DNA of 64,000 nucleotides, from NCBI GenBank assembly GCA_003152315.1, contig PLZV01000023.1:4905-68904 (forward strand), given 5' to 3'. The position numbers and the translations under genes were made by a program. The DNA comes from Verrucomicrobiota bacterium. GTDB lineage: Bacteria > Verrucomicrobiota > Verrucomicrobiia > Palsa-1439. A model generated the notes under the pieces. It was not told where the DNA came from. It saw nothing but the letters and a program-made list of their open reading frames with translations, and did not search any database. Shown piece after piece: positions 1 to 64,000 of the stretch; position 1 is the first letter of the stretch; the number at the start of each line of letters is the position of its first letter.

Positions 1-3000
1 CGTTATCGTAAGCAACGATCGTGTAGCAATACAGCGTATTGGCGGACAGGCCGCTCTCCGAGAAGTTGTTTTCCGTCGTCGTCATGACCAGGACGCCATC
101 GCGGTAGACCTGGTAACCAGCCACGCCGAAACCGCTGAAGTCGGTCGAGGCTGCCCACGTGATGGTGACTTCGGATATCGAAACGGCCGTGGCCATGCCG
201 CCGCTCGGAATCGATGGCGCGATTGTGGTGTTGGCCACGGTCGAGTAGCTGATATCGATGCGGTAGAATCTCTGTGGACCGATGGCGTTTATGTCAGTAA
301 TAGTGACCTGATTGCCGTTCGTCACTGGTCCCGTATACCCGGGAAGCGGCAGCCAGACCCCTTCCACCAGGTCGGTGGTGAACTGGGGCGAATAGGTGCG
401 TCGCCCGTCCCACGGGCTGAATGTCAGGTTGTATTGCGCCGGCTGGTTGGTAACAGCCGTTACCTGCAAAAGGAAGACCGACGCGGGATTGGTCGGATCC
501 AGGCCCACCACGTACTTGTAAAGGTTGTTCTGTCCCGTACCATCCGCATCATCATTGGCCAACGAGTCGTCGTTGGTCAATCCTGTCGTGTGACCGAAAT
601 AGCGCAACATCCACCAGTCCGGAATCCCATCCCGGTCGGAATCAGCCTTGGAGACTTCGTAGCAGCCCATGTCGGGCGGATTACCGCGCGGCTGGCCTTC
701 GATGTCAAGCGCGGGGGAATTGCTGAAAATCCCCGCGGCCAGGCACGGGGAGCTCACCGTCAGGTGTGAATCCATTCCCGAGACAAACTGCGGGTCGGCA
801 TCAATACAGCCCGTGCCAAACCAAGTCTGCCCGGTACCGAATTGGATGTCGGAGTACGAAGCGCCAAGAAAACTATTGCCCAGCGTTCCCACCGGGTTGG
901 CGCCGTTTCCCCAGGAGATTGAATTGTATAACGTGGCACTGTTACCGCTGCCGAGGCTGGCCAGACCGGGGTTATTCACTGCGGTACAATTGTTGAGGAT
1001 GGCCGAACCACCGGAACAATTCAGAGCCACAGCCGGGCCAAGATTATTCTCGACCAGGCAATTCACATAGTTTCCACCGCAGCCCATGATGCCGCCCGTA
1101 CTATTAAAGCTGCTCACGCAGGAATCGAACGTGCATTGGCTGTTTCCACCCATGCCACCCCCCCCGTTGCCGGTAACCAGGCAATAGGTGAACGTGCCGG
1201 ATTGCGGCAGCTCGCCATTCGGGCCAAATCCGGTGCGTGGCGCCGCCTGCAGACCGATGCCACCGTTGGAGGAAAACGTGCAGTTCGCGACGGACGCGTC
1301 ACCCGCGGCGTTCAGCCCGAACCCGTTGTTGTGCTGGATCAGGACATTCGACATTGATACAATGCCGGAGTTGCCGTGGCCGCTACTCACCTCATCGTAA
1401 CCGTCACCCTGGTTGTCTTCGATGGTTGAGTCGCTGACCGTGCCATTCTGAAGGGAGCACGCGGTGCCCGCGTTGGTCTGGATTAGGGAATCAGCGATGC
1501 TGATCGACACTCGGCCGTAAAACTCCCCATCGTGGATCACCGTCCCTTGATTCAACCGAAACACACAATTCCTGATTGTCGCATACGAGTCGTTAACTAC
1601 CGCGTTCACACAGGTGTTCTGGTTCGAGACGAACAAGCTGTTTTGGAGATCTACCTCGCCGCTGCCAACGTCCACAACTACGCCGACGTTCTGCGCGAAT
1701 AGACAACCATTGACCGCGGTCGGGGTGGCTGAAAACGACACCGGGTTGCCCCTCAATACTTCGCCGCCGTTCCCTTGAAAGATGCAATTGTTAATTGTCG
1801 GCGAACCGGACTCCAGGTAGATGGCCGCAATATTGGAGGCCGCCCGTTTGATCGTAAAGCCATCGATCACGGATGAATTCCCCTCGCCATCGTGCAGCCA
1901 GAACCCCCCGCCCGTGAACTGGCAGTCAATGACCGCATTGGACGGGCCGTTGACAGACCGGACCGCAATGGATCTGCCGAAGAAATCCAGGTTCGTATTG
2001 CCCGTGCCTGAATACACGCCATTGAGCACCAACACAGTGTCAAGGTTCGTGGCGGCATTCAGGCCGTCCTGGATGTGGCTGAACGGATGCGCGATATTGC
2101 CGTTGGCCAACGGGTCGTTGGTGTTCGTCGCGCTGACGTACAACGCGAGGACGAGTTGAAATACGTTCCCGTTATCGGCCGTCCCACCCGCCGAACACGT
2201 CCCATAGAAATACCCGTTAGTGTCCTGCACCAGGCCCGCCAAGGGGACGGCACCGTCAGTCAGACCGGTGAACGTGTAAAGATTTGTGAACGTACCCTTT
2301 GAGTCGGTTCTAAATATCGTCCCGTTGTTGCCAACACTCCCGCCCCCCGAGGCCGTCCCGTAGTACTGGCCGTCGTTGGCCAGCATCAACCCCGCCACCG
2401 GGTTCGCGCCGTCCGCGCCGCCGGTAAAGGTGTGCAAAATGGTTACAGTGTTGGACGCCGTTCCCGTTATGTTGAGCCGGAAGGCAACCCCGTTGTCGTA
2501 CGTCCCGCCGAAGTAGGTTGTTCCCATGAAATTGGTGGAGTTGACTTGAATCAGCCCCGCCTCCGGCCCGCTTCCATCACCGGCGCCCCCGAGAAAGCGA
2601 TACAAGGTCGTCAACGTTCCCAGCGAAGTGATCTTGAATATCGTGCCGTTGCCGCCCGTCCCGCCTGCGGATGTTGTCCCGTAGAAACTGCCATCTAGGC
2701 CCAGAATCAGCCCTGCCGCAGGAATCCCACCGTCAGCGCCTCCGGTAAAACTATACAGGTTCGTGAATACCGCTGGCAGGTTCGTGAATACAACCGGGGG
2801 TGTGATCCGGAACACCGTGCCGGCATTGCCCGCCCCCCCTTGGGAAGCTGTCCCGTAGAAATTGCCGTCGTTGCCCTGGACCAACGCCGCAATTGGCTCG
2901 CTGCCGTCAGCCCCGCCGGTAAACTGCCACAGCGTGGTCAGTGTCCCCGCCGGCGTAATCTTGAACACCACTCCCGCGTCGTGCGCCCCACCAAAGAAAG

Positions 3001-3328
3001 TTGTCCCGTAGAGATTGCCGTCAATGCCCTGGATCAGCGGCGCTCCTGGGCTGGCGCCATCAGAGTTACCGGTGAAGAGATGCAAATTGGTGAGCACCCC
3101 CGTTGAGCTAATTCGGAAGACCGTGCCGTTGCCCCCCGTCCCGCCTGCTGTGGCCGTTCCATAGAAAAAGCCGTCGCCGGCTTGGATTAGTCCCGCCACT
3201 GGCGAGTGGCCGTCCGTACTGCCGGTAAATAGACTCAACGGGGTGAGAGTGACCGCGCTAGCATCGTCAGGGGAACCCCCCAATGCCAACAGGAGCAAGG
3301 GCACGATAACTACACACAGCCTTTTCAT
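1..3328 (-). CDS. Large secreted protein (3' end beyond window): GloVer-type choice-of-anchor beta-propeller repeats, right-handed beta-helix, choice-of-anchor Q-like segment, [FY]YR domain, FN3
   Basis: Not in the ORF track because no stop lies inside the window. Manual translation from ATG 3328 (alternative ATG 3352) gives signal peptide MKRLCVVIVPLLLLALGG, ~7 repeats of F(T)G..DG..P.A.L.Q..DG.FYGT...GG....GTVF, a PFSHIQDGL/NCIF beta-helix, DIEGQPRGNPPDMGCYE, DSDRDGIPDWW...FYRIDISY and an FN3 module (GYQVYRDG...YCYTIVAYDN). Confidence 0.85.
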   Translation of the reverse strand, partial: MKRLCVVIVPLLLLALGGSPDDASAVTLTPLSLFTGSTDGHSPVAGLIQAGDGFFYGTATAGGTGGNGTVFRISSTGVLTNLHLFTGNSDGASPGAPLIQGIDGNLYGTTFFGGAHDAGVVFKITPAGTLTTLWQFTGGADGSEPIAALVQGNDGNFYGTASQGGAGNAGTVFRITPPVVFTNLPAVFTNLYSFTGGADGGIPAAGLILGLDGSFYGTTSAGGTGGNGTIFKITSLGTLTTLYRFLGGAGDGSGPEAGLIQVNSTNFMGTTYFGGTYDNGVAFRLNITGTASNTVTILHTFTGGADGANPVAGLMLANDGQYYGTASGGGSVGNNGTIFRTDSKGTFTNLYTFTGLTDGAVPLAGLVQDTNGYFYGTCSAGGTADNGNVFQLVLALYVSATNTNDPLANGNIAHPFSHIQDGLNAATNLDTVLVLNGVYSGTGNTNLDFFGRSIAVRSVNGPSNAVIDCQFTGGGFWLHDGEGNSSVIDGFTIKRAASNIAAIYLESGSPTINNCIFQGNGGEVLRGNPVSFSATPTAVNGCLFAQNVGVVVDVGSGEVDLQNSLFVSNQNTCVNAVVNDSYATIRNCVFRLNQGTVIHDGEFYGRVSISIADSLIQTNAGTACSLQNGTVSDSTIEDNQGDGYDEVSSGHGNSGIVSMSNVLIQHNNGFGLNAAGDASVANCTFSSNGGIGLQAAPRTGFGPNGELPQSGTFTYCLVTGNGGGGMGGNSQCTFDSCVSSFNSTGGIMGCGGNYVNCLVENNLGPAVALNCSGGSAILNNCTAVNNPGLASLGSGNSATLYNSISWGNGANPVGTLGNSFLGASYSDIQFGTGQTWFGTGCIDADPQFVSGMDSHLTVSSPCLAAGIFSNSPALDIEGQPRGNPPDMGCYEVSKADSDRDGIPDWWMLRYFGHTTGLTNDDSLANDDADGTGQNNLYKYVVGLDPTNPASVFLLQVTAVTNQPAQYNLTFSPWDGRRTYSPQFTTDLVEGVWLPLPGYTGPVTNGNQVTITDINAIGPQRFYRIDISYSTVANTTIAPSIPSGGMATAVSISEVTITWAASTDFSGFGVAGYQVYRDGVLVMTTTENNFSESGLSANTLYCYTIVAYDN

Positions 3329-3565
3329 GTAACACTTCTCGCAACCCTTCATTTATATAACAGATCCTGGCCGCTATGTCGCGCTTTTTCTGCTTTGGCG
3401 GTGGGTCCGCGAAATTGATTCTATTGGGAAATGTAACGGTAGGAGAGCGTGCGGAACCCCGCCTGCGCCGGGGTCACCATATTTTCGCCAGTGTGCGAAA
3501 TATGGTATCTGGGCCTCTTGGCAGAAAGAGGCTCCTTTTCCGCACTCGGTGATCCTGCTTGAGAA

Positions 3566-3641
3566 TGGAGCCGGCGATCAGACTTGAACTGATAACCTGC
3601 TGATTACAAATCAGCTGCTCTGCCAATTGAGCTACGCCGGC
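3566..3641 (-). tRNA. tRNA-Thr (TGT)
   Basis: Reverse complement GCCGGCGTAGCTCAATTGGCAGAGCAGCTGATTTGTAATCAGCAGGTTATCAGTTCAAGTCTGATCGCCGGCTCCA: cloverleaf, anticodon TGT, GTTC T-loop, CCA end. Confidence 0.97.
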
Positions 3642-3727
3642 AACCGTAACGACTTGAAATATGCCATTTCGGAAGCGCTTAGTCCAGCGCCACGAAGGGA
3701 GTAGTCACCGGGAGCAGACGCCGCTTG

Positions 3728-4498
3728 CTAGACAGTACCATCCCGATCGTTCGCGGGCAAAAGCCACGCCGACACAACCAAAAACATAATTACAGCCACC
3801 GACCCAATCCATTCCCAGAATCCCAAATGCCATGCGACCGATTGTTTGAGGCTCCGGGTGATCGGTTCCAGGAACTGGAAATGAACGCCGATGATTAGTC
3901 GGAGTATGAGCAGGACAATCGCCGGCCAGGTGATCAAGCTCCACCAAAAGACCAGGCGGCGACTCACCAACTCACTTCCCGCCCGATGTCGCTGCTTCAG
4001 GGCATAAAACGCGAACATCAGTATTCCCACGCCAAGGCCGATGCCAGCGGCGCGGCCCAGTACTTCGTGCAACTTGGGGATGGTCGCGTGCCCGCGCACT
4101 GGATGTGAGGTAATCATGCTGGCGAGGATCAAGCACATCGCCCCTCCGGTAAAAAAGGTGGCCCCGACCCGGACCACCGGGGAATCAACGCCGAGTCGGC
4201 GGTTGACGTAGCCGGCAAAAGGCAATAATAGCAGACCGCTCAGGGCCAATCCCACCGCAGGAATGAAATGAAATTGCGGATTCACTCGCGGGTACAGCAA
4301 TTGAGAAATGCTCATCACCCTCCAATCGTAAGCCCGTGGCAGCAGCGCCACGGCGAGTGCCAGGCTCCCAAAAAAGAAAATGGCAATGAGCGGAATCACC
4401 ACGAACAGCATTGTCCGCTGGCTGAGATCGCCAGCAAAGAAGCTGACGATGCTCAAACCGGTGCCGTGAGCGTTCGCTGGTCCTCGTCGCCGATCCAC
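3728..4498 (-). CDS. Multi-pass membrane protein, DUF998-like (start uncertain, possibly ATG 4411)
   Basis: About 6 hydrophobic segments; YDWRVMSISQL and LHEVLG motifs resemble DUF998. Confidence 0.55.
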   Translation of the reverse strand: MDRRRGPANAHGTGLSIVSFFAGDLSQRTMLFVVIPLIAIFFFGSLALAVALLPRAYDWRVMSISQLLYPRVNPQFHFIPAVGLALSGLLLLPFAGYVNRRLGVDSPVVRVGATFFTGGAMCLILASMITSHPVRGHATIPKLHEVLGRAAGIGLGVGILMFAFYALKQRHRAGSELVSRRLVFWWSLITWPAIVLLILRLIIGVHFQFLEPITRSLKQSVAWHLGFWEWIGSVAVIMFLVVSAWLLPANDRDGTV

Positions 4499-4542
4499 AG
4501 TTGGCTGACTTCCTGGAAACCCTGCTGGATTCTCCGTGCGGC

Positions 4543-4704
4543 CTAATCCTTCTTCTCTCCCCGATCGGAATTGAGAACAGCAATGGTCAGCGCCGTCACT
4601 GCGATAACCAGCGTCAGCAGCAAGAGCGGACCTCCGTGTCTGCCGAAATGTCCGAACGCCATCAAGATTGGTGTTATTGCAATGTGATTCACTGTTTGTA
4701 CCAT
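4543..4704 (-). CDS. Small single-pass membrane protein (53 aa)
   Basis: Manual translation MVQTVNHIAITPILMAFGHFGRHGGPLLLLTLVIAVTALTIAVLNSDRGEKKD; co-oriented with its neighbours. Confidence 0.45.
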   Translation of the reverse strand: MVQTVNHIAITPILMAFGHFGRHGGPLLLLTLVIAVTALTIAVLNSDRGEKKD

Positions 4705-4777
4705 AGCTTACTTCTTGAGCGTGTAAAGTAGTCGAAAAACAAGCGGCGTGTTTTCCATTCAGACCTTGAGGATCGGA

Positions 4778-5791
4778 TCAGGATGCGCCCATTGATAGAA
4801 CAGCCGCACCCTCAACTTTCCCGTCACGCAAGTCGCACAATGCGTCGTTGGCTCGATCCAGCGAATAAACCTGTACTTGGGTCTTGACCGGCACTTGGGG
4901 AGCGATCTCCAGGAATTCCTCACCGTCGCGGCGCGTCAGATTGGCTACCGACCGAACGGACCGTTCTTCCCAAAGCAGTTGGTACGGAAAGGAAGGGATA
5001 TCGCTCATGTGAATTCCACCACAAACAACTGTGCCGCCCTTGCCGACCGCGCGAAGGGCGGCAGGAACCAGCGAACCGACGGGCGCAAAGATGATGGCCG
5101 CGTCCAGTTGCTCCGGCGGTTGTTCATCAGAACCGCCGGCCCACACCGCTCCGAGGCGCCGGGCGAATCCCTGGTCTTTGACGTCCCCTGGCTTCGTAAA
5201 GGCATAGACTCGTCGCTTCTGGTAAACCGCCACTTGAGTGAGAATGTGGGCCGCCGCGCCAAATCCATAAAGCCCCAGGTTCCGTGCGTCCTTCCCGGCG
5301 ATTCGATACGAGCGGTAGCCGATCAGACCGGCGCACAGCCACGGCGCAGTCTCCGCGTCCCCGGGGCCTGCTGCCAGATGAAAGCTGAACGCCGCGTCAG
5401 CCACGGTGTATTCTGCGAAGCCGCCATTGACCGTATAACCAGTGAACTGCGCATTCTCACAAAGGTTCTCCTGGCCCCTCTTGCAGTAACGACAATCGCC
5501 ACAGGCGAACGCCAGCCAGGGCACGCCCACCCGGTCGCCGTTGCGAAAGTTTTCAACCTTCTCACCGATCTGGGCGACATTGCCCACGATTTCATGACCG
5601 GGTATCAGGGGTAGTTTTGGGTCTGTAAGTTCCCCATCAACGATGTGCAAATCCGTGCGACACACACCACAAGCATGAACGCGAATCAGAATCTGGTTTG
5701 GCTTTGGCCGGGGAATGGGTACTTTCCTGAGACGCAGTGGCTGCTTCGGTTTTTCCAGCAGCATCGCGCCCATGGTCTCCGGTACTTGCAT
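4778..5791 (-). CDS. Zinc-dependent alcohol dehydrogenase (MDR family)
   Basis: CGVCRTDLH, PGHE, structural Zn site CGDCRYCKRGQENLC, GLYGFGAAAH. Confidence 0.93.
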   Translation of the reverse strand: MQVPETMGAMLLEKPKQPLRLRKVPIPRPKPNQILIRVHACGVCRTDLHIVDGELTDPKLPLIPGHEIVGNVAQIGEKVENFRNGDRVGVPWLAFACGDCRYCKRGQENLCENAQFTGYTVNGGFAEYTVADAAFSFHLAAGPGDAETAPWLCAGLIGYRSYRIAGKDARNLGLYGFGAAAHILTQVAVYQKRRVYAFTKPGDVKDQGFARRLGAVWAGGSDEQPPEQLDAAIIFAPVGSLVPAALRAVGKGGTVVCGGIHMSDIPSFPYQLLWEERSVRSVANLTRRDGEEFLEIAPQVPVKTQVQVYSLDRANDALCDLRDGKVEGAAVLSMGAS

Positions 5792-5848
5792 CGCTTAACC
5801 TGTGTACCACTCTAGCCTTGATAATTCGAGGTTTCTCGGGCAAAATGC

Positions 5849-8800
5849 ATGCCTGTGAAACGAGCCACGACGCTCTTTTTGACCTTTCTTCTCGGCTTGC
5901 CCGCCATCAGTCTCGCTGATCCCGGTAACGTAGTTTCCTGGTTTAGCAATTCGCTGAATGAACTCACGTTCACTTGTGCAACCGCTGTTGTGAAGCTGAA
6001 CCTGGTGGATGCGAATGTCGCCCGGGTGCGCCTGGAGCCAAGCGGAGTGGCTTTCAACACGAATGTTTCCTTCACCGTCATCAAGAACTGGGTTCTCCCT
6101 CCGATCACCGTGGTTGACGGGAGCACGCTGACCGTCACCACTTCGGGCCTGCGGGTGGACGTGTCCAAAACACCGTTCCACCTCACGTTCCGCAAGCCGG
6201 ACGGCACACTGTGGCTGACCGACACCAACGCCACCGGCTTCACCATCACCCCCAGCGGTTCCATCACCAACCTGAGCGAGACGTTTGGCATGCCGGGTGG
6301 CGAGCAGTTTTACGGACTCGGGCTCGTGCTCGGCAAGCCCCTGAGCTATCGCGGACAGACGCGCACACTTTATAACGCGCGCAGCGGATTCTCGTCGGGG
6401 GCCATGACGGACATGGCGGTGCCTCTGATGGTGTCATCGAAGGGCTACGGTGTGTTCGTGGACAATACGTTCTCACAGACCTGGGATTTTACCCTCTCCA
6501 GCACCACGCAATGGCGCGCGTTGGTTACTTCCGGTGAGTTGAATTACTACTTCATCGGTGGAAACACCCCGGCGGATGCGTTGAATCGGTATGGGCAAAT
6601 CGTCGGCACCGCGCCTGTCGCGCCCCGTTGGGCAATGGGATACATGCAGTCGAAGTATGGGTATCGCAACTGGTCGCAGATGTACACGGCGGTGAGCACA
6701 TTCCGGACGAACGACCTGCCGGTCGATACACTGATTCTGGATTTGTATTGGTTTGGGTCGCCGAGCGTGATGGGCGGACTCACGTGGGACAACACGAATT
6801 TTCCAAATCAGTCCAGCAACCTGACGGCGCTGGCGAATTTAGGTGTCAAAACCATCAATATCCACGAGGAATACATCAACAACGCCAATCAGCCCGCGCT
6901 TGGCAATTTCAACACGGCGGCGGCGGCGCATTATCTACTGACCACCGACGCGGCGATGACGACACCGAGCATCCAGGTGAACAACGGGTTTTACAACACG
7001 GCCGGCTATGTCGATTTTTCCAACCCGTCGGCGCGCGGCTGGTGGTTTTCGAAGATCAAGCCCTTGTATGACGCGGGCATTGCCGGCTTCTGGACGGACC
7101 TTGGCGAGCCGGAACAGGACAACGCGAATGATTTTCTTTTTGGCGGACATCGCGAGTCGGAGATGCACAACGTGTACAACCTTCTGTGGCATCAGGGACT
7201 GGCGGAAGGATTTGCCACCAACTACCCCAATGCGCGGCTCTACATCCTGAGTCGGTCGGGGTTTGCGGGCGATCACCGGTTTGGCGTCGGACATTGGACG
7301 AATGACACCGGCGCGGATTGGACAACTTTCGCGGCGCATTTGAATGCGATCTGCAATTATGGTTTGTCGGGCTTGAACTATTTCGGCAGCGACATCGGCG
7401 GGTTCACGGGAACGCCGACCGATGAACTGTACGTTCGATGGTTTCAGTTTGGAGCATTTTGTCCGGTGTTTCGCGCACACGGCATGGACAGCAAGCCGGT
7501 GGCGCCGTACGAGTTCGATCTGTTCGTGCAAGATCATTGCCGCAACATGATGAAGTTGCATTATCGCCTGTTGCCGTACGAGTACACGATGGCGCGCGAG
7601 ACGTTTGACACAGGAATCCCGATGGATCGCGCGCTACCGCTGGCGTTCCCAAGCGACACCAATGGTTTCATCAATGGCTCCCAGTTCATGTTCGGGTCGA
7701 ATATCATGGTCGCGCCCGTCAGCACACAGGGAGCGGGTTCACGGTCGGTGTACCTGCCGGCGGGAAACTGGATCGATTTGTGGGGTGGACAGGCTCTCAC
7801 CGGGCCAGTGACGACGAATTGGGCCGCACCGATCTCCCAGATCCCGGCGTTCTATCGCGACAACTCAATTACGCCTCTCGGGCCGTACGTCCAATCGAGC
7901 CAGTTTGACGATGGAACGGTGCGCGGGTTACGCGTGTATTGCAGTACGAATGCCAGCGGCACCGTTTACGATGACGATGGCGTGTCGACCGGATTTCGCT
8001 CCAATCAGTTTGCCACGACGTCGATCAGCGCGGCGGCGTTGAGCAACAGTGTGGCCCTGAACATCGGCAGCGCGGTGGGCTCCTATACCGGTCAGCCAGC
8101 GCAACGAATGTGGCAGGTGGAAGTGTATTGCACGAATGCTGTTTCCGACGTGGTCGCGGACGGCGTGTCGTTGGCCAGCTTCACCAGCGCGGAATCGCTG
8201 ACCTCGGCTCCGTCAGGTTACTACGTGGACGGCGCGGAGCATCTGGTACGGATGGTGATACCGTCGGCCCCGATCACGCAATCGCATCTGGTAACAACCT
8301 ATCTCAACCAGACATCGCCACCCCCGTATGAAGCTCGGATTAACGGTGGCGGCCGTCCCTATCTCGACCGCGGCGGAGCGATGTGGGTGGAAGATCGCGC
8401 CTATCATGCGGGCTCGTTTGGTATCAATGGTGGTGCCAGTAATATGGTCGCTAACGCGATTGCCGGCACGGATGACGATGTCCTCTACCAGTCGGAACAC
8501 CTCGGTGCGACCTTCACGGCGCTCTTCGATTGTCCGAATGGCACCTACGAAACAACCTTGTACGATGCCGAGACTCGCTGGAACGCCCCCGGTCAGCGGA
8601 TTTTTAATGTATCCATCCTGGGCCAGCAAGTCCTGAGCAACTTCGACATCTTCGCCGCCGCAGGTGGGTCCAACAAGGCGGTCGTCGTCACGTTCACCAA
8701 CATCGTCTCCAGCGGACAACTCGAAATCGACTTCAACGCTGTCGCCACCCCATCAGAAACAAACGCCCGCGTCTCCGCCATTCGTGTCAGAAAAATCGCC

Positions 8801-10000
8801 GATCCCATCTTCGAATCGATCCCCCCAACTGTCTTCATTAGCTCGCCCGTCAATGGCACCACGGTCGCGGGCACCCTGGCGGTCATGGGCACAGCCAGTG
8901 ACAATGTCGCCGTGGCGAAGGTCGAGGTCAGTATCGATAACGGCGGCTGGAGCATCGCGACGGGCACGACGAACTGGTTGTTCTCGCTCAACACGGCAAC
9001 CCTACTGAACGGTCTGCACACCATCTCCGCGCGCGCCACCGACGGATCGGGCAACGTGTCGAGCATCCCGTCCGTCACGGTGCGTGTGATCAATGTGCCG
9101 GGCGCCTACCTCGCGCGCATCAGCCCCGGCAACCCGAGCAACGCCACCGATTGCGCCGCGAATGTGTGGATGGCGGATCAGGGGTACACACCCGGTTCGT
9201 TTGGGTATTCGGGGAACGGCAGCGGCGGTTACGTCAACAATGCGATTTCCGGTGTCTGCGCGAACGTCTGGCCGCTCTACCAGCGCGAACGCTACAGCAC
9301 CGCATCCGGCGGGTACAGTTACCTCTTCGACTGCCCCCCGGGTATTTACGAAACGACGCTGCTCGAGGCGGAAACCTACTGGAGCAGCACGAACGCGCGT
9401 GTGTTCAACGTGTTCCTTCAAGGGCAGCAGGTCCTGACGAATTTCGACATTTTTAAGACGGCTGGCGGCCAGAACATCCCAATCAGCCGCGTTTTCACGA
9501 GCGCCGTGGCCGCCGCGCAACTCGAGATGGACTTCATTCCCATCACCGACAACGCCCGCGCTTCTGGAATTCAGGTCCGCAAGATCGCCGACCTTGATAG
9601 CGACGCCGATGGCATTCCTGATTGGTGGATGCTCGCGTACTTCAACCACCCAACGGGCCAGGGCGCCGATTATTCGCTGGCCAACGACGATGCCGATGGC
9701 ACCGGCCAGAACAACTTGTTCAAGTACGTCACCGGATTGAATCCCCTAGACCCGACTGCGGTATTTGTTCTCAACATCGCCAGCGTACCGAACCAGCCGT
9801 TACAGAACAATCTGCTGTTTGATCCTGTGGCCCTGGGCCGGACCTATGCCCCCCAATTCAGTGTCGATTTGGTCAGCGGCCTTTGGTCGCAGCTTACCGG
9901 TTTTGCCGGTCCCGTAACCAACGGGAACCAGGTCACGATCACCGATTTGAATGCGACCCAGTCCAATAAGTTCTATCGCATCCACATCACCTATCCCTGA
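5849..10000 (+). CDS. Secreted GH31 glycoside hydrolase with two malectin-like domains, an Ig-like (Big) domain and a C-terminal [FY]YR domain
   Basis: Signal peptide; GH31 motifs ILDLYW, FWTDLGEPE (nucleophile), WTND, GSDIGGF, RWFQFGAF; malectin motifs DDVLYQSE and RIFNV..QVLSNFDIF; C-terminus DSDADGIPDWW...KFYRIHITYP. Confidence 0.92.
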   Translation: MPVKRATTLFLTFLLGLPAISLADPGNVVSWFSNSLNELTFTCATAVVKLNLVDANVARVRLEPSGVAFNTNVSFTVIKNWVLPPITVVDGSTLTVTTSGLRVDVSKTPFHLTFRKPDGTLWLTDTNATGFTITPSGSITNLSETFGMPGGEQFYGLGLVLGKPLSYRGQTRTLYNARSGFSSGAMTDMAVPLMVSSKGYGVFVDNTFSQTWDFTLSSTTQWRALVTSGELNYYFIGGNTPADALNRYGQIVGTAPVAPRWAMGYMQSKYGYRNWSQMYTAVSTFRTNDLPVDTLILDLYWFGSPSVMGGLTWDNTNFPNQSSNLTALANLGVKTINIHEEYINNANQPALGNFNTAAAAHYLLTTDAAMTTPSIQVNNGFYNTAGYVDFSNPSARGWWFSKIKPLYDAGIAGFWTDLGEPEQDNANDFLFGGHRESEMHNVYNLLWHQGLAEGFATNYPNARLYILSRSGFAGDHRFGVGHWTNDTGADWTTFAAHLNAICNYGLSGLNYFGSDIGGFTGTPTDELYVRWFQFGAFCPVFRAHGMDSKPVAPYEFDLFVQDHCRNMMKLHYRLLPYEYTMARETFDTGIPMDRALPLAFPSDTNGFINGSQFMFGSNIMVAPVSTQGAGSRSVYLPAGNWIDLWGGQALTGPVTTNWAAPISQIPAFYRDNSITPLGPYVQSSQFDDGTVRGLRVYCSTNASGTVYDDDGVSTGFRSNQFATTSISAAALSNSVALNIGSAVGSYTGQPAQRMWQVEVYCTNAVSDVVADGVSLASFTSAESLTSAPSGYYVDGAEHLVRMVIPSAPITQSHLVTTYLNQTSPPPYEARINGGGRPYLDRGGAMWVEDRAYHAGSFGINGGASNMVANAIAGTDDDVLYQSEHLGATFTALFDCPNGTYETTLYDAETRWNAPGQRIFNVSILGQQVLSNFDIFAAAGGSNKAVVVTFTNIVSSGQLEIDFNAVATPSETNARVSAIRVRKIADPIFESIPPTVFISSPVNGTTVAGTLAVMGTASDNVAVAKVEVSIDNGGWSIATGTTNWLFSLNTATLLNGLHTISARATDGSGNVSSIPSVTVRVINVPGAYLARISPGNPSNATDCAANVWMADQGYTPGSFGYSGNGSGGYVNNAISGVCANVWPLYQRERYSTASGGYSYLFDCPPGIYETTLLEAETYWSSTNARVFNVFLQGQQVLTNFDIFKTAGGQNIPISRVFTSAVAAAQLEMDFIPITDNARASGIQVRKIADLDSDADGIPDWWMLAYFNHPTGQGADYSLANDDADGTGQNNLFKYVTGLNPLDPTAVFVLNIASVPNQPLQNNLLFDPVALGRTYAPQFSVDLVSGLWSQLTGFAGPVTNGNQVTITDLNATQSNKFYRIHITYP

Positions 10001-10096
10001 GCGCCGCCGCCGCGACCACGCGTTTGGAAATTCCTTGCGGTACTCTCAGTTCAGGACTAGCATTCAGTCGGCGGTGAGAAAGGAGACGCGTGGGTC

Positions 10097-10336
10097 ATGG
10101 ACATTTCCTTCGGCTGCCCCGAGTGCCGACAGCACATGGTGATCGACGAAGCCGGAGCCGGTCTTCTCGTGGCGTGCCCCAAGTGTGGCCGAGAGATCCG
10201 CGTTCCCAGTCCCCTCGACCCGAAATCGAATCCCGGCGCCACGCCGGTAAATGTTTCCCGGCCGGACAAGGAGAGGACAGTTGCCATGAAGTGGACCCCT
10301 CCTTCCTCAACGACGCGCCAAAAACCGAAACTTTGA
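10097..10336 (+). CDS. Small zinc-ribbon protein
   Basis: CPEC...CPKC; AGGAG RBS upstream; paralogous to the N-terminus of 47995..48693. Confidence 0.75.
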   Translation: MDISFGCPECRQHMVIDEAGAGLLVACPKCGREIRVPSPLDPKSNPGATPVNVSRPDKERTVAMKWTPPSSTTRQKPKL

Positions 10337-10395
10337 CCGCCTAGTCCCGACGACACCTTGAGCATGTGTGCCAAGCGGTGATAGGATGTCGTGCT

Positions 10396-11751
10396 ATGAA
10401 GTCACCAATGACAGGCAAGACCGGTCTCGCTCGGCTTCTCGAAGTGTTCTCGGAAACTTTTGGACTTGGTCGTGCCGCCGCGATCAGTGCCATTCTCCTG
10501 ATCGGTTCCGGTACCGTCTTTGCTGTCTTCTGGTTCTTTCACTCGGCCCCGCCCCACACCATTACCATCACCAGCGGTCCCGAGGGCAGCGCCTTCCAAA
10601 AGTCCGCCGAGAAATACCGCAAAATCCTGGCTCGCAGTGGCGTAAAGTTGAACGTTCTTCCGTCCGCGGGATCGATGGAGAATCTCAAACGGCTCGGTGA
10701 CCCGGCGTTTCGCGTCGACATCGGTTTTGTCCAGGGCGGTGTTACCAACGGGGTCAACACCGACCAACTGGTCTCGCTCGGGAGCGTCGCCTATGAACCG
10801 CTGCTGGTTTTCTATCGGGGCGCCAACCCGGCGGAACTGCTCTCCGAACTTAATGGCAAGCGCCTGGCCATTGGTCCTGTGGGCAGTGGCACGCGGGCCC
10901 TCGCTTCCGCCCTGCTGCAGGCCAACGGGATTGAAACCGGCGGCCCAACGGTGCTGTTGGATCTGGATGCCGAAGCCGCCACCAAGGCGCTGCTGGCGGG
11001 CTCTGTCGATGCCGTATTCTTGATGGGTGACTCCGCCTCAACCGAGAACATGCGCCAGCTTCTACGGACACCGGACATCCAGCTGTTCGATTTCACACAA
11101 GCCGACGCTTATGCGCGCCGCATCCACTACTTGAACAAGCTCCAGCTTCCGCGGGGAGTCGTCGATTTCGGGAAGAATATTCCATCGCATGATGTCTCTC
11201 TGGTCGCGCCGACGGTCGAACTGGTTGCGCGGGCCAAACTGCATCCGGCATTGATCGATTTGTTGCTGGAGGCCGCGCGCGAAGTGCATGGCGGCGCCGC
11301 CCTGTTCCAGCGCCGCGGCGAGTTCCCGGCTCCGCTGGAAATTGACATTCGCCTGAGTGACGAAGCCCGGCGCTACTACGGATCGGGTAAGAGCTTTCTC
11401 TATCGTTCACTCCCTTTTTGGCTGGCCAGCCGGTTGAACCGTATCCTCGTGGCCTTTGTCCCGATGTTGTTCGTGTTGATCCCAGGACTGCGCCTCATCC
11501 CAACGGTCTATCAGTGGCAAATCCGCTTGCGGATCTATCGTTCCTACCGCGCGCTGCTGTCGGTCGAACGAGGAGCCTTTGCCAGCCCGACGCCCCAGAA
11601 TCGAGATGAATTGCTCACGCGCTTGGGACACATCGAGAAAACCGTCAACAAAATGAAAGTCCCCGCCTCCTTCGCCGACCAATTCTACGTCCTCCGCCAG
11701 AACATCATCTTTGTCCGCAATAAGCTTGTGGCCATCCCTGCACCGCACTGA
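10396..11751 (+). CDS. TAXI-family TRAP solute-binding protein with flanking TM segments
   Basis: SAGSMENL, VDIGFVQGG, YEPLLVFYRG, IGPVGSGTR, LHPALIDLLL. Confidence 0.8.
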   Translation: MKSPMTGKTGLARLLEVFSETFGLGRAAAISAILLIGSGTVFAVFWFFHSAPPHTITITSGPEGSAFQKSAEKYRKILARSGVKLNVLPSAGSMENLKRLGDPAFRVDIGFVQGGVTNGVNTDQLVSLGSVAYEPLLVFYRGANPAELLSELNGKRLAIGPVGSGTRALASALLQANGIETGGPTVLLDLDAEAATKALLAGSVDAVFLMGDSASTENMRQLLRTPDIQLFDFTQADAYARRIHYLNKLQLPRGVVDFGKNIPSHDVSLVAPTVELVARAKLHPALIDLLLEAAREVHGGAALFQRRGEFPAPLEIDIRLSDEARRYYGSGKSFLYRSLPFWLASRLNRILVAFVPMLFVLIPGLRLIPTVYQWQIRLRIYRSYRALLSVERGAFASPTPQNRDELLTRLGHIEKTVNKMKVPASFADQFYVLRQNIIFVRNKLVAIPAPH

Positions 11752-11775
11752 GGCAGACATTCGTTCCGGTCTCGC

Positions 11776-13287
11776 TTACTCCAGTGTCGCGAAAGCCGGG
11801 CCGAGATGTTCGATCAAATCCGTCGTTAGCATTGCGCGGGCCCCAAGCTTCTCGTTCGCGAGATCGCCGGCGAGTCCGTGGAGGAACACGCCCGCGCGCG
11901 CGGCGTCGAAGGCCGCCATCCCTTGTGCGAGGAACGCGCCAATGATGCCCGTAAGCGCGTCGCCCATGCCACCCTTGGCCATGCCGGGATTGCCGGTCGA
12001 ATTGATCCAGAGCCCGCCTGACTTTTCGGTGACCACCGTCCCCGCGCCTTTCAAGACCATGACCACTCCATACTCCTGCGCAAAACTCCGCGCCAGGCCC
12101 CAGCGGTCGGCCTGCACTTCCTTCACCGTCTTCCCGGTGAGCCGCGCCATTTCGCCGGGATGCGGCGTGAGCACGAGCGGTTTCTGCAGTTTCTTCAACG
12201 CCGCCACACCTTGCGCCATCGCGTTCAACGCATCGGCGTCCACCACCATCGGCAACGGACAACTGCTCACCACTTTCCAGACCATCTTTTGCGTCTCGGC
12301 CTGCTGACCGAGTCCGGGACCGATGGCGACGGCATCAAACCGTGCGAAATAACTCGGACTGAGTTGCTCAAACTCCACGGGCTGCGGCATCACTTCCGGC
12401 GGGCATTGCGCCGCGACGATGGGATAGATGTTTCGCGGCACCGCCAACGTGACCAACCCCGCGCCCGCGCGCGCGGCGGCGTGTGCCACCATCGCGGGCG
12501 CGCCCGTGTACCCCTCGGAGCCGGCGATGACCAGCAGATGACCGAAGTCGCCCTTATTGGCGGAACGACGGCGCGGTGGCAACAGCGGCTTGACGTCCTG
12601 CGCCGTGAGTAGTTCTACGTCGGTCGAAATCTCCTCCACAAACTCCCGCGGAATTCCGATGTTGGCAACTTCGATGCGGCCCACGAAATCTGCCGCGGCC
12701 GGTTTCAACAGACCGATCTTCGGCAGGGCCATGGTGACCGTCGTATCCGCGCGAACGCCGAAGCCATGCACGTCACCGGTGTCGCTGCCAAGCCCCGACG
12801 GGATGTCGATGGCCACGACGGGCAAATGCAGGCCGTTGACGACCTTGATTGCCGTCGCGTACGGCTCGCGTACCTGGCCCTTCAGTCCGGTACCGAGCAA
12901 ACCGTCGACGATCACCGCCGGTTCCGTTTCGGCCACGATCGTGGAAAGTTCGTCGAGCGTCGGCAATTCGAAGACGCGAATCGCGCTGACGAGTTTCTGG
13001 AAATGCAGCAGCGAATCGCCCTGCAACTCGTTGCGGCGGCAGAGCAATACCAACGTCGGATAGCAACCGGCGCCGGCCAGATGCCGCGCCGCCACGATCG
13101 CATCTCCGCCGTTGTTCCCCTTCCCCGCGAACAGGAGGACCGACCGCGAGTCTTGTCGCTTCAGAAACTGGATCGTGGCCCGCGCAACGGCATAACCCGC
13201 GCGTTCCATGAGTTCTTCCCCGGCTGTGCCCGCGGCGATGCTGCGTTGGTCGAGTTCGCGGATTTGCGCCGTCGTGACCGCTTTCAT
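11776..13287 (-). CDS. nnr: Bifunctional NAD(P)H-hydrate epimerase/dehydratase (YjeF)
   Basis: LMERAG, GKGNNGGD, DGLLGTG, DIPSG, IGPGLG, VDADAL, LTPHPGEM, GGMGDALTG. Confidence 0.95.
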   Translation of the reverse strand: MKAVTTAQIRELDQRSIAAGTAGEELMERAGYAVARATIQFLKRQDSRSVLLFAGKGNNGGDAIVAARHLAGAGCYPTLVLLCRRNELQGDSLLHFQKLVSAIRVFELPTLDELSTIVAETEPAVIVDGLLGTGLKGQVREPYATAIKVVNGLHLPVVAIDIPSGLGSDTGDVHGFGVRADTTVTMALPKIGLLKPAAADFVGRIEVANIGIPREFVEEISTDVELLTAQDVKPLLPPRRRSANKGDFGHLLVIAGSEGYTGAPAMVAHAAARAGAGLVTLAVPRNIYPIVAAQCPPEVMPQPVEFEQLSPSYFARFDAVAIGPGLGQQAETQKMVWKVVSSCPLPMVVDADALNAMAQGVAALKKLQKPLVLTPHPGEMARLTGKTVKEVQADRWGLARSFAQEYGVVMVLKGAGTVVTEKSGGLWINSTGNPGMAKGGMGDALTGIIGAFLAQGMAAFDAARAGVFLHGLAGDLANEKLGARAMLTTDLIEHLGPAFATLE

Positions 13288-13395
13288 CGCCGCCAGTGTA
13301 GTGGACGGTTTTCCCAAAAGCAACGCCCCGACATATGACAGAAGGCCACAATTTCAAATGCGTTTGACAACCTCTCGACTGCACCCCTAGTTTAC

Positions 13396-14319
13396 ATGTC
13401 GATGGTGATCACTGCCCCAACACCGATCTCGCCCGCCGCCACCCCTCTGGGCTGGATCGGCACCGGGGTCATGGGCCTGTCGATGTGCGGTCATCTTCTC
13501 AGCAAAGGCTATGCCATTACGGTCCACAACCGCACGAAGTCCAAGGCTCAACCCTTGCTAGACAAGGGCGCGCAGTGGGGCGATTCGCCTCGGGCCGTTG
13601 CGACTCAATCGGACGTCCTCTTCACCATGGTTGGTTATCCGCGCGATGTGCGGGAAATTTATTTCGGCGAGAGTGGCGTGCTCGCGGGCGTGAAACCCGG
13701 CGGCCTTGTCATTGACATGACCACGACCGAGCCCAGTTTATCGAAAGAGATTTACGCAGCCGCCAAAGCGAAAGGCGTTGACGCCATCGACGCGCCGGTT
13801 TCTGGTGGCGATGTCGGCGCGCGCAATGCCACGCTCTCCATCATGGTCGGCGGCGATGCGGGAGCCGTCGAGCGCGCGCGGCCGCTGTTGGAAGTCCTCG
13901 GCAAGACCATCATTCACCAGGGCGGCGCGGGCGCCGGCCAACATGCCAAGATGTGCAACCAGATTGTCATCGCGGGGACGATGATCGGCGTTTGCGAAAG
14001 CCTGCTCTACGGACACAAGGCCGGACTCAATCTCGAGACCATGCTGCAATCCATTCGCGGCGGCGCTGCGGGCTGCTGGAGTCTCGACAACCTTGCCCCG
14101 CGCATCCTGCAACGCAATTTCGTACCGGGCTTTCTCGTGGACCACTTCGTCAAGGACATGGAGATCGCCCTCGCGGAAGCCGAGCGCGCAGGCCTTGTGT
14201 TACCAGGATTGAAACTGGTAGACGAACTCTACCGCACGCTCCAAGCGCAGGGACACGGTCGTAGCGGCACGCACGCGTTGTACCTGGCGCTGGAAGCAAT
14301 GTCACAAAAGCCGGCCTGA
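13396..14319 (+). CDS. NAD(P)-dependent beta-hydroxyacid dehydrogenase (3-hydroxyisobutyrate DH / tartronate semialdehyde reductase family)
   Basis: [32 protein letters not shown]. Upstream TTGACA-18-TAGTTT suggests the true start may be ATG 13402. Confidence 0.9.
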
Positions 14320-15783
14320 GCGCAGTAATTCCTCCAACCGCTGCTGTCGCTGGCGTGCCACTATATATTGACGTGAGAATTGCAATCGCGGATGGATCAC
14401 GCGGCCCGCAGGCGGCGGGGGCACCGCGACACCCAATTCCTCCAGCGCGAACACGGCCGCCCCTCGTAGCGACGCCTCGGGTTCACTGCAAACCATCAGG
14501 CGGCGACCAAGCACGTCGGCCAGCCGTTGCATGTCCGCCGGCGACTTCTGGATGCCGCCCGAAATCGCGAACTTTCGGATGGGCAACAATTCGGCAATCT
14601 GCGCCAACCGCTGAAAGACCGCCTCCCTCGTGGCCTGCAGAATATCCAGCGCCGAACTGGAATTCTTCAGTCCGACAATTACACCGTGCAAATCCTCCGG
14701 CCACGTGGGGGCGCGCTCGCTTACCCAAAACGGCAGCACGGTCAGTCCATGCAAAGGCGCAGGCCGCGCCGCTAGCGCGCGCTCCAGTTCCTGCGAATCA
14801 CTTGGCAGATTCAATTGGCGCAGGCACCACGCGCGCAGATTGCCCGCGTTGCTCACCGCGCCGCCGATGAGCAGGCGCTCGGCATCGACGCGATAACAGA
14901 ACAATCCAAACGGCGCGCGCGCCCGCTGGACGCGTCTCACCAGTCGAATCGCCGCGCTCGTCCCGCAGTTCAGCGCGGCCACACCCGTCTTCGTGGCGCC
15001 CGAGCCCAGATTGCTTGCCGCGCCGTCGCCGATGGCCGGAAACCACAGGGCCTCGCGCAACTCCGGAAACTTGCGCCCCCAGCGAGTCGACATTCGCAGA
15101 GGTTCTTCGCTGAGCAAGTTGAGTTTTTTCGGGGAAATACGGCAGCGCTTGAGAAGTCGTGTGTCCCATCGGAGTGCAGCGGGATTGAACAACCCCGTCC
15201 CGCTGGCCATGGCGTAACTGCACCGCGCGTCACCGCAAAGTTCACGCTGCAGCCATTCGGCGGGTGATACCCAGCGCGCCACGCGCGCGAAAAGTTTCGG
15301 CTGCGTGCGCCGCAGCCAAACTAATTTCGCGGGCCAGAATGATGAACGCAACATGCAACCCGTCCGCGCGTGTACCGCGCGCTCGGAGAATTCCGCGCGC
15401 AATCGCGCCGCGTCTTCGCGGCAGCGCGAATCCGCCCACGTGTAAATCGGCGTCAACGCTCGTCCACTTTCGTCCGCGCCGAGCAAACTGTGCCAGAAAC
15501 AGGACGTGCCAACGGCAATGATCGGGCGCAGGCGAAGTGTCCGGTCGGCGTGATACGAGCGCAGCGTCAGCACCAGGCAGCGGAACAAGGTTTGTCGCAG
15601 TGTTTGCGGTGACAGCTCCGCGCCGCCGTCCGCCGTGACCCGCAACGCATACGCTTCCTGTGCCGTCGTGCGAACGAGCCGCCGCGCGCGCGCATCGAAC
15701 AACGCGGTGCGCAGCGACGAGGTGCCGATGTCGATGGCCAGGATCACTGCCTGCGATTGCTCACGCGAAAGGCTGCGCTGCAT
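14302..15783 (-). CDS. gntK: Gluconokinase, FGGY carbohydrate kinase family
   Basis: [74 protein letters not shown]. Confidence 0.85.
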
Positions 15784-15838
15784 GCTGAACCGATAGCCAA
15801 TTCCCGCTGAAAAGTCGATTTCTTCGAGACACAGATTT
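15754..15838. repeat. 85-bp direct repeat, copy A (gluconokinase upstream region plus first 10 codons)
   Basis: Matches 18094-18178 at an offset of 2340 bp with 6 mismatches by manual alignment. Confidence 0.93.
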
Positions 15839-15847
15839 ATGGACGCA

Positions 15848-16786
15848 TCACCAACCAACCTTCGATAGCCATTGCACCACATCCTTTCCGCTCCACGAAT
15901 CCGTCAACGGCGACCTGTTGCCTATAGCAAGCAATTCCTGAGAGCGCTCCCATTCATCCAACTTGATATTCGTGTCATGGGAAAACACCGGGGCAATGCG
16001 GCGGTAGGTATCATTCAGGAGATTGCGACATTGAAAATCCGCGATGCCCATGCTCGCATCGAACAACAGGCTGATCATGGGCTTGGCCCACTGGGCCAGA
16101 CCCCAATCCAGGTTATCGCCCTTCAAGTAGCTGAGATTTGTTCCCGTGCCGAGGGACAGCAGATAAATCTCATTGAGTTTGGGTGCGCGATCGGTGTTGC
16201 GGCTGTCCTGGGTTTGAGCCAACGCTGCCAGGCTGGGATTGTTGGCGACCACGCCTCCGTCAATATAGCTGCCGTGCGAGGGAAAGTAGGTCGGCGCGGC
16301 GCTTGTGCTTAGCGCCACATCCACCACCGATTCGTCTCCGTCGGAATCCTCGCCGGGAAAGTTGTGAAAGAACTTCGGTTGCCACGTTCGCTTCGTGTTA
16401 TCCGGGTCGGCATCGTCCAGATTGAAGGACGGAATCAACACTCGCTTTCCCAGATCCTTCAGTTTCGTGCCCTTGAAAATGCCCGTCAAAATCGTGTCCA
16501 AGCCTTTCTGGTCGTAATCCGCGCCGACGAGGCCACCCACGTCGCGAATGTCCTTCAGCCATGAATCATCAAAGATCGCTTTCCCGTTGTTCTGGTAGAG
16601 CGCAATCATTTCATCCACTGATTTCCCAGCGGCCAGACCCAGCGCGATGATGCCGCCCGTGGAAGTGCCCGCGAGCAAATCGGCGTCCTTGATGAGATTG
16701 GGGATTTTTGCTTCCAGGCGTTTCAGGATGGCCAGCGTGACCAGACCGCGAATGCCGCCTCCGTCGAATGAGAGTATGCGATACAT
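15848..16786 (-). CDS. Patatin-like phospholipase
   Basis: DGGGIRG, GTSTG (catalytic Ser), AAPTYF, DGGVVANNP (catalytic Asp); AAGGA RBS. Confidence 0.93.
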   Translation of the reverse strand: MYRILSFDGGGIRGLVTLAILKRLEAKIPNLIKDADLLAGTSTGGIIALGLAAGKSVDEMIALYQNNGKAIFDDSWLKDIRDVGGLVGADYDQKGLDTILTGIFKGTKLKDLGKRVLIPSFNLDDADPDNTKRTWQPKFFHNFPGEDSDGDESVVDVALSTSAAPTYFPSHGSYIDGGVVANNPSLAALAQTQDSRNTDRAPKLNEIYLLSLGTGTNLSYLKGDNLDWGLAQWAKPMISLLFDASMGIADFQCRNLLNDTYRRIAPVFSHDTNIKLDEWERSQELLAIGNRSPLTDSWSGKDVVQWLSKVGW

Positions 16787-16796
16787 GGTGTTCCTT

Positions 16797-16979
16797 TCAT
16801 CGTTCGGTCCGTTTTACCAAAAACTGAGATTGCGTAATGTGTCCCATCAACACGCTGGCCGGTTCGTCGTTCGGGTCTTGGGGGACGAGCTGGCCGCGGA
16901 AGGTTTTGGCGAGGAGCGAGGGCGCGAGCGCAGACACTTGTGCAAGCGCTTTCTCAAACTGTGCAGATTCTCGAAGCAT
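16797..16979 (-). pseudogene. Isolated type I RM specificity subunit (HsdS) C-terminal tail mini-ORF, copy 2
   Basis: SLLAKTFRGQLVPQDPNDEPASVL matches the conserved HsdS end (SILAKAFRGELVPQDPNDEPASVLLERI); no target-recognition domains present. Confidence 0.8.
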
Positions 16980-17057
16980 ATTCAGATCAATGCCGCCGAC
17001 GGATAAAATGATAGAAACGGCCAAGATCAATACTGATCCCGCCAAGAAACGGAATGC

Positions 17058-17966
17058 TTACCGATACCCATCGAGGGCCTCAGCCAAACTGCGTACTTGC
17101 CCTGCAATCGGCAAGAGATCACGAACTAGGCGGATGGATTCGTCCAAGAGATGCTGGTCGAGATTCTTGGTGTGCCTCCCGGTCTTGGAATTACGCGGCA
17201 CGTCCCGTTCGCTATAGAGTTCCGCGACAGAATTGTTCACATAATCCGGTGATGGTTCACTGAGATCCTGTGCGAGTTCGAAGTCCACCAATCTTGCAGT
17301 CAACTCTCCCGCATCGTTCAAGCTGAGGATGATATTGGGCGGCATCGGATCGTTGTGGAGTAGACCGAGACCATTGGCCTGATCCAGCTCCCGGTGCAAT
17401 TGCTGGAGCGCGGCCAATACCTCCGCCAGCAACTCCCTGTCAAACCCTACGATCTCCAGATCATAGTTGACGTACTGACCCGTCTGTATTGCGAGGGGCA
17501 CGCCGCTAATGAAATCCATAATCAACACATCATTGCGTGTCACTCGCAGTTCCGCCTGACGGGCGGGAACGCCCCCCTGATCCACCAGCAATCGAATTGA
17601 ATCCTCGGTGGACAAAGCCTTGGGTCCAAACACAAAGCCACGGGATCGAAAGCGTTCCAGCAACCGTCGTTCGTGTTCCAGGTAATAGCCGCGTTCACAG
17701 AAGTAGAGAGGGTTCTCGCCCACCCCCATCCCCAGAATCTTGATACAATGCTGGCAGCCTGCCTTCCCATACAGCCCCGCCTTGAATCCGGGGGCGAACC
17801 GAATCCACCCGGAGTTCTTCAACGCCGACAACATCTCATCATAAACCCAATAGCCCGAGGCCAGATGATACACACGGCGATCACCGTCAATGGAAACAAG
17901 AGCAGGTTCTCGCGCCATTTCCTGAAAACGCCGCTTGCTGAGAGGTTGAGGAAGGGTGGGTTTCAT
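17058..17966 (-). CDS. Protein-kinase-like fold protein (possibly 3' frameshifted)
   Basis: CIKILG (beta3 Lys), MDFISG, LLHNDPMPPNII (catalytic loop), LVDFELA. Confidence 0.75.
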   Translation of the reverse strand: MKPTLPQPLSKRRFQEMAREPALVSIDGDRRVYHLASGYWVYDEMLSALKNSGWIRFAPGFKAGLYGKAGCQHCIKILGMGVGENPLYFCERGYYLEHERRLLERFRSRGFVFGPKALSTEDSIRLLVDQGGVPARQAELRVTRNDVLIMDFISGVPLAIQTGQYVNYDLEIVGFDRELLAEVLAALQQLHRELDQANGLGLLHNDPMPPNIILSLNDAGELTARLVDFELAQDLSEPSPDYVNNSVAELYSERDVPRNSKTGRHTKNLDQHLLDESIRLVRDLLPIAGQVRSLAEALDGYR

Positions 17967-17976
17967 ATAACGCAGC

Positions 17977-18123
17977 TCATTTCCGGGATTGTTCGATGCG
18001 CTCCAGCAATATGCTGGGAGGTTCGTCGTTCGGGTCTTGGGGAACCAGCTGGCCGCGGAAGGCGCGGGCGAGGAGCGAGGGGATGAGGGCCGACGATTGT
18101 TCACGCGAAGGGCTGCGCTTCAT
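17977..18123 (-). pseudogene. Chimeric mini-ORF: gluconokinase-like first 10 codons fused to HsdS C-terminal tail, copy 1
   Basis: MKRSPSREQS (compare gluconokinase [10 protein letters not shown]) followed by SALIPSLLARAFRGQLVPQDPNDEPPSILLERIEQSRK. Confidence 0.8.
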
Positions 18124-18178
18124 GCTGAACCGATAGCCAATTCCCGCCGAAAAGTCGATTTCTTCGAGATGCAGATTT
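18094..18178. repeat. 85-bp direct repeat, copy B
   Basis: Near-identical to 15754-15838. Confidence 0.93.
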
Positions 18179-18182
18179 TTCG

Positions 18183-18211
18183 TTGCCGAGTGTGCGGGAC
18201 GCGAATATAGT
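18183..18211 (+). promoter_or_regulatory. Sigma70-type promoter, probably the native tRNA-Arg promoter
   Basis: TTGCCG (18183-18188), 17 bp, TATAGT (18206-18211), directly upstream of the displaced tRNA 5' half. Confidence 0.7.
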
Positions 18212-18230
18212 CTCCTACGCATTTTCAGGC

Positions 18231-18271
18231 GTGCGCCCATAGCTCAATTGGATAGAGCGTTGGTCTACGGA
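18231..18271 (+). repeat. attL: 41-bp copy of the tRNA-Arg(ACG) 5' half
   Basis: GTGCGCCCATAGCTCAATTGGATAGAGCGTTGGTCTACGGA is identical to 47190-47230; identity ends at the end of the anticodon loop. Confidence 0.95.
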
Positions 18272-18399
18272 TTCAAACCGACAGTTTTAGCTGATGTTTG
18301 CTCACCCCCTCTGGAGTAAACAAAACCAATCGACACAGGGGTTTCCTGCATGTTGGACGTTTGCTCGTGTTTGCCTGAAGCCACTGAAATTCGGCCGAT

Positions 18400-18421
18400 A
18401 GATTACAACAAAAGATTGCAA
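18400..18421 (+). repeat. Putative integrase arm-binding sites (left pair)
   Basis: AGATTACAA (18400-18408) and AGATTGCAA (18413-18421), 13-bp period, same as the pair at 47115-47136. Confidence 0.7.
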
Positions 18422-18913
18422 CACATCGTGTGTGACTCTCGACTTTCTCATCTACTGGAGTGCGTTAGAGTCAGGCTTGCCGACTTTGCCGATCTTTTGG
18501 ACAGCGACACGGGAAACAACTCGATGACCGCGTGTGATCAAAAAACTCGTTCTTGCTGAATTTCTTCGGGGAGCATCGGGGCGAGGTACATCCCTGCCTT
18601 GGAATCGAAGGCTTACATCACCGGCAGAGTCCACGGTGAACTGTTACAGAGAATCGTATCCGGCTGACGGAGCACGTATGTTGAGATCGGTTCCTGAGCA
18701 GACGGCTAAGACGAGGATGGCAGTGACCCATCCGCCCGCTACTACTGCGTGTGGCTGGTACCGTAGAGGCGAATCCTATCATCGCCTCTGGACTCATGAA
18801 GCGGTCGGCTCACATTCTGTAGCCCCAGACTAGAAACTCAAGGGGCTTGAAAAGGCGAAGTCACGTCAAGTTTAGGCATTCGCTTGGCTACGTACGGTGA
18901 AAATGTTCTGCTT

Positions 18914-20350
18914 TCATTCCTTGGTCAATCGGACGATGGCCGCCGCCGCCGCCGACACGTTCATTGAAAAATGCCCATTGTTCAAAGGGGCGGCCAAAGA
19001 TGTCCAGGCGCCAGACCAACTGCCGTTATCTTTAATTGGAGCATCGCCTAATGTTACGCCTGCAGGGGCGGTGATATCACTGTGTGGTGCGGTCAGGAAC
19101 ATGACCTGTCCACGAGTATAGGAACTACCGAGCGCGATGGTGACATTCGCATCACGCGCGCCGGCGGTTTCTTTATTGATGAGCGTGACGTACAGGTTGC
19201 CATTGCTGGATAAAACGCCATACGCCGTCAAATTGACTTGGTCGGGATTGGACGCGAAATGCACTGGCACCAATTGACCGTGACAGCCCAGATCAAATGC
19301 CTTGATTGCATAAGCCAGCGGTCGCGCGGCGAAACCTTCCGGGGAATTCCAAAAAACGACATATTTCTGTGGTTCCGGAGGCCGCACACCGTCCGCGTAG
19401 CCGCCTGTATGAAAATTAATCCCCGCTGCACCCCGATTGGCCCACCAATACATGTAATCCAAACCCCACAAAGCGGAGGCGAATGCGTCACTGGCGCCGG
19501 ACGCGCCGCCGTTGGAGAAGCTGTTTGCTTCCTCCAACCGATATTGAAACCCGGAAGACAAAGCGGTAGGAACAAAGTCATTGTATAGTTTTTCATATAA
19601 GTTCAGAAGATCTGCAGAGAGCAACTTTTTGCAGGCCGCCACGGCGTTGGTTGCGACGCGGCCGCTTCCCGCAGGATATTCGTGTTGGGTGACCATAATG
19701 ACGTGTTTGTTGTGCGCAAATTCCTTGGCAAAATCGTTCGCCCACTGGACGTTCTTGTGCATCGTACTCGGACCACAAAACACCGCTTCCGGGGCATTGG
19801 TGGCGGCGGTAATCACCGCCAGATAATTTCTCATCGCTTCGCCATAGGCTTGCGAGTCTTTCACGAGCTTGTCGGGTTCGTTCCCGAGCTCAAAGCAGGC
19901 AAGTTCTGGCCGATAGTTGTCCATTATGTATTTGGCCGTTTGGGCAGCATCAGCCGGCTCGGTTCCGCTCAGCCGGAGGGTGTAAATCACTTTGACGCCC
20001 GCCGCCCGCGCGAAAGCAAACAGACTGTCAATGTCAGCCTTATTCGGAATCTTCACGGTGGCTCGTTCCGCCGTATTGCCGCCAACCCGCAGGCTTTGAA
20101 TCCCCAGTGTCTGGAACGTTTTGATCAATGGCTTGTTCGCTGGGTTAAAAAAGTGCCCTCCATTTGTGGCCGGACCGACTAAGGCCATCTCATAACTCAG
20201 CCCGATGAAGTTGGATGAGATCGTTGCGCCGGGAGACTTTGGATCAAGAGTAATGTCCACAGACGACGCGGCGAGAATTACATCCTGATACAGGCAGAAA
20301 GCGATCAATGAAGGGAGGATTCTTTTCACAAAAACGGCCGGTATATTCAT
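18914..20350 (-). CDS. Secreted GH79-like beta-glucuronidase
   Basis: Signal peptide; FIGLSYE, LRVGGNTAE, FELGNEPD (acid/base), RLEEANSFSNGG (nucleophile), SDAFASALWGLDY, GINFH. Confidence 0.85.
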   Translation of the reverse strand: MNIPAVFVKRILPSLIAFCLYQDVILAASSVDITLDPKSPGATISSNFIGLSYEMALVGPATNGGHFFNPANKPLIKTFQTLGIQSLRVGGNTAERATVKIPNKADIDSLFAFARAAGVKVIYTLRLSGTEPADAAQTAKYIMDNYRPELACFELGNEPDKLVKDSQAYGEAMRNYLAVITAATNAPEAVFCGPSTMHKNVQWANDFAKEFAHNKHVIMVTQHEYPAGSGRVATNAVAACKKLLSADLLNLYEKLYNDFVPTALSSGFQYRLEEANSFSNGGASGASDAFASALWGLDYMYWWANRGAAGINFHTGGYADGVRPPEPQKYVVFWNSPEGFAARPLAYAIKAFDLGCHGQLVPVHFASNPDQVNLTAYGVLSSNGNLYVTLINKETAGARDANVTIALGSSYTRGQVMFLTAPHSDITAPAGVTLGDAPIKDNGSWSGAWTSLAAPLNNGHFSMNVSAAAAAIVRLTKE

Positions 20351-20439
20351 GCTGCGACTCTATGCAGTCAGCAATAGTCGGGCAAGAGGAAACGCAGAAC
20401 ACAGTGTGGGACAATCCCCGGACTGCAAGGCTGCGGAGC

Positions 20440-21480
20440 TTAGCCGGCGGCCTTCGCGGAAGTTTCTCTGACTGTTAAACTCGACGCAAGAAGCACATCC
20501 ATGAGGCTTTCATCCTCTGAGTCAATGCGCCTCAGCAGCAGTTCTGCGGCCGTCACTCCAATCTTCTCGGGGTCGGCATGCGCACCCGTGATTTTGGGAT
20601 GTTCCTCCTCGCAAACGCGGGTGGCATCCACGGCGACCACGCTAATCTCCTCCGGCACGCGCCATCCGTTTTGCATTAGGCAATTGATCACCCCGCGAGC
20701 CATCAAACCGTTGGCACAAATCCACGCGGTGGGAAAACTCTTTCGTGAGATTTGGCCGAGCATGATCTCGCCCGCTTCCCATCCGCTGAGGCGATCGCCC
20801 AGTTCCACATTCACCGTGAAGTTGTCGGCCAGTTTCAAATTGTGCTGATTCAGCGCCTCAACGAATCCGTCGTGTCGACGGATATTGTAATGCAGCCCCT
20901 TGTCGCCGGCGATCCAGGCAAAACGACGGTGCCCCAACCCCGTCAGATGGTCCACCAGGAGACTCAACGCCTGCTCTTCGTTCGCCATCACCGAATGGCA
21001 GATTCCGGGATAACTCACGGAAATGGTCACCAGATTCGGTTGCGCCGCTTTGATGGCTTTGAGGAATTTCACGTCCACCTGTCCAAGCACAGCGAGGCCG
21101 AAGACTTGGTTGTGGCGAAGCTTTTGTTGTACGGTGCGGACGCCAAGATCGTCTTCGGATCCGAGAAAAACCGAGTGGTAACCACGTGTCAGCAAGCCCT
21201 CGTGCAACCCGTGCTGCACGTGGCTGAAAAAATTACTTTGGGTGTGCAACCGCAGCCCGCTGCGTAAGATGAAGCCCACGTTCGTGATCAGGGTGCCGCT
21301 GCCATTGAGCTGCATACCCTTGGGCCGGTAGCCGATTTTGAGGGCGTGATCCCAAATCCGCCGGTAGGACTTCGCGCTAATGTTCTGCCGCATTCCATTC
21401 AGAACCATGGAAACTAACGCCTGCGAAACGCCCAGGTCATGGGCGATGCTTTGCTGGGAAACACGCTCTTTCTTCTTCAC
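20440..21480 (-). CDS. LacI-family transcriptional regulator with atypical hinge
   Basis: N-terminal HTH IAHDLGVSQALVSMVLNG; sugar-binding domain (HLTGLGHRRFAWI, PTAWICAN, VPEEISVV, LTVRETS). Confidence 0.9.
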   Translation of the reverse strand: MKKKERVSQQSIAHDLGVSQALVSMVLNGMRQNISAKSYRRIWDHALKIGYRPKGMQLNGSGTLITNVGFILRSGLRLHTQSNFFSHVQHGLHEGLLTRGYHSVFLGSEDDLGVRTVQQKLRHNQVFGLAVLGQVDVKFLKAIKAAQPNLVTISVSYPGICHSVMANEEQALSLLVDHLTGLGHRRFAWIAGDKGLHYNIRRHDGFVEALNQHNLKLADNFTVNVELGDRLSGWEAGEIMLGQISRKSFPTAWICANGLMARGVINCLMQNGWRVPEEISVVAVDATRVCEEEHPKITGAHADPEKIGVTAAELLLRRIDSEDESLMDVLLASSLTVRETSAKAAG

Positions 21481-21571
21481 AGTCAGAAAGTTAACTCAAT
21501 GACACTGTGTTTGAAAGCAGAAAGCGGCACACCGTGTTTCGAACTTTTCACTTGCAAACGAGGCGAATACA

Positions 21572-21583
21572 TTATAATTATTA
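21572..21583. promoter_or_regulatory. Putative operator (TTATAATTATTA) overlapping TATAAT between the divergent lacI and dehydrogenase operon
   Basis: One of five copies of the TAATAATTATTA-like palindrome at island promoters. Confidence 0.7.
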
Positions 21584-21587
21584 AGCA

Positions 21588-22601
21588 ATGTTTCAGCACA
21601 GCGCCATTATTGCCTTGAGTGACCTTGAGATCGCCGATTTCCTCCCGGGCCCGCTCTGGGGAGAATTGGAGAACCTCCTGCCCGGATACCATCGTGTCCG
21701 TCTCCCACTGACCGGCACGGACGATTGGGAGCGGCTGTGGCGTGGCTCGCCGTCGGACATTCTCATCTCCGGATGGCAAACACCGTCACTCAACTCCACC
21801 TTGCAGCCAGTGGATTTGAAGCAGTTGCGTTACGTGTGCCATATGGCGGGCAGCGTCCGTAAGCTCGTCCCCCGCGAGCTGATCGACCAGGGCTTGCTGG
21901 TCACCAATTGGGGCGGCTCGATCAGCGCAACCGTTGCTGAATGCACGCTGATGCTCATCCTGATGGCTCTGCGGCGCGCCTCGCATTGGGCTGTGGCCAT
22001 GCATCGGGATGGCGCATGGAAAGTTGGGAATACGTACACCCAAAGTTTGCTGGGCCGGCGCGTGGGAATTCACGGCTTCGGCTCGATCAGCCAATGTCTG
22101 GTCCCGATGCTGAGACCGTTCACCTCTCAGATTCAAGCCTTTTCACCGAACATGCCGGAGACGGTTTTTTATAATCTCGGCGTGAAGCGTCTGACGTCGC
22201 TGGAGGAACTCTTCGCCGAATCCGACGTGGTCGTGGAGTTGGCTGCAGCAACGCCGGAGAACCATCATGTCGTGACGGAGAATCATCTGCGCATGATTCC
22301 CAAGGGCGGGGTGTTTGTGAACATTGGGCGCGGCTGTGTGGTGGACCAGGACGGACTGCTCCGCGTCGCGCGGGAAGGTCAGCTGCAAATCGCGCTCGAT
22401 GTCTTCGAGCAAGAGCCGCTGCCGGCCGGTTCGCCCTTGCGTGGATTGCCAAACGTCACGCTCCTGCCCCATCTCGGCGGTCCCACGCGCGAGCGGCGGC
22501 GCGATGCCGGCGCGCTCGCGTTGAAGAATCTCCGCGCCTTTTTGCGCGGTGATCTACTGGACGCCGTTGTGACATTGGAGGTCTATGACCGCTCCAGTTA
22601 A
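21588..22601 (+). CDS. D-isomer-specific 2-hydroxyacid dehydrogenase
   Basis: HMAGSVR, VAEC, GIHGFGSIS, FVNIGRG, ALDVFEQEP, LLPHLGG. Confidence 0.9.
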   Translation: MFQHSAIIALSDLEIADFLPGPLWGELENLLPGYHRVRLPLTGTDDWERLWRGSPSDILISGWQTPSLNSTLQPVDLKQLRYVCHMAGSVRKLVPRELIDQGLLVTNWGGSISATVAECTLMLILMALRRASHWAVAMHRDGAWKVGNTYTQSLLGRRVGIHGFGSISQCLVPMLRPFTSQIQAFSPNMPETVFYNLGVKRLTSLEELFAESDVVVELAAATPENHHVVTENHLRMIPKGGVFVNIGRGCVVDQDGLLRVAREGQLQIALDVFEQEPLPAGSPLRGLPNVTLLPHLGGPTRERRRDAGALALKNLRAFLRGDLLDAVVTLEVYDRSS

Positions 22602-23469
22602 CGCGCGCGGCTTGTCGTGGGGCGTTTCAACCCTCGGCTGTGCGGAGTTGCGGCTTCCGCATATCTGTAAACTTCTCAGCGAGTTTCGACTCCGTGAACT
22701 TGAGATGCGTGCCGTGGACGGGCGCATTGATTTGCCGCAATGGGCCTGGGATGCGGGCTGGCCGCCCTACCGGGCAGCCGCTTTGCTGGCGAAGCATGAC
22801 ATCCGATTGCGCGTCGCGGATTCTTCCTTCAAACTTGTCGGCAACGATGTCAAGTCCCGCGCCGAGTTATTGACGTTTTGCAACTGGGCCGATTCCTGGG
22901 GCGCGCGGTACGTCCGCGCTTTTGGCGGCGGTACCTGGGGACAAGCATTGACCGAAGCGGACTACGAGCAAGCGGCCCAGACGGTCACGTGGTGGCAACA
23001 GGAAAGAAGGCAGCGCGGCTGGCGCGTTGAGTTGTTGCTCGAAACGCACGACGGATTCTCCGCGTCCGGCCCTTGCCGCAATCTGCTCGCCCGGTTGCAT
23101 GAACCGATCGGCATCATCTGGGACGCGCATCATACTTGGCGGCTCGGCGGCGAGTCCCCGCGCGAATCGTGGTCGCAACTCTCCCAGTGGATTCGTCACG
23201 TTCACGTCAAAGACAGTATCGCCAAACCTTCAGCGCGACATCCGTACACGTACGTTCTGCCCGGCGACGGCGAGATGCCGCTGGGACAAATCGTCGAGCT
23301 GCTGACCGAGCATCAATTCGCGGGAGCAATTTCGCTGGAATGGGAACGTCTCTGGCATCCGTATCTGCCGCCGTTGCGCGAGGCGTTGACACAATTGGAA
23401 GCGCAGCCGTGGTTTGTGACTTCTGTGAAGGCTGTCAATGAACACCAATCTCCTGCCATCGCCCGTTAA
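22585..23469 (+). CDS. Sugar phosphate isomerase/epimerase (xylose-isomerase-like TIM barrel)
   Basis: STLGC, LLETHD, WDAHH, HVHVKDS, PGDGEMP, SLEWE metal-binding motifs. Confidence 0.85.
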   Translation: MTAPVNARGLSWGVSTLGCAELRLPHICKLLSEFRLRELEMRAVDGRIDLPQWAWDAGWPPYRAAALLAKHDIRLRVADSSFKLVGNDVKSRAELLTFCNWADSWGARYVRAFGGGTWGQALTEADYEQAAQTVTWWQQERRQRGWRVELLLETHDGFSASGPCRNLLARLHEPIGIIWDAHHTWRLGGESPRESWSQLSQWIRHVHVKDSIAKPSARHPYTYVLPGDGEMPLGQIVELLTEHQFAGAISLEWERLWHPYLPPLREALTQLEAQPWFVTSVKAVNEHQSPAIAR

Positions 23470-25381
23470 TTCTCCCGCGATAACTCCGTACGCACCCGTA
23501 AACACGGCGCCGGACGGTGGGTATGCGTGGTGGCGTTCCGCGGCCGAAAACCTTCTCGTTCCGCTCGCCGCCCTGATGAAGCCAGACAAGGCGGATCTGC
23601 CGTTGCGCGGGCAAGCCAGCAACCACGGCGTGCAAGCGGACCGTCTCGAATCCTTCGCCCGCCCGTGTCTGCTGGCGGCTCATTGGCTGGTGAGCGAACC
23701 GGCCGCGGCCGAGAAGCTTTCCCGCGATGAAATTGCGGCATGGTTCCGCCGCGGATTGGTGGTTGGCACCGACCCTTCCAGTCCGGAATCCTGGGGGCCG
23801 ACCGCCAATCACCACCAACACACCGTCGAAATGGCGGCGCTGACTCTGGCCCTGCAAATCGCCCGCTCGTCCCTGTGGGAGCCGCTGTCGAAACCGGAGC
23901 GCGAGCAGGTGGCGCGCTGGTTCGCCAGCATTCGCGGCGCGGGATTACATCGCAACAACCACATGTTCTTCAGCGTGATGACGCTCGCCTTCTTGAATCA
24001 GGAGGGTTTTGCCCGCAGCAGCGATGGGCCGGTGATGCGCCATTTGCTGGACGTGCTCGAAAGCATGGCGCTGGGCGGCGGATGGTTCATTGACGGGATG
24101 AACGAAACGGTAGACTACTATCAAGCCTACGCCTTTCATTATTATGGACAGTGGTGGGCCAGACTCTACGGTTACACCGACCCCAAACGCGCCCGCCGCT
24201 GGAAGGATTGGACCCGACAGTTTCTCAAGGATTACGTTCACTTCTTTGCCGCCAGCGGCGAAACTCCTCCGTTCGGACGGTCGCTCTGTTACCGGTTCGC
24301 CGCGTCGGCGCCGTTCGGTCTTGCGGAACTTTGCGGCGTGGCGGCCGTCCCGCCGGGCCAGGCCCGGCGAGTCTGCACGCGCAACCTGGATTTTTTTCTT
24401 CGTCAGCACGTATTACAGGAACAAGGAGCGTTGTCCTTGGGCTGGACCGACGAATTTCCGGGGATCACCGAGGCTTACAGTTGCGCCGGCTCCGCGTATT
24501 GGGCTGCCAAAGGGTTTTCCCCGTTGCTGCTGCCGTCACAACACCGGTTTTGGCGGGCGAAAGAAGAACGTCTGCCGTCCGAAAAATCGGATTTCCAAAT
24601 TGCCGTGCCCCAAGCCGGATTGGTCGTGCGCAGTCATGATGGCGAAGTTGAGGTCTTGAACAACGCCAACGGGATCAGCGTGGGCAACATCCCGTTCGGT
24701 ACCTGGAAATGGGGCAAGCTGAGTTTCCGGTCCGGCATTGGCGGCGAGATTGCGCCATCCGCCGGGCGTTATCCACTCGACGCGGCGCTTACGGCGGAGT
24801 TCGTGACCGGCTCGATTTATGGCCGCCACCAATGCCAGCCCGTTGCGGTGGCGGCGGATCATTGCGCGTCGGTGTATGGCCTGGGCGACCGGTTCAGTCA
24901 GAACCACGCCAGTGTGGAAACACACCTCTGGTGGAAAGGCGGCTGGCAGTTCCAGTGGCACCGCGTGACCGCCTATCAACCAGCTGTTTTTCGGTTGGGC
25001 ACTTACAGTCTCCCGTTGCCGGAAGGTCGCTGGACGGAATTGACAGTGAATGATGATTTTGCCCACGCCAGCAATGGCCAGCATGGTGTGGCCATTCAAC
25101 CGTTGCTTGGTTTCCATGGGGTGAAAGCCAATGAATCCGAACCGCATAAACGCACACACTTGCTCGCATGGCATTCGCTGACATTGACGGCGGAAACAGA
25201 AAAAGTTGTGGGAGAACAGCACTTGTTGGCATTGGTCTGGGTTGGACTGAACCAGAAAGAACGTGAATCGTGGAAAGTTATTTCGAGTTCCGAAGGCAAA
25301 TTGAAATTGCGTCATCCAGCATTAGGCGGATGGCAGATCACACAGGCAGAATTGCCCAAGTTGTCTATTGCGACTGCATAA
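23438..25381 (+). CDS. DUF2264 protein (GH154-like glucuronidase)
   Basis: LESFARP, GTDP, QHTVEMA, NNHMFF, GGGWFIDG, DYYQAYAFHYY, FGRSLCYRFA, GSAYWAAKGF. Confidence 0.8.
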   Translation: MNTNLLPSPVNSPAITPYAPVNTAPDGGYAWWRSAAENLLVPLAALMKPDKADLPLRGQASNHGVQADRLESFARPCLLAAHWLVSEPAAAEKLSRDEIAAWFRRGLVVGTDPSSPESWGPTANHHQHTVEMAALTLALQIARSSLWEPLSKPEREQVARWFASIRGAGLHRNNHMFFSVMTLAFLNQEGFARSSDGPVMRHLLDVLESMALGGGWFIDGMNETVDYYQAYAFHYYGQWWARLYGYTDPKRARRWKDWTRQFLKDYVHFFAASGETPPFGRSLCYRFAASAPFGLAELCGVAAVPPGQARRVCTRNLDFFLRQHVLQEQGALSLGWTDEFPGITEAYSCAGSAYWAAKGFSPLLLPSQHRFWRAKEERLPSEKSDFQIAVPQAGLVVRSHDGEVEVLNNANGISVGNIPFGTWKWGKLSFRSGIGGEIAPSAGRYPLDAALTAEFVTGSIYGRHQCQPVAVAADHCASVYGLGDRFSQNHASVETHLWWKGGWQFQWHRVTAYQPAVFRLGTYSLPLPEGRWTELTVNDDFAHASNGQHGVAIQPLLGFHGVKANESEPHKRTHLLAWHSLTLTAETEKVVGEQHLLALVWVGLNQKERESWKVISSSEGKLKLRHPALGGWQITQAELPKLSIATA

Positions 25382-25491
25382 CTGACTCTCCCAGCCGCAA
25401 CCAATCACCGTTAAAACGGAACTCGTTGCGCTGCTGAGACATTGTGTGGCGGTGTCGCTCGAAGAATGGGCGAAAAGACAGAAAAAAACGC

Positions 25492-25532
25492 TTGCATTAC
25501 CGGTCGGTCGCTGTTAAATTTAATAATTATGA
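25492..25532 (+). promoter_or_regulatory. Sigma70 promoter plus operator
   Basis: TTGCAT (25492-25497), 17 bp, extended TG-N-TAAATT (25515-25520), immediately followed by TAATAATTATGA (25521-25532). Confidence 0.7.
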
Positions 25533-25638
25533 ATCGACGGGAAGGCTCTCTCGGTCCCGGCGGGAACTGTAACGCGTTGCTTGGCAGATGGGAACCAGGA
25601 GCACGCTAGTGCTCCACAAACGGCAAGGGATGCATCAA

Positions 25639-28590
25639 ATGACTCAGTCGCAACCTCTCACCCGGATATTTCGTTGTTCAACTCCAGCCCTGATTGCCGC
25701 CGTTATGGCGTTTGGATTGCTGGCCACTGCCCCGCGCGGCCTGGCGGTCACCATGACTTGGACAAATGGCAACGACGTCTGGAACAGCACGACGGCTTGG
25801 ACAACGAACCAGTCCAGTGGTCAAGACCCAACGGATCCTGGGTTATCCAACGTTACTTGTATAGCGGGCGCCGTTACCAACGTCACCGCCACCTGCGTCG
25901 GCGGAACGGGCGGCTTCCCCTCAACTGCTGACACGGCGCGCTTCACAAACGACACGAGTTATACTGTCAACGTCAGCGCCCCGACAACCGTCGGCTTCAT
26001 TACATTCTCGAACACAGCGGGGGCGGTCACGCTGAATGCCGGTTCGTCTTCGCTGTCCATCACGGGCCGGTTCCGGATTGCCGATGGCGGCGCCACGTCG
26101 ACGGTTGTTTGGGCGGGCGGGACTCTCAGCGCTGCGAACAGCAGCCTGACGACACAAATTGGTAGTGCTAACAGCAATTCTGTGGGTGTTTTGATCGTAA
26201 CCAATGGGACTGTGATCACTACGGGGAATGTGTCGCTGGGCACACCCCTTACATCGGTCGGGAAGCTCATCATCAGCGGTCCCGGCGTCGTCACGAATGC
26301 CATCGGGCAACAACTGGCGTCGCCTTACGTCTTCAGGGCGCGCACCCCCGGCAGCGAGATAATCATCACCAACGGCGGCAAGCTGTTTTGGGCCGGCGAA
26401 GTCAGGGTTGAGTCGAACAGTCTGATGCTCGTTTCGGACACAAATAGCCTTTTGTATTGCACGAACAACCCGGTCGTCAGCAGCGCCCTCGCTTGCGGTG
26501 ATCTAGAGGGCCCCGGCTGCAAGATGATCATCAGCAACGGTGCGACAGTCTTTGCCGATGGCACCATCTCCATTGGCAGAAATAGCGGTTCCTCCAATAC
26601 CGGGATTGTCGTCGGCGCCGGGTCCAAATTGATCTCGTCGGCGATTGGGAATTTCGTCATTGGTGTTGGCAGTGCGACTGCCAGAGACAATTCCCTGACC
26701 GTTTATGACGGCGGTTATGTCGAATGCGGCGGCCCCTTCTTCTCCGTCCCTGGCGGTACCGTTACCAATGCCTCATTTTATATGGGGGGGGCGGGAGCCA
26801 TTAGCACCGGTTTGGCGGTCGCAGTTCGCGGAAATTCACAGGGACTGAACAGCTTGATCGTCGTGACAAACGCGGTGTTCACCTGCACTAAGATGTCAGT
26901 CCAGGGCAGCGGAAGCAACGCTCTGGCTGTCTTGTCCAAGGGAACGCTCAACGTCACCGCCTTCAGCACCTTCGAGACAAACGGTCTGAGTGTCGCCGCC
27001 GTGTCCGGTGCTCTCACGATCAACGCGGGCACCATCAATGCCGTCAGCGGCACCAACGCCCTCGGTGTCACTATCGGCGGCAACGGCACGCTTACGGGCA
27101 ACTCATTGACCATTACCAACGGGGGTAAGCTGCTATCGGAGTTGGGCACCATCGGCCCAAACAGCTCTCTTAATACCGGAGTTGTCACCGGGGTTGGATC
27201 GATTTGGTCGAACTACACAGCCGGAGCCAGCTTTGTCAACTCGAATAGCCTTATTGTCGGCGGTGGCACCACGGCGAGCGGCAGCCGCAACTACTTGGCT
27301 GTTCAGAATGGCGCGACCCTTGTCAACAACGGCTCGCTGCAAATTGGTAACAGCGGCAGCTCCACGCTCAACTCGGTCCTCTTCGGCGGTCCCGGGGCGC
27401 CCGCGGTGATCATTAACAGTGGAATGGTAAATGTTGGTGGTGGCTCCGGGACATCTGGAAACTCACTGACAATTTCGAATGCCAGTTTGAATTGCGACAC
27501 GCTCAACGTCGGCGGCGCTGGCACCAACAGAGTCAACAACACGCTTGTTTTTAACGGCGGTACGATCTCAGCCAACTATGTTCGGGTTCGGCTGTCGAAT
27601 ACAGTTGTCTTCACCGCCGGCACACTCAGCGCCGGGGGTTTGGACATCGATCCCGGCGCCAACAACAGCAATGTCTTCGTCGTCGGCGATGGCACCAGCG
27701 CCGCCTACTACGACATGGCAGCGGGCGGCACCGGCTATCACGGCTTTAGTAATGGCGGTCTCGTTGTCACGAACGGCGCCTCCCTCCGTGGCAGCGGCAC
27801 GCTGACCGGTACCATGACCGTGCTCGGCACGTTCGTGCCCGGGTTCGCCAATGCGGTCGGCTCGATTTTTACCAGCAACAGCCTTACCTTTGGAAGTTCG
27901 GCTGTGCTAAACTACGACTTGGGCACTGTGAGCGACACGGCGACAATCAACGGCAATCTGGCCTTGGGCAACAGCATAGTGAACGTGACGGATTCGGGTG
28001 GGTTTGGCGCGGGGACGTATGTGTTGCTCACCCACACGAACACGGTGACGGCTCCGTCGGGAACATTGACGGTGGGCACGTTGCCCGCGGGATTCACCGC
28101 CACGGTTTCCAATGATGTGCCCACTGCCCGGGTCCTGCTGGTAGTGAGCGCCATCGGCGGTGGCGATCCGTACGCCACGTGGCTGACTCACTACGGTCTC
28201 ACTGGCGGGAATGCATTGGGCACGGCCGATCCGGATGCCGATGGCATGAGCAATACCAATGAGTTCCTGGCTGGTTTCAATCCGACCAGCAACGCAGCCT
28301 ACCTACATGTCATTAGCGTTGTGAAATCTGGCAACAACATGAACATCACGTACCTGGGCGCCAATGGGGACAGCACCTACTCGGGTGGGCCTGCCTCACG
28401 CACCAACGTGCTGGAGTTCACGACTGGCACGGTCAACGGTAGTTACTCGACAAACAACTTCGCGAGCACCGGCCAAACCAACATTCTCAGCGGTGGCACA
28501 GGTGCGGGCGTGGTGACCAATATGGTGGACAGTGGTGGGGCGACGAACGCCCCGTCGCGGTACTATCGGGTACGCGTGCTAGTACCGTAA
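25639..28590 (+). CDS. Large secreted Gly/Asn/Thr-rich beta-helix (autotransporter-passenger-like repeat) protein with C-terminal [FY]YR domain
   Basis: Signal peptide; repeated L.I.NGG.L / IG......N.L.V units; C-terminus DPDADGMSNTNEFLAGFNP...RYYRVRVLVP. Start uncertain (25588/25630/25639). Confidence 0.8.
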   Translation: MTQSQPLTRIFRCSTPALIAAVMAFGLLATAPRGLAVTMTWTNGNDVWNSTTAWTTNQSSGQDPTDPGLSNVTCIAGAVTNVTATCVGGTGGFPSTADTARFTNDTSYTVNVSAPTTVGFITFSNTAGAVTLNAGSSSLSITGRFRIADGGATSTVVWAGGTLSAANSSLTTQIGSANSNSVGVLIVTNGTVITTGNVSLGTPLTSVGKLIISGPGVVTNAIGQQLASPYVFRARTPGSEIIITNGGKLFWAGEVRVESNSLMLVSDTNSLLYCTNNPVVSSALACGDLEGPGCKMIISNGATVFADGTISIGRNSGSSNTGIVVGAGSKLISSAIGNFVIGVGSATARDNSLTVYDGGYVECGGPFFSVPGGTVTNASFYMGGAGAISTGLAVAVRGNSQGLNSLIVVTNAVFTCTKMSVQGSGSNALAVLSKGTLNVTAFSTFETNGLSVAAVSGALTINAGTINAVSGTNALGVTIGGNGTLTGNSLTITNGGKLLSELGTIGPNSSLNTGVVTGVGSIWSNYTAGASFVNSNSLIVGGGTTASGSRNYLAVQNGATLVNNGSLQIGNSGSSTLNSVLFGGPGAPAVIINSGMVNVGGGSGTSGNSLTISNASLNCDTLNVGGAGTNRVNNTLVFNGGTISANYVRVRLSNTVVFTAGTLSAGGLDIDPGANNSNVFVVGDGTSAAYYDMAAGGTGYHGFSNGGLVVTNGASLRGSGTLTGTMTVLGTFVPGFANAVGSIFTSNSLTFGSSAVLNYDLGTVSDTATINGNLALGNSIVNVTDSGGFGAGTYVLLTHTNTVTAPSGTLTVGTLPAGFTATVSNDVPTARVLLVVSAIGGGDPYATWLTHYGLTGGNALGTADPDADGMSNTNEFLAGFNPTSNAAYLHVISVVKSGNNMNITYLGANGDSTYSGGPASRTNVLEFTTGTVNGSYSTNNFASTGQTNILSGGTGAGVVTNMVDSGGATNAPSRYYRVRVLVP

Positions 28591-28634
28591 CATGCCCATT
28601 GACTGGTAGCCACGTCGCTATCGGTAAGCCAATT

Positions 28635-30380
28635 ATGCATCGCAATCGGGTCAGTACATTCACCCTGGTTCACTCGGTGTTGCTCTGCCTCGCCGGCGCA
28701 ACGGCTTGGGCACTCGACCCTGGCCAGCCGCCGGGAAGCAACTTTGATTTGAGTCATTGGAAAGAGCAACTCCCCACCTTAAACGGCGTCCTCACCTGTT
28801 CGGGGACCGGAGGCGTGGATGAGGTGAAACCACCCCAACTGCAGGCAGGCTTTACCAACGCGTATTTCTACACCGGATCGGACGGAGCGATGGTGTTCTG
28901 GGCGCCGATTAACGGCGCGACGACGAGCGGTAATACAACGTCTCCGCGCTCCGAATTGCGTGAGGAGATGTCTCCTGGTTCCGACAGCCTGAACTGGATA
29001 CTGTTCGGCACGCATATTCTGGATGCGCAGTGCAAAGTATTACAGGTGCCGACCAGCACCAAAGAAACCATTATCGGCCAAATCCACGCTCAAAGCGGTG
29101 CCGCCCTGCCAACAGTCAAGGTCGTCTACAATAACGGCAAGGTTCATTCGACCATCAAGACCAACTCAACCGACGACAACAGCGACTTGGACTCCCCAAC
29201 TGTGACCGTCGGGTTGAGCAACAGCATCACGTACGAAATCAAAGTCGTGAACGGCCTGGTTTCGGTTGTGATCAACGGTAAGACCAACTCGCTAAATGTT
29301 TTCCAGACCGACCCGAATTACACGAATGAAACGCAGTATTTCAAAGCCGGGGACTATTGCCAGGCCAATGCCTGCACAAACCCTTCAAACGACGGCGCCA
29401 AGGTTGCGTTTTACGCCGTGACATTGTTCCACGCTCCCAGCATCACCAACCAGCCCGCCAGCCAAGCGGTTTCCGTGGGGAGCAACGTTACGTTCAATGT
29501 CGGCGCGCTTGGCAATCCACCATTGTACTATGCCTGGCGGCTGAACGGCACGAACATCAATAACGCGACCAATGCCACCCTCGCGATCCCCAACGTGCAA
29601 CTCACCAACGCGGGCACTTACTCTGTGGTCGTTACCGACTCTGTCGGCACCGTCATCAGTGCCGTCACCAGCAGCAACGCCACATTGACCGTGGTTACAC
29701 CTGCGCCTGTGGCCAGTTTCACCGCGAGTCCGACCAATGGTGCAGCGCCGCTGGCCGTGGCCTTTACGGATACCTCGTCGAACTCGCCCACGAACTGGTC
29801 TTGGACGTTTGGCGATACCGGCACGTCAACGTCGCAGAGCCCAAGCCACACGTACACCACGGCTGGCAGTTACACGGTGAGGTTGATCGCCAGCAACACG
29901 GGAGGTTCGGGTACCAATACCCAGACGGCCTTGATCAGCGTTTACGACCCGTTTGCGTGGTGGCAGCTCCAGTACTTCGGCAGCACCAACAATAATCCGA
30001 ACGCGGCACCGGGCGGGGACTACACCGGTACCGGTATGAGCAACACCAATAAATTCCTGGTAGGCTTGAATCCCATCAGCCCTGCGGCGTACCTGCACAT
30101 CATCAGCATCGCCAATACGAACACGGCAGACATCAACGTGATTTATCTGGGGGCCAATGGCGACAGCACCTGGTCGCCGGGCATCGCGTCGCGCACCAAT
30201 GTGCTGGAGTTCACGGCGGGCGCGGCTAGTGGCGACTACTCGAATAACTTCGTGAGTGCCAACGTGACCAACATTCTCAGTGGCGGGACCGGAACCGGCT
30301 TCGTCACCAACATGGTCGATGCTGGCGGCGCGATCAATACGCCGTCGCGGTACTACCGGGTCCGCGTGCTGGTGCCTTGA
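28635..30380 (+). CDS. Secreted PL7 alginate lyase with Ig, PKD and C-terminal [FY]YR domains
   Basis: FDLSHWK, SPRSELRE, IGQIH, YFKAGDYCQ (PL7 signature trio); Ig (PSITNQP), PKD (WSWTFGD...HTY). Confidence 0.92.
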   Translation: MHRNRVSTFTLVHSVLLCLAGATAWALDPGQPPGSNFDLSHWKEQLPTLNGVLTCSGTGGVDEVKPPQLQAGFTNAYFYTGSDGAMVFWAPINGATTSGNTTSPRSELREEMSPGSDSLNWILFGTHILDAQCKVLQVPTSTKETIIGQIHAQSGAALPTVKVVYNNGKVHSTIKTNSTDDNSDLDSPTVTVGLSNSITYEIKVVNGLVSVVINGKTNSLNVFQTDPNYTNETQYFKAGDYCQANACTNPSNDGAKVAFYAVTLFHAPSITNQPASQAVSVGSNVTFNVGALGNPPLYYAWRLNGTNINNATNATLAIPNVQLTNAGTYSVVVTDSVGTVISAVTSSNATLTVVTPAPVASFTASPTNGAAPLAVAFTDTSSNSPTNWSWTFGDTGTSTSQSPSHTYTTAGSYTVRLIASNTGGSGTNTQTALISVYDPFAWWQLQYFGSTNNNPNAAPGGDYTGTGMSNTNKFLVGLNPISPAAYLHIISIANTNTADINVIYLGANGDSTWSPGIASRTNVLEFTAGAASGDYSNNFVSANVTNILSGGTGTGFVTNMVDAGGAINTPSRYYRVRVLVP

Positions 30381-30661
30381 ATATTACCTGGAGGAGTGCA
30401 GCCGCGAGGACTGAACGGCAACCAAACAGCAACACCAAAGCCGCGTTCACGACTCGGTGAACAATCCCCGGCGGCGCTCTTCCTCATCGTTTCACAAGTT
30501 TTTCCTGAACTGCTTCCCGTAGCCCAATAATAACTTCTGGGCATTCCTCTCCCCTACTTTGAGGGTGTGAGTCAAGGCGAGGATTCTGCTGCTGTTATGC
30601 AGCAGCGTGGCCACGTCTCGATGAAGACCATGCCAAGGGGAACCGGCCGCAAAGATGACTG

Positions 30662-31435
30662 CTAACGTCCTTCCCAGAGAGACTGGCCAGCCGATGGCGG
30701 CGGGAAAGCCGCTTTCGCCTGGGTGAAAGTCACGTTGCGCACGCTGCCGTCAACATACAGGATGTTCATGGAGTCGGCGAGGTGGCGAAAGTCCAGCCAA
30801 CTGCAGGCGGCGGGACCCCCTGAAGCCAGATCGTCCTTTGTGGCAGTTCCGCTCGAAGACTTCCACGGAGTGTTGGATTGGCAACTCGCGCTGCCGGGGG
30901 CGCCGGGATCCTGTTTACCCTCGATGACGAGCGGTGTCTCCGAGGGATTGGTCGTGTCAGCGGCCTCCAACCGCGGTTGCTGGGAGGTCAAGGTAGTAGT
31001 GGTTCCCGGTTTGATCCCCAGCATGGCCCCGGTACACGAGTAGGTTAAACTGAGATCCGAGTTGTTCGCGATTCCTGGAAACTTGGCGCTGGGGCAGTCA
31101 AAAACCCGATTGGGCGATGCGGTGCTGCCAGCGCCCTTCTGCGGCATGTACCGACCCAATAGTTTTGGCCAAGTCGGGACGCCGGTTCCACCGGATGGCG
31201 TCGGCATATATCCGTCGTCCTCGTCCGTGTAAAGATGGATGGCTATAGAGATCTGGCGCAAGTTGGACACACAGACTGCCATTCGTCCCTTCTCACGAGC
31301 CTTATTGAGAGCAGGCAGGAGCATTGCCGCCAGGATCCCGATGATGGCGATGACCACCAGCAATTCGATGAGCGTGAAGGCCCGCGTGTGTCGGCCGGCG
31401 GAACGGCGCTGTGGCTGGGTGTAACTTTGCTTCAT
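30662..31435 (-). CDS. Prepilin-type N-terminal cleavage/methylation protein with H-X9-DG C-terminal motif (DUF1559-like)
   Basis: [29 protein letters not shown]....[27 protein letters not shown]. Confidence 0.92.
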
Positions 31436-31547
31436 GGTTCTGTCTTTCCTTGAATCTGTCACGGTGTCATCCTTCACCGCATCGAAGCCGTTGCATGCTA
31501 CTATCCACGTATTTTACGGATTTTCGCCTTGCGGTCAACACTATTTT

Positions 31548-31559
31548 TGATAATTATTA
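31548..31559. promoter_or_regulatory. Putative operator (TGATAATTATTA) in the divergent pilin/cupin intergenic region
   Basis: Palindrome copy; a minus-strand TTGACC-16-TAAAAT promoter for the pilin gene lies at 31511-31538. Confidence 0.7.
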
Positions 31560-31565
31560 ATCCAT

Positions 31566-32672
31566 ATGCCGAGCTTCGAACTCTTACCAGCCCTGCCACT
31601 TGACCTAAATCCCGTATGGAGAAGTTATCGCGGTGGCAGTGTCCTGCGGGCTTTTCGAGGCCAACCCGGCACCGGAGACGACCATTTTCCCGAGGACTGG
31701 CTCGCCTCTACCGTCCTCGCCCGTAACGGCGAGCATTCCCAGGGAGTGATGGAAGGATTGAGCCGAATTTCCGACGCCAACAGCAATCTGCTCATCGAAT
31801 CGCTGAAACAGAGACCGGGGTTCTGGTTCGGACCGGGTCAAAGGGCCCACCAAGATTCACTCACTCTGGGCGTGCTGTGGAAACTACTTGATTCCGCGGT
31901 CCGCCTTCAATTCCAGGCGCACCCTGATGCTAGGTTCGCCCGCCGACATCTCAATTCCCCTGCTGGCAAGACGGAGTGTTGGTATATCCTCGGCACGCGC
32001 GGAGAAGCGTATGTTTATCTCGGCTTCCAACATTCACCCTCTCGCGAAGCGTGGGCGCGCATGATTCGAGAACAGCGCGTGGAGGAAATGCTCGCATGTT
32101 TTGAAAAAATCCGCGTTCAGCCGGGCGATTGTTACGTTGTTCCCGCTGGAACGCCGCACGCCATCGGCGCGGGCATTTTCATGATGGAGCTGATGGAGCC
32201 GACCGATTGGGTGGTTCGCTGCGAGACGACCAACGCTGGCGTCACGCTCCCGCCGGAAGCGTGTTTTATGGGACTCGACTTGGAAACCTGTATGGAGGTG
32301 TTTGATTATCGGGCTTACTCGGTCGCGAAAGTCAGACGCACTTTTCAACAATCGCCACGAGAACTGGTTTGCACCAACGATTATTGCGAAGAGGAATTGA
32401 TTGGGCCGACCTACCATGAATACTTTCGCTTGCATCGGTTGCGCGGCCATGGCGACGCGAGTTGGCCAGGCGGTGAACTGATGCTGCTCATTGTCATAAC
32501 CGGCGAAGCGAATTTACTGTGCGGTGGCCAGGGACAGCCGGTGCGGGCCGGTCAAACGCTGCTGCTGCTGCCGGGCGCGGCGCAATCGTGGAACTGGACA
32601 CAACCGTCGGGCGACTGGGAAATTCTCCTCGCCAAATTGCCGGTGTTTCAGTCATCCTCCCATCACTCCTGA
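31566..32672 (+). CDS. Class I mannose-6-phosphate-isomerase-like cupin
   Basis: PEDWLAS, KLLDSAVRLQFQAHP, GKTECWYI, AGTPHAIG, ELMEPTD. Confidence 0.82.
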   Translation: MPSFELLPALPLDLNPVWRSYRGGSVLRAFRGQPGTGDDHFPEDWLASTVLARNGEHSQGVMEGLSRISDANSNLLIESLKQRPGFWFGPGQRAHQDSLTLGVLWKLLDSAVRLQFQAHPDARFARRHLNSPAGKTECWYILGTRGEAYVYLGFQHSPSREAWARMIREQRVEEMLACFEKIRVQPGDCYVVPAGTPHAIGAGIFMMELMEPTDWVVRCETTNAGVTLPPEACFMGLDLETCMEVFDYRAYSVAKVRRTFQQSPRELVCTNDYCEEELIGPTYHEYFRLHRLRGHGDASWPGGELMLLIVITGEANLLCGGQGQPVRAGQTLLLLPGAAQSWNWTQPSGDWEILLAKLPVFQSSSHHS

Positions 32673-32677
32673 AATTC

Positions 32678-34459
32678 ATGCTCTCGAAATACGACTATCT
32701 GGTCATCGGGTTTTATTTTGCGTTCATGGCGATGATCGGTTGGGTTTGCCGCAAGTTCATCGGCAATACGAGCGACTATTTTCGGGGGGGCGGCAAGATG
32801 CTGTGGTGGATGACCGGTTGCTCGGCGTTCGTCGGGCAGTTCAGCGCGTGGACCTTCACCGGCGCGGCGGGCAAGGCTTATCAGGACGGGCCGGTCATCA
32901 TGGTGCTGTATTTTGCCAACGCCCTCGGTTTTTTCTGCAACTTTGCTTTCTTTGCGCCGCGGTTCCGTCAGATGCGCGTGATCACATCCATCCAGGCCGT
33001 GAAAGCGCGATTTGGCAACGGCAGCGAGCAGTTCTTTACGTGGGTGCAACTGCCCGTCGGTGTGCTCTACGCCGCCATCTGGCTGAGCGGTTTGGCTGTT
33101 TTCATTTCAGCGGCGTTCAACATGGACCTTTACCTGACGGTCATTGTCACGGGTTCGGTGGTGTTGATCATGGCGGTCATCGGCGGATCCTGGGCGGTTG
33201 CCGCGGGCGATTTTATCCAGACGCTCGTGCTGATGCCCATCACTCTGGTCACGGCGTTTCTGGCCATCGCGCAAGTCGGCGGGTGGGGTAGTTTTCTGGA
33301 CAAACTGCCGCACCACCATCTGCATTGGACCGAGGGCGCGCGACCGGAAATCCTCTACCTGTGGATCATCGCCATCATCATCAAACAATTCACCTCCACC
33401 AACAATATGCTGGAGGCTTCGCGCTATCTGAACGCCAAGGACGGCCGGGAGGCCCGGAAAGGCGCGCTCCTGGGCTCGATCCTGTTCGTCGTGGGGCCCA
33501 TCTTCTGGTTCATTCCGCCGATGGCGGCGAGGATTGTGCATCCTGATCTCCACACGGTTTTTCCGCACCTGAAGAATCCCGCGGAAGGCGCATTCGTCGT
33601 GGCTGGGTTGGACAACATGCCGGCCGGCATGCTCGGCTTGCTGATCAGCGGCATCTTCGGCGCCACCATGTCCAACATGGACATCGGCTTGAACAAGAAC
33701 GCCGGCTTCTTTGTGAAGAATTTCTACCAGGTCCTCATCCGCCCGCGCGCGCCCGAGAAAGAGATGTTGATCGTCAGCAAGCTCGTGACCTTCCTGCTGG
33801 GTATCCTGGTGATCTCTGCGGCGCTGACCTTCAGCTCCGGGAAGAAACCGCTGTTTGATCTGATGCTGCAATTTGGCGGCTTGATCGCCTTACCCTACTG
33901 CATCCCGCTGATCTGGGGCACGCTCATCAAACGCGCGCCAGCCTGGGCCGGTTGGACGACGGTGCTGGTCGGTTTCGCAATTTCCTGGGCGGGAAATGAA
34001 TATCTCACCGCCGACTGGCTCCAGAAGTTCATGGGCTGGAATGTGCCGTTGAGCGCGCGCGAATCTTCCGACTGGGTGCTGCTGCTGGGCGTTCTGCTCA
34101 ACACCATCGTTTGTTCGGCCTGGTTCCTTGGCTCCTGCCTTTTCGCGAACACCCGCTCCGCACCGGAAAAGGAACGCGTGGACAGATTCTTCACGCAGAT
34201 GCAGACACCCATTGACTTCCATAAAGAGGAAGGCGTGGGCAACGATGCGCAGCAATATCGTACTCTCGGGTTGATGTGCCTGATCTATGGCGTATTCATT
34301 TCATTGCTGCTACTCATCCCGAACTCGCCGCTCGGCCGGCTCGGGATGTTCACCTGCGCCGGCACGATGCTCGGCGTCGGCGGCTTGCTCTACTGGAATT
34401 ACACACTCCTTCGGGTAAAAACCTTGCCCGACGTCACACGGAAACAACCAACTCAATAA
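32678..34459 (+). CDS. Sodium:solute symporter family (oligo-uronate uptake candidate)
   Basis: DYFRGGGKMLWW, FSAWTFTGAAGKAY, GGSWAV, ATMSNMD, about 14 TM segments. Confidence 0.88.
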   Translation: MLSKYDYLVIGFYFAFMAMIGWVCRKFIGNTSDYFRGGGKMLWWMTGCSAFVGQFSAWTFTGAAGKAYQDGPVIMVLYFANALGFFCNFAFFAPRFRQMRVITSIQAVKARFGNGSEQFFTWVQLPVGVLYAAIWLSGLAVFISAAFNMDLYLTVIVTGSVVLIMAVIGGSWAVAAGDFIQTLVLMPITLVTAFLAIAQVGGWGSFLDKLPHHHLHWTEGARPEILYLWIIAIIIKQFTSTNNMLEASRYLNAKDGREARKGALLGSILFVVGPIFWFIPPMAARIVHPDLHTVFPHLKNPAEGAFVVAGLDNMPAGMLGLLISGIFGATMSNMDIGLNKNAGFFVKNFYQVLIRPRAPEKEMLIVSKLVTFLLGILVISAALTFSSGKKPLFDLMLQFGGLIALPYCIPLIWGTLIKRAPAWAGWTTVLVGFAISWAGNEYLTADWLQKFMGWNVPLSARESSDWVLLLGVLLNTIVCSAWFLGSCLFANTRSAPEKERVDRFFTQMQTPIDFHKEEGVGNDAQQYRTLGLMCLIYGVFISLLLLIPNSPLGRLGMFTCAGTMLGVGGLLYWNYTLLRVKTLPDVTRKQPTQ

Positions 34460-34464
34460 CTATT

Positions 34465-35226
34465 ATGGGAAACCTCAACGGAAAACGCGCACTCGTCACG
34501 GGTGGCGGCCAGGGACTTGGATACAGCATCGTGGAACAGTTGCTCACCGCCGGCGCGGACGTGGCCGTCCACTATTTCTCCAGCGAGACCGGCGCTCGCG
34601 AACTGGAGGCGCTGGCGCAAAAACGTGGTCGCCGGGCCGAAGTGTTTCGCGCCGATTTGACGAAAGAAACCGAAGCCGCCGCGCTGGTGGTTAGCGCCAC
34701 GAAGTTTCTCGGCGGCCTCGACGTGTTGGTGAACAATGCGGGCGATCTCGTCGAGCGGCGCACAATCCAGGAAGTGGACGCCGCGTTTTGGGAACGGGTC
34801 ATCAATGTGAACGTCACCTCGATGCTGTGGGTCACGCGCGCCGCCGTGCCGTGGCTGGAAAAGGCCGGGCAAGCCAGCATTGTAAATCTTTCCTCGCTGG
34901 CCGGTCGCAAAGGCGGTCATCCTGGCTCCCTTGTTTACTCCACGGCCAAGGGCGCGGTGCTCACGTGGACGCGGGCGCTTGCCACCGAGCTCGCTCCCCG
35001 GGGAATTCGCGTGAACTGCGTCGCGCCGGGTTTCATTCTCGGCACGAGGTTTCACGAGACGCATACTTCCGAGGACAGCGCGAAGCAGACCATTAAGGGT
35101 ATCCCGCTAGGCCGCGCGGGCTCACCGGAGGACATCGCGCGTGCCGTGGTTTATCTGGCCTCGGAATTTGACGGGTTCATTACCGGTGCGACCCTCGACA
35201 TCAACGGTGGCGTTTATGCGGCGTAA
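34465..35226 (+). CDS. SDR oxidoreductase, probable DEH (4-deoxy-L-erythro-5-hexoseulose uronate) reductase
   Basis: TGGGQGLG, NNAG, SLAGRKGGHPGSLVYSTAKG, APGFILGTRFH, FITGATLDINGG resemble alginate-pathway DEH reductases; gene context agrees. Confidence 0.8.
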   Translation: MGNLNGKRALVTGGGQGLGYSIVEQLLTAGADVAVHYFSSETGARELEALAQKRGRRAEVFRADLTKETEAAALVVSATKFLGGLDVLVNNAGDLVERRTIQEVDAAFWERVINVNVTSMLWVTRAAVPWLEKAGQASIVNLSSLAGRKGGHPGSLVYSTAKGAVLTWTRALATELAPRGIRVNCVAPGFILGTRFHETHTSEDSAKQTIKGIPLGRAGSPEDIARAVVYLASEFDGFITGATLDINGGVYAA

Positions 35227-35233
35227 TCGACCC

Positions 35234-38200
35234 ATGCGCATTAGATCCCTGGTTGTCTTTTTCCTTGCCGCCGCGGTTTTACCCGTCGCACTGGCAGCGG
35301 AACCGATTTCAAAAACTCCTTCCGAAGATGCCATCATCAAAAACTTTCACTCGTTGGGGCTGATCAACGGCCAGACAAACATCTTCCGGTGCGCGTGCCC
35401 GGTGATGGATGTGGCCGAAGAGATGAAGGGCGCGAAGCCTACGGAGAAGGATTTGGAATTGGCCCGCGAGCGGATGCAGCATCTCCGGGATCTCGGCGTC
35501 CGTACGGTAATTTCGTTCGAACATCAAGACCCGCCGAAAGAAAACGAGACGGACGTGGAACACAGGGCCGTCGCCTTGGAGCAGATTGCCGCCAAAGAGG
35601 TGGGGCTGGCCTATGTCGCCTATCCGATGTCGAACAAGGGCAAGGATTCCTTTGAAGACATGTCGGACGATGCGGTGATGAAGCTGCTCGATCCCATCAG
35701 CGAAGACATTTTCAAATTCACCAGAACCGGCGGCGTGGTGTTTCACTGCAAATCAGGCAAAGACCGTACTGGAATCATGGCGGGCTATCTGCGGCTAAAG
35801 TACCAGCATTGGACGGCTGATGAAGCCATCGCCGAGATGCGACGTTACGGCCATGTTTGGAACAAACTGGCGGACGACGGCGCCGCGAACTCGTGGCATG
35901 AAAATCATCTGCGCACCATAGCAAAAATCCTGAACCCGCTTGGGCAATCATACCAAAGGCTGGATAACGGCTGGGAATTTTATCAGGGCGCACTCGGTAG
36001 CCCCTGGGAAATCTGGCGCGGCGACAAGGCCGCCGACAATATCACATGGCAGCCCGTCACGCTGCCGCATTGTTTCAATGCCCGCGACTCGGTTGATCCC
36101 GATGTGCACTATTACCAGGGGCCCGGCTGGTATCGCACGCGGCTCAAGGTGGAGAACCTATTTCCAAACGGACGGACCTTGCTGCACTTCGACGGCGCGG
36201 GACAAAAATCCCGGGTCTTTGTTGGAATGGAAAAGGTCGGCGAACATGTCGGCGGCTACGACGAATGGACCGTGGACATTACGGACGCGGACGCTCGCGC
36301 CGCTACGAATTCATTTTCCGGCGTCAGCACGCCCGTGGCGGTGCTTTGCGATAATTCCCGCGATGCGGAGATGATTCCTTCTGATCAAAGCGATTTTAAT
36401 CGCTATGGCGGCCTTTACCGGCACGTTTATCTCGAATATGTCCCGGCGATTTCGCTGGAGCGGGTCCACGTCGAGCCAAAACTCGTAGCGGATGACAAAG
36501 CTTCCATCAAAGTCCGGGCACGACTTCACAATCCAACGGCAGCCAACGACGAAGTCAAACTCGCGATCGAAGTCCGCGACCCGCAGGGCAACCGTCTCCA
36601 GATTACGACGAACAAACTGTCCCCGTGGTCGGGGGAGAAGGAAATCGCCGCATTGGAAATCGCCAAACCGCAACTGTGGTCGCCAAATTCACCGGCTCTT
36701 TACAGTTGTGCCGTCACGCTACAATCGCCGCAAGGCGAACAGCAAATAACCGAAAAGTTCGGCGTACGTTCCTTTGAATGGGTCGAGCATGGACCCTTCA
36801 AGTTGAATGGCGAACGTTTGCTATTGCGCGGCACGCAATATCACCAGGATCACGCCGGTGTAGCTGCGGCAGTGCCGGATGACGTCGTCCGCAAGACGTT
36901 CCAACAGATTAAAGACATGGGCGCGAATTTCGTCCGACTCGGCCATTACCAGCAATCACCGCTCGTGCTGGAGATGTGTGATCAACTCGGGTTGCTCGTG
37001 TGGGAGGAAATCCCATGGTGCCGCGGTGGTCTTGGCGGCGAGCGCTACCAACAACAAGGCCGCGACATGCTGCGGAACATGATTGACCAGCATTACAATC
37101 ATCCGGCGGTGATTCTCTGGGGCCTGGGCAATGAGAACGATTGGCCCGGTGATTTCGAAACCTTTAACACCAATGCCATTCGCGCTTACATGACGGAGTT
37201 GAACACGCTCGCGCATCAGATCGACCCGTCGCGCAAGACATGCATCCGCCGTTGCGATTTCTGCAAGGACATCCCGGACGTGTATTCTCCGAGCATCTGG
37301 GCCGGGTGGTATTCCGGACGTTACACCGAGTATCGCGGGTCAGTGGAAAAATGGATCGGCAACGTGCCGAGATTCTTCCATGCCGAGTGGGGCGGGGACA
37401 GTCACGCCCGCCGTCATTCGGAAGACCCCGAGAAATTCCTGCAAGAAGTTGCCACCGGCCAGGGCACAGCGGAAACCGCCAAAGCGTACAAGTCGACGGG
37501 CGGCAAGGCACGCGCGTCTCTGGACGGCGATTGGTCGGAGAGTTACATCGTCAATCTCTTCGACTGGCATCTCAAGGAGCAGGAGCAGATGACGAACCTG
37601 ACCGGCAGTGCGCAATGGATTTTCAAGGACTTTGCCACACCGTTGCGCCCGGAGAATCCCATTCCACGCGTGAATCAAAAGGGCCTGGTCGAACGCGACG
37701 GCACGCCGAAGGAAGGCTACTACGTTTTCCAGAGTTATTGGGCCGACAAGGCGATGGTCCATGTTTACGGGCACACCTGGCCGGTCCGTTGGGGCAAACC
37801 CGGCGAGGAGAAGCTCGTGAAAGTGTATTCGAACTGCCGTGAGGTGGAGCTGTTCGTTAATGGCATCTCGGTTGGTGTGAAGCAGCGCAACAGCACCAAC
37901 TTCCCTGCCGCCGGTCTACGCTGGGCCGTGAAACTGAATGACGGCCCGAACACGCTGCGCGCCGTGGGCCATCGTGACGGGGTGGAAGTGAGCGATGACA
38001 TTTCCGTCAGCTATCAGACTGCGGCTTGGGACAAGCCGGCCAGGCTCGCGCTCAGGGAAATCTCGCGGAGCAACGACGTCGTCACCGTCCAGGCGCTCGT
38101 ATTCGACAAGGACGGCGTGTCTTGCCTTGACGCGACGAACGTCGTCCGCTTCGGTTTGGCTGGTGACGGTCTTTTGCTCGATAATCTCGGCACATCCATT

Positions 38201-39445
38201 GGTTCGCGCGTGGTGCAACTTTACAACGGTCGCGCGCAGATCAGCCTCCGGCTTGCCAGCGGCGAAGCCGTGGTCAGCGTGGCGAGCGTTGGTTTGGAAA
38301 CGCAATTCCTGAGCGTAACCAATGCACCAACTGCCTCTGTGAAACTGACGCTCGACGTGGGCGCGATTGACCGCGAGCGGATCTTGAAGGCCGCCAGCGC
38401 CGCGCTCGGGAGCGAACCGCTGACCATTACCAAGTTCCGCGCAAAGTTGAGCGGGGGTGGGCTGAATGATTTTTATTCCAACGGTGATTACTGGTGGCCC
38501 GACCCAACCAAGCCCGACGGGTTGCCGTACATCCAGCGCGACGGCGAATCGAATCCCAGCAACTTCTCAGAGCACCGGCTTGCCATCCGCAATCTGCGCG
38601 ATGCGGTGGCCGCGCTCGCCGCTGCCTACAAGGCCACTGGCGACGATCGTTACGTGACCAAGGCGGTCGAGTTGCTACGGGTGTTCTTTCTGGATCCACA
38701 GACGCGGATGAATCCGCACTTGAAATACGCGCAAGCGATTCCGGGTAAGTCCCCCGGTCGCGGTACCGGCATCATTGACGGCCTGCACCTGATCGAATTG
38801 CCGCTCGCGATTCAGGCGATGCAGAAGTCACCTGCCTTTCCGCCCGAAGTGTTGGCCGGACTGAAACAGTGGTTTGGCGACCTGGCGGAATGGATGGTAA
38901 CGAGCAAGAACGGACTGGAGGAGGCTGCGTCCAAAAACAACCACGCCGTTGCGTTCTACCTGCAACTCGCGGTCTACGCCGGTCTCTCGGGGGACGAAGC
39001 GAAACTTGCGGAGTGCCGTCGGCAATTCAAAGAAGTGTTCGTCCCGAACCAAATGGCGGCGGACGGAAGTTTCCCGGCTGAACTCAAGCGGACCAAGCCT
39101 TACGGTTACTCCATCTTTCAACTCGATAACATGGCCACACTTTGTCAGGTGCTTTCAAACGACCGCGACGACTTGTGGCGGTTTGAGCTTGCCGATGGTC
39201 GGGGCATTCAGAAGGCGATGGCGTATCTCTATCCGTTTCTGGCGGATAAATCGAAGTGGCCGCTCAAACCCGACGTGCAGGCGTGGGCCGACTGGCCTTC
39301 GCGCCAATCGTGCCTGCTGTTTGCCGGGCTGGCGCTGAATGAACAGCCGTATCTCGACCTCTGGCGCAATCTCCCGCCTGATCCAACCAACGCCGAAATC
39401 CGTCGCAATATTGCCATCACCCAGCCAGTCCTTTGGATAAAGTGA
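35234..39445 (+). CDS. Secreted tri-modular protein: Cys-based (CX5R) phosphatase-like domain, GH2, alginate_lyase (PL38-like)
   Basis: Signal peptide; FHCKSGKDRTG P-loop; GH2 motifs YYQGPGWY, YGGLYR, NFVRLGHY, WGLGNE; lyase motifs YWWPDP...GLPYIQRDG.SNP, TRMNPHLKYAQ, NNH, EL.RT.PYGYS.F.L. Confidence 0.85.
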   Translation: MRIRSLVVFFLAAAVLPVALAAEPISKTPSEDAIIKNFHSLGLINGQTNIFRCACPVMDVAEEMKGAKPTEKDLELARERMQHLRDLGVRTVISFEHQDPPKENETDVEHRAVALEQIAAKEVGLAYVAYPMSNKGKDSFEDMSDDAVMKLLDPISEDIFKFTRTGGVVFHCKSGKDRTGIMAGYLRLKYQHWTADEAIAEMRRYGHVWNKLADDGAANSWHENHLRTIAKILNPLGQSYQRLDNGWEFYQGALGSPWEIWRGDKAADNITWQPVTLPHCFNARDSVDPDVHYYQGPGWYRTRLKVENLFPNGRTLLHFDGAGQKSRVFVGMEKVGEHVGGYDEWTVDITDADARAATNSFSGVSTPVAVLCDNSRDAEMIPSDQSDFNRYGGLYRHVYLEYVPAISLERVHVEPKLVADDKASIKVRARLHNPTAANDEVKLAIEVRDPQGNRLQITTNKLSPWSGEKEIAALEIAKPQLWSPNSPALYSCAVTLQSPQGEQQITEKFGVRSFEWVEHGPFKLNGERLLLRGTQYHQDHAGVAAAVPDDVVRKTFQQIKDMGANFVRLGHYQQSPLVLEMCDQLGLLVWEEIPWCRGGLGGERYQQQGRDMLRNMIDQHYNHPAVILWGLGNENDWPGDFETFNTNAIRAYMTELNTLAHQIDPSRKTCIRRCDFCKDIPDVYSPSIWAGWYSGRYTEYRGSVEKWIGNVPRFFHAEWGGDSHARRHSEDPEKFLQEVATGQGTAETAKAYKSTGGKARASLDGDWSESYIVNLFDWHLKEQEQMTNLTGSAQWIFKDFATPLRPENPIPRVNQKGLVERDGTPKEGYYVFQSYWADKAMVHVYGHTWPVRWGKPGEEKLVKVYSNCREVELFVNGISVGVKQRNSTNFPAAGLRWAVKLNDGPNTLRAVGHRDGVEVSDDISVSYQTAAWDKPARLALREISRSNDVVTVQALVFDKDGVSCLDATNVVRFGLAGDGLLLDNLGTSIGSRVVQLYNGRAQISLRLASGEAVVSVASVGLETQFLSVTNAPTASVKLTLDVGAIDRERILKAASAALGSEPLTITKFRAKLSGGGLNDFYSNGDYWWPDPTKPDGLPYIQRDGESNPSNFSEHRLAIRNLRDAVAALAAAYKATGDDRYVTKAVELLRVFFLDPQTRMNPHLKYAQAIPGKSPGRGTGIIDGLHLIELPLAIQAMQKSPAFPPEVLAGLKQWFGDLAEWMVTSKNGLEEAASKNNHAVAFYLQLAVYAGLSGDEAKLAECRRQFKEVFVPNQMAADGSFPAELKRTKPYGYSIFQLDNMATLCQVLSNDRDDLWRFELADGRGIQKAMAYLYPFLADKSKWPLKPDVQAWADWPSRQSCLLFAGLALNEQPYLDLWRNLPPDPTNAEIRRNIAITQPVLWIK

Positions 39446-39451
39446 GGAGTG

Positions 39452-40393
39452 TTATTTGACAGAGCTCGGCAGGAGATCTTGTTCCTCCAGGAATTTCTTG
39501 ATCAGGTCCCGCGACTTGTTCTTCCACTCCAGCGGGATGCCGTGGCCACCACCGGGGATGGTGATGAACTCGCAAGTGTTGCTTGTCGCCACCAATTTGT
39601 CGTGCAACGTGACGGCAAGGTGATACGGCACAGTCGGGTCGGCGTCGCCGTGGAACATAATCATCGGCGGCATTTTCGTGTCCAGGTTTTGCAACGGCGA
39701 AACATCGCCGATGTGCGGGCCGAAGCGCTTGATCTGCCGGAGGTTGTTGTCCCAAGCGGCGGGGGTGGTATCCCCGGGTGCGCTGATGAGCACTAGCGCG
39801 GCGGGCTTGATCGCCGGCGATTCTTCAGGCTTTGAACCGACTGGGGCCTTGGCAATCGCCGTCCACAAGGCAAGATGCCCGCCGGCGGAGGAACCACCGA
39901 CCACAATCCTGTTTTCGTCCACACCAAGTTCCACTGCGTGGTCTTCCACCCACCGCGTCGCCGCGCGGGCGTCGGCCACGGCTTCCATCGGCGTCGTGCC
40001 GAACCGTTCGCTGGTGCGGTAATCAGGCGCGATACCGATCATACCCCACTTGGCGACCATCCGTGCCCAGCCGATGGACTTGCTCGGATCCCCGCGTGTC
40101 CAACCGCCGCCGAAAAAATAAATCATCGCTGGACGGCGATCGGTCGTCCGCCAACCATCCGGCTTGACAACGAACATGCGCAACGGTTCGGGTTTCAGAT
40201 CGCGGTAGACAAGAGTCTGTGCGTCGGGAAAACTCGTCCGGGTGGAACTGGTGGCATCGAACAGCGATTCGAGTTCCTGGTACGCGCTCTTGGAGGGTTT
40301 TCCGTCTGGAGCGTTGGTTGGTTGTTGCGCGAAAGCTGAAGCGGCCAATAATGCGGCCAAACTTCCACCGAAAAACAACAAGGCTGGCTGCAT
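39452..40393 (-). CDS. Secreted alpha/beta-hydrolase (BD-FAE-like carbohydrate esterase)
   Basis: FFGGGW, GGSSAGGH nucleophile elbow, FHGDAD, GGGHG. Confidence 0.85.
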   Translation of the reverse strand: MQPALLFFGGSLAALLAASAFAQQPTNAPDGKPSKSAYQELESLFDATSSTRTSFPDAQTLVYRDLKPEPLRMFVVKPDGWRTTDRRPAMIYFFGGGWTRGDPSKSIGWARMVAKWGMIGIAPDYRTSERFGTTPMEAVADARAATRWVEDHAVELGVDENRIVVGGSSAGGHLALWTAIAKAPVGSKPEESPAIKPAALVLISAPGDTTPAAWDNNLRQIKRFGPHIGDVSPLQNLDTKMPPMIMFHGDADPTVPYHLAVTLHDKLVATSNTCEFITIPGGGHGIPLEWKNKSRDLIKKFLEEQDLLPSSVK

Positions 40394-40396
40394 AAA

Positions 40397-42328
40397 TTAT
40401 CTGGCGACCACAGGTAGTACGCCCTGCTCGGTCAAGAACTCCGTCATGGCATTGCGGGATTTATCCTTCCACTCAGGCAATTGGCTTTGAAAGCCATGAT
40501 TTCCGCCGGGCACCGTAACGAGTTCGCAAACATTGCTACTCGCGACGAGCCTGGCACGCAGGGCGATGGATTGGGCGTTGGTCACAGTAGTGTCAGCATC
40601 GCCATGAAACACCAGCACAGGAGGCATCTTCGCGTCCAGTTGATGCACGGGTGAGAGTGCCTCGGCCTTGTCGCCGAAGCGTTTGGGCGTGTAACCGGTA
40701 TTCGACGAAGTGTCGGAAACAGGGCTAACCAGGATCAGCGCGATCGGTTTGACACGGGGCGCTTCGTTGGTGATCGAGCCGGGCGGTGTGTGCTCAATCG
40801 CCGTCCACAACGCGACATGACCGCCGGCGGAAGAGCCGCCGACCACGATCCTCTTGGAATCGATTCCCAATTTGTCCGCGTGGTCTTCAATCCAGCGCAC
40901 CGCCGCGCGCCCATCCGCTACTGATTCCAGCGGCGTCGTGTTGAACCGCTCCTTGGTGCGGTAGTCAGGCGCGATGCCAACCATCCCGAGCGTGGTCGCC
41001 CATTTCGCATAACCGGCGGAGCGTTCCGGCGTCCCTCTTGTCCAGCCGCCGCCGAAAAAGAAGACCAAGGCCGGCCGATGGTCTTCCGTCTTCCAGTTTT
41101 TTGGTTTGAAGACATGGAGTCGCATCGGCTCCGGCTGGCCGTCCCGATAAACGTAGGTCTCGGCGCCGGGTAGCGTCACGGGCGTTGTCGCCGGTGCATT
41201 GGTAGAAGCCTCCGGTGACGATTCGGGGGGCCAGATCCGTGCAGCCTGGTCGAGGAGCGGTTGTAAGAAGCCGGGTTTAAGTTGTTTCAACTGGCTGTGC
41301 GGCCAGGTTTCCGGAGCAGCGTTGTAGGGACGGAGGAATTCGATTCCCCGGCGCAGGCTGGGGCCGTTGGTTCCCTCATAATGCCAAAGATCCACACCGA
41401 GCGGTGCCGCAAGTTTGGCGGCGCAAAACTGGGCTTCGAGATTGAAGGCGCAGTAGCCGAGGCTATCACTGCGGACAAGCTCAAACGGTTGGCTGCCGTC
41501 GGGCGCGAACTGGCTCCTAATACGCGCAAAATCCTCGCGGGCGAACTGGCGGGCGTCCTCTTCGCGATCCAGATAACGGGCAATGGCAATGATTTGGCCG
41601 AGATACCAGGAGCCGTGGTTGTTGGGAGCGTTGTGCTCGCGTTTGCCGTTTTTGCTGGTGGTGAGCCAGAGCAGGTAATCGGAAAACCATTGGTGAACCG
41701 TTGCCTCATCGTTGCCCATGAATGCGGGCGAGCCGTGCAGCAACCGCAGCGCATCAATCAGGCGAATGAAGCGGTGCATGTCAATCAGCCCGGAATTGGA
41801 GCCGTGGTTGCCGTCGCGTCCAAGGCGGATTTGGGCATACTCGAAAGACGGGTTGACGCGTGTGGCCGGCGTGACGAACCATGCGCGTATCCACTCCCCC
41901 GCGCGGCGGGCGCAGTCTTCACGGTGCTCGAGATGCCACACGTGGGCCAGCGTTTCAACCGTGTCGACCATGCGACTCAATCGCTCCTCGTCGCCGAAGG
42001 CCATTTGTTCGCGATTGGGATGACCGTCGCGTTGGATAAATGGGAGACCGTTCGTACTCGCAGGGTTGGGCCACCAGTAGCGGCCATAACTGACGTAATC
42101 GTGCGCGTCACCAGTGGGAGAAGGACGCACCTTGTCGACCACCGTGGCGATGGGAAGATGGAGGGCTTTGCGGGCGTTGCCGCTAATCGTCGACGTGTCC
42201 AATGCTTTAACGTCGAGCAGGAATGGCGACAAAGGCTCGGAGGCGCGGGCGCGCCCGATGGGCGCAGATAGCAGGCTGGTGAACAACAACACTTGGCGCA
42301 GAAATCTGGACGGATTCGGGATCATCAC
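40397..42328 (-). CDS. Secreted PL38-like alginate/glucuronan lyase fused to an alpha/beta-hydrolase esterase
   Basis: HDYVSYGRYWWPNP...GLPFIQRDG.PN, NNHG.WY, GSQPFELVR; C-terminal half FFGGGW, GSSAGGH, HGDAD, GGNHG. Confidence 0.85.
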   Translation of the reverse strand: MMIPNPSRFLRQVLLFTSLLSAPIGRARASEPLSPFLLDVKALDTSTISGNARKALHLPIATVVDKVRPSPTGDAHDYVSYGRYWWPNPASTNGLPFIQRDGHPNREQMAFGDEERLSRMVDTVETLAHVWHLEHREDCARRAGEWIRAWFVTPATRVNPSFEYAQIRLGRDGNHGSNSGLIDMHRFIRLIDALRLLHGSPAFMGNDEATVHQWFSDYLLWLTTSKNGKREHNAPNNHGSWYLGQIIAIARYLDREEDARQFAREDFARIRSQFAPDGSQPFELVRSDSLGYCAFNLEAQFCAAKLAAPLGVDLWHYEGTNGPSLRRGIEFLRPYNAAPETWPHSQLKQLKPGFLQPLLDQAARIWPPESSPEASTNAPATTPVTLPGAETYVYRDGQPEPMRLHVFKPKNWKTEDHRPALVFFFGGGWTRGTPERSAGYAKWATTLGMVGIAPDYRTKERFNTTPLESVADGRAAVRWIEDHADKLGIDSKRIVVGGSSAGGHVALWTAIEHTPPGSITNEAPRVKPIALILVSPVSDTSSNTGYTPKRFGDKAEALSPVHQLDAKMPPVLVFHGDADTTVTNAQSIALRARLVASSNVCELVTVPGGNHGFQSQLPEWKDKSRNAMTEFLTEQGVLPVVAR

Positions 42329-44475
42329 TTCAGATCCAGCGAAGTGTCCGTCACCGCGATGAGGTCGGTTTTTCCGTCCGGACGGGTAACCCGGAGCACG
42401 CCGTCATTGAGCGTCACCCTGAGCGCGGCTGGCGTGGACAACGTGCGCTCAGGCCAGAGCACCGCATCAACCGTGAACTCCTTGGCGGCCTCAGCGCTCT
42501 CAAGGGTGAGGTGGCTTTGGTCTGACCATTTGCCCGTCACATAACTGCTGCCCGCCTCGCCGCTTACGTATTTGCGATCAACTGGAACGGGAAACTTGTC
42601 AGTGACGCTTCCGTGCCACGTGACTCCCGGCGCAACAAGTTGGGTGGTCAGCGCGGCCCTGTCGCCCCGGATGAACGCGGTGTTGTTCGTGCCGTTCCAG
42701 GAGAGATTTTTTTCGGCGTGCAGCAACCAGGAGAGTGTCCCCGACGTGGCGAGCAGCACGCGGTCGCGCAACACGACATAGCGGTGGTCAATAAAGATAA
42801 GATCGCGGGTCACGCGTTGAATTTTGCCGGGTTCGTTTTGGCCGGTTTGATAGGCGACGGTGGCGTCGCCGGTCGTCCAAACATAGCGCGGCGACGTTTC
42901 AAATCGCGTGATTCTTCCCGTCGATTGTTTGTCCTGCGGCTTCTGCCCAAGCCCGTCAATGAGCAGGTCGTTCTTGGACTTCGTCTGCCACGTCCATTGC
43001 TGGTGGTGCGGCGAGCGATGAAATTCCCGATACGCCGAATTAATGGCCAGCCCCTCGCCGTAGGCGTTCAAGATGAAAGCATTTTGATCCGCATGACTGT
43101 GGCTGAACGATCCGTACGGCGACGACTTGAATGTGACTTGAATATCGTCCGCCGGGCGACCGAGCGCGCTGTGCAGTGACACCCACCCAACATCCCGAAA
43201 GAAACGGTCCGAGGGCAATTTGCTCAACGGTTTTGCGGGCGGAAGCGGCCTGGCGCTCGCGATGAAATTGCGTGTCAGGAATTCACAGGCTGTCGGGTAC
43301 GTGCGGTCCAAGCCGGCGAGGCCCTTGTCAATGGGACGTGGGCGCTTGTCGGTGCAAAGTTCGGCGTAGGCGCGGAAATAACCGTTTTGCTGGACGCGAG
43401 CGACGTGCTCCATGTAATCGGCGACAACGGGATCGAGATTGAAATGGCCCGCGTTGGACGTGTCGCCGAATATCGTGTGCCGGTAAGGTTGCACGTTGTA
43501 GAGCGCGAAATAAGGCGAGTTTTTCCAGAACAGCGAAGAATACGCGAGCGGGTCGCCGATGGCCAGCAACGCGTCCTGAAATGCTGCGTGCTCGAACGTG
43601 CCCCGCCAATAGGCGTTGCCCTCGGCCCAACCGCCGTCGTCGCCGCCCCACGGACTAAACTGGTCACGGTAAAACACGTAGGCGAACTGCCACCACTCAT
43701 GCGCTTCCGGGAGGTCGTCCCATAACGCGAGCGCACCAAGCCCAACCATGGACATGAATCGCACCGGATGACTCTCGGCATTCACGTCGAGCGAATTGCG
43801 CTGGATCTTTTCGACTTTCGCCGCCTTAATCCACGCCACGGTGCGGTCACCGCGTTGCTTGAAATGCGCGAGGACAATCTTCTTCTCCTCCGTCGTAAGT
43901 TTTGCGCGAAGCTGATCATAGACCAGTGGCAGTTTGCGCCAGAGGCGGAAATTCGCTTCGTCGTTATATTCGATGTCGGTGGCGCCCGCAACCGGACCCT
44001 TCTTCCAGTCCGGCGCAAAACGCCAGGCGCAGGACTTGAGCAGGAACTCTTTGGCTTTTGTGAGATACTTCTCATCGCCGGTGACGATCCAGATTAACGT
44101 CGCCGCTTCGGCAACGCCGGAGACGCGACCGCAGATATCCTGAACGTCCCGCCACTTGTCCGCCTTGTCGGAATCGCGATTTTTGGGATCGGGATCACCG
44201 TAGGTCACCGGTTCGTCGGGAAATGGGAATGCGAGATAATCCTTGTCGAAGTCAGCCTTGGTTTTCGCGAACGCCTTCGCGCCCTCGCCCGTAGTGCAAT
44301 AGGCGCGGAAGTCTTTCTGGCGCCCTTCAATTACCATGGTGCGCGGCGGGTGCGGGGGGACGTGGGCGGCGACATCTGCTGACTGCTGGGCCATTAGTGA
44401 AACACAGACGGCCAAGCTTCCGCTCATTACCAGGCCCCACCATCGCCAGCGTCGAATGCAGACAAATGCCATCAT
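42325..44475 (-). CDS. PL15-like exo-oligoalginate lyase (DUF4962 plus heparinase II/III)
   Basis: YNDEANFR, SHPVR, PWGGDDGGWAEG..YW, FKSSPYGSFSHSHADQNAF resemble Atu3025-type PL15 enzymes. Confidence 0.85.
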   Translation of the reverse strand: MMAFVCIRRWRWWGLVMSGSLAVCVSLMAQQSADVAAHVPPHPPRTMVIEGRQKDFRAYCTTGEGAKAFAKTKADFDKDYLAFPFPDEPVTYGDPDPKNRDSDKADKWRDVQDICGRVSGVAEAATLIWIVTGDEKYLTKAKEFLLKSCAWRFAPDWKKGPVAGATDIEYNDEANFRLWRKLPLVYDQLRAKLTTEEKKIVLAHFKQRGDRTVAWIKAAKVEKIQRNSLDVNAESHPVRFMSMVGLGALALWDDLPEAHEWWQFAYVFYRDQFSPWGGDDGGWAEGNAYWRGTFEHAAFQDALLAIGDPLAYSSLFWKNSPYFALYNVQPYRHTIFGDTSNAGHFNLDPVVADYMEHVARVQQNGYFRAYAELCTDKRPRPIDKGLAGLDRTYPTACEFLTRNFIASARPLPPAKPLSKLPSDRFFRDVGWVSLHSALGRPADDIQVTFKSSPYGSFSHSHADQNAFILNAYGEGLAINSAYREFHRSPHHQQWTWQTKSKNDLLIDGLGQKPQDKQSTGRITRFETSPRYVWTTGDATVAYQTGQNEPGKIQRVTRDLIFIDHRYVVLRDRVLLATSGTLSWLLHAEKNLSWNGTNNTAFIRGDRAALTTQLVAPGVTWHGSVTDKFPVPVDRKYVSGEAGSSYVTGKWSDQSHLTLESAEAAKEFTVDAVLWPERTLSTPAALRVTLNDGVLRVTRPDGKTDLIAVTDTSLDLK

Positions 44476-44503
44476 AAGAAATACGTTCGTCTCCACATTC
44501 TCT

Positions 44504-44524
44504 TGATAAGTATTAGCATGTCAA
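44504..44524 (-). promoter_or_regulatory. Operator copy (TGATAAGTATTA, 44504-44515) in the spacer of a TTGACA promoter for the PL15 operon
   Basis: Minus-strand TTGACA at 44519-44524, followed by the palindrome variant. Confidence 0.6.
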
Positions 44525-44545
44525 TTATTTTCGGAAAAGCAAATA

Positions 44546-44571
44546 CCCTCGCCGTCGGAAGACGGCGAGGG
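44546..44571 (-). terminator. Intrinsic terminator downstream of the PEP-CTERM gene
   Basis: Perfect 11-bp stem CCCTCGCCGTC-GGAA-GACGGCGAGGG followed on the minus strand by TATTTGCTTTT. Confidence 0.75.
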
Positions 44572-44597
44572 CAAGTAAGAATATCGGGCCAAACGGA

Positions 44598-45494
44598 CTA
44601 TTTCTTCAAGGAGCGACGGCGACGCGTTACCGCACAAAGCCCGGTAAGAGCGAAACCGCAAAGAGCCAGCGTTGACGGCTCTGGAACAAGGATCAGCGCG
44701 TTGAGTTGGCTGTCAATTTGAGCGGTGGCTAAAACAGTATTCCAGGTGGCCAACTCATCGACCAGCCCGGGAACTCCAGCAACATTAAAACCGCCACTGG
44801 CATCGCTCTGTATGGCGCTAATGGTGAACGTGCCTCCATTGCCCAGAATTGCGGTGGAAGATATGTTGCCCGTCCCGCCTCTCTGAGTAAATGACGACAG
44901 AATAGTATTGCTCGCTTGCCCTGCCACCGCCAGATAATTAGTGATTCCATACGCGCTGGAATTCGCTCCGCTAAAGTCCCAAGTGGCCGCATAGTAATAC
45001 CACGTGCCGGGGGTAACCGTCCACGGAGTGGTGATCGTCTTGTTCCCCGCCTTGATGGTAACCACCTGACCGACGAGTTCCAGGGTATACTGATTCCCAT
45101 TCGCGCCTGCGACGTCGCCGTTTGAAAAGACGTACCGTGTGCTGGCGTTGACGGCGTTTGGCGTATAGAAGAGCAGGGACAACGAACCGATGGAATTGGC
45201 GGCCCCGCTGTTGTTAATGATATTCCCACCAGCAGCCACAGCGAGTTGGGCGGTGGTGTTCGTAAAGAAAGCGGCGTCACTCACGTTGCCAAAGTAATCG
45301 TTCGTGAAGCCGGTACCAACGGCGGTTGGGACGAACGTCCCGGTGCCGATCGTAGGCACATAGGAGTTGTCCAAACTGTTGTAGTACATCGGGCTTTGGC
45401 CGGTCACAGTGCTTTGGTAGGCGGCCAAGTTCTGCCCGCGAACTGCGGCGGTCGCGAAAGCCAGACTGATTGCAATAGCCAGACATGTTTTCAT
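44598..45494 (-). CDS. PEP-CTERM exosortase target with LamG/concanavalin-like domain
   Basis: Signal peptide MKTCLAIAIS...; PGTWYYYAATWD and GLVDELATWN (LamG-like); VPEPST, TM segment and RRRRSLKK tail. Confidence 0.9.
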   Translation of the reverse strand: MKTCLAIAISLAFATAAVRGQNLAAYQSTVTGQSPMYYNSLDNSYVPTIGTGTFVPTAVGTGFTNDYFGNVSDAAFFTNTTAQLAVAAGGNIINNSGAANSIGSLSLLFYTPNAVNASTRYVFSNGDVAGANGNQYTLELVGQVVTIKAGNKTITTPWTVTPGTWYYYAATWDFSGANSSAYGITNYLAVAGQASNTILSSFTQRGGTGNISSTAILGNGGTFTISAIQSDASGGFNVAGVPGLVDELATWNTVLATAQIDSQLNALILVPEPSTLALCGFALTGLCAVTRRRRSLKK

Positions 45495-45694
45495 TCTAAG
45501 ATCTCTCCCTTTTCTCTCGGTCGTATTCATCGCGATGCCGTGTCCGAAACGAAGGGAATAACTCCACGGAATGTCTCGCCGTTGCTCGGCGACACCCTCG
45601 CTCTGGGTTTGAGTTGTAGAAAGTTCCTCGCCCTTCATTTATCCCTCATCGTCGAATGTCCCTGAGCCAACTCGCTTTGGCTCTGGAACCGTGC

Positions 45695-45706
45695 TAATAA
45701 TTATTA
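45695..45706. promoter_or_regulatory. Perfect palindromic operator TAATAATTATTA upstream of the PEP-CTERM gene
   Basis: Exact 12-bp palindrome in GC-rich context. Confidence 0.72.
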
Positions 45707-45982
45707 AATTTCACGGAAAAAAGCAAGAACTATCTTGAGAAACTCCCCAAATGGTTGGCATTCGAGGTCTTGCGTAAAGGCAAACGGATGGTGTCTGTCG
45801 ACCTGGTTTACCCAAAACCGAGAAGGCACATGATTGTTAACAAGGAGAACACTTCCGGAAACGAGCAAGGAGCGGTTGCTTATGATGCCGTGCGTTAAGG
45901 CGACCGCTATTTCCGCGTACTGAGATCGAACGATTTCTGAAAGAAACGATGGCTGAGTAGAGTGAGTAATGCGAACCGTGCT

Positions 45983-47098
45983 TTACGCCTTCGCCGCCAT
46001 TGGCACCACGTTGGCGGGTTCGGCTGTGGATGCGCCCCAGTTCATGCGCTTCGCCATTGCGGCGCTGTGTTCGTCGCGCAAGTGGCCGTAGGTCTTGGCC
46101 ACGAGCAACCCGCCGCCTTTGTGACCGAGCCAGCCTGCAATCGTCTTGAAGTCAATCCCAGCTTCGATCGCGTTTGAGCAAAAGAAGTGACGCAGAGTGT
46201 GATGGTGAAAGTGCGGAAGCTTTGCTGTTTCACAGGCAGACGTGATGGCTTTCTTTGCGTTGTCAATCTGCACAATACGGTCGGTCGGTTCGGGTGGCTT
46301 GGCCAGTGAGGCCTGTAAGCGCAGAAGAAACTCTTCCAACGCGGGGAAAAGAGGAATCGTGCGCGCCTCGTGGTTCTTTGTGCCGTACTCGCCACCGGTG
46401 ATCGTGAAGTTCTTCAATTCAAGATTCACTTCGCCCCAAGTCATGGCCGTGGCCTCCCCAAGACGGCAGCCAGAATAGGCCAGCAGTTCGCACAGGTCAG
46501 CGGCCTCGTGATACCGAACGTCGGACTGGCGTAGCGTGTCCAACAGAGTTTTGAATTGTGCTTTCGTTGGGATGACGATCTTCGCTTGGTGTTGCTTCCG
46601 ACGCTCGGCCACCCTGGCAGGATTCTCCAGAATCAAACCCTCTCGCAGGGCGTAATCTAGAATCTGAATCAGTGTCTCCCTCTCGATGTTGAACGTGCGG
46701 GCCGACGCCGTCTTGTTCCGCGATGCGGCCCATGTATCGACCTGGCTCTTGTCGATAGCACGAACCGTGTTGGTGAAGTAGGGTCTTACTGCATTGATCG
46801 CTGCCTCGCGCCGCACACGGCTCGACCGCTTCATGCCGCCCCCGACCGTGTCCAACCAACGCTTGGCAAAGTCAACAAAGAGGATGGCCTTCCCTACTTT
46901 GGTGTTGAGTCGGGCAACTTTTTGGCGTAATGCTTCAAGGCGGCGACGTGCTAGTTCTTTGTCAGTGGTTTTGAGTGATTTCTTAACCTGATCGCCCTTG
47001 CGGGTGAAGATGCCGTAGAAGATGCCCGAATCCGCGGAGCGGTATAGGCAGGGGATGTTGGTTTTCTTCAAGACTTGGCTCTTGAGGGCGGCTTCCAT
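45983..47098 (-). CDS. Tyrosine recombinase/integrase
   Basis: Catalytic residues SGCRLGE (R), TKN (K), HTLRH (HxxR), LGHK, TYGH (Y); N-terminal arm-binding-like region SLKTTD...AR; adjacent to the tRNA att site. Confidence 0.95.
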   Translation of the reverse strand: MEAALKSQVLKKTNIPCLYRSADSGIFYGIFTRKGDQVKKSLKTTDKELARRRLEALRQKVARLNTKVGKAILFVDFAKRWLDTVGGGMKRSSRVRREAAINAVRPYFTNTVRAIDKSQVDTWAASRNKTASARTFNIERETLIQILDYALREGLILENPARVAERRKQHQAKIVIPTKAQFKTLLDTLRQSDVRYHEAADLCELLAYSGCRLGEATAMTWGEVNLELKNFTITGGEYGTKNHEARTIPLFPALEEFLLRLQASLAKPPEPTDRIVQIDNAKKAITSACETAKLPHFHHHTLRHFFCSNAIEAGIDFKTIAGWLGHKGGGLLVAKTYGHLRDEHSAAMAKRMNWGASTAEPANVVPMAAKA

Positions 47099-47114
47099 GG
47101 TGGAAACATCTTAA

Positions 47115-47136
47115 AGATTGCAAATTTAGATTGCAA
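47115..47136 (+). repeat. Putative integrase arm-binding sites (right pair)
   Basis: AGATTGCAA at 47115-47123 and 47128-47136, 13-bp period. Confidence 0.7.
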
Positions 47137-47191
47137 GCACAATATTTAGGCATAGGGAAATGCTCATAAAAACACTATAAACATTGCGTGT

Positions 47192-47268
47192 GCGCCCATA
47201 GCTCAATTGGATAGAGCGTTGGTCTACGGAACCAAAGGTTGCAGGTTCAACTCCTGCTGGGCGCGCCA
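47192..47268 (+). tRNA. tRNA-Arg (ACG); contains attR
   Basis: GCGCCCA...TGGGCGC acceptor stem, anticodon stem-loop TTGGT-CTACGGA-ACCAA, GGTTCAACTCC, CCA end. Confidence 0.97.
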
Positions 47269-47380
47269 CTTCCCTCCTTCCCCTGCCGCCGGTCATTCAT
47301 ATATGTACGGCTCCTGCACGAACCGACCATACGTCCTATCTCGACTACACCAGATGCCCTCACGGACTCCATTTCGGGCT

Positions 47381-47542
47381 AAAACGAACCCAAATCCCGC
47401 AATTTGCACCCCTAAAGCCCCTCTATTTTGGGTTCGTTTTCCAAAACGAACCCACCGGATTATTCGCACGTCTTCCGTCGCAACTCGCGTGTTCGTTGGC
47501 GGTTACATCAAAAACACCGTCGCAAAACGGTGGGTTCGTTTC
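47381..47542. repeat. Cluster of four AAAACGAACCCA / TGGGTTCGTTTY inverted repeats
   Basis: Copies at 47381-47392 (+), 47429-47440 (-), 47443-47454 (+) and 47531-47542 (-). Confidence 0.8.
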
Positions 47543-47572
47543 GCAGAAACATATATGGGCCCCCGCGTGTCG

Positions 47573-47690
47573 CGCCGCAGCGCTTGCGGAGGCGGAAGCT
47601 GCGCACAGCAGCGAGTCGCGCCGTAGCCTTGGCGAAGGCGGACCCAAGCTTGTCCTAGGTCTTGTCCGCCGTAGCCTTGGCGAAGGCGGA
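47573..47690 (+). repeat. Three REP-like hairpins CGCCGTAGCCTTGGCGAAGGCGGA
   Basis: Exact copies at 47619-47642 and 47667-47690; degenerate copy at 47573-47596. Confidence 0.8.
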
Positions 47691-47994
47691 TTCCCAATGT
47701 CAAAGAACTGCGCCGATCATACCCCTTTCGGATTATCGTGTCCAGAAAAATAATCTATTTACGATAAATTGACAGGGCACGGGAGTTGCCGCGTTTCTGC
47801 TCGGTTGTAGCTGCGCGTCGGCTCTTACGACATTCGGGACCCCTGCGCCGAAGTCTCATGCCGAGAGCGATGTGCTCCATGACGGGCCGCATCCGCCCCT
47901 TGCGCTTCCCGAACGACTCTCTTTTAGGGTGGCACTGGCTGGCACAGAGTGTCACTATTACGGCAAAGCAGCTGGTACAGCCAGGTGAATTAGC

Positions 47995-48693
47995 ATGGAC
48001 ATCACTCTCTCGTGTTCCAATTGCGGTCAACAGCTTGCGGTAGATGAATACGGCGCTGGTTTGACTCTGCCATGTCCAAAGTGTGGGCAGAATCTTCCGA
48101 TTCCCGCCATCCCAACTGGTAAAAAAACAGGCTCTTCAGAACGATCGGCAGCGTCCGCTGGCAAGAGTTCAAGCGGAGCGGTTTCATCCTCACAGGCATT
48201 CCAACATGCTACTGGTAAAGACGTGTTCCACATCTCCTTTGACGGCAAAATCAAAGGCCCGTACACGCTCCAAGAGCTAGCAGAGTTGTATTACAGGGGG
48301 CTTGTCCAGTCCGATACCATATACAGCGAGAACAACTCTGAGCACTGGCATCCGATTTCCGATATTCCGATGCTGAGATACGCTCGACCTGCGCCCTCAC
48401 ACGCTCCTACTGCCTCACCTCTTGCGGGAACGGCTTTGATAAAATCATCCGCCACGTCACCAGGTACAAAAGCAGTTTACGGGAACAACCGCGGTTTCCT
48501 CAAGAACCTTGCATTGAACCTGCGAGGACCGGGGTTTGTTATAGTGTTGGTTTCGTGGCTACTTGCCGTAGTTGCTGTTTCTATCTGGGCCAACGAGAGT
48601 GGTCGCAAAGTCGCCTACGGTTTACTTTCGGCCTTTATCGCAGTGTACTTTATGGCGCTGGCTTCGGTCGGCCACAAATCTGATCACCTCTGA
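47995..48693 (+). CDS. Zinc-ribbon + GYF_2 (DUF4339) + two-TM membrane protein
   Basis: CSNC...CPKC; GKIKGPYTLQEL...G....T......W (GYF_2); two C-terminal hydrophobic helices. Confidence 0.75.
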   Translation: MDITLSCSNCGQQLAVDEYGAGLTLPCPKCGQNLPIPAIPTGKKTGSSERSAASAGKSSSGAVSSSQAFQHATGKDVFHISFDGKIKGPYTLQELAELYYRGLVQSDTIYSENNSEHWHPISDIPMLRYARPAPSHAPTASPLAGTALIKSSATSPGTKAVYGNNRGFLKNLALNLRGPGFVIVLVSWLLAVVAVSIWANESGRKVAYGLLSAFIAVYFMALASVGHKSDHL

Positions 48694-48698
48694 GTTCG

Positions 48699-48989
48699 TT
48701 ACCTTTTGATCACCGTGAAGTTTTCGTTGTAGTAACTCTCGTACCCCGCACGCCATGCCTTCGCCAATCCGTTGACCCATTGAAAGCGCGTCGTGCTGAC
48801 CTTGTTACTGGCTCGGCCACTTGTGAGACGCACTCGCCTTGGAACGTGGTCGCTATCCGCCAAACGGATGCGTTTCGACTTCGTTCCCTCTTTGAGCACC
48901 GGCGACGACCCCTTCAACGGCAAATCTTTGAGCAAGGCAGGTAGGGTTTCACCCCATGGCCTTCGACCAACCGCTGGCCTAAAATCCAA
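48699..48989 (-). pseudogene. Probable remnant of a PhnA/YjdM C-terminal domain
   Basis: LLKDLPLKGSSPVLKEGTKSKRIRLADSDH resembles IKDLKVKGSS.VLK.GTKVKNIRLVDGDH; the rest is unrelated. Confidence 0.4.
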
Positions 48990-48991
48990 GT

Positions 48992-49147
48992 ATGAAAAAA
49001 ATAATCGCCTCTTGCCTTACCGTTGTTGCCCTTGCGTTGATATCCGGCTGCGCCTCTGATGGCACTCACAGCAGGACCACCACGACGGAACAAACCACGA
49101 CGCCTAGTCCCGTCACCACGACTACCACGGATACACAAACCAAGTAG
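48992..49147 (+). CDS. Small Thr-rich lipoprotein (51 aa)
   Basis: MKKIIASCLTVVALALISGC lipobox followed by a poly-Thr tail; manual translation. Confidence 0.7.
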   Translation: MKKIIASCLTVVALALISGCASDGTHSRTTTTEQTTTPSPVTTTTTDTQTK

Positions 49148-49262
49148 CGTTCGGTTTTTCCCTTGGTGCACGTGGGCGTTTGCCGTGTGAATCTCAACAC
49201 GGTGAGCGCCGCCTCGCGCTCCGCTCGTAACAACCCGGCAAACTGAAAAGGAAAAACAGAGT

Positions 49263-49394
49263 ATGAACGCAATAATACCAGTTGCTCTCCTGGCGTGGAG
49301 CATACACGGAGGCCGCGATTGGGGTTACGCGCCCGTTGGCGGTGCTGGATTGCTGGTGGTGATTGTCGTAGTGGTGTTAGTGATGAGGCGATGA
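49263..49394 (+). CDS. Small membrane peptide, DUF3309-like (43 aa)
   Basis: MNAIIPVALLAWSIHGGRDWGYAPVGGAGLLVVIVVVVLVMRR. Confidence 0.55.
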   Translation: MNAIIPVALLAWSIHGGRDWGYAPVGGAGLLVVIVVVVLVMRR

Positions 49395-49516
49395 ACAGAA
49401 GCTCTAACGCCTCTCGGTCGCGATTGGTCATAATTAGAATCGCGTCGCTGGCGCGAGTCGCGTCCGTGCTCGCTGGTTGAACCGGACGGCGGGCTGAGTG
49501 TTTTCAATCCGAGCCT

Positions 49517-52339
49517 TCACGGCACGAGAAGGACGCGGTAGAATCGTTGCGTTGCTGACCCGAAGACATTGGAGGCGGACAGGGTGCTGCCGGCGGCAGT
49601 CAAGGTGCCGCCCACATTGCTCCAATTCGTGGGGTTCATGCTGGCCGACGACTGCACTCGATACACCAACCCGGACACCGTGCTCCACGTCAGTCCGATC
49701 GTGCTGTTGGTGCGCGTTACCGACAGGAACTGCGGCTTGGGAAGCGGCGTCACGCTAATGTCGTCGAGGCCGAAAAAAGACGAGCCGTTTTGAAATCCAA
49801 ACTGGAGGACTGTGCTATTCGTGGTGGCGACCACCACAAACTGGAAATACGTCCAATCATACGCGGGCTGGTTGAATTGGCTGGAGATGGTGGTCCCGTT
49901 CCACAATACCAGAAATTCATTCGGAATCGTGCCAAAACCGAGGTCAGCATTTTCCCGCCAGAACGAAAGCAAATAAGGCTGTCCCGGCAACGTCGCCAGG
50001 GTTTGGGAAAGGTCCGCGACCGAGCCGGCCTCGCTCAGGAACGCGGAATAGGTCCCGTCGTACGGCGTGACGCCGAAGAATCCGAGGAGCGACCCGTCGT
50101 CAACCAGACTCGAGCTACCAGAGGGGTTGCCCGTGAGGGTCCAGAAGGAGAAATCGCCGGTTTCAAAATCGCCATTCTGCACAATTGGCTGCCCCACCTG
50201 CAGTGTGAACTGGCGGTTCAAGGCGTGGCCGCTGTTCAGATCACCAAACACCACGTTCCCTGAGTAGATGCCCGGCGCAAGGGACTTGGCTGCGGGATTC
50301 AAACTCACGGCAACGGTCTGTGTCGGTCCGCCGGATGTCAGGGTGCCGCTGCTCGGCGACGCGCTGAGCCACACGGGCGCACTGAGTACCGACCAACTCA
50401 GTGTGGTTGTTCCCGCGTTGCTCAGGGCATAGCTTTGGGAGGTCACGTTGAACGGGCCGCCGGCCGGGCCGATGGCCGTGAAGCCCGTTACCGGGCGAAT
50501 CCTCAGCGCGTCAGGTGGCCGGGAGAGGACGTTGACCAGGTTGCTCCCCGCGGGCGAACCCCAGCCCGTGCAGAGGTCGTAGCCGGGGACGGCGGTAAAT
50601 TGGTTTGGGCTGGCGATCCATTCGTTATTGCCGGTCGTGGTGTCATTGAACGCGGAAGTGTAATCCCCGTCCGTTCCGATGGCGTACACGGCGGGATTGA
50701 TGAAGCCGACCGGGCCGTTGGTGCCGGCCTGCTCGTTGACCAGCGCGATAAACGCCGCCCACAACGGCGAGGCACAACTGGTGCCACCAATGCCACCTTG
50801 ATCTCCGTAATCTGTGCCATTACCGGCAATGACGTCCACGTTGTCCGCAGTCAGGGCAACATCGGGAATGTTGCGCATGGTCGTCGACCCGCCGTTGGCG
50901 GAAGTGGCAACGCCCTGCTGCCAGATTGGAATCGGGTAGGAAGTGCTAATCCCGCCACTGCTGCCAATACCGTCTGCCGCAGGGCCGATTTCCACACCCC
51001 AATTCCACACGGTCTCAGACACGTACGGTCCCGACGGACCCGTCGTCGTCAAGGTCGTCCCGCCGACGCTCGTGAGGTACGGGTCATCGGCGGGAAAGTT
51101 GCTGGACGTCAACGTGTAGAATGCATCGCTGTCGCCTGAGGCGGCGAAGAAGGATTGTCCCTGCAACGCCATTTGCTGGAAGATCTGGTCGGCGTTTGTA
51201 TCGGGACCATCGCCCCAACCCCAGGAACAACTGAGTTGCTTGGCCTGGTTGTCCGTGACCATCTTGTTCAGGACGTCGTTCGGGATGCCGTTGCTTGACG
51301 CTTCATAAAGAATCACTTTGGATAATCCCGGTGCCATCGAAATCACCATCTCGATGTCCAACGAGACTTCGATATTGTTGGTGGTATCGACCGGAATCCC
51401 GTCAAACCCATCGATGTAGACATTCGTCAGGGTAACATTGGGCAGTCCGGCCATGCTCTCGTAGGAGGCGATGTCGGCGGGGTAATAGCCGTCGAATTGC
51501 ACCAGCCCAATCGACTGCCCCGTACCGGTGAGTGCGACACCGGGCGCGTAGGCGGCGCGGAAGTCGTACCCCATGTAGGTGCCGCTCGATCCCGAACCAT
51601 CGGACGGGCGGGCGCGTGCCGTCTTCTGACGCGGCGCAATTTTCAGATTGGCGGGATGCGGTCGGGTAAAATTGTTGAGGCCGTTGATCGCTAGGACCGG
51701 GACATTCATTTCTACGGACGGTTCGACATCGGGCGCATAGAACCTGCGAGCTTCCTTCGGGTGCTGATAGACCCGCATCGTCACGTGGAAAGCTTTCTCG
51801 ATGTCGGCCACAGTCGCGTTCACGTCCAACAGTACGCGATTAGGGTGTGCCGCCGTGATCCGGAATCCGTTCCGATTGGCGAAATCCATCACGGCTTGGT
51901 AATCCTGCTCGGTCGGACCGAACTTCTCGGTGAACTGCTCCGGCGTCAGGTAATGACGATACTGGGGACTGGTGGGATCGTAAATCTGCTGGAGCAGCTT
52001 CGTGAGTCCCTCCTGGTTCCGCAACGGCAGCCCGATCGCCAGGTCCAGCCGCGTCGATCCCGGCAGGCGGTCTACCGGTTGCAACTGCGTCGCCGCCGCC
52101 GGCACGTGGCCTGACAGAGTCCGCCGTTGCTGCGCCTGGGCCGGCTGTGCGAACAACCCGAGGGCCATGCAGGTTGCGGCAACGTACCCGATGACGTGGC
52201 GGAGCGCCGTGGGAGGGCGTGTGACATGCTCGTCGAAGGGCGGCGTGCGAAGCCACAAAACGAAATGCCGATTTCCCAGCCCGAGTCCCATGCCAAGAGC
52301 AATGTGCTCCATGATGTCCCAGTCAGCAACCGAAATCAC
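49517..52339 (-). CDS. Secreted S53 (sedolisin/kumamolisin) peptidase with pro-domain, BACON-like and CBM-like domains and a short C-terminal FYR domain (start uncertain)
   Basis: Pro-domain YLTPEQFTEKFGPT; EVSLDIE, SWG, ASGDS, SVGGT, RNIPDVA, GGTSCASP, GYDLCTGWGSP; ends RFYRVLLVP. Confidence 0.92.
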   Translation of the reverse strand: MISVADWDIMEHIALGMGLGLGNRHFVLWLRTPPFDEHVTRPPTALRHVIGYVAATCMALGLFAQPAQAQQRRTLSGHVPAAATQLQPVDRLPGSTRLDLAIGLPLRNQEGLTKLLQQIYDPTSPQYRHYLTPEQFTEKFGPTEQDYQAVMDFANRNGFRITAAHPNRVLLDVNATVADIEKAFHVTMRVYQHPKEARRFYAPDVEPSVEMNVPVLAINGLNNFTRPHPANLKIAPRQKTARARPSDGSGSSGTYMGYDFRAAYAPGVALTGTGQSIGLVQFDGYYPADIASYESMAGLPNVTLTNVYIDGFDGIPVDTTNNIEVSLDIEMVISMAPGLSKVILYEASSNGIPNDVLNKMVTDNQAKQLSCSWGWGDGPDTNADQIFQQMALQGQSFFAASGDSDAFYTLTSSNFPADDPYLTSVGGTTLTTTGPSGPYVSETVWNWGVEIGPAADGIGSSGGISTSYPIPIWQQGVATSANGGSTTMRNIPDVALTADNVDVIAGNGTDYGDQGGIGGTSCASPLWAAFIALVNEQAGTNGPVGFINPAVYAIGTDGDYTSAFNDTTTGNNEWIASPNQFTAVPGYDLCTGWGSPAGSNLVNVLSRPPDALRIRPVTGFTAIGPAGGPFNVTSQSYALSNAGTTTLSWSVLSAPVWLSASPSSGTLTSGGPTQTVAVSLNPAAKSLAPGIYSGNVVFGDLNSGHALNRQFTLQVGQPIVQNGDFETGDFSFWTLTGNPSGSSSLVDDGSLLGFFGVTPYDGTYSAFLSEAGSVADLSQTLATLPGQPYLLSFWRENADLGFGTIPNEFLVLWNGTTISSQFNQPAYDWTYFQFVVVATTNSTVLQFGFQNGSSFFGLDDISVTPLPKPQFLSVTRTNSTIGLTWSTVSGLVYRVQSSASMNPTNWSNVGGTLTAAGSTLSASNVFGSATQRFYRVLLVP

Positions 52340-52591
52340 ATTCGTCGTGCTCCGCTTGCCGGATGACGACCAACTGCCTTCAACCCATTTTCACTATGGG
52401 CATCGTGAGCTTTCGGTTTGCCGAATACACGAATTTCGTCGATCACTATCTTGAGAATCTTATTGGAGCCGTTGAGTTGCAGAGCCCAATTGACAACTAA
52501 CCACACTCTGACCTTTTCGCGCCGCGATCAACCTTCTGATTCGCACTGACCACCTCATCCGAAGTGGGCGCGACCAAACAAACCCGTCGCG

Positions 52592-55500
52592 CTACGGCGT
52601 CACGCTGAGGTTCTTGGTACCCAACTCGAAGAAGACCTGCTCCAAGAGCACGTCGGTCTGGTTCGCTCGGCGCTGCATCGGGGCGCGGTCCGTGTACTCC
52701 ATGCGCGCCTGGCTGAGCATCTGACGCGTGAACGCTGCGGAGGCGGTCCCGATGTCCGGGATTCTCGTGCTGCCACTGGCGTCGGCATAGTTATAGTTCA
52801 TCGTCTGGACCGGGAGGTTTCCCGTCGCGTTGATGATGGGCCATGTGCTGACAGGGTTACGGAACGTGTTGGCTCCTTGGATCCAAACACTGCCCGTGGT
52901 TGACCCGCTGATGTTAAACCAATCAATAACCTGGATGCCCAGGATCGACAGTTGCCCCGTGAAATTCGCGACGTCGAAGCCGTCGGATGTGGCGCGGCTG
53001 AAATCCTCCGCGCCGCCGATGTTCTCGACCATCTTCGAGCCGAGGAAGGTAATGGTGCCATTACCGGACACCCGCAGCAGTTTATTCCCAGACGAGTTGC
53101 TGGCCTCATTGTACGAATTCTCCACGTACAGCTGGCCGCCATTGGTGCACACAAAACTGATGGCATTTCCCCCGCCATCGGTATTGATGTAACGCACCTT
53201 GCCCGCACCGCTGAGCACCACATTGGCGCCACTCGTGGCGGGTGTGCCCGGCGTGTTTCCTCCACCATAAGACAAACCCGTCACGTCAATGACTGTGTTC
53301 GGGCAATTGCCGAGAAACAGGTTCGCGCCCACCGGCTCGGTCCCGCTGGAATCCCGCAGGTACACCCGCGCCGGCGTGCTGCCGACGCCTGACACGTTGA
53401 TGAGATTGGCCGCGCCGCCGTAATTCCCAATCAGGCCGATATGCGAAAAGGTGGCGCGCGAGGGAGATGGGCACGAGAAGAGCGTGCCGCCGCTGGACCC
53501 GCTCCAGAACAGGATTGTGTTCGGGCCGTCGCCGACAATCCGCACGTCCTTATTAGCAGGAATCGTGACCGTGCTGGTGGGGTAAATTTGGTGGTTCAGC
53601 TCCAACACCGGCGATGGGATATGGAACACACTGCCGTCGCCCGCGCTGTTGATGCTACTCTGCAGCGACGCGGAGGTCATGCTCGTGGTCATCTCAAACA
53701 CCGTGCGGTTCAAGTTGGTCGCGGCAACGGGTAGTCCGGGAAGGGTGAAGGTCTGCGACGTGCGGCTGACGACGACGTTGTCCACCAGGTTGCTGCGCAC
53801 AGAAATCGCACCCGAGAACTTCGCCCAGTTCGAGATGCCGTTCGTGTTGCCGACCGCCAGCAAGTCTGCAATCGAACCAGTGGCAAAAGAAATCGTCGCG
53901 TTGGTCGTCAGCGTGGAGTTGTCCAGCATCACCACCGGGCCGAACTGGTTCATCTGGTAGGGGATGCCGGCCGGGTCGATCACCGTGTTGCCCTTGAACA
54001 GGAGCGGCGTGGTGTTGGCTCCCTGATTGACGGTCACGAAGAACGCGCCGGACTGGTAGCTGGTGTTGCTGACCATCGAGCAGAAGACCGCGCCGGGCAA
54101 GTGGTAGAAATCGATGCCGTTGTGCTGGAAAAACGAGTGATAGGCGTGCGCGTCGCCCTTGCTGACGTAGATTCCATAGGTCGTGTTGTTCTCGATCAGG
54201 CAATCGGTGAACCAGATGTCCAGTGCGTTGAAGTTCTCCAATTCCACACCGATGGAGTTGGTCTGGATCAGGCACCTCACGAAATCCTCGTTCGAGAAGC
54301 CTTCCCACGGTTCAAAATGTCCGCCATCGATCCCGATCCCGCCGGGCGCGGAGTTTTTGATGATGCAATCCTCGTAGAGATTGTTGTTATCGAAGATGGC
54401 GAACGACTGCTGGCTGGAGGCCAGCACCGTTCGGGCTTTGAAGTTGCCGTCGAACTTCAGCCGCGCGAAGTAGCTGTTCACCACCCCGTCGACATGGAAG
54501 CAGGTTGCCGCGCCGGAGTTGTTGGCATCGCTCGCGGACACGGTTGGTCCGTCGTAGAGAAAACCGCATGTATCCCGGTTCAGGCCCACCACCGCAATGC
54601 CATGTCGTTGGGCGAGCCATGGCTTCTTGGTGACGCGACACATGCCGGGAATCAAGAGCACCGGCGAGCACGTGCCATTACCCACGGCCGCCAAGGCGTT
54701 GGATACGGCGACACTGTCGTCGGTTACGCCATCGCAACGCGCGCCCCACGCCATCACGTTCGTCCATGACACAAACGGCCCGTACCATTCATTGAACACC
54801 TGGTTGGTCACGACCAGCGGCGCCGCAGACCCGAGTGTTGTCGTGCACACCAGCGTGCTGGCGGAGGTGTTGCCCGCGTTATCGTAAGCCATGATCCTGT
54901 AACAATGCAGGCTGCCCGCAGTCAATCCGCTGTCCGTATAGGTGGTCCCGGTCGTCGTCCCGAGGATCACTGCTCCGCGATGTACCTCGTATCCCGCCAG
55001 CCCGGAACCGCCGAAGTCAGTGGTTGGATTCCAAGACAGTGTGATCTGTGAGGAGGAGTTGACCAACGCAGTCAGGCCGCTCGGTGTCGTGGGAGCCGTG
55101 GTATCGATTATCGCCATAACCGTTGCGTTAATTGAACCGCCTACTGCCGGCACACTGGCAACATTGGCGGTTGTGTCGCTGGTTGCGGAGAGAGACTCGG
55201 GAACCGGAATCGGAGAGGCAACTGTTATGCCGCCGGAACCGCCTTGCGTAAAATTGTCAGGGAACTGAGCGACGAGAGCGGCATACGAATAGGTGCCCGG
55301 CTCCAACTGAGTGCCGTTGATCGTGACGGCGCTGAACTGGCAATCCTGATGTAACACCATCACACCGTTACTGCCGAGAAGCGTCAGGGTGCCGGATGTT
55401 TGAATGTCATAGCTGATTTCCAAAGTGCCATTGCCGATCGTGAGATTGCCGGCGCCAAGCGAATTCACCCCTGTGCCCTTGAGATAACCTCTTACGACCA

Positions 55501-56068
55501 GCCAGTCGCCGCTGTACGGGTTATTCGTACTTTGAATGTCCATTGAGTTTGCTGGGTTCCAACTGAAAAGAGTGAGATTCCCCTCGCCCGAGAGCTGCGC
55601 AGTAATCACCAGACTGCGGGAGCCCAAACCAAGATCAATAAGCGAATTGGCTGCCACAGCGATTTGGCCGTCAATCGTAAACGTATTGTCATCTCCGGCC
55701 TGCAGTCTGCCGCCGTTAAGAATCAACCCCGCATTCCCGTCCACGCCAGGGAAACTCAGCGTCACCGGCGAAGTCCCCTTGAGCTGGAGCCGGGCGCCAC
55801 GATCCAACGTAAGCGCGTCACCCGGAAATACCGGCGCATCGCCAGGAGGATTCTGGACGCGACCGCCCCAAAGGATTTCATACGTGTTGCCGGCAGTTGG
55901 AGTGGTGGCACCCGGCTGCCAGTCGACGTCGGTCCAGGATTGTACTGCGTATGGCGTGCTAACGCCGGTTGTGTAGAGCGCTGCTTCGCTTGCCGTGGCA
56001 AGAACGAACGTCGCCAAGAACCCTGCGATCCGCCGCAACTCCAAGACGTGAGAGTTGAGATACTTCAT
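52592..56068 (-). CDS. Secreted multidomain protein: passenger-like repeats, FN3, pectin-lyase-like beta-helix (GH55/Pectate_lyase_3-like)
   Basis: Signal peptide; FPGDALTL, FN3 (GYEVHRG...YRIMAYDNAGN), WTNVMAWGARCDGVTDDS, IVGDG. Confidence 0.75.
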   Translation of the reverse strand: MKYLNSHVLELRRIAGFLATFVLATASEAALYTTGVSTPYAVQSWTDVDWQPGATTPTAGNTYEILWGGRVQNPPGDAPVFPGDALTLDRGARLQLKGTSPVTLSFPGVDGNAGLILNGGRLQAGDDNTFTIDGQIAVAANSLIDLGLGSRSLVITAQLSGEGNLTLFSWNPANSMDIQSTNNPYSGDWLVVRGYLKGTGVNSLGAGNLTIGNGTLEISYDIQTSGTLTLLGSNGVMVLHQDCQFSAVTINGTQLEPGTYSYAALVAQFPDNFTQGGSGGITVASPIPVPESLSATSDTTANVASVPAVGGSINATVMAIIDTTAPTTPSGLTALVNSSSQITLSWNPTTDFGGSGLAGYEVHRGAVILGTTTGTTYTDSGLTAGSLHCYRIMAYDNAGNTSASTLVCTTTLGSAAPLVVTNQVFNEWYGPFVSWTNVMAWGARCDGVTDDSVAVSNALAAVGNGTCSPVLLIPGMCRVTKKPWLAQRHGIAVVGLNRDTCGFLYDGPTVSASDANNSGAATCFHVDGVVNSYFARLKFDGNFKARTVLASSQQSFAIFDNNNLYEDCIIKNSAPGGIGIDGGHFEPWEGFSNEDFVRCLIQTNSIGVELENFNALDIWFTDCLIENNTTYGIYVSKGDAHAYHSFFQHNGIDFYHLPGAVFCSMVSNTSYQSGAFFVTVNQGANTTPLLFKGNTVIDPAGIPYQMNQFGPVVMLDNSTLTTNATISFATGSIADLLAVGNTNGISNWAKFSGAISVRSNLVDNVVVSRTSQTFTLPGLPVAATNLNRTVFEMTTSMTSASLQSSINSAGDGSVFHIPSPVLELNHQIYPTSTVTIPANKDVRIVGDGPNTILFWSGSSGGTLFSCPSPSRATFSHIGLIGNYGGAANLINVSGVGSTPARVYLRDSSGTEPVGANLFLGNCPNTVIDVTGLSYGGGNTPGTPATSGANVVLSGAGKVRYINTDGGGNAISFVCTNGGQLYVENSYNEASNSSGNKLLRVSGNGTITFLGSKMVENIGGAEDFSRATSDGFDVANFTGQLSILGIQVIDWFNISGSTTGSVWIQGANTFRNPVSTWPIINATGNLPVQTMNYNYADASGSTRIPDIGTASAAFTRQMLSQARMEYTDRAPMQRRANQTDVLLEQVFFELGTKNLSVTP

Positions 56069-56451
56069 GTATCACTGCTCATTCCAGCTTCGTGGCTGTA
56101 AGTGCATTCTTCCGGGGCACCGTCTACGCGCCATCAACCGCAGCATGATTACTTCCACAGGCGACAACAGTGTTAGTTAAGAACCAAACAACAACCAGTT
56201 TGGCCTTCGGGAAATCCCCCCTAATTGGATTCTCCGGCTATACCCTTTAGCCTTGAGTGTGCCAACGAACACATCAAAGTTCTCACAGAATCGCTACCAT
56301 CTGCAAGAGAGGCACTACCGTCGCAGATTCACTTCATAAACAAGAATGGCCTGTGGGCCAAATGGCGACCATTTGTCGCTACTGTCAATCCATCAGACAA
56401 TTTGTCACTAGCCGGCTGTCACACCTTCTGCATTCCCACAGTCCTGATCGG

Positions 56452-57753
56452 CTACCGCCCCTTCTCAGCTTCCTGGTCCGCACCGACCGCATCATTGGTG
56501 GCGCTCGCGACCGCGGAGGCGGGAGGTTCGCGCAGGTGGCGGCCGGGGCCGTTCAAGATATAGAGGCCGGCGGTGAGATACGATGCCGCGGAGATCAAGA
56601 GCGCGTTGCGCATACCAAGGAGATCGGACACGTTGGTGATGCCGAGCGCGGCAAATGGCATGAGGCCGAAGAAGCTCATGGCGACAATCGACGAGACGCG
56701 ACCACGCATCGGTCCGGGCGCGCGTTCCTGCACGATGGTGTTCGTCAGCCCGGCGAGCGTGGAAACGCCGAGGGACAACACGACCAGCGAACCCGCGGCG
56801 ACGATAAACCGATGGGCAGTCGCCAGGCTGGTCAACGCCAGCGTAATGCAGCCGACGGCGGCGAACAGCAGCCTGCGGCGGTATTCCCGGCGCACGCCGA
56901 GCAGGCTGACCGACCCGGTAAGCGCGCCGATTCCGGAGACTCCCATCAGCATCCCCATTTTGCCCGGACCGAGCAGCAGCACGTATTTGGCGTACAGTGG
57001 CACCATGACCATCATGACGGGGAACACAAAAATAACCGTCGCCACCAGCAGCGTGATCATCGCCATGGTTGGTTTGTCGGAACGGACGTAAGTGAAGCCA
57101 TCCTTGATGGAGCCACGGCGTTGCGCCTCTTCGTGCGCCGTCCCTTTGACGCGTGGGTGAATGGTCAACAAGGCGACGATGAGCGCCCCAAACGAAAGCG
57201 CGTTGGCGTAGAACGCCGCCGCGGGTCCGGCGATGCCGATGACATAACCAGCCAGCGCCGGGCCGATCAAGCGCGTGCCGTGAAACACGGAGCGGTCGAC
57301 CGCAATCGCCGTGGCGATATGGTCCTTGCCGACCAATTCCGGGACGAGCGCGGCTGCGGAAGGCATTTCAAAGGCGGTCGAGATCCCCAGGAAAAATGCC
57401 ACGAGGATGATGTGCCAGATGTGGATTTGTCCGGTGGCCACGAGCCAGCCCACCAGCAAGGCGAAACAAATCTGCACTACCTGCGTCACCAGCAGGATCG
57501 CGCGCTTGTCGTGACGATCAGCAAAGGCTCCCCCCACCAACGAGAGCGCCACGATGGGAATGCTTCCCACAAACGTGACCATGCCGAGCATGACGGCTTT
57601 GTCGGTCAGTGTGGTCATAATCCAGCTTTGCGCCATCACCTGCATCCAGGTGCCCGTCATGGAGATGGCTTCCCCCGTGATGTACCGGGTAAACGGTCCA
57701 TTGCGGAACAAAGTGCGGACACTCTGTCTTCTGGATGTCGGTTCCTGGTTCAC
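56452..57753 (-). CDS. MFS transporter (MFS_3/MefA-like)
   Basis: GTWMQVMAQSW, GGAFADRHDKR, RLIGPALAG, MRGRVSS, about 12 TM segments. Confidence 0.9.
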   Translation of the reverse strand: MNQEPTSRRQSVRTLFRNGPFTRYITGEAISMTGTWMQVMAQSWIMTTLTDKAVMLGMVTFVGSIPIVALSLVGGAFADRHDKRAILLVTQVVQICFALLVGWLVATGQIHIWHIILVAFFLGISTAFEMPSAAALVPELVGKDHIATAIAVDRSVFHGTRLIGPALAGYVIGIAGPAAAFYANALSFGALIVALLTIHPRVKGTAHEEAQRRGSIKDGFTYVRSDKPTMAMITLLVATVIFVFPVMMVMVPLYAKYVLLLGPGKMGMLMGVSGIGALTGSVSLLGVRREYRRRLLFAAVGCITLALTSLATAHRFIVAAGSLVVLSLGVSTLAGLTNTIVQERAPGPMRGRVSSIVAMSFFGLMPFAALGITNVSDLLGMRNALLISAASYLTAGLYILNGPGRHLREPPASAVASATNDAVGADQEAEKGR

Positions 57754-57950
57754 GGATATCCCGTTGATCGGGTCGTTGACTGTATCGCGGAAACTGTCCC
57801 CTGTCCAAGGAGGAAGGGAGGCAGGTCAATGTGATGAAAAACGGACTTTTCCTGGCTCGTCGGCAGAAGTGTTGTCGCGCAACTATTCGCGGGTCGGATC
57901 ACTCGCCGCTTGATTTTGTCCCGGGATTATGAAAAAAGGTTGACACTTCG

Positions 57951-59261
57951 ATGGGGAAAAACCTTAAGATTGCCCTTGGTTCGGATCACGGCGGCCTGGA
58001 ACTCAAGAATCAGCTTCTCGGTTATTTGCAGAGCCGGGGCTTTTTCGTGCAGGACTGCGGCACGCATAGCAAAGACGCCGTCGACTACCCGCGCATCGCG
58101 TACACGGTCGCGCGGCTGGTGGCGAGCGGGACGTGCGACCGCGGGATCATGGTGGATGGCGCCGGCATCGGGTCGGCAATGTCAGCCAACAAAGTCCGTG
58201 GTGTAAGGGCCGCTGCGTGTTACAGTGTCGCTTTGGCGAAGAACTCGCGCGAGCACAACGACGCCAATGTGCTGACGCTCGGCTCGGGCCAGACCAATTT
58301 TGAAACGGCCACGCAGATCGTCGAGACTTTTCTGGCGGGTGCATGTGTTGAAGAACGGCATCGAAAACGGGTACAACTGATCAATGCAATCGAGAACGGA
58401 CCCATTGAAACCGGAGCGCACCAGGCAACCTTGTTGGCCACGGTGGGAGAACCACGCGTGAGCGCCTCCCAGTCCGACCGCGAACGGATCGCCAAGCGCG
58501 TGCAGGAGCTTCTCGCGTCCCAGGGCAATCCGCCCATCGCGGCCACGGTGTCCCGACCGGGATTCTCGCCCGCGCAAATCGCCCAACTGATCGACCACAC
58601 TATTTTACGTCCAGACACCACGCGCGCGGACATCGAGCAGCTTTGCCGCGAGGCGCGCCAGGCAAAATTCTACTCCGTCTGCGTCAATCCCACGTGGGTC
58701 TCACTTGCGCGGCAGTTGCTCGAAGGCTCGAACGTCAAGGTCTGCTGCGTCGTCGGATTCCCCTTGGGCGCGCAGCCGCCTGAAACGAAGGCGATGGAAG
58801 CGCGTGCGGCCATCCGCCAGGGCGCTAAGGAAATTGACATGGTGATCAACGTCGGCGCGCTCAAGAGCGGCGATGACGAGATGGTATTGCGGGACATTCG
58901 CGGGGTGGTCGAGGCCTGCCGTGACGGCAGCGCGAAATGCAAAGTGATTCACGAGACGTCGCTCCTGACCAATGAGGAGAAGGCGCGCGCGTGCGAGCTT
59001 TCCGTCAAGGCGCACGCGGACTTCGTCAAAACCTCCACGGGGTTCAGCTCGGGCGGCGCGACGGTGGAAGACGTGTCGCTGATGAGCCGCATTGTTCGCG
59101 ACAAAGGGCTCGGCGTGAAGGCGTCGGGGGGAGTGCGTTCGCTGGCGGAATTGCTGAAAATGGTGGCGGCGGGCGCAACGCGCATCGGCACGTCCAGCGG
59201 CCTGAAGATTTTGAAGGAAGCCTCCGGGGAAGTTGTTTCGTCGGCAGGCGCGAAGTATTAG
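57951..59261 (+). CDS. deoC: RpiB-DeoC fusion (ribose-5-P isomerase B + deoxyribose-phosphate aldolase), BMC cargo
   Basis: N-terminus [32 protein letters not shown]; C-terminus [40 protein letters not shown]. Confidence 0.93.
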
Positions 59262-59283
59262 ATGGACACGAAAGGAATGAAAC

Positions 59284-59919
59284 ATGGCCGATCTACGCTC
59301 TTACATTTTTCTCGATAGCTTGCAGCCGCAGGTGGCGTCATTCTTCGCCACGGTCTCGCAGGGTTTCCTGCCGATCGCGGGACAGGCTTCACTCTTCGTC
59401 GAGATTTCGCCCGGCATGGAGATCAATCGGGTCACCGACGTGGCGCTCAAGTCCACGAAAGTGACGCCCGGCATGCAGATTATTGAGCGCCTGTATGGAA
59501 TGCTCGAGATTCATTCCGAGTCCCAGGCCGACGTGCGCCAGGCGGGCGCGGCCATCCTCGAAGCGCTAAATCTCAAGGAGGAGGGCCGTTACAAGCCCCA
59601 GATTTTCAGCAGCAGCATCATCCGTCGCATTGACGACTATCATACGATGCTCATCAACCGCACGCGCCACGGCAATATGATCCTGCCCGGTCATACACTC
59701 TTCACGATGGAATGCGCGCCGGCCGCGTACGCCGCGTACGCCGCGAACGAGGCCGAAAAGGCCGCGGAGATCAACATCCTGGAGATTCGCGCGTTCGGCA
59801 GTTTCGGCCGCATTTATCTTGGGGGCGACGAGAAGGACATCGACGTTGCCGCCAAGGCCGCCGAGCAGGCGATCAACAGCGTCACCGGCCGCGAGATGAA
59901 GGGCAGTGGCGGCGGCTAG
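59284..59919 (+). CDS. BMC-T shell protein (circularly permuted, CsoS1D/CcmP-like)
   Basis: LRSYIFLDSLQPQ, IERLYGMLEIH, YAAYAANEAEKAA, GSFGRIYLGG. Confidence 0.92.
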   Translation: MADLRSYIFLDSLQPQVASFFATVSQGFLPIAGQASLFVEISPGMEINRVTDVALKSTKVTPGMQIIERLYGMLEIHSESQADVRQAGAAILEALNLKEEGRYKPQIFSSSIIRRIDDYHTMLINRTRHGNMILPGHTLFTMECAPAAYAAYAANEAEKAAEINILEIRAFGSFGRIYLGGDEKDIDVAAKAAEQAINSVTGREMKGSGGG

Positions 59920-59970
59920 ACTGCAGCAGACAATTTGAACCGATCACAAAAAACGTAAGGAGATCCGCAC

Positions 59971-60267
59971 ATGGCAGATGCATTAGGGTTGCTCGAAGCA
60001 CGTTCCTTCGCCGCGATGGTGGAAGGGGCCGATGCGATGGTCAAAGCCGCGAAGGTCGAACTCGTGAGCTATGAGAAGACCGGTGGCGGTTACGTCACGG
60101 CGGTCATTCGCGGCGATGTCGCCGCGGTGAAGGCCGCGACCGATGCCGGTCGCACGGCAGCCAGCCGCGTGGGCGAAGTGGTGGCGGTCCACGTCATCGC
60201 GCGTCCGCACGAGAATGTCGACGCCGTCGTCCCGCTGGGACGTGGCAACAAAGCTGCCAAGAAATAA
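59971..60267 (+). CDS. BMC-H hexamer shell protein (EutM/PduA-like)
   Basis: ALGLLE...ADAMVKAA...[19 protein letters not shown]...HVIARPH; strong AAGGAG RBS. Confidence 0.96.
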
Positions 60268-60280
60268 CAATTCACTCGGT

Positions 60281-60336
60281 GGACTGCTGATCGTTTGCGC
60301 CAACGCGGCGGCCAGCAGTCTTACCGGGAGTTTTTG
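60281..60336 (+). terminator. Stem-loop after the BMC-H gene (partial terminator or mRNA stabiliser)
   Basis: GACTGCTG...CAGCAGTC stem with a T-run shortly downstream. Confidence 0.45.
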
Positions 60337-60339
60337 CTT

Positions 60340-60630
60340 ATGAATCTTGGCAAAGTTGTCGGCACCGTCGTCGCCACGCGCAAGGAATCCAGCCTGGATG
60401 GCTTGAAGTTCATGCTCGTCAAGCACGTCGATCCCGAAGGCAAGGAAACCGGCGGCCAGGTGGTGGCCGTCGATGCGGTCGGCGCCGGCCCTGGCGAATT
60501 GGTGTTGATTGCCACGGGTAGCTCGGCGCGCCAGACCCTCGCCACGAAAGACCGGCCCTGCGACGCGGTCATCATGGCCATCGTGGACAGTTGGGAAATC
60601 GGCGGCACCGAGAAGTATCGAAAGGATTAG
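60340..60630 (+). CDS. BMC-P vertex protein (EutN/CcmL)
   Basis: [43 protein letters not shown]. Confidence 0.95.
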
Positions 60631-60636
60631 CGCGCC

Positions 60637-62091
60637 ATGGCTGGACTTAGCGAGCAAGAAATCGATCTTATCGCGCAACGCATTGTCGCCGACCTCACGG
60701 GACGCGGCGGAGCTTCAACTGCGAGCGCGGCGTCAGCATCGGCTTCGTCCCCTGCCCCGTTGCGCGACATCGGCATCTTCGACACCATCGACGAAGCGGT
60801 CAAGGCGGCCAGCATCGCTTTCTGTCAATTCGACCAGCAGGGCCTGAAGAAACGCAACGAGATCATCGCCTCGATTCGTCAATCGATGCGGGAACACGGC
60901 AGCACGCTGGCGCGCATGGCGCACGAAGAAACGGGGCTCGGTCGTTACGAGGACAAGATTCTCAAGAACCAACTGGTCACCGAGAAGACGCCCGGCACGG
61001 AAGATCTGCTCTCACACACCGTCACCGGTGACGACGGGCTGACGCTCACCGAGCCTGCGCCTTTCGGCGTCATTGGGGCCATCACGCCGACAACCAATCC
61101 GACCTCGACGATCATCAATAACACGATTGCGATGCTTTCGGCGGGGAATGCGGTGGTGTTCAATGTTCACCCAAATGCCAAGCGCGTCTCCTGCCACAAT
61201 GTCGCGCTCATCAACAAGGCCATTGTCGCCGCCGGCGGCCCGCGCAACCTCATTACGTGCGTGGCGAATCCGACGGTTGAAAGCGCACAGGCCTTGATGA
61301 AGTTTTCGGGCGTGCGTCTCGTTGTTGTTACGGGCGGCGGGGGCGTTGTGCACGCTGCGATGGCGAGCGGGAAGCGCGCCATTTGCGCCGGGCCCGGCAA
61401 TCCCCCGGTGGTGGTGGATGAGACGGCGGACATTGATAAGGCCGCACGCGACATCGTGTTCGGCGCGTCCTTCGACAACAACATTATCTGCGCCGATGAA
61501 AAGGAATGTCTCGTCGTTTCCAGCGTGGCTGACAAACTCATCAAGGCGATGACCTACAATGGCGCGTACTTGATCACGAAGGAACAATTGGCCGCCGTCG
61601 AGAAGGTGGTCTTCAAGAAAACTTCCGGCCCGCGCCAGGAAGCCGAGATCGACCGCTCGCTGATTGGCAAGAATGCCAGCGTCATTTTGCAGAAGGCAGG
61701 CATTCGGTGTGATGACAGTATTCGGCTCGGCATTTGCGAAGTGGACCACGATCATCCCCTGCTCTGGACCGAGCAGATGATGCCGATTTTCCCGGTTACG
61801 CGCGTAAGGGATGCCGATGAAGGGATCGATTTCGCGATGCAACTGGAACATCCGCGACGGCACACGTTCGTCATGCATTCGGACAATCTCTCGAACCTCA
61901 GCCGCATGGCGCGCGAGTGCAACGCCAGCGTTTTCGTCAAGAACGGCCCATCACTGGCGGGCCTCGGCTTCAAGGGCGAAGGTCCCACGTCGTTCACTAT
62001 CGCCAGCCCCACGGGCGAAGGCATGACGACCCCGAGGAGTTTTTCACGTTGGCGCCGTTGCACGCTGGTCGGCGCATTTAGAATCGTATAA
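60637..62091 (+). CDS. Acylating aldehyde dehydrogenase (EutE/PduP-like) with N-terminal encapsulation peptide
   Basis: ETGLGRYEDKILKN, PTTNPTST, TGGGGVV, GPGNPPVVVDETAD, FDNNIICADEKE (catalytic Cys), EQMMP, FTIASPTGEG. Confidence 0.93.
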   Translation: MAGLSEQEIDLIAQRIVADLTGRGGASTASAASASASSPAPLRDIGIFDTIDEAVKAASIAFCQFDQQGLKKRNEIIASIRQSMREHGSTLARMAHEETGLGRYEDKILKNQLVTEKTPGTEDLLSHTVTGDDGLTLTEPAPFGVIGAITPTTNPTSTIINNTIAMLSAGNAVVFNVHPNAKRVSCHNVALINKAIVAAGGPRNLITCVANPTVESAQALMKFSGVRLVVVTGGGGVVHAAMASGKRAICAGPGNPPVVVDETADIDKAARDIVFGASFDNNIICADEKECLVVSSVADKLIKAMTYNGAYLITKEQLAAVEKVVFKKTSGPRQEAEIDRSLIGKNASVILQKAGIRCDDSIRLGICEVDHDHPLLWTEQMMPIFPVTRVRDADEGIDFAMQLEHPRRHTFVMHSDNLSNLSRMARECNASVFVKNGPSLAGLGFKGEGPTSFTIASPTGEGMTTPRSFSRWRRCTLVGAFRIV

Positions 62092-62116
62092 CACAGATGA
62101 CCGTATCCCGAATTCC

Positions 62117-62180
62117 TGTAGTCGCAGGCTTTAGCCTGCGCTGGGTACAAAAGGCGCGCACCCTAAAGGGTGCGGCTACA
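62117..62180. repeat. Inverted pair of GTAG-type REP elements
   Basis: GTAGTCGCAGGCTTTAGCCTGCG ... CGCACCCTAAAGGGTGCGGCTAC. Confidence 0.75.
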
Positions 62181-62197
62181 GAACGCTTGAAATTGTT

Positions 62198-62812
62198 GTG
62201 AAGAAATATCCCGCCATCGCGGTTATCGAATTCAGCAGCATCGCCGACGGCATTTTTACCGTCGACGCGATCCTGAAGAAGGCGCCCATTGCCATGATCA
62301 AGGGTGGAACGGTCAGCGGCGGGCGCTATCTCACCATTTTTGGCGGCACGACCGGCAGCGTCAGTGAATCGCTTAGCGAAGCGCTCGTCATTGGCGCGGG
62401 CAGCGTGCTGGATCACGCGTTCCTGCCGGATGTGCACGAGAAGATTCATGATGCCATGTTGGGCAAACGGATTGATTCCGGGCAAAACTCTGTGGCCATT
62501 CTGGAAACCGACACGATTGCCGCCAACATCCGCGCCGCGGAAGTCGCCATCAAGGGGACGGAAGTGAATTTGGTCGAGTTGCGGCTCGCGGAGTACGAGA
62601 TGTCGGGCAAAGCCATCAGCCTGTATAGCGGTGTGTTGGAAGAGATCCAGTCGGCGATGAATATCGCCAGCGATTTCCTGCGCGGGCGTCAGGCGTTCAC
62701 GCATTACCGCATCATCGCGCACCCTCACGAAGCGCTCGCCCGTCAACTCGATGACACGACGCGGTACAACGACGCGAAGTTGCACGAACTGGAAGGCGAG
62801 GAGGCAAGCTGA
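62198..62812 (+). CDS. Tandem BMC-domain shell protein (BMC-T, PduT-like topology)
   Basis: AIAVIEFSSIADG...DAILKKA and VAILETDTIAANIRAAEVAIK...GGK-like, RIIAHPH. Confidence 0.88.
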   Translation: MKKYPAIAVIEFSSIADGIFTVDAILKKAPIAMIKGGTVSGGRYLTIFGGTTGSVSESLSEALVIGAGSVLDHAFLPDVHEKIHDAMLGKRIDSGQNSVAILETDTIAANIRAAEVAIKGTEVNLVELRLAEYEMSGKAISLYSGVLEEIQSAMNIASDFLRGRQAFTHYRIIAHPHEALARQLDDTTRYNDAKLHELEGEEAS

Positions 62813-62848
62813 TGAAGCGAGTGTATCGCGAGCTTTCGACGCGTCCTT

Positions 62849-62872
62849 CGGCGGTCATAGACCGCCGCTACA
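62849..62872 (-). repeat. GTAG-type REP hairpin
   Basis: Reverse complement TGTAGCGGCGGTCTATGACCGCCG. Confidence 0.7.
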
Positions 62873-62888
62873 GCGGAGGGGCCTTGTA

Positions 62889-63158
62889 ATGCTGCTGGGT
62901 AAGGTCATTGGCACGCTCACGCCCTGCGTCGTGTACACGGGACTCGAAGGCGTCCCGATGCTTTGGATTCAACCGCTCGATAAACAGGGTCAACCGAAGG
63001 GCGAGCCGTTGGTCGCCTGCGATGGCACGCGCATGGCTGGGCCCGAAGAGCTGGTGTATTACGAAGGCGGGCGCGAGGCGGCGATGCTGCTGGAGCCATG
63101 GTTTGTGCCCGTCGATCACGCGATTGTTGGGATTGTTGATGAATTGCATGCGGAATAG
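62889..63158 (+). CDS. BMC-P vertex protein (EutN/CcmL), second copy
   Basis: MLLGKVIGT, LVACD, AGPEELV, GREAA, PVDHAIVGIVD. Confidence 0.9.
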   Translation: MLLGKVIGTLTPCVVYTGLEGVPMLWIQPLDKQGQPKGEPLVACDGTRMAGPEELVYYEGGREAAMLLEPWFVPVDHAIVGIVDELHAE

Positions 63159-63188
63159 GGGTGAGGTGAGCTTGAAGACGGAGACAAG

Positions 63189-63242
63189 CGGCCACGACGG
63201 AGCGTGGCCCTCCAACGGCGCGCCCGGCGGTCGCGCCCTACC
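63189..63242 (-). repeat. Two tandem REP-like hairpins (GGAG- and GTAG-led)
   Basis: Reverse complements GGAGGGCCACGCTCCGTCGTGGCCG and GGTAGGGCGCGACCGCCGGGCGCGCC. Confidence 0.65.
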
Positions 63243-63259
63243 AAAGGCCCGGCTTTGAC

Positions 63260-63532
63260 ATGATCATCGGCACTGTCAGGGGTAACATCGTTTCGACCAT
63301 CAACCACCCGTTCTACGACGGCAAGAAGCTGATGATCGTCGAGAAAGAGGATTTTTCGGGGAAAGCCGGCGGCTACCTGATTGCCATCGATGGCGGCATG
63401 GGCGTCGGCGTCGGCGAGCGCGTGTTGGTCATTGATGAAGGCAACTCCGCCCGCCAGGTTGTGAAAGACAGCAAGGCCCCGCTGCGCTCGATTATTGTGG
63501 CGATAGTTGACCATGTCGATGCCGGGGCGTAG
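63260..63532 (+). CDS. BMC-P vertex protein (EutN/CcmL), third copy
   Basis: MIIGTVRGNIVST, GVGVGERVLVIDEGNSAR, PLRSIIVAIVD. Confidence 0.92.
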   Translation: MIIGTVRGNIVSTINHPFYDGKKLMIVEKEDFSGKAGGYLIAIDGGMGVGVGERVLVIDEGNSARQVVKDSKAPLRSIIVAIVDHVDAGA

Positions 63533-63544
63533 GTTTGGTGCGGC

Positions 63545-63745
63545 GTGAAATTTGATGTGACAGTGGAAGCGGGTGGTGACGGTTTCGTGGCGCAGTGCGA
63601 AAGCATGGCTTGCAGCGCCCAGGGCCTCAGTCCTACCAATGCGCTCGACTCCCTTCGCGATGAGATTCGTTATCGGCTTGAACTGTGTCCCTGCACTACC
63701 GTTAATGACGATTACGTTGAGTTGAATGTGGTGTCAGCGCTGTAA
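63545..63745 (+). CDS. Small HicB-like-fold protein with CPC motif
   Basis: FVAQC....SAQG.....ALDSLRDEI pattern; C-terminal LELCPC. Confidence 0.55.
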   Translation: MKFDVTVEAGGDGFVAQCESMACSAQGLSPTNALDSLRDEIRYRLELCPCTTVNDDYVELNVVSAL

Positions 63746-63795
63746 AATGGCCCCTGGAAGGTGAGGCGAGATTATCCCCAGACGTCCGAGAAGCT

Positions 63796-64000
63796 TCATA
63801 GCGGCGGTTGTGATGAAGTGACGCGCGCGTGTGGCCACAGCGCTTCGGCGCGATCTACTGGGGGATGAATGTCGATCAAGTGGACAGATTTGAGGTTGGG
63901 AGTAGAATCGCGGAGAAGATCGAGAACGGCTTGATCATAAGGATTGAATGCGAAGCCAAAGACGACAAGCTCAATGGCGGGTCTAAGAATTCGCTCTGCC
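63796..64000 (-). CDS. C-terminal part of a possible SIR2-like domain protein (5' end beyond window)
   Basis: Manual translation AERILRPAIELVVFGFAFNPYDQAVLDLLRDS...VHLIDI...; the GF.F...D pattern resembles the SIR2_2 C-terminal Rossmann strand. Confidence 0.5.
   Translation of the reverse strand, partial: AERILRPAIELVVFGFAFNPYDQAVLDLLRDSTPNLKSVHLIDIHPPVDRAEALWPHARVTSSQPPL

Follow-up and report, generated by a model that had tools for sequence, protein, structure and literature searches.

How do two genes come to lie each directly behind the end of a type I restriction-modification (RM) specificity gene, hsdS, on a piece of DNA that carries no RM operon? This arrangement is found on the minus strand of a short islet in the 64,000-nucleotide stretch of DNA analysed here (the window), for which an earlier note had given the order hsdS tail, kinase-like gene, hsdS tail, patatin. 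Open reading frames and sequence confirm this order. Unless a strand is given, the features of the islet and the gene into which it is inserted lie on the minus strand.

The assignment of the tails to the HsdS C-terminus also holds, both by matches to PADLOC Specificity_I models and by alignment with the tails of real hsdS genes. Tail 1 is part of a 48-codon fusion ORF (17977-18123), in which the reading frame runs from the start codon and some 14 codons of an FGGY-family carbohydrate kinase gene straight into hsdS remnant 1 of about 34 codons; 14 PADLOC type I specificity-subunit models were matched, with a best E value of 4.9e-13. Remnant 2 of about 55 codons (16797-16986) starts straight after the kinase stop codon and matched 16 such models (best E 2.3e-12). 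In the best-scoring models the match is located at or near the C-terminus (e.g. positions 435-474 of 571), a few lower-ranked ones being matched in a central or N-terminal conserved stretch, and Pfam gave no match in either tail ORF. The N-terminal part of the 82-aa ORF that contains tail 2 (16797-17045) is mostly the kinase 3' end read out of frame; its hsdS-like part extends only over about 16797-16986, and the span of 16797-16979 given earlier starts beyond the kinase-derived part. The last 16 codons of tail 2 diverge from the hsdS consensus, and its sole in-frame ATG leads to a 60-codon ORF without a recognisable ribosome-binding site. In both tails the stop codon is placed exactly 10 nt 5' of the ATG of the following gene. 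The roughly 80-bp repeat that had been described for the tails is real, but it is longer, with 121 nt at 78% identity (16828-16948 versus 17987-18107) and exact common runs of up to 23 nt. No additional copy of it was found in the 4.89-Mb genome.

The tails thus represent the C-terminal region of HsdS, whereas target-recognition domains and hsdM/hsdR partners are missing. As stated before, the window contains neither hsdR nor hsdM nor a target-recognition domain: no HsdM or HsdR family was found by Pfam among 36 of its large ORFs, and a search with PF01420, the target-recognition domain, returned nine places on contigs C11, C34, C5 and C7 of the genome and none on the window contig C62. No hsdS gene of the own genome has a tail of the islet type, and the S-subunit tails of the resident type I systems are unrelated.

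The gene behind tail 1 is a member of an uncharacterised family. Its main frame of 302 codons (17058-17966, ATG at 17966) exhibits a protein-kinase-like fold. With 113 homologues it shares 42-75% identity over the aligned parts (43-67% among 23 aligned), the closest, P0002, being located on a 1.6-Mb contig with 68% identity. Invariant in 24 sequences are K62, H204-N205-D206, N211 and D228-F229-E230; with the catalytic Lys, the catalytic loop and the metal-binding Asp-Phe-x all present, the motifs of the protein-kinase-like superfamily mark the product as a predicted kinase. The structural model has a pLDDT of 85, and the best folds in Foldseek are RIO2, the lanthipeptide-synthetase kinase and Bud32/PRPK, with a probability of 1.0 and TM values of 0.35-0.45. 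A profile match to Ser/Thr kinases is weak. The conserved C-terminal 26 codons are found in a displaced frame (16987-17067), the translation of which matches the C-terminal motif of the homologues. This one-base frameshift in the GGG run at 17067-17069 is real, contigs of three other peat runs being identical and gapless across the site. The gene was found in none of 46 other genomes of the order, and no relatives were found on viral contigs. Some members of the family are fused to CHAT, EAD7 or CAP12/Pycsar TIR domains. No conserved partner emerged from a scan of the genes around 15 kinase loci; one homologue has a type II RM pair as its neighbour, and another has a MazF toxin in its vicinity.

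Behind tail 2 lies an intact CapV-like patatin phospholipase gene of 312 codons (15848-16786; PF01734, 1.7e-29). It scores 215.3 bits against NF041079 (CapV), above the cut-off of 200, and matches the PADLOC CBASS phospholipase effector PDLC00757 with 1.2e-68. In the translation GGGxRG, GxSxG and DGG are readable, which we take to be the patatin motifs of a CapV-like protein. No CBASS cyclase adjoins the gene, its neighbours being the kinase-like gene and the FGGY kinase gene, and PF18144, one cyclase model, gave no match in the 95.8%-complete genome. The nine closest patatin relatives in the phylum have no PADLOC-recognised neighbour. Contigs from an RNA run, which originate from a related strain with 90-98% likeness, cover the patatin gene at 15792-16677 and are a weak hint that it is transcribed. 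They do not cover the kinase gene (16984-17975); given their origin from another strain, this does not speak for its being silent. A search of the minus strand gave no promoter-like site and no Rfam family, and its two terminator-like sites are at chance level, 2.7 being expected from shuffles.

Comparison with the closest congener (G006) revealed that the islet is a 2,340-bp insertion at the start of the FGGY gene (14302-15783; PF00370 and PF02782). The congener possesses an ortholog with 80-92% identity along its length, and at its empty site the FGGY gene directly adjoins an intact tRNA-Arg, with a single 98-nt segment between them; in a further genome (G014) the FGGY gene is likewise found beside the tRNA. 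In the window a fragment of tRNA-Arg(ACG) is present at 18233-18277 on the plus strand, only the 5' half and identical to that of an intact tRNA-Arg (47192-47268). With this fragment a neighbouring 29-kb integrase island begins on its left side, and the fragment shows where the tRNA gene originally lay, next to the FGGY promoter, the intact tRNA-Arg of the congener being located at the matching position. The composite piece sits within codon ~15 of the FGGY gene, next to a tRNA-Arg integration hot spot. Among the matches listed from 40 relatives, none falls inside the islet proper (15839-17997), and one listed match (G038:C16) covers tail 1 (17998-18081). These observations support an origin of the islet foreign to the FGGY locus. 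None of the assembled read-run contigs bridges the islet, and the empty-site allele was not seen in them.

The islet is bounded by a second repeat, direct and 98 nt long with 89% identity, which is made up of the region upstream of the FGGY gene, with its promoter, and of the beginning of the gene as far as about codon 14. Copy A (18081-18178) is on the tRNA side, and copy B (15741-15838) begins 9 nt past the patatin stop and now forms the FGGY 5' end. No further copy occurs in the 4.89-Mb genome. The two repeat families overlap at 18081-18107, a junction zone that is similar to both parents. In comparison with the single copy of the congener, copy A has 9 mismatches and copy B 15, with 11 between A and B. 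This difference over 98 nt is a weak indication of which copy was imported, and sliding identity between the two genomes along the FGGY gene is flat at 79-92%, without a step that would point to a recombination break point.

ORF list and repeat search gave no recombinase, transposase or terminal inverted repeat in the islet. The sole integrase that the window contains, at 45983-47098, is part of the tRNA-Arg island. With two genes, no integrase and a flanking repeat of 98 nt at 89% instead of a short identical core, the islet is not a site-specific integrative element. As for an integron-type cassette array, no recombinase gene is present in or beside the islet, and a general repeat search gave only two weak, distant 24-nt inverted pairs.

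We consider the islet to be probably a horizontally acquired 2.34-kb mosaic of two unrelated defence- or conflict-type modules, in which the tails are scars of RM deletion and recombination and not parts of a working cassette system. Both the kinase and the patatin gene would once have been located immediately 3' of hsdS in a type I RM operon. Deletions and illegitimate joins would then have removed the RM genes, leaving the last 34-55 hsdS codons on the cargo. The tails may have survived because, ending 10 nt 5' of the cargo start codon, they lie in its expression leader. Entry into the locus could have occurred by recombination anchored on one side via FGGY homology, with the other side joined where the FGGY 5' end happens to resemble the hsdS tail over a short stretch. 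Such an insertion would have duplicated the 98 nt that comprise the promoter and 5' end of the FGGY gene; of the two copies, the upstream one would have given the in-frame FGGY-start::hsdS-tail mini-ORF that heads the islet, and the downstream one would restore the FGGY gene. At present, the patatin gene is intact and the kinase gene carries the 3' frameshift. As no donor locus with an intact hsdS directly 5' of a kinase or patatin homologue was found, the former embedding behind hsdS is a step that we infer. The proposed mechanism involves nothing beyond known recombination and gene decay.

In 400 genomes of the class, isolated remnants account for 9 of the 57 strong tail matches; eight of the nine were inspected (G453:C25 was left out), and in four of these a co-directional gene follows within 20 nt. 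Their break points differ (25-85 codons), and some are frameshifted. The genes behind them include an OLD/GajA-like ATPase, a RES-domain protein, a coiled-coil/membrane protein in a congener, and glycoside hydrolases. The earlier note had held that its proposal would be refuted if isolated tails were rare and not associated with varying cargo. This is not what was found, because isolated tails recur in related genomes before unrelated, varying genes. In one locus (G633:C180) two or three remnants alternate with genes within 3 kb. The two same-strand tails within 1.2 kb in the islet, together with that locus, are more regular than random decay alone predicts, which counts against the scar reading, as does the fact that the genes behind the tails in G633 are carbohydrate-active enzymes, not typical RM-embedded genes. 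Two isolated hsdS fragments on plasmids adjoin transposases, which, like the differing break points and the variety of the genes that follow, fits scars. Since no other part of hsdS than its conserved tail is recognisable on its own, the seeming excess of 3' remnants may reflect ascertainment and can be used neither way. Seven phage records match the tail peptide; they are mostly unannotated fragments and uninformative.

Several observations speak for the proposal made earlier, that the hsdS 3' end is a portable homology arm and that recombination between tails moves and stacks downstream genes outside RM loci. The two tails share their orientation, each lies immediately 5' of a gene, and their exact common runs would offer homology; the alternating remnants of the second locus and the fraction of isolated tails with a closely following gene point in the same direction, and the site behind hsdS is named as a potential recombination hot spot in PMC12255303. 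However, the 78% DNA identity between tails 1 and 2 does not exceed that between tail 1 and a remnant in the genome of another family (also 78%), the islet tail is absent from the resident hsdS genes, and the break points vary among remnants. The upstream joints are the FGGY gene and the kinase stop codon, not hsdS sequence, and direct repeats favour loss of the intervening gene over stacking. Moreover, the cargo homologues elsewhere do without tails: a tail or the partner gene was found at none of 25 kinase loci and none of nine patatin loci, and neither kinase nor patatin homologues occur within 1.5 kb of 29 hsdS tails. With variable breaks, diverged tails, tail-less cargo homologues and no recombinase, a reusable handle that builds a cassette array is not borne out, and we regard it as unlikely.

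A broader form of this idea, in which within the class the hsdS 3' end and the gene behind it form a portable unit, the tail serving both as homology arm between RM loci and as travelling expression leader, appears rather improbable to us as well. If it were true, isolated tails would flag formerly RM-embedded genes, the arrays of the islet genome (G000) and of G633:C180 would have been built through successive tail-directed insertions, and isolated tails could be used to track down new defence genes, for instance this kinase family.

It is very improbable that the kinase and the CapV-like patatin are a single mobile two-gene defence system of sensor kinase and lipase effector to which the tails are incidental. 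The genes are adjacent and co-directional in one insertion, the patatin exceeds the CBASS lipase cut-off in spite of the missing cyclase and would therefore need another activator, and kinase-family members occur fused to effector or adaptor domains. In contrast, no co-occurrence is seen elsewhere (0/25 kinase loci with patatin, 0/9 patatin loci with kinase), and several independent assemblies show the frameshift in the kinase gene. In addition, a remnant of a different hsdS gene lies between the two, which argues for separate origins.

Slightly more doubtful still is a function of the tail mini-ORFs themselves, as small proteins (decoys, regulators) with HsdM or another RM subunit as binding partner or as leader ORFs that must be translated for the cargo 10 nt further on to be expressed. 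Both frames remain open as far as the native hsdS stop, which precedes the cargo ATG by 10 nt, tail 1 gained the FGGY promoter region and an in-frame start codon, and an RNA-run contig of the related strain crosses the FGGY-start/tail-1 junction at 18057-18164. Against this, tail 2 leaves the consensus in its last 16 codons and its 60-codon ORF shows no ribosome-binding site, the resident type I systems have unrelated S-subunit tails, remnants elsewhere are very unequal in length and partly frameshifted, and an in-frame junction is a one-in-three chance anyway. Nothing was found in support of the earlier suggestion that the tail peptides are expressed and interact with RM subunits or the cargo. 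In-situ decay of an intact RM operon at the FGGY/tRNA site, also considered before, is ruled out because congeners show an empty site.

Beyond the earlier note, the analysis adds the insertion with its empty site, the 98-nt repeat, the FGGY/tail-1 fusion, the kinase frameshift and the 10-nt spacing. If the tails are scars, the islet would show how small defence-type genes can exit RM operons and settle in metabolic loci, carrying the fossil of a former neighbour. Should isolated hsdS tails reliably mark formerly RM-embedded genes, they would allow a cheap "guilt-by-scar" nomination of conflict genes, with the uncharacterised kinase-like family (CHAT, EAD7 and TIR fusions) and the coiled-coil/membrane protein of the congener as candidates. 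The islet also illustrates cleanly how an insertion can restore the 5' end of the gene that it interrupts.

How does the islet compare with known systems? Homology-facilitated illegitimate recombination, a concept from work on natural transformation, is a one-side-anchored import of foreign DNA that usually involves a deletion. Similar to its products, the islet has one end in FGGY homology and the other at a short similarity, without a recombinase gene; unlike them it left a 98-nt duplication, and the event is read from the end product alone. With CBASS systems that use a CapV effector (NF041079) it shares the patatin (215 bits against a cut-off of 200, PADLOC 1e-68), but not an adjacent cyclase, and PF18144 has no match in the genome. 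A full-text literature search returned no account of isolated hsdS 3' remnants.

Embedded genes are frequent in type I RM systems (10.1101/2024.01.29.577857), and the interval from hsdS to hsdR, described as a potential hot spot of recombination, houses embedded defence genes (PMC12255303). Examples are DarTG2, which separates hsdS from hsdR in the RRDM island of EPEC (PMC12255303), and PrrC among many other listed genes (10.1101/2024.01.29.577857). Similar to these, the islet presents non-RM conflict genes a few bases past an hsdS end, with cargo that differs by locus; unlike them, it keeps only the last 34-55 hsdS codons, inside a sugar-kinase gene, and its contig carries no hsdM, hsdR or target-recognition domain. 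Phase-variable type I loci with multiple hsdS genes, such as SpnIII/cod of S. pneumoniae, in which truncated hsdS copies recombine at conserved repeats (PMC4948785, PMC7394358), likewise combine several partial hsdS copies with conserved-region repeats in one locus. There, the copies retain their target-recognition domains, are usually inverted, have hsdM/hsdR and in many cases a recombinase as neighbours, and serve to shuffle specificity. In contrast, the copies in the islet are direct, devoid of recognition domains and separated by unrelated genes.

The insertion, a 2,340-bp islet on the minus strand, lies next to a fragment of a tRNA-Arg(ACG) gene on the plus strand, which comprises only the 5' half (about 18233-18277) and is identical over that half to the intact gene (47192-47268). 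Reading on along the minus strand, copy A of a 98-nt segment (18178-18081) is followed by a 48-codon ORF with hsdS tail 1 (18123-17977), the kinase-like gene (start at 17966), another short hsdS-like stretch (tail 2, end at 16797), the patatin gene (16786-15848), copy B of the 98-nt segment (15838-15741) and an FGGY-family sugar-kinase gene (15783-14302; PF00370 and PF02782). Sequence and ORF reading of the region thus reproduced the gene order and coordinates of the earlier note. The stop codon of each tail is located exactly 10 nt upstream of the start codon of the next gene.

In PADLOC, the two tails hit 14 and 16 models of the type I specificity subunit (best E-values 4.9e-13 and 2.3e-12). 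The top models are matched at their C-terminus or close to it, and a few lower-ranked ones in a central or N-terminal conserved stretch; a Pfam scan of both tail ORFs returned no family. The tails form a 121-nt direct repeat of 78% identity (16828-16948 and 17987-18107), and no further copy of tail DNA or tail peptide was found in the 4.89-Mb genome. PF01420 occurs in nine places on four other contigs of this genome, so that type I systems are present, and is absent from the contig of the window. The C-termini of the genome's own S subunits differ from the tails, the first half of the motif being found in one only. Neither HsdM nor HsdR was detected by Pfam among the 36 large ORFs of the window. 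The tail matches, the repeat and the lack of RM genes in the window bear out the observation that hsdS-derived tails stand here without RM genes nearby.

The boundary between the kinase-like gene and tail 2 has to be redrawn. Homologues of the kinase-like protein share a conserved terminal motif that is missing from the 302-codon frame of the window and is found in another frame directly behind the last conserved residues (16987-17067), which indicates a one-base frameshift in the GGG run at 17067-17069. Peat metagenome contigs from three other runs (X4 15000-17730, X5 16823-17234 and X9 16887-17507; three studies, two different years) are identical and gapless across the site, so that a mistake in a single assembly does not account for the frameshift. 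In the 82-aa tail 2 ORF, most of the N-terminal part is the 3' end of the kinase gene read out of frame; the hsdS-like part begins at about 16986, right behind the stop codon that truly ends the kinase gene. The span of 16797-16979 previously assigned to tail 2 starts past the out-of-frame part.

The family of the kinase-like protein is unnamed; it comprises at least 113 proteins of about 320 residues (42-75% identity over the aligned parts), in which Lys, H-N-D...N and D-F-E are invariant. One close homologue, 68% identical, is encoded on a 1.6-Mb contig. The structural model is confident (pLDDT 85), and by fold it matches best RIO2, a class III lanthipeptide synthetase (kinase domain) and Bud32/PRPK. 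In some members, fusions to CHAT, EAD7 or CAP12/Pycsar TIR domains occur, which points to a role in conflict systems and makes the family a candidate for conflict-system kinases. The spread is patchy (an Asgard archaeon MAG, Chitinispirillaceae, FCPU426 and Verrucomicrobiota); the gene was found in none of 46 other genomes of the order, and no member was found on viral contigs. Besides the product of the gene at 17058-17966, the family includes the proteins P0081, P0085 and P0089.

For the patatin, a score of 215.3 bits against the CBASS lipase equivalog NF041079 lies just above the cut-off of 200, and the PADLOC CBASS effector models are matched at 1e-68. No cyclase is encoded beside it, and PF18144 is absent from the 95.8%-complete genome. 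Of 400 genomes sampled from the phylum, 9 carry homologues with 46-56% identity; one further match is weak. Their neighbours look housekeeping-type and vary by locus, and none of the 34 neighbouring ORFs matched a PADLOC model. These CapV-like patatins (loci L107-L115) stand alone in nine genomes, with no cyclase among their neighbours, and may form a clade that does not need a CBASS cyclase.

The empty site came to light when 40 relatives were searched at DNA level. G006, the closest congener, has just one copy of the 98-nt segment at the FGGY gene, with an intact tRNA-Arg directly next to it; FGGY gene and tRNA are likewise adjacent in G014. Among the matches listed, the islet proper (15839-17997) had none in any of the 40 relatives, and one, on contig C16 of G038, covers tail 1 (17998-18081). 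Alignment with the congener identifies the 98-nt segment as the conserved FGGY upstream region with the start codon and about 14 codons. Tail 1 continues the FGGY reading frame of copy A in frame; copy B starts 9 nt past the patatin stop codon and leads on into the FGGY gene. Recombinase, transposase and terminal inverted repeats were not found in the islet.

The two copies (15741-15838 and 18081-18178) are 89% identical and unique in the genome. With 11 differences between A and B, compared to 9 between A and the congener and 15 between B and the congener, they are no closer to each other than to the orthologue of another species, which argues against a recent duplication in situ. The comparison mildly favours an import of copy B along with the islet, although the numbers are small and FGGY identity to the congener is flat over the whole gene (79-92%) without a step. 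The stretch 18081-18107 is shared by both repeat families; copy A is similar there to the FGGY 5' end as well as to tail 2, placing the left joint of the islet in a patch of chance similarity. Since the islet has the native upstream region of FGGY on one side and another FGGY start on the other, the 5' end of the FGGY gene is complete and the islet could, judged from this arrangement, be transcribed from the FGGY promoter. Contigs from an RNA run of a related strain (90-98% likeness) lie on the patatin gene and both islet junctions, a weak hint at expression.

On the other side of the tRNA fragment a genomic island of about 29 kb occupies tRNA-Arg(ACG) (18233-47268). At its 5' end the intact tRNA-Arg borders on a tyrosine integrase (45983-47098, PF00589), and the 5'-half copy at 18233-18277 identifies the direct repeat of the island as the tRNA 5' half instead of the usual 3' half. 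The cargo is devoted to polysaccharide use (alginate lyases, GH2, GH79-like, heparinase-like, an SSF transporter and LacI). At 35141-39445 a 1434-codon ORF joins tyrosine-phosphatase-like, GH2 and alginate-lyase domains in one protein. In the closest congener the tRNA is intact at this site and the island is absent. Just inside the left end, the segments 18278-18424, 18531-18656 and 18655-18725 are multi-copy in the genome (for example on C57, C4, C11, C30 and C5), recur in many congeners at 72-92% identity and match no Rfam family; small repeat elements or the ends of a family of islands are possible explanations. Farther along the window, at 57951-62091, the grouping of a fused RpiB/LacAB isomerase and DeoC-type aldolase with a BMC-domain shell protein and an aldehyde dehydrogenase suggests a bacterial microcompartment locus.

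Tails and these two cargo families are not generally associated. Neither tail nor patatin occurs at 25 kinase loci (4 genomic, 21 metagenomic), neither tail nor kinase at nine patatin loci, and neither kinase nor patatin within 1.5 kb of 29 hsdS tails of the phylum; in the same sets, no donor with an intact hsdS before a kinase or patatin homologue was found. With a single tail peptide as query against 400 genomes of the phylum, 35 of 38 matches lay in frames of at least 254 codons, i.e. in real hsdS genes. A more sensitive profile of 15 tails, run on 400 genomes of the class, gave at least 60 matches below E 1e-6, three of them from the own genome. Of the 57 others listed, 13 sit in frames below 200 codons: two at contig ends, one in a broken hsdS of an RM operon, one directly before hsdR and nine isolated.

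In four of eight inspected isolated remnants, a co-directional gene starts at most 20 nt past the remnant's stop. The congener G005 carries two isolated tails. One (L159, C2 3461-4960) precedes by 3 nt a 419-codon coiled-coil/membrane protein, near which lie the gene of a MazE-like antitoxin and another small ORF without family match; about 16 nt past the other (L158, C15 1466-2949) follows an OLD/GajA/AriA-like ATPase split in two ORFs. A RES-domain protein stands behind the tail on G456:C66. On G633:C180 (L153, 2864-7113), a second tail-punctuated locus, a GH43/32-like hydrolase starts at the remnant's stop codon. There, two tails and a third helix remnant lie within 3 kb (3005-3079, about 3580-3676 and 5858-5971) in alternation with a 355-codon gene that fits no known family, an esterase (BD-FAE) and the GH43/32-like gene. 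Isolated tails before varied genes are thus a recurrent minority pattern. The earlier note would have been contradicted by isolated tails that are rare elsewhere and not tied to varying cargo; with 9 of 57 listed class matches isolated and the genes behind them differing, this was not what was found. As only the conserved hsdS tail is recognisable once isolated, the method by itself would produce the seeming preference for 3' remnants.

The idea that the hsdS 3' end serves as a reusable recombination handle for stacking cargo fares less well than a reading of the tails as scars. The two tails are 78% identical to each other, which equals the identity of tail 1 to a remnant in a genome of another family; no partner hsdS in the own genome carries them, their upstream joints lead to unrelated sequence, and remnants elsewhere share no common boundary, with break points varying widely (about 25 to about 85 codons) and some frameshifted. 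For these reasons scars fit the facts better. That hsdS tails take part in moving the genes behind them appears improbable; what credit it retains comes from the tail-gene-tail-gene pattern, which was seen twice (here and in G633) and is not fully explained by random decay.

Preferring scars, we consider a history of three steps, all of them inferred, the most economical. Each cargo gene would once have stood about 10 nt behind an hsdS gene. Deletions or illegitimate joins would then have removed the other RM genes, sparing the stretch upstream of the gene under selection. Finally, homology on one side and a joint at the similarity patch would have brought the composite into the FGGY 5' end, leaving the 98-nt duplication. 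Our literature searches found no account of isolated hsdS 3' remnants; on plasmids, two isolated hsdS fragments adjoin transposases. For type I RM operons, two published sources describe embedded genes as frequent and the position after hsdS as a possible recombination hot spot (PMC12255303; 10.1101/2024.01.29.577857).

Follow-up and report, generated by a model that had tools for sequence, protein, structure and literature searches.

The window analysed here, a stretch of 64,000 nucleotides from a peat-dwelling member of the Verrucomicrobiia, contains a genomic island of the tyrosine-integrase type (positions 18272-47230, ~28.96 kb) that is integrated at a tRNA-Arg(ACG) gene and constitutes the genome's sole polyuronate-lyase system. 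Its cargo is probably a LacI-type regulon for polyuronate breakdown. On balance we lean towards the view that three non-enzymatic genes within it, encoding a pilin-like, a LamG and a beta-helix protein, supply co-regulated envelope parts, which may keep the polymer and the lyase together on the cell surface.

Results

The island is bracketed by a perfect 41-bp direct repeat (18231-18271 = 47190-47230), and the following features mark its ends.

18231..18271, + strand: attL, displaced copy of the 5' half of tRNA-Arg(ACG), identical to 47190-47230
18400..18421, + strand: tandem AGATTACAA / AGATTGCAA, candidate integrase arm-type sites, left end
45983..47098, - strand: tyrosine integrase, intact, right island end (Pfam Phage_integrase, 5e-16)
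47115..47136, + strand: tandem AGATTGCAA x2, candidate arm-type sites, right end
47190..47268, + strand: attR repeat (47190-47230) inside the intact tRNA-Arg(ACG) gene (47192-47268)

Two congeners, G006 and G014, have an empty site at which the FGGY gene directly adjoins tRNA-Arg. Together with the att repeats and the integrase, these sites bear out what a sequence-only reading of this DNA had proposed, namely that the whole module is one mobile unit. The integrase, the tRNA-Arg gene and the 41-bp repeats, on which the evidence for mobility rests, were not cited in that reading. The window has three exact copies of AGATTGCAA, all of them at the island ends; with one mismatch allowed, its count is not above chance. 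No conjugation or excisionase gene was recognised. Paralogues of the integrase adjoin other tRNA-Arg genes, and related integrases (81.6%, 89.7% and 56% identity) are accompanied by different cargo. In several respects this is the familiar picture of a tRNA-targeting tyrosine-integrase island: insertion is at a tRNA gene, the integrase sits at one end and a partial-tRNA repeat at the other, relatives have the site unoccupied, and the cargo varies from one related integrase to the next. The usual repeat of such islands is the 3' end of the tRNA, however; here it is the 5' half, with the intact gene downstream of the island.

Gene families were assigned with Pfam on 38 window ORFs (23 + 15) and through the nearest solved PDB chains. 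The enzymes, the transporter and the catabolic genes are as follows.

18914..20350, - strand: GH79-type beta-glucuronidase with signal peptide (Pfam below cut-off; PDB 3vny/5g0m, 6e-46)
21588-22601, + strand: 2-hydroxyacid dehydrogenase, operon start (Pfam)
22585-23469, + strand: xylose-isomerase-like TIM protein (Pfam)
23438-25381, + strand: DUF2264 ('GH154') uronate dehydratase-like protein (beta-D-glucuronic acid dehydratase 9o4u, 9e-24)
28599..30380, + strand: PL7 lyase with Ig, PKD and C-terminal domain (CTD) (Pfam; nearest chain A1-II', 6e-43)
31566-32672, + strand: bicupin, PMI-like (Pfam)
32519-34459, + strand: SSS-family transporter (SSF; Pfam)
34276-35226, + strand: SDR, DEH-reductase-like (A1-R 3afm, 1e-41; 4w7i, 1e-40)
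35141..39445, + strand: single 1434-aa ORF with signal peptide, Tyr-phosphatase-like domain, GH2 and PF05426 lyase
39452-40393, - strand: esterase (Pfam)
40397-42328, - strand: PF05426 lyase and esterase ('alginate lyase family' 3nfv/8bdq, 1e-59)
42325-44496, - strand: PL15-like exolyase, DUF4962 and Hepar_II_III_C (PL15 Atu3025 3a0o, 3e-56)

These Pfam and PDB matches agree with the gene list given earlier from the sequence (PL7, two PF05426/PL38-like lyases, a PL15-like enzyme, GH79, DUF2264, GH2, esterases, SSS and SDR). The link of DUF2264 ('GH154') to uronate dehydratase has been described (PMC12269599), and for the SDR, FabG-type chains score equal to A1-R 3afm and 4w7i. One HSP spans the GH2-to-lyase junction of the 1434-aa ORF in 39 of 80 related loci. 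By tblastn against the whole genome, the PL7 catalytic domain, PL15, PF05426, GH79 and LamG are confined to the island contig. An RNA library holds five exact contigs on the beta-helix gene and over the beta-helix/PL7 junction, a weak hint of activity in situ.

The substrate may be of the glucuronan type rather than alginate. A dedicated alginate system, as opposed to a glucuronan or mixed-uronan one, is a possibility to which we give appreciable but lesser weight: the PL7 lies nearest to alginate lyase A1-II', with glucuronan lyase 7nde farther away (4e-20), the PL15-like protein is closest to the oligoalginate lyase Atu3025, the best SDR matches include DEH reductases, and acetyl esterases fit bacterial O-acetylated alginate. 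However, the GH79 beta-glucuronidase and the DUF2264 beta-glucuronate dehydratase would have no role on mannuronate or guluronate, Pfam finds no KdgF-size cupin in the island, and brown-algal alginate would not be expected in the peat habitat. In the earlier label 'alginate/uronan', the word 'alginate' is tentative: the PL7 and PL15 proteins are most alginate-enzyme-like, whereas GH79 and DUF2264 indicate beta-glucuronate.

The predicted regulator and its candidate operators are listed below, the latter without strand.

20440..21480, - strand: LacI-family regulator, RbsR/CcpA-like, full length (Peripla_BP_3, 1e-30)
21572..21583: operator O1, TTATAATTATTA, over the -10 of the HADH operon, LacI divergent region
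25521..25532: operator O2, TAATAATTATGA, upstream of the beta-helix gene
31548..31559: operator O3, TGATAATTATTA, overlapping the cupin-operon -10, pilin/cupin divergent region
44504..44515: weaker operator-like site, TGATAAGTATTA, 2 mismatches, upstream of the PL15-like gene
45695..45706: operator O4, TAATAATTATTA, exact, upstream of the LamG gene

With at most one mismatch, the 12-bp palindrome TAATAATTATTA occurs five times in the 4.89-Mb genome against ~1.7 expected; four of these copies are at island promoters, and the fifth lies upstream of another pilin and CTD-protein pair, at C37. O3 immediately precedes a promoter-like site of the pilin gene. The operator sites have counterparts at matching positions in the congener G015, and in G012, G013 and G014 close to several of these positions; O1 is kept in all four, and the position equivalent to the site upstream of the PL15-like gene is also occupied in G015 and G013. 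The statement that the surface-protein genes share the operator needs rewording: one palindrome recurs in four promoter regions, with a weaker fifth site, as separate copies rather than as a single operator. Binding of the LacI-type protein to these copies is what the sequence suggests.

The three non-enzymatic genes are the following.

25588..28590, + strand: secreted adhesin-like right-handed beta-helix protein, 1000 aa, with a ~126-aa CTD
30662..31477, - strand: DUF1559-type prepilin/pseudopilin-like protein, probable start 31435 (N_methyl 33 bits, PF07596 29 bits)
44598..45638, - strand: LamG/ConA-like lectin-fold protein with PEP-CTERM tail (PEP-CTERM 24 bits; Laminin_G_3 below cut-off)

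The beta-helix ORF has no Pfam or NCBIfam match. Of the '~1000-aa beta-helix' proposed from the sequence the length holds, and the fold is supported by a predicted model only (pLDDT 85.9). The best Foldseek matches of that model are the passengers of Ag43, pertactin and Hap (1e-5 to 2e-3), with which it has in common a long right-handed beta-helix; unlike these autotransporters it lacks a C-terminal beta-barrel translocator and has the CTD instead. PL1, PL3, PL6 and PL9 lyases and alginate epimerases are right-handed beta-helices as well. It could hence be asked whether the protein is an unrecognised polyuronate lyase or epimerase and not an adhesin, given that its gene is co-transcribed with PL7, that a distant homologue, P0307, bears PF14592, and that the Foldseek matches include PL6 alginate lyases (E 0.13 for 7dmk, 0.4 for 5gkd and 0.5 for 7o7t). 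We consider this unlikely, as the best matches are non-enzymatic passengers (E 1e-5 to 7e-4, probability 0.98-1.0 against 0.04-0.11 for PL6), searches of Pfam, NCBIfam and PDB sequences return no lyase family, and the atlas lead is a PATR repeat. As for the CTD, this ~126-aa beta-sandwich occurs in 93 ORFs of the genome, the PL7 and the beta-helix protein among them. The LamG protein gives a profile match of 1.4e-6 to the SAP-like pentraxin 3flp (atlas clusters 0.98), and the genome has 58 PEP-CTERM-like tails, a count obtained, like those of the 93 CTD proteins and the 25 pilins, by motif rules.

The pilin-like protein (predicted model pLDDT 91) shares with GspG/PulG and type IV pilins a class III signal peptide, an N-terminal helix, a pilin-type head fold and a conserved C-terminal His...Asp-Gly motif, which reads H-X10-DG and not H-X9-DG as previously given. 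Structural matches covering its head domain are pilins and pseudopilins, though weak (Z 5.7-3, best Z 5.7), and its N-terminus resembles GspG (TIGR01710 2.8e-9, below cut-off). It differs in a head ~2x as large, in a gene located outside a machinery operon, in its 25 paralogues scattered in catabolic loci, and in that a fibre is only putative. The genome carries these 25 DUF1559-type pilins at 21 loci, and 11 of its 14 LacI-family genes have one within 10 kb, compared to a random mean of 1.4 (0/5000 permutations reach 11). Ten of the 21 loci (11/25 pilins) are carbohydrate loci for different glycans; the other 11 have no carbohydrate family within 6 kb, a raw count with no random-locus baseline. 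Orthologues in congeners are 53-55% identical, against 35-47% for same-genome paralogues.

Discussion

Are the three surface-protein genes part of this system, or do they merely travel with it? They stay with the enzymes in G012, G013, G014 and G015 despite rearrangement, with LamG, beta-helix, PL7 and pilin contiguous in this order in G012 and G013, and are partly kept with them in another family (G299). Among the matches listed, 20 pilin homologues, 6 LamG homologues and 4 cases of both are apparently co-resident with a beta-helix homologue, as judged by the proxy of an equal 'longest contig' length. Their being incidental passengers, members of abundant and fast-evolving PVC surface families with no role on uronans, would agree with the large numbers of pilins, PEP-CTERM-like tails and CTD proteins in the genome, and with a divergence between G000 and G015 (47-53% identity) that is much faster than that of the enzymes (76-90%). 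It would also agree with the surroundings of 80 related GH2-PL38 loci, where neither DUF1559 pilins (6/80; 4.9 per Mb versus 4.5 in the own genome) nor PEP-CTERM tails (11/80, no denser than the genome average) are enriched; the lyase therefore works without such partners in most genomes. Nevertheless, each of the three genes has or adjoins its own operator copy, their association with the enzymes has survived rearrangement, and in an isolate of the Opitutales alginate induces a homologous arrangement (PMC13274419, as far as the available part of that report goes). An incidental presence is thus quite improbable, and the operator copies and co-conservation support a tie between these genes and the enzymes.

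No TonB-dependent receptor or SusD was found among the 38 window ORFs scanned, as the sequence-only reading had stated for the locus. SusD has 0 matches in the whole genome (95.8% complete), and the two matches to PF00593 are both on contigs other than the island's. Since absence of SusC/D is general in Verrucomicrobiota, according to the available part of PMC8857213, and is here a whole-genome trait, it is not a property of the island locus. The suggestion that the three proteins replace SusC/D is consequently not upheld, all the more as DUF1559 and PEP-CTERM genes are not enriched at the 80 loci. Like the SusC/SusD PULs of Bacteroidota, the island is a probably co-regulated cluster for one glycan with putative surface binding proteins, secreted endo-enzymes, exo-enzymes, a transporter and a regulator; it differs in that its genome has no SusC-like TonB-dependent transporter or SusD, and in that the regulator is LacI-type.

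A pseudopilin in an alginate-induced Verrucomicrobiota operon has already been published (PMC13274419, AEM 2026), and what follows draws on the part of that report and of its Table S3 available to us. In Verruconatronum alginivorum (Opitutales), operon pgaptmp_000046-60 includes the pseudopilin pgaptmp_000050, which accounts for 0.513% of the proteome with alginate as substrate but reads 0 with mannose or sucrose (one replicate per condition), and a 298-aa secreted neighbour at 0.168/0/0 on the same substrates (one replicate each). Both clusters are SusC/D-free and contain endo- and exo-lyases including PL15, and in both an SSS uronate transporter lies divergently next to a PulG-like pseudopilin of ~250 aa and a secreted hypothetical protein of ~300 aa. 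Pseudopilins are strongly expanded in both genomes (67 copies there, 25 here), and for the V. alginivorum block the authors inferred horizontal transfer. The lyases differ, being PL39 and PL29 there and PL7 and PF05426 here. Compared with what is available of that report, defined island borders with integrase and att sites, the shared operator, the beta-helix/CTD adhesin, GH79 and DUF2264 are particular to the present island. Induction there is proteome-based, whereas our island is known from sequence.

The published reading of the V. alginivorum pseudopilin, in the same available part, is type II secretion of lyases. Applied to the island, the pilin-like protein would be a locus-specific pseudopilin for type II export of lyase and adhesin through the outer membrane, or for their display, with LamG and beta-helix proteins as further secreted cargo, which we put forward as a tentative alternative. 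The GspG-like N-terminus, EpsG and PulG among the fold matches, and the operator-like site before the pilin and CTD-protein pair at C37 speak for it, as do the 7/25 pilins that have a CTD-bearing secreted protein no more than 500 bp away (random mean 1.9), a proximity that export or display fits as well as binding. On the other hand, the CTD is so common that it looks like a general sorting signal, for which a locus-specific recognition subunit is not obviously needed, and canonical GspG-size pseudopilins are already present elsewhere (clusters C16, C26 and C36). Furthermore, substrate specificity is the better fit to a set of 25 paralogues that vary in their heads, with one to each glycan locus. 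Competence pseudopili, counted here with the type IV pilins, pull in DNA. The three proteins may form a capture/uptake module, to which enzyme export or display is an equal rival.

In the reading towards which we lean, the LacI-family repressor would, when inducer is absent, occupy ATAATTAT-core palindromes that overlap the -10 box at each of four to five promoters, and uronate products would lift this repression. Secreted PL7 and PF05426 lyases and esterases would then cut an O-acetylated polyuronate (glucuronan-like and/or alginate), GH79, GH2 and the DUF2264 dehydratase would trim beta-glucuronate ends, and the PL15-like exolyase would release monomers for import across the inner membrane by the SSS transporter and keto-uronate reduction by the SDR. 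The LamG protein would be a PEP-CTERM-sorted lectin-fold envelope part, the beta-helix protein an autotransporter-like adhesin with the same CTD as the PL7, and the pilin-like protein a GspG/PilA-like subunit specific to this locus, which must rely on the cell's common type II secretion/type IV pilus machinery (the genome has 4 PilT-family ATPases, 5 secretins and 3 exosortases). Together they may keep polymer and lyase at the cell surface, the pilin-like head possibly serving as the substrate-specific binding subunit. As such, the island is a compact system in which to test how polysaccharides are handled by such bacteria in the absence of classical SusC/SusD.

Results

That the polyuronate genes move as one island, as the sequence-only reading had proposed, is borne out by tRNA-derived repeats, an integrase and empty sites, and the resulting 28.96-kb stretch (18272-47230), which corresponds to the extent first proposed plus the integrase, is well supported as an integrated genomic island. 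The 41 nucleotides at 18231-18271 recur at 47190-47230 with 41/41 identity, the sole other copy in the window in a k-mer search with the tRNA region, and represent the 5' half of a tRNA-Arg(ACG) gene (47192-47268, ARAGORN), reaching its anticodon loop. A tyrosine integrase gene (45983-47098, minus strand; PF00589, 5e-16) lies at this border, its start 93 nt away from the tRNA. The congener G006 has the order GH31, NMT1, YjeF, NAD-binding, FGGY, tRNA-Arg, with 85-93% protein identity to the left flank of the window, and both there and in the congener G014 FGGY directly adjoins tRNA-Arg, the island being absent, which constitutes an empty target site. This site was located via the tRNA, after the APH-like protein of the left flank, used as a probe, had matched nothing in any of 17 congeners.

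The tRNA-Arg(ACG) is present in these 17 congeners, frequently with additional 5' or 3' half-copies close by, and because such half-copies recur, we regard the region as an insertion hot spot. In the congener G010, an integrase 81.6% identical to that of the island sits at the same tRNA with a cargo that includes an IS66 transposase and further integrases; no island genes were found in the 40 kb beside it. Sites of related integrases lie on contig C38 of G010 and in our own genome (contig C12, 1-12900; contig C7, 5800-16100), where one paralogue (89.7% identical) is located beside tRNA-Arg(CCT) with a two-component system and an RND efflux pump as cargo, and another (56% identical) beside tRNA-Arg(TCT) with a type I restriction system. 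As such, the related integrases mark a small family of tRNA-Arg-targeting islands. All three exact window copies of AGATTGCAA occur in tandem pairs just within both island ends; these pairs are candidate arm-type sites. If one mismatch is tolerated, the window count of this sequence does not exceed chance. Base composition was rejected as an island marker: GC is 0.54-0.62 within the island as well as in its flanks, consistent with a donor whose composition was similar.

The left island end has small ORFs of 40-99 aa, among which an excisionase may be encoded. Between FGGY and the left att repeat, the segment 15848-18230 (lower GC, 0.55) carries patatin-like and APH-like genes that are missing from the congeners examined, and beside the repeat (18073-18207) a 45-codon fragment shows 67% identity to the FGGY N-terminus. 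We read this segment as the apparent scar of an earlier insertion into this hot spot. On the other side of the island, 49517-56068 encodes a 940-aa pro-kumamolisin/BACON/CBM protein and a 1158-aa protein between a GYF-domain gene and the ORF 56257-57834. Homologues of these two flanking genes lie ~1 kb apart in G006, and from this gap the 7-kb stretch may be another insertion. Further along (57951-62812), Pfam finds BMC shell proteins together with an RpiB-DeoC fusion and an aldehyde dehydrogenase, which make up a bacterial microcompartment locus, presumably of a type linked to fucose and rhamnose utilization by PVC bacteria.

Pfam scans of all large ORFs confirmed nearly every item of the gene list that had been read from the sequence:

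GH79-like gene
LacI-family regulator
operon of 2-hydroxyacid dehydrogenase, xylose-isomerase-like TIM protein and DUF2264
1000-aa ORF (the beta-helix protein), matching no Pfam family
PL7 gene with Ig and PKD domains
N_methyl/DUF1559 gene (the pilin), in reverse orientation to PL7
operon of bicupin, SSS transporter, SDR and a 1434-aa ORF
35141-39445, the 1434-aa ORF: signal peptide, Tyr-phosphatase-like domain, GH2 and PF05426 lyase
minus strand, genes for LamG/PEP-CTERM, DUF4962+Hepar_II_III_C, PF05426+esterase, and esterase

Among solved chains, PL7 is nearest to alginate lyase A1-II' (6e-43; glucuronan lyase 7nde, 4e-20), PF05426 to the 'alginate lyase family protein' chains 3nfv/8bdq (1e-59), which we take to be members of CAZy family PL38, the PL15-like protein to oligoalginate lyase Atu3025 (3e-56), GH79 to an Acidobacterium beta-glucuronidase (6e-46) and DUF2264 to a dehydratase of beta-D-glucuronic acid (9e-24). 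The SDR matches the DEH reductases A1-R (1e-41) and A1-R' (1e-40), with FabG-type chains scoring equally. Judged by these homologies, the island probably encodes both an endo-lyase (PL7) and an oligo-alginate exolyase (PL15-like), and a Pfam scan of the island found no KdgF-size cupin, kinase or aldolase in it. GH79 and DUF2264 argue for beta-glucuronate as the substrate sugar; PMC12269599 re-classifies GH154/DUF2264 as uronate dehydratases by which saturated beta-GlcA ends are primed. The predicted substrate is a polyuronate, either glucuronan-like or alginate. Further copies of PL7, PL15, PF05426, GH79 or LamG were not found in our own genome outside the island; with the whole lyase set at a single site, the island therefore supplies the entire capability.

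Among the 18 genomes of the genus, 5 carry a LamG orthologue (G000, which is our own, and G012, G013, G014 and G015); for the class the count is 8 of 401. In G015 the cluster is complete, with its gene order kept and the tRNA shared; of the integrase a 103-aa remnant is left, and an insertion adds 12 kb of other DNA. In G012 and G013 the cluster is rearranged at another location, and G014 has an eroded copy. In a genome of another family (G299), LamG (36%), pilin (41%) and PF05426 lyase (69%) relatives lie within 11 kb. We also fetched 80 loci around close GH2-domain relatives, 58 of which carry a linked PF05426 lyase as well; the rest of the island was held only by L045, which is not independent of contig C11 of G015, by L050 and partly by L048. 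The GH2-to-PF05426-lyase fusion is itself a conserved architecture, a single HSP crossing the junction in 39 of these 80 Verrucomicrobiota/Planctomycetota loci. The Tyr-phosphatase-like domain is fused ahead of it solely in our own genome, and in G012 and G013 it is a separate gene 3' of the SDR. Of the same 80 loci, 6 have DUF1559 pilins and 11 have PEP-CTERM tails, at densities equal to the genome average, which counts against strict dependence on pilin/PEP-CTERM partners.

The putative operator ties the island together. All four promoter regions carry, in that order, CTTGC(A/G/T), a 16-23-nt spacer and the 12-bp palindrome TAATAATTATTA, which at no more than one mismatch has 5 copies in 4.89 Mb (~1.7 expected from composition). 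Its copies in the island are:

21572, at most one mismatch
25521, at most one mismatch
31548, at most one mismatch
45695, at most one mismatch
44504, variant with two mismatches, ahead of the PL15-like gene

The site at 31548 overlaps the -10 element of the cupin promoter and closely precedes a promoter-like match for the pilin gene. The sites were found again in G015 at corresponding positions, and in G012, G013 and G014 near several of them. That the island forms one LacI-type regulon with this predicted operator is thus well supported by sequence comparison. The fifth genomic site, the only one outside the island (contig C37, 40363), precedes a DUF1559 pilin, which is directly followed by a 998-aa protein with BACON_2 and the C-terminal domain described below (C37:40363-44256; L044, 6364-10260); this pair may be a further member of the regulon. 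Palindromes with two mismatches at C49:20653, C30:63756, C5:329138 and C53:39389 adjoin other LacI-family genes with pilin neighbours. The pattern suggests that paralogous LacI-family regulators share a putative operator class with a ATAATTAT core.

The absence of SusC/D stood up: no SusC-like TonB-dependent transporter or SusD-like gene is present among the window ORFs, whereas a Bacteroidota-type PUL has an adjacent pair of the two. The whole genome yields no match to PF07980 (SusD) and two to PF00593, both on other contigs. A co-regulated TonB-dependent receptor elsewhere had been named as the case against a surface module that replaces SusC/D; no operator, even with 2 mismatches, lies near either receptor gene, which speaks against such co-regulation by this operator.

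The link between regulators and pilins extends throughout the genome, in which a motif rule finds 42 prepilin-motif ORFs, 25 of them DUF1559-type pilins. A DUF1559 pilin lies within 10 kb of 11 of the 14 LacI-family genes, against a mean of 1.4 and at most 6 when positions are randomized (0/5000 permutations reach 11). The 21 pilin loci were covered by Pfam scans that took in 193 neighbour ORFs, and by further scans. GH, PL or CBM families occur within 6 kb in 8 of them, among which are PL4+GH35, GH2+GH31+GH27, alpha-1,3-glucanase+GH65, GH18+GH20, GH88, GH1+GH5 and CBM96/beta-helix loci besides the polyuronate island; 2 further loci have LacI, ROK or ABC sugar-uptake genes only, and 11 have nothing carbohydrate-related, all of these being plain counts.

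The island pilin matches PF07963 (33.2 bits, cut-off 21.2) and PF07596 (29.1 bits, cut-off 23.3). Its description as an H-X9-DG prepilin holds for the prepilin motif and for PF07596, but its sequence reads H-X10-DG, with His218 and Asp229 invariant among 107 homologues, and the NCBIfam model named H-X9-DG did not match it at E 0.01 or better. For a model built with these homologues (pLDDT 91), Foldseek against the PDB gave nothing at E 0.001 or better, matching just the N-terminal helix, and VIA-align of the whole head placed type IV pilins and pseudopilins first, with weak scores (PilA4 Z 5.7, EpsG 4.3, PulG 4.1). A solute-binding fold, prompted by the Pfam identifier SBP_bac_10, was rejected, since the head-covering matches are pilins and pseudopilins and there is no solute-binding protein chain among the 50 VIA-align matches listed.

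For the ~1000-aa protein, the proposed beta-helix fold is supported by a predicted model (pLDDT 85.9). Autotransporter passengers are its best Foldseek matches (Ag43, 1e-5; pertactin, 7e-4), as compared with E 0.13-0.5 and probability 0.04-0.11 for PL6 lyases; PF14592 (PL6) had no Pfam match in the protein. Profile searches found no autotransporter family for it. Type V autotransporter adhesins possess a C-terminal beta-barrel translocator, whereas the island protein lacks one and ends in a ~126-aa domain of short helices and seven strands in the predicted model. Neither the protein nor this domain belongs to a Pfam or NCBIfam family, and the beta-helix and LamG sequences gave chance-level matches only against PDB chains. 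The LamG-family profile does match pentraxin (1.4e-6), its atlas neighbours are Laminin_G_3/PEP-CTERM clusters (0.98), and the tail of the protein matches PEP-CTERM PF07589 with 24.0 bits (cut-off 20.7). The C-terminal domain consists of a TSP3-like DxDxDG stretch and a beta-sandwich, usually ending in ...YYRVRV(L)VP, and occurs four times in the window:

28126-28590, beta-helix protein
29931-30380, PL7
about 9600-10000, end of GH31
about 250-650, minus strand, 1117-aa beta-helix ORF

It ends 93 ORFs of our own genome (secreted proteins). At E 0.001 or better, 1028 representative clusters match it, and in most of the 150 listed it stands at the extreme C-terminus. For 7 of the 25 pilins, a gene that bears it is no more than 500 bp away (random mean 1.9; 0/2000 permutations). 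It appears to be a domain for sorting or anchoring in Verrucomicrobiota that has not been described.

In public reads, 14 runs labelled peat metagenome hold at least half of the stretch's words, three of them possibly being its source. Five exact contigs from one RNA library fall within the beta-helix gene (26339-28306) and over the boundary between it and PL7 (28554-28795), a weak hint at transcription given possible DNA carry-over. Coverage by RNA run X20 is confined to the conserved N-terminus of the pilin and to parts of the beta-helix gene, the uncovered genes being uninformative.

Discussion

The three surface proteins belong to the polyuronate system of the island, and their role may be capture or import of the polymer, or export and display of the enzymes. 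SusCD genes were not detected in the Verrucomicrobiota MAGs of PMC8857213, which lists outer-membrane transport as an open question. PMC13274419 describes an Opitutales isolate with an alginate-induced operon in which PL39, PL15 and PL29 are joined by an SSS uronate transporter and by a PulG-like pseudopilin that has 67 homologues across the isolate's genome; the authors suggest type II secretion of the alginases. Table S3 of that source, with one replicate per condition, gives the shares of the proteome on alginate, mannose and sucrose as 0.513%/0/0 for the pseudopilin, 0.168/0/0 for its 298-aa secreted neighbour and 0.073/0/0 for the transporter. Our literature searches found nothing that joins Verrucomicrobia polysaccharide utilization with prepilins, and nothing relevant joining pseudopilins, polysaccharide and Planctomycetes. 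The genome itself encodes 4 PilT-family ATPases over the cut-off, 5 secretins, and exosortases at three places (one on contig C29, two on C3).

For the import side, we consider it possible, though rather unlikely, that DUF1559 pseudopilins are glycan-specific subunits of a retractile fibre that seizes the polymer and reels it via a secretin into the periplasm. One pilin paralogue would be switched on with each catabolic locus; the fibre, together with PEP-CTERM lectins and adhesins anchored by the C-terminal domain, would seize the polymer at the surface, and the polymer would then be reeled through the secretin to the periplasm, as competence pili take up DNA. If true, such a fibre would be the PVC counterpart of SusC/D, and a complete one-substrate device would travel as a 29-kb integrase island, movable into a congener without it.

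How polysaccharides are bound and imported without SusC/D in Verrucomicrobiota and Planctomycetota is an open question that the island does not answer. What it does offer is an apparently transferable 29-kb unit of enzymes, regulator, operator, inner-membrane transporter, pilin-like protein, lectin-fold protein and adhesin, in a genus with natural genomes both with and without it. Since the unit is delimited and its presence and absence are natural, gain-of-function transfer, operator-reporter assays and single-gene deletions are easy to design. The main value of the island is therefore that of a compact, transferable test system, while the link between LacI-family regulators and DUF1559 gives a large protein family of unknown function a concrete context.
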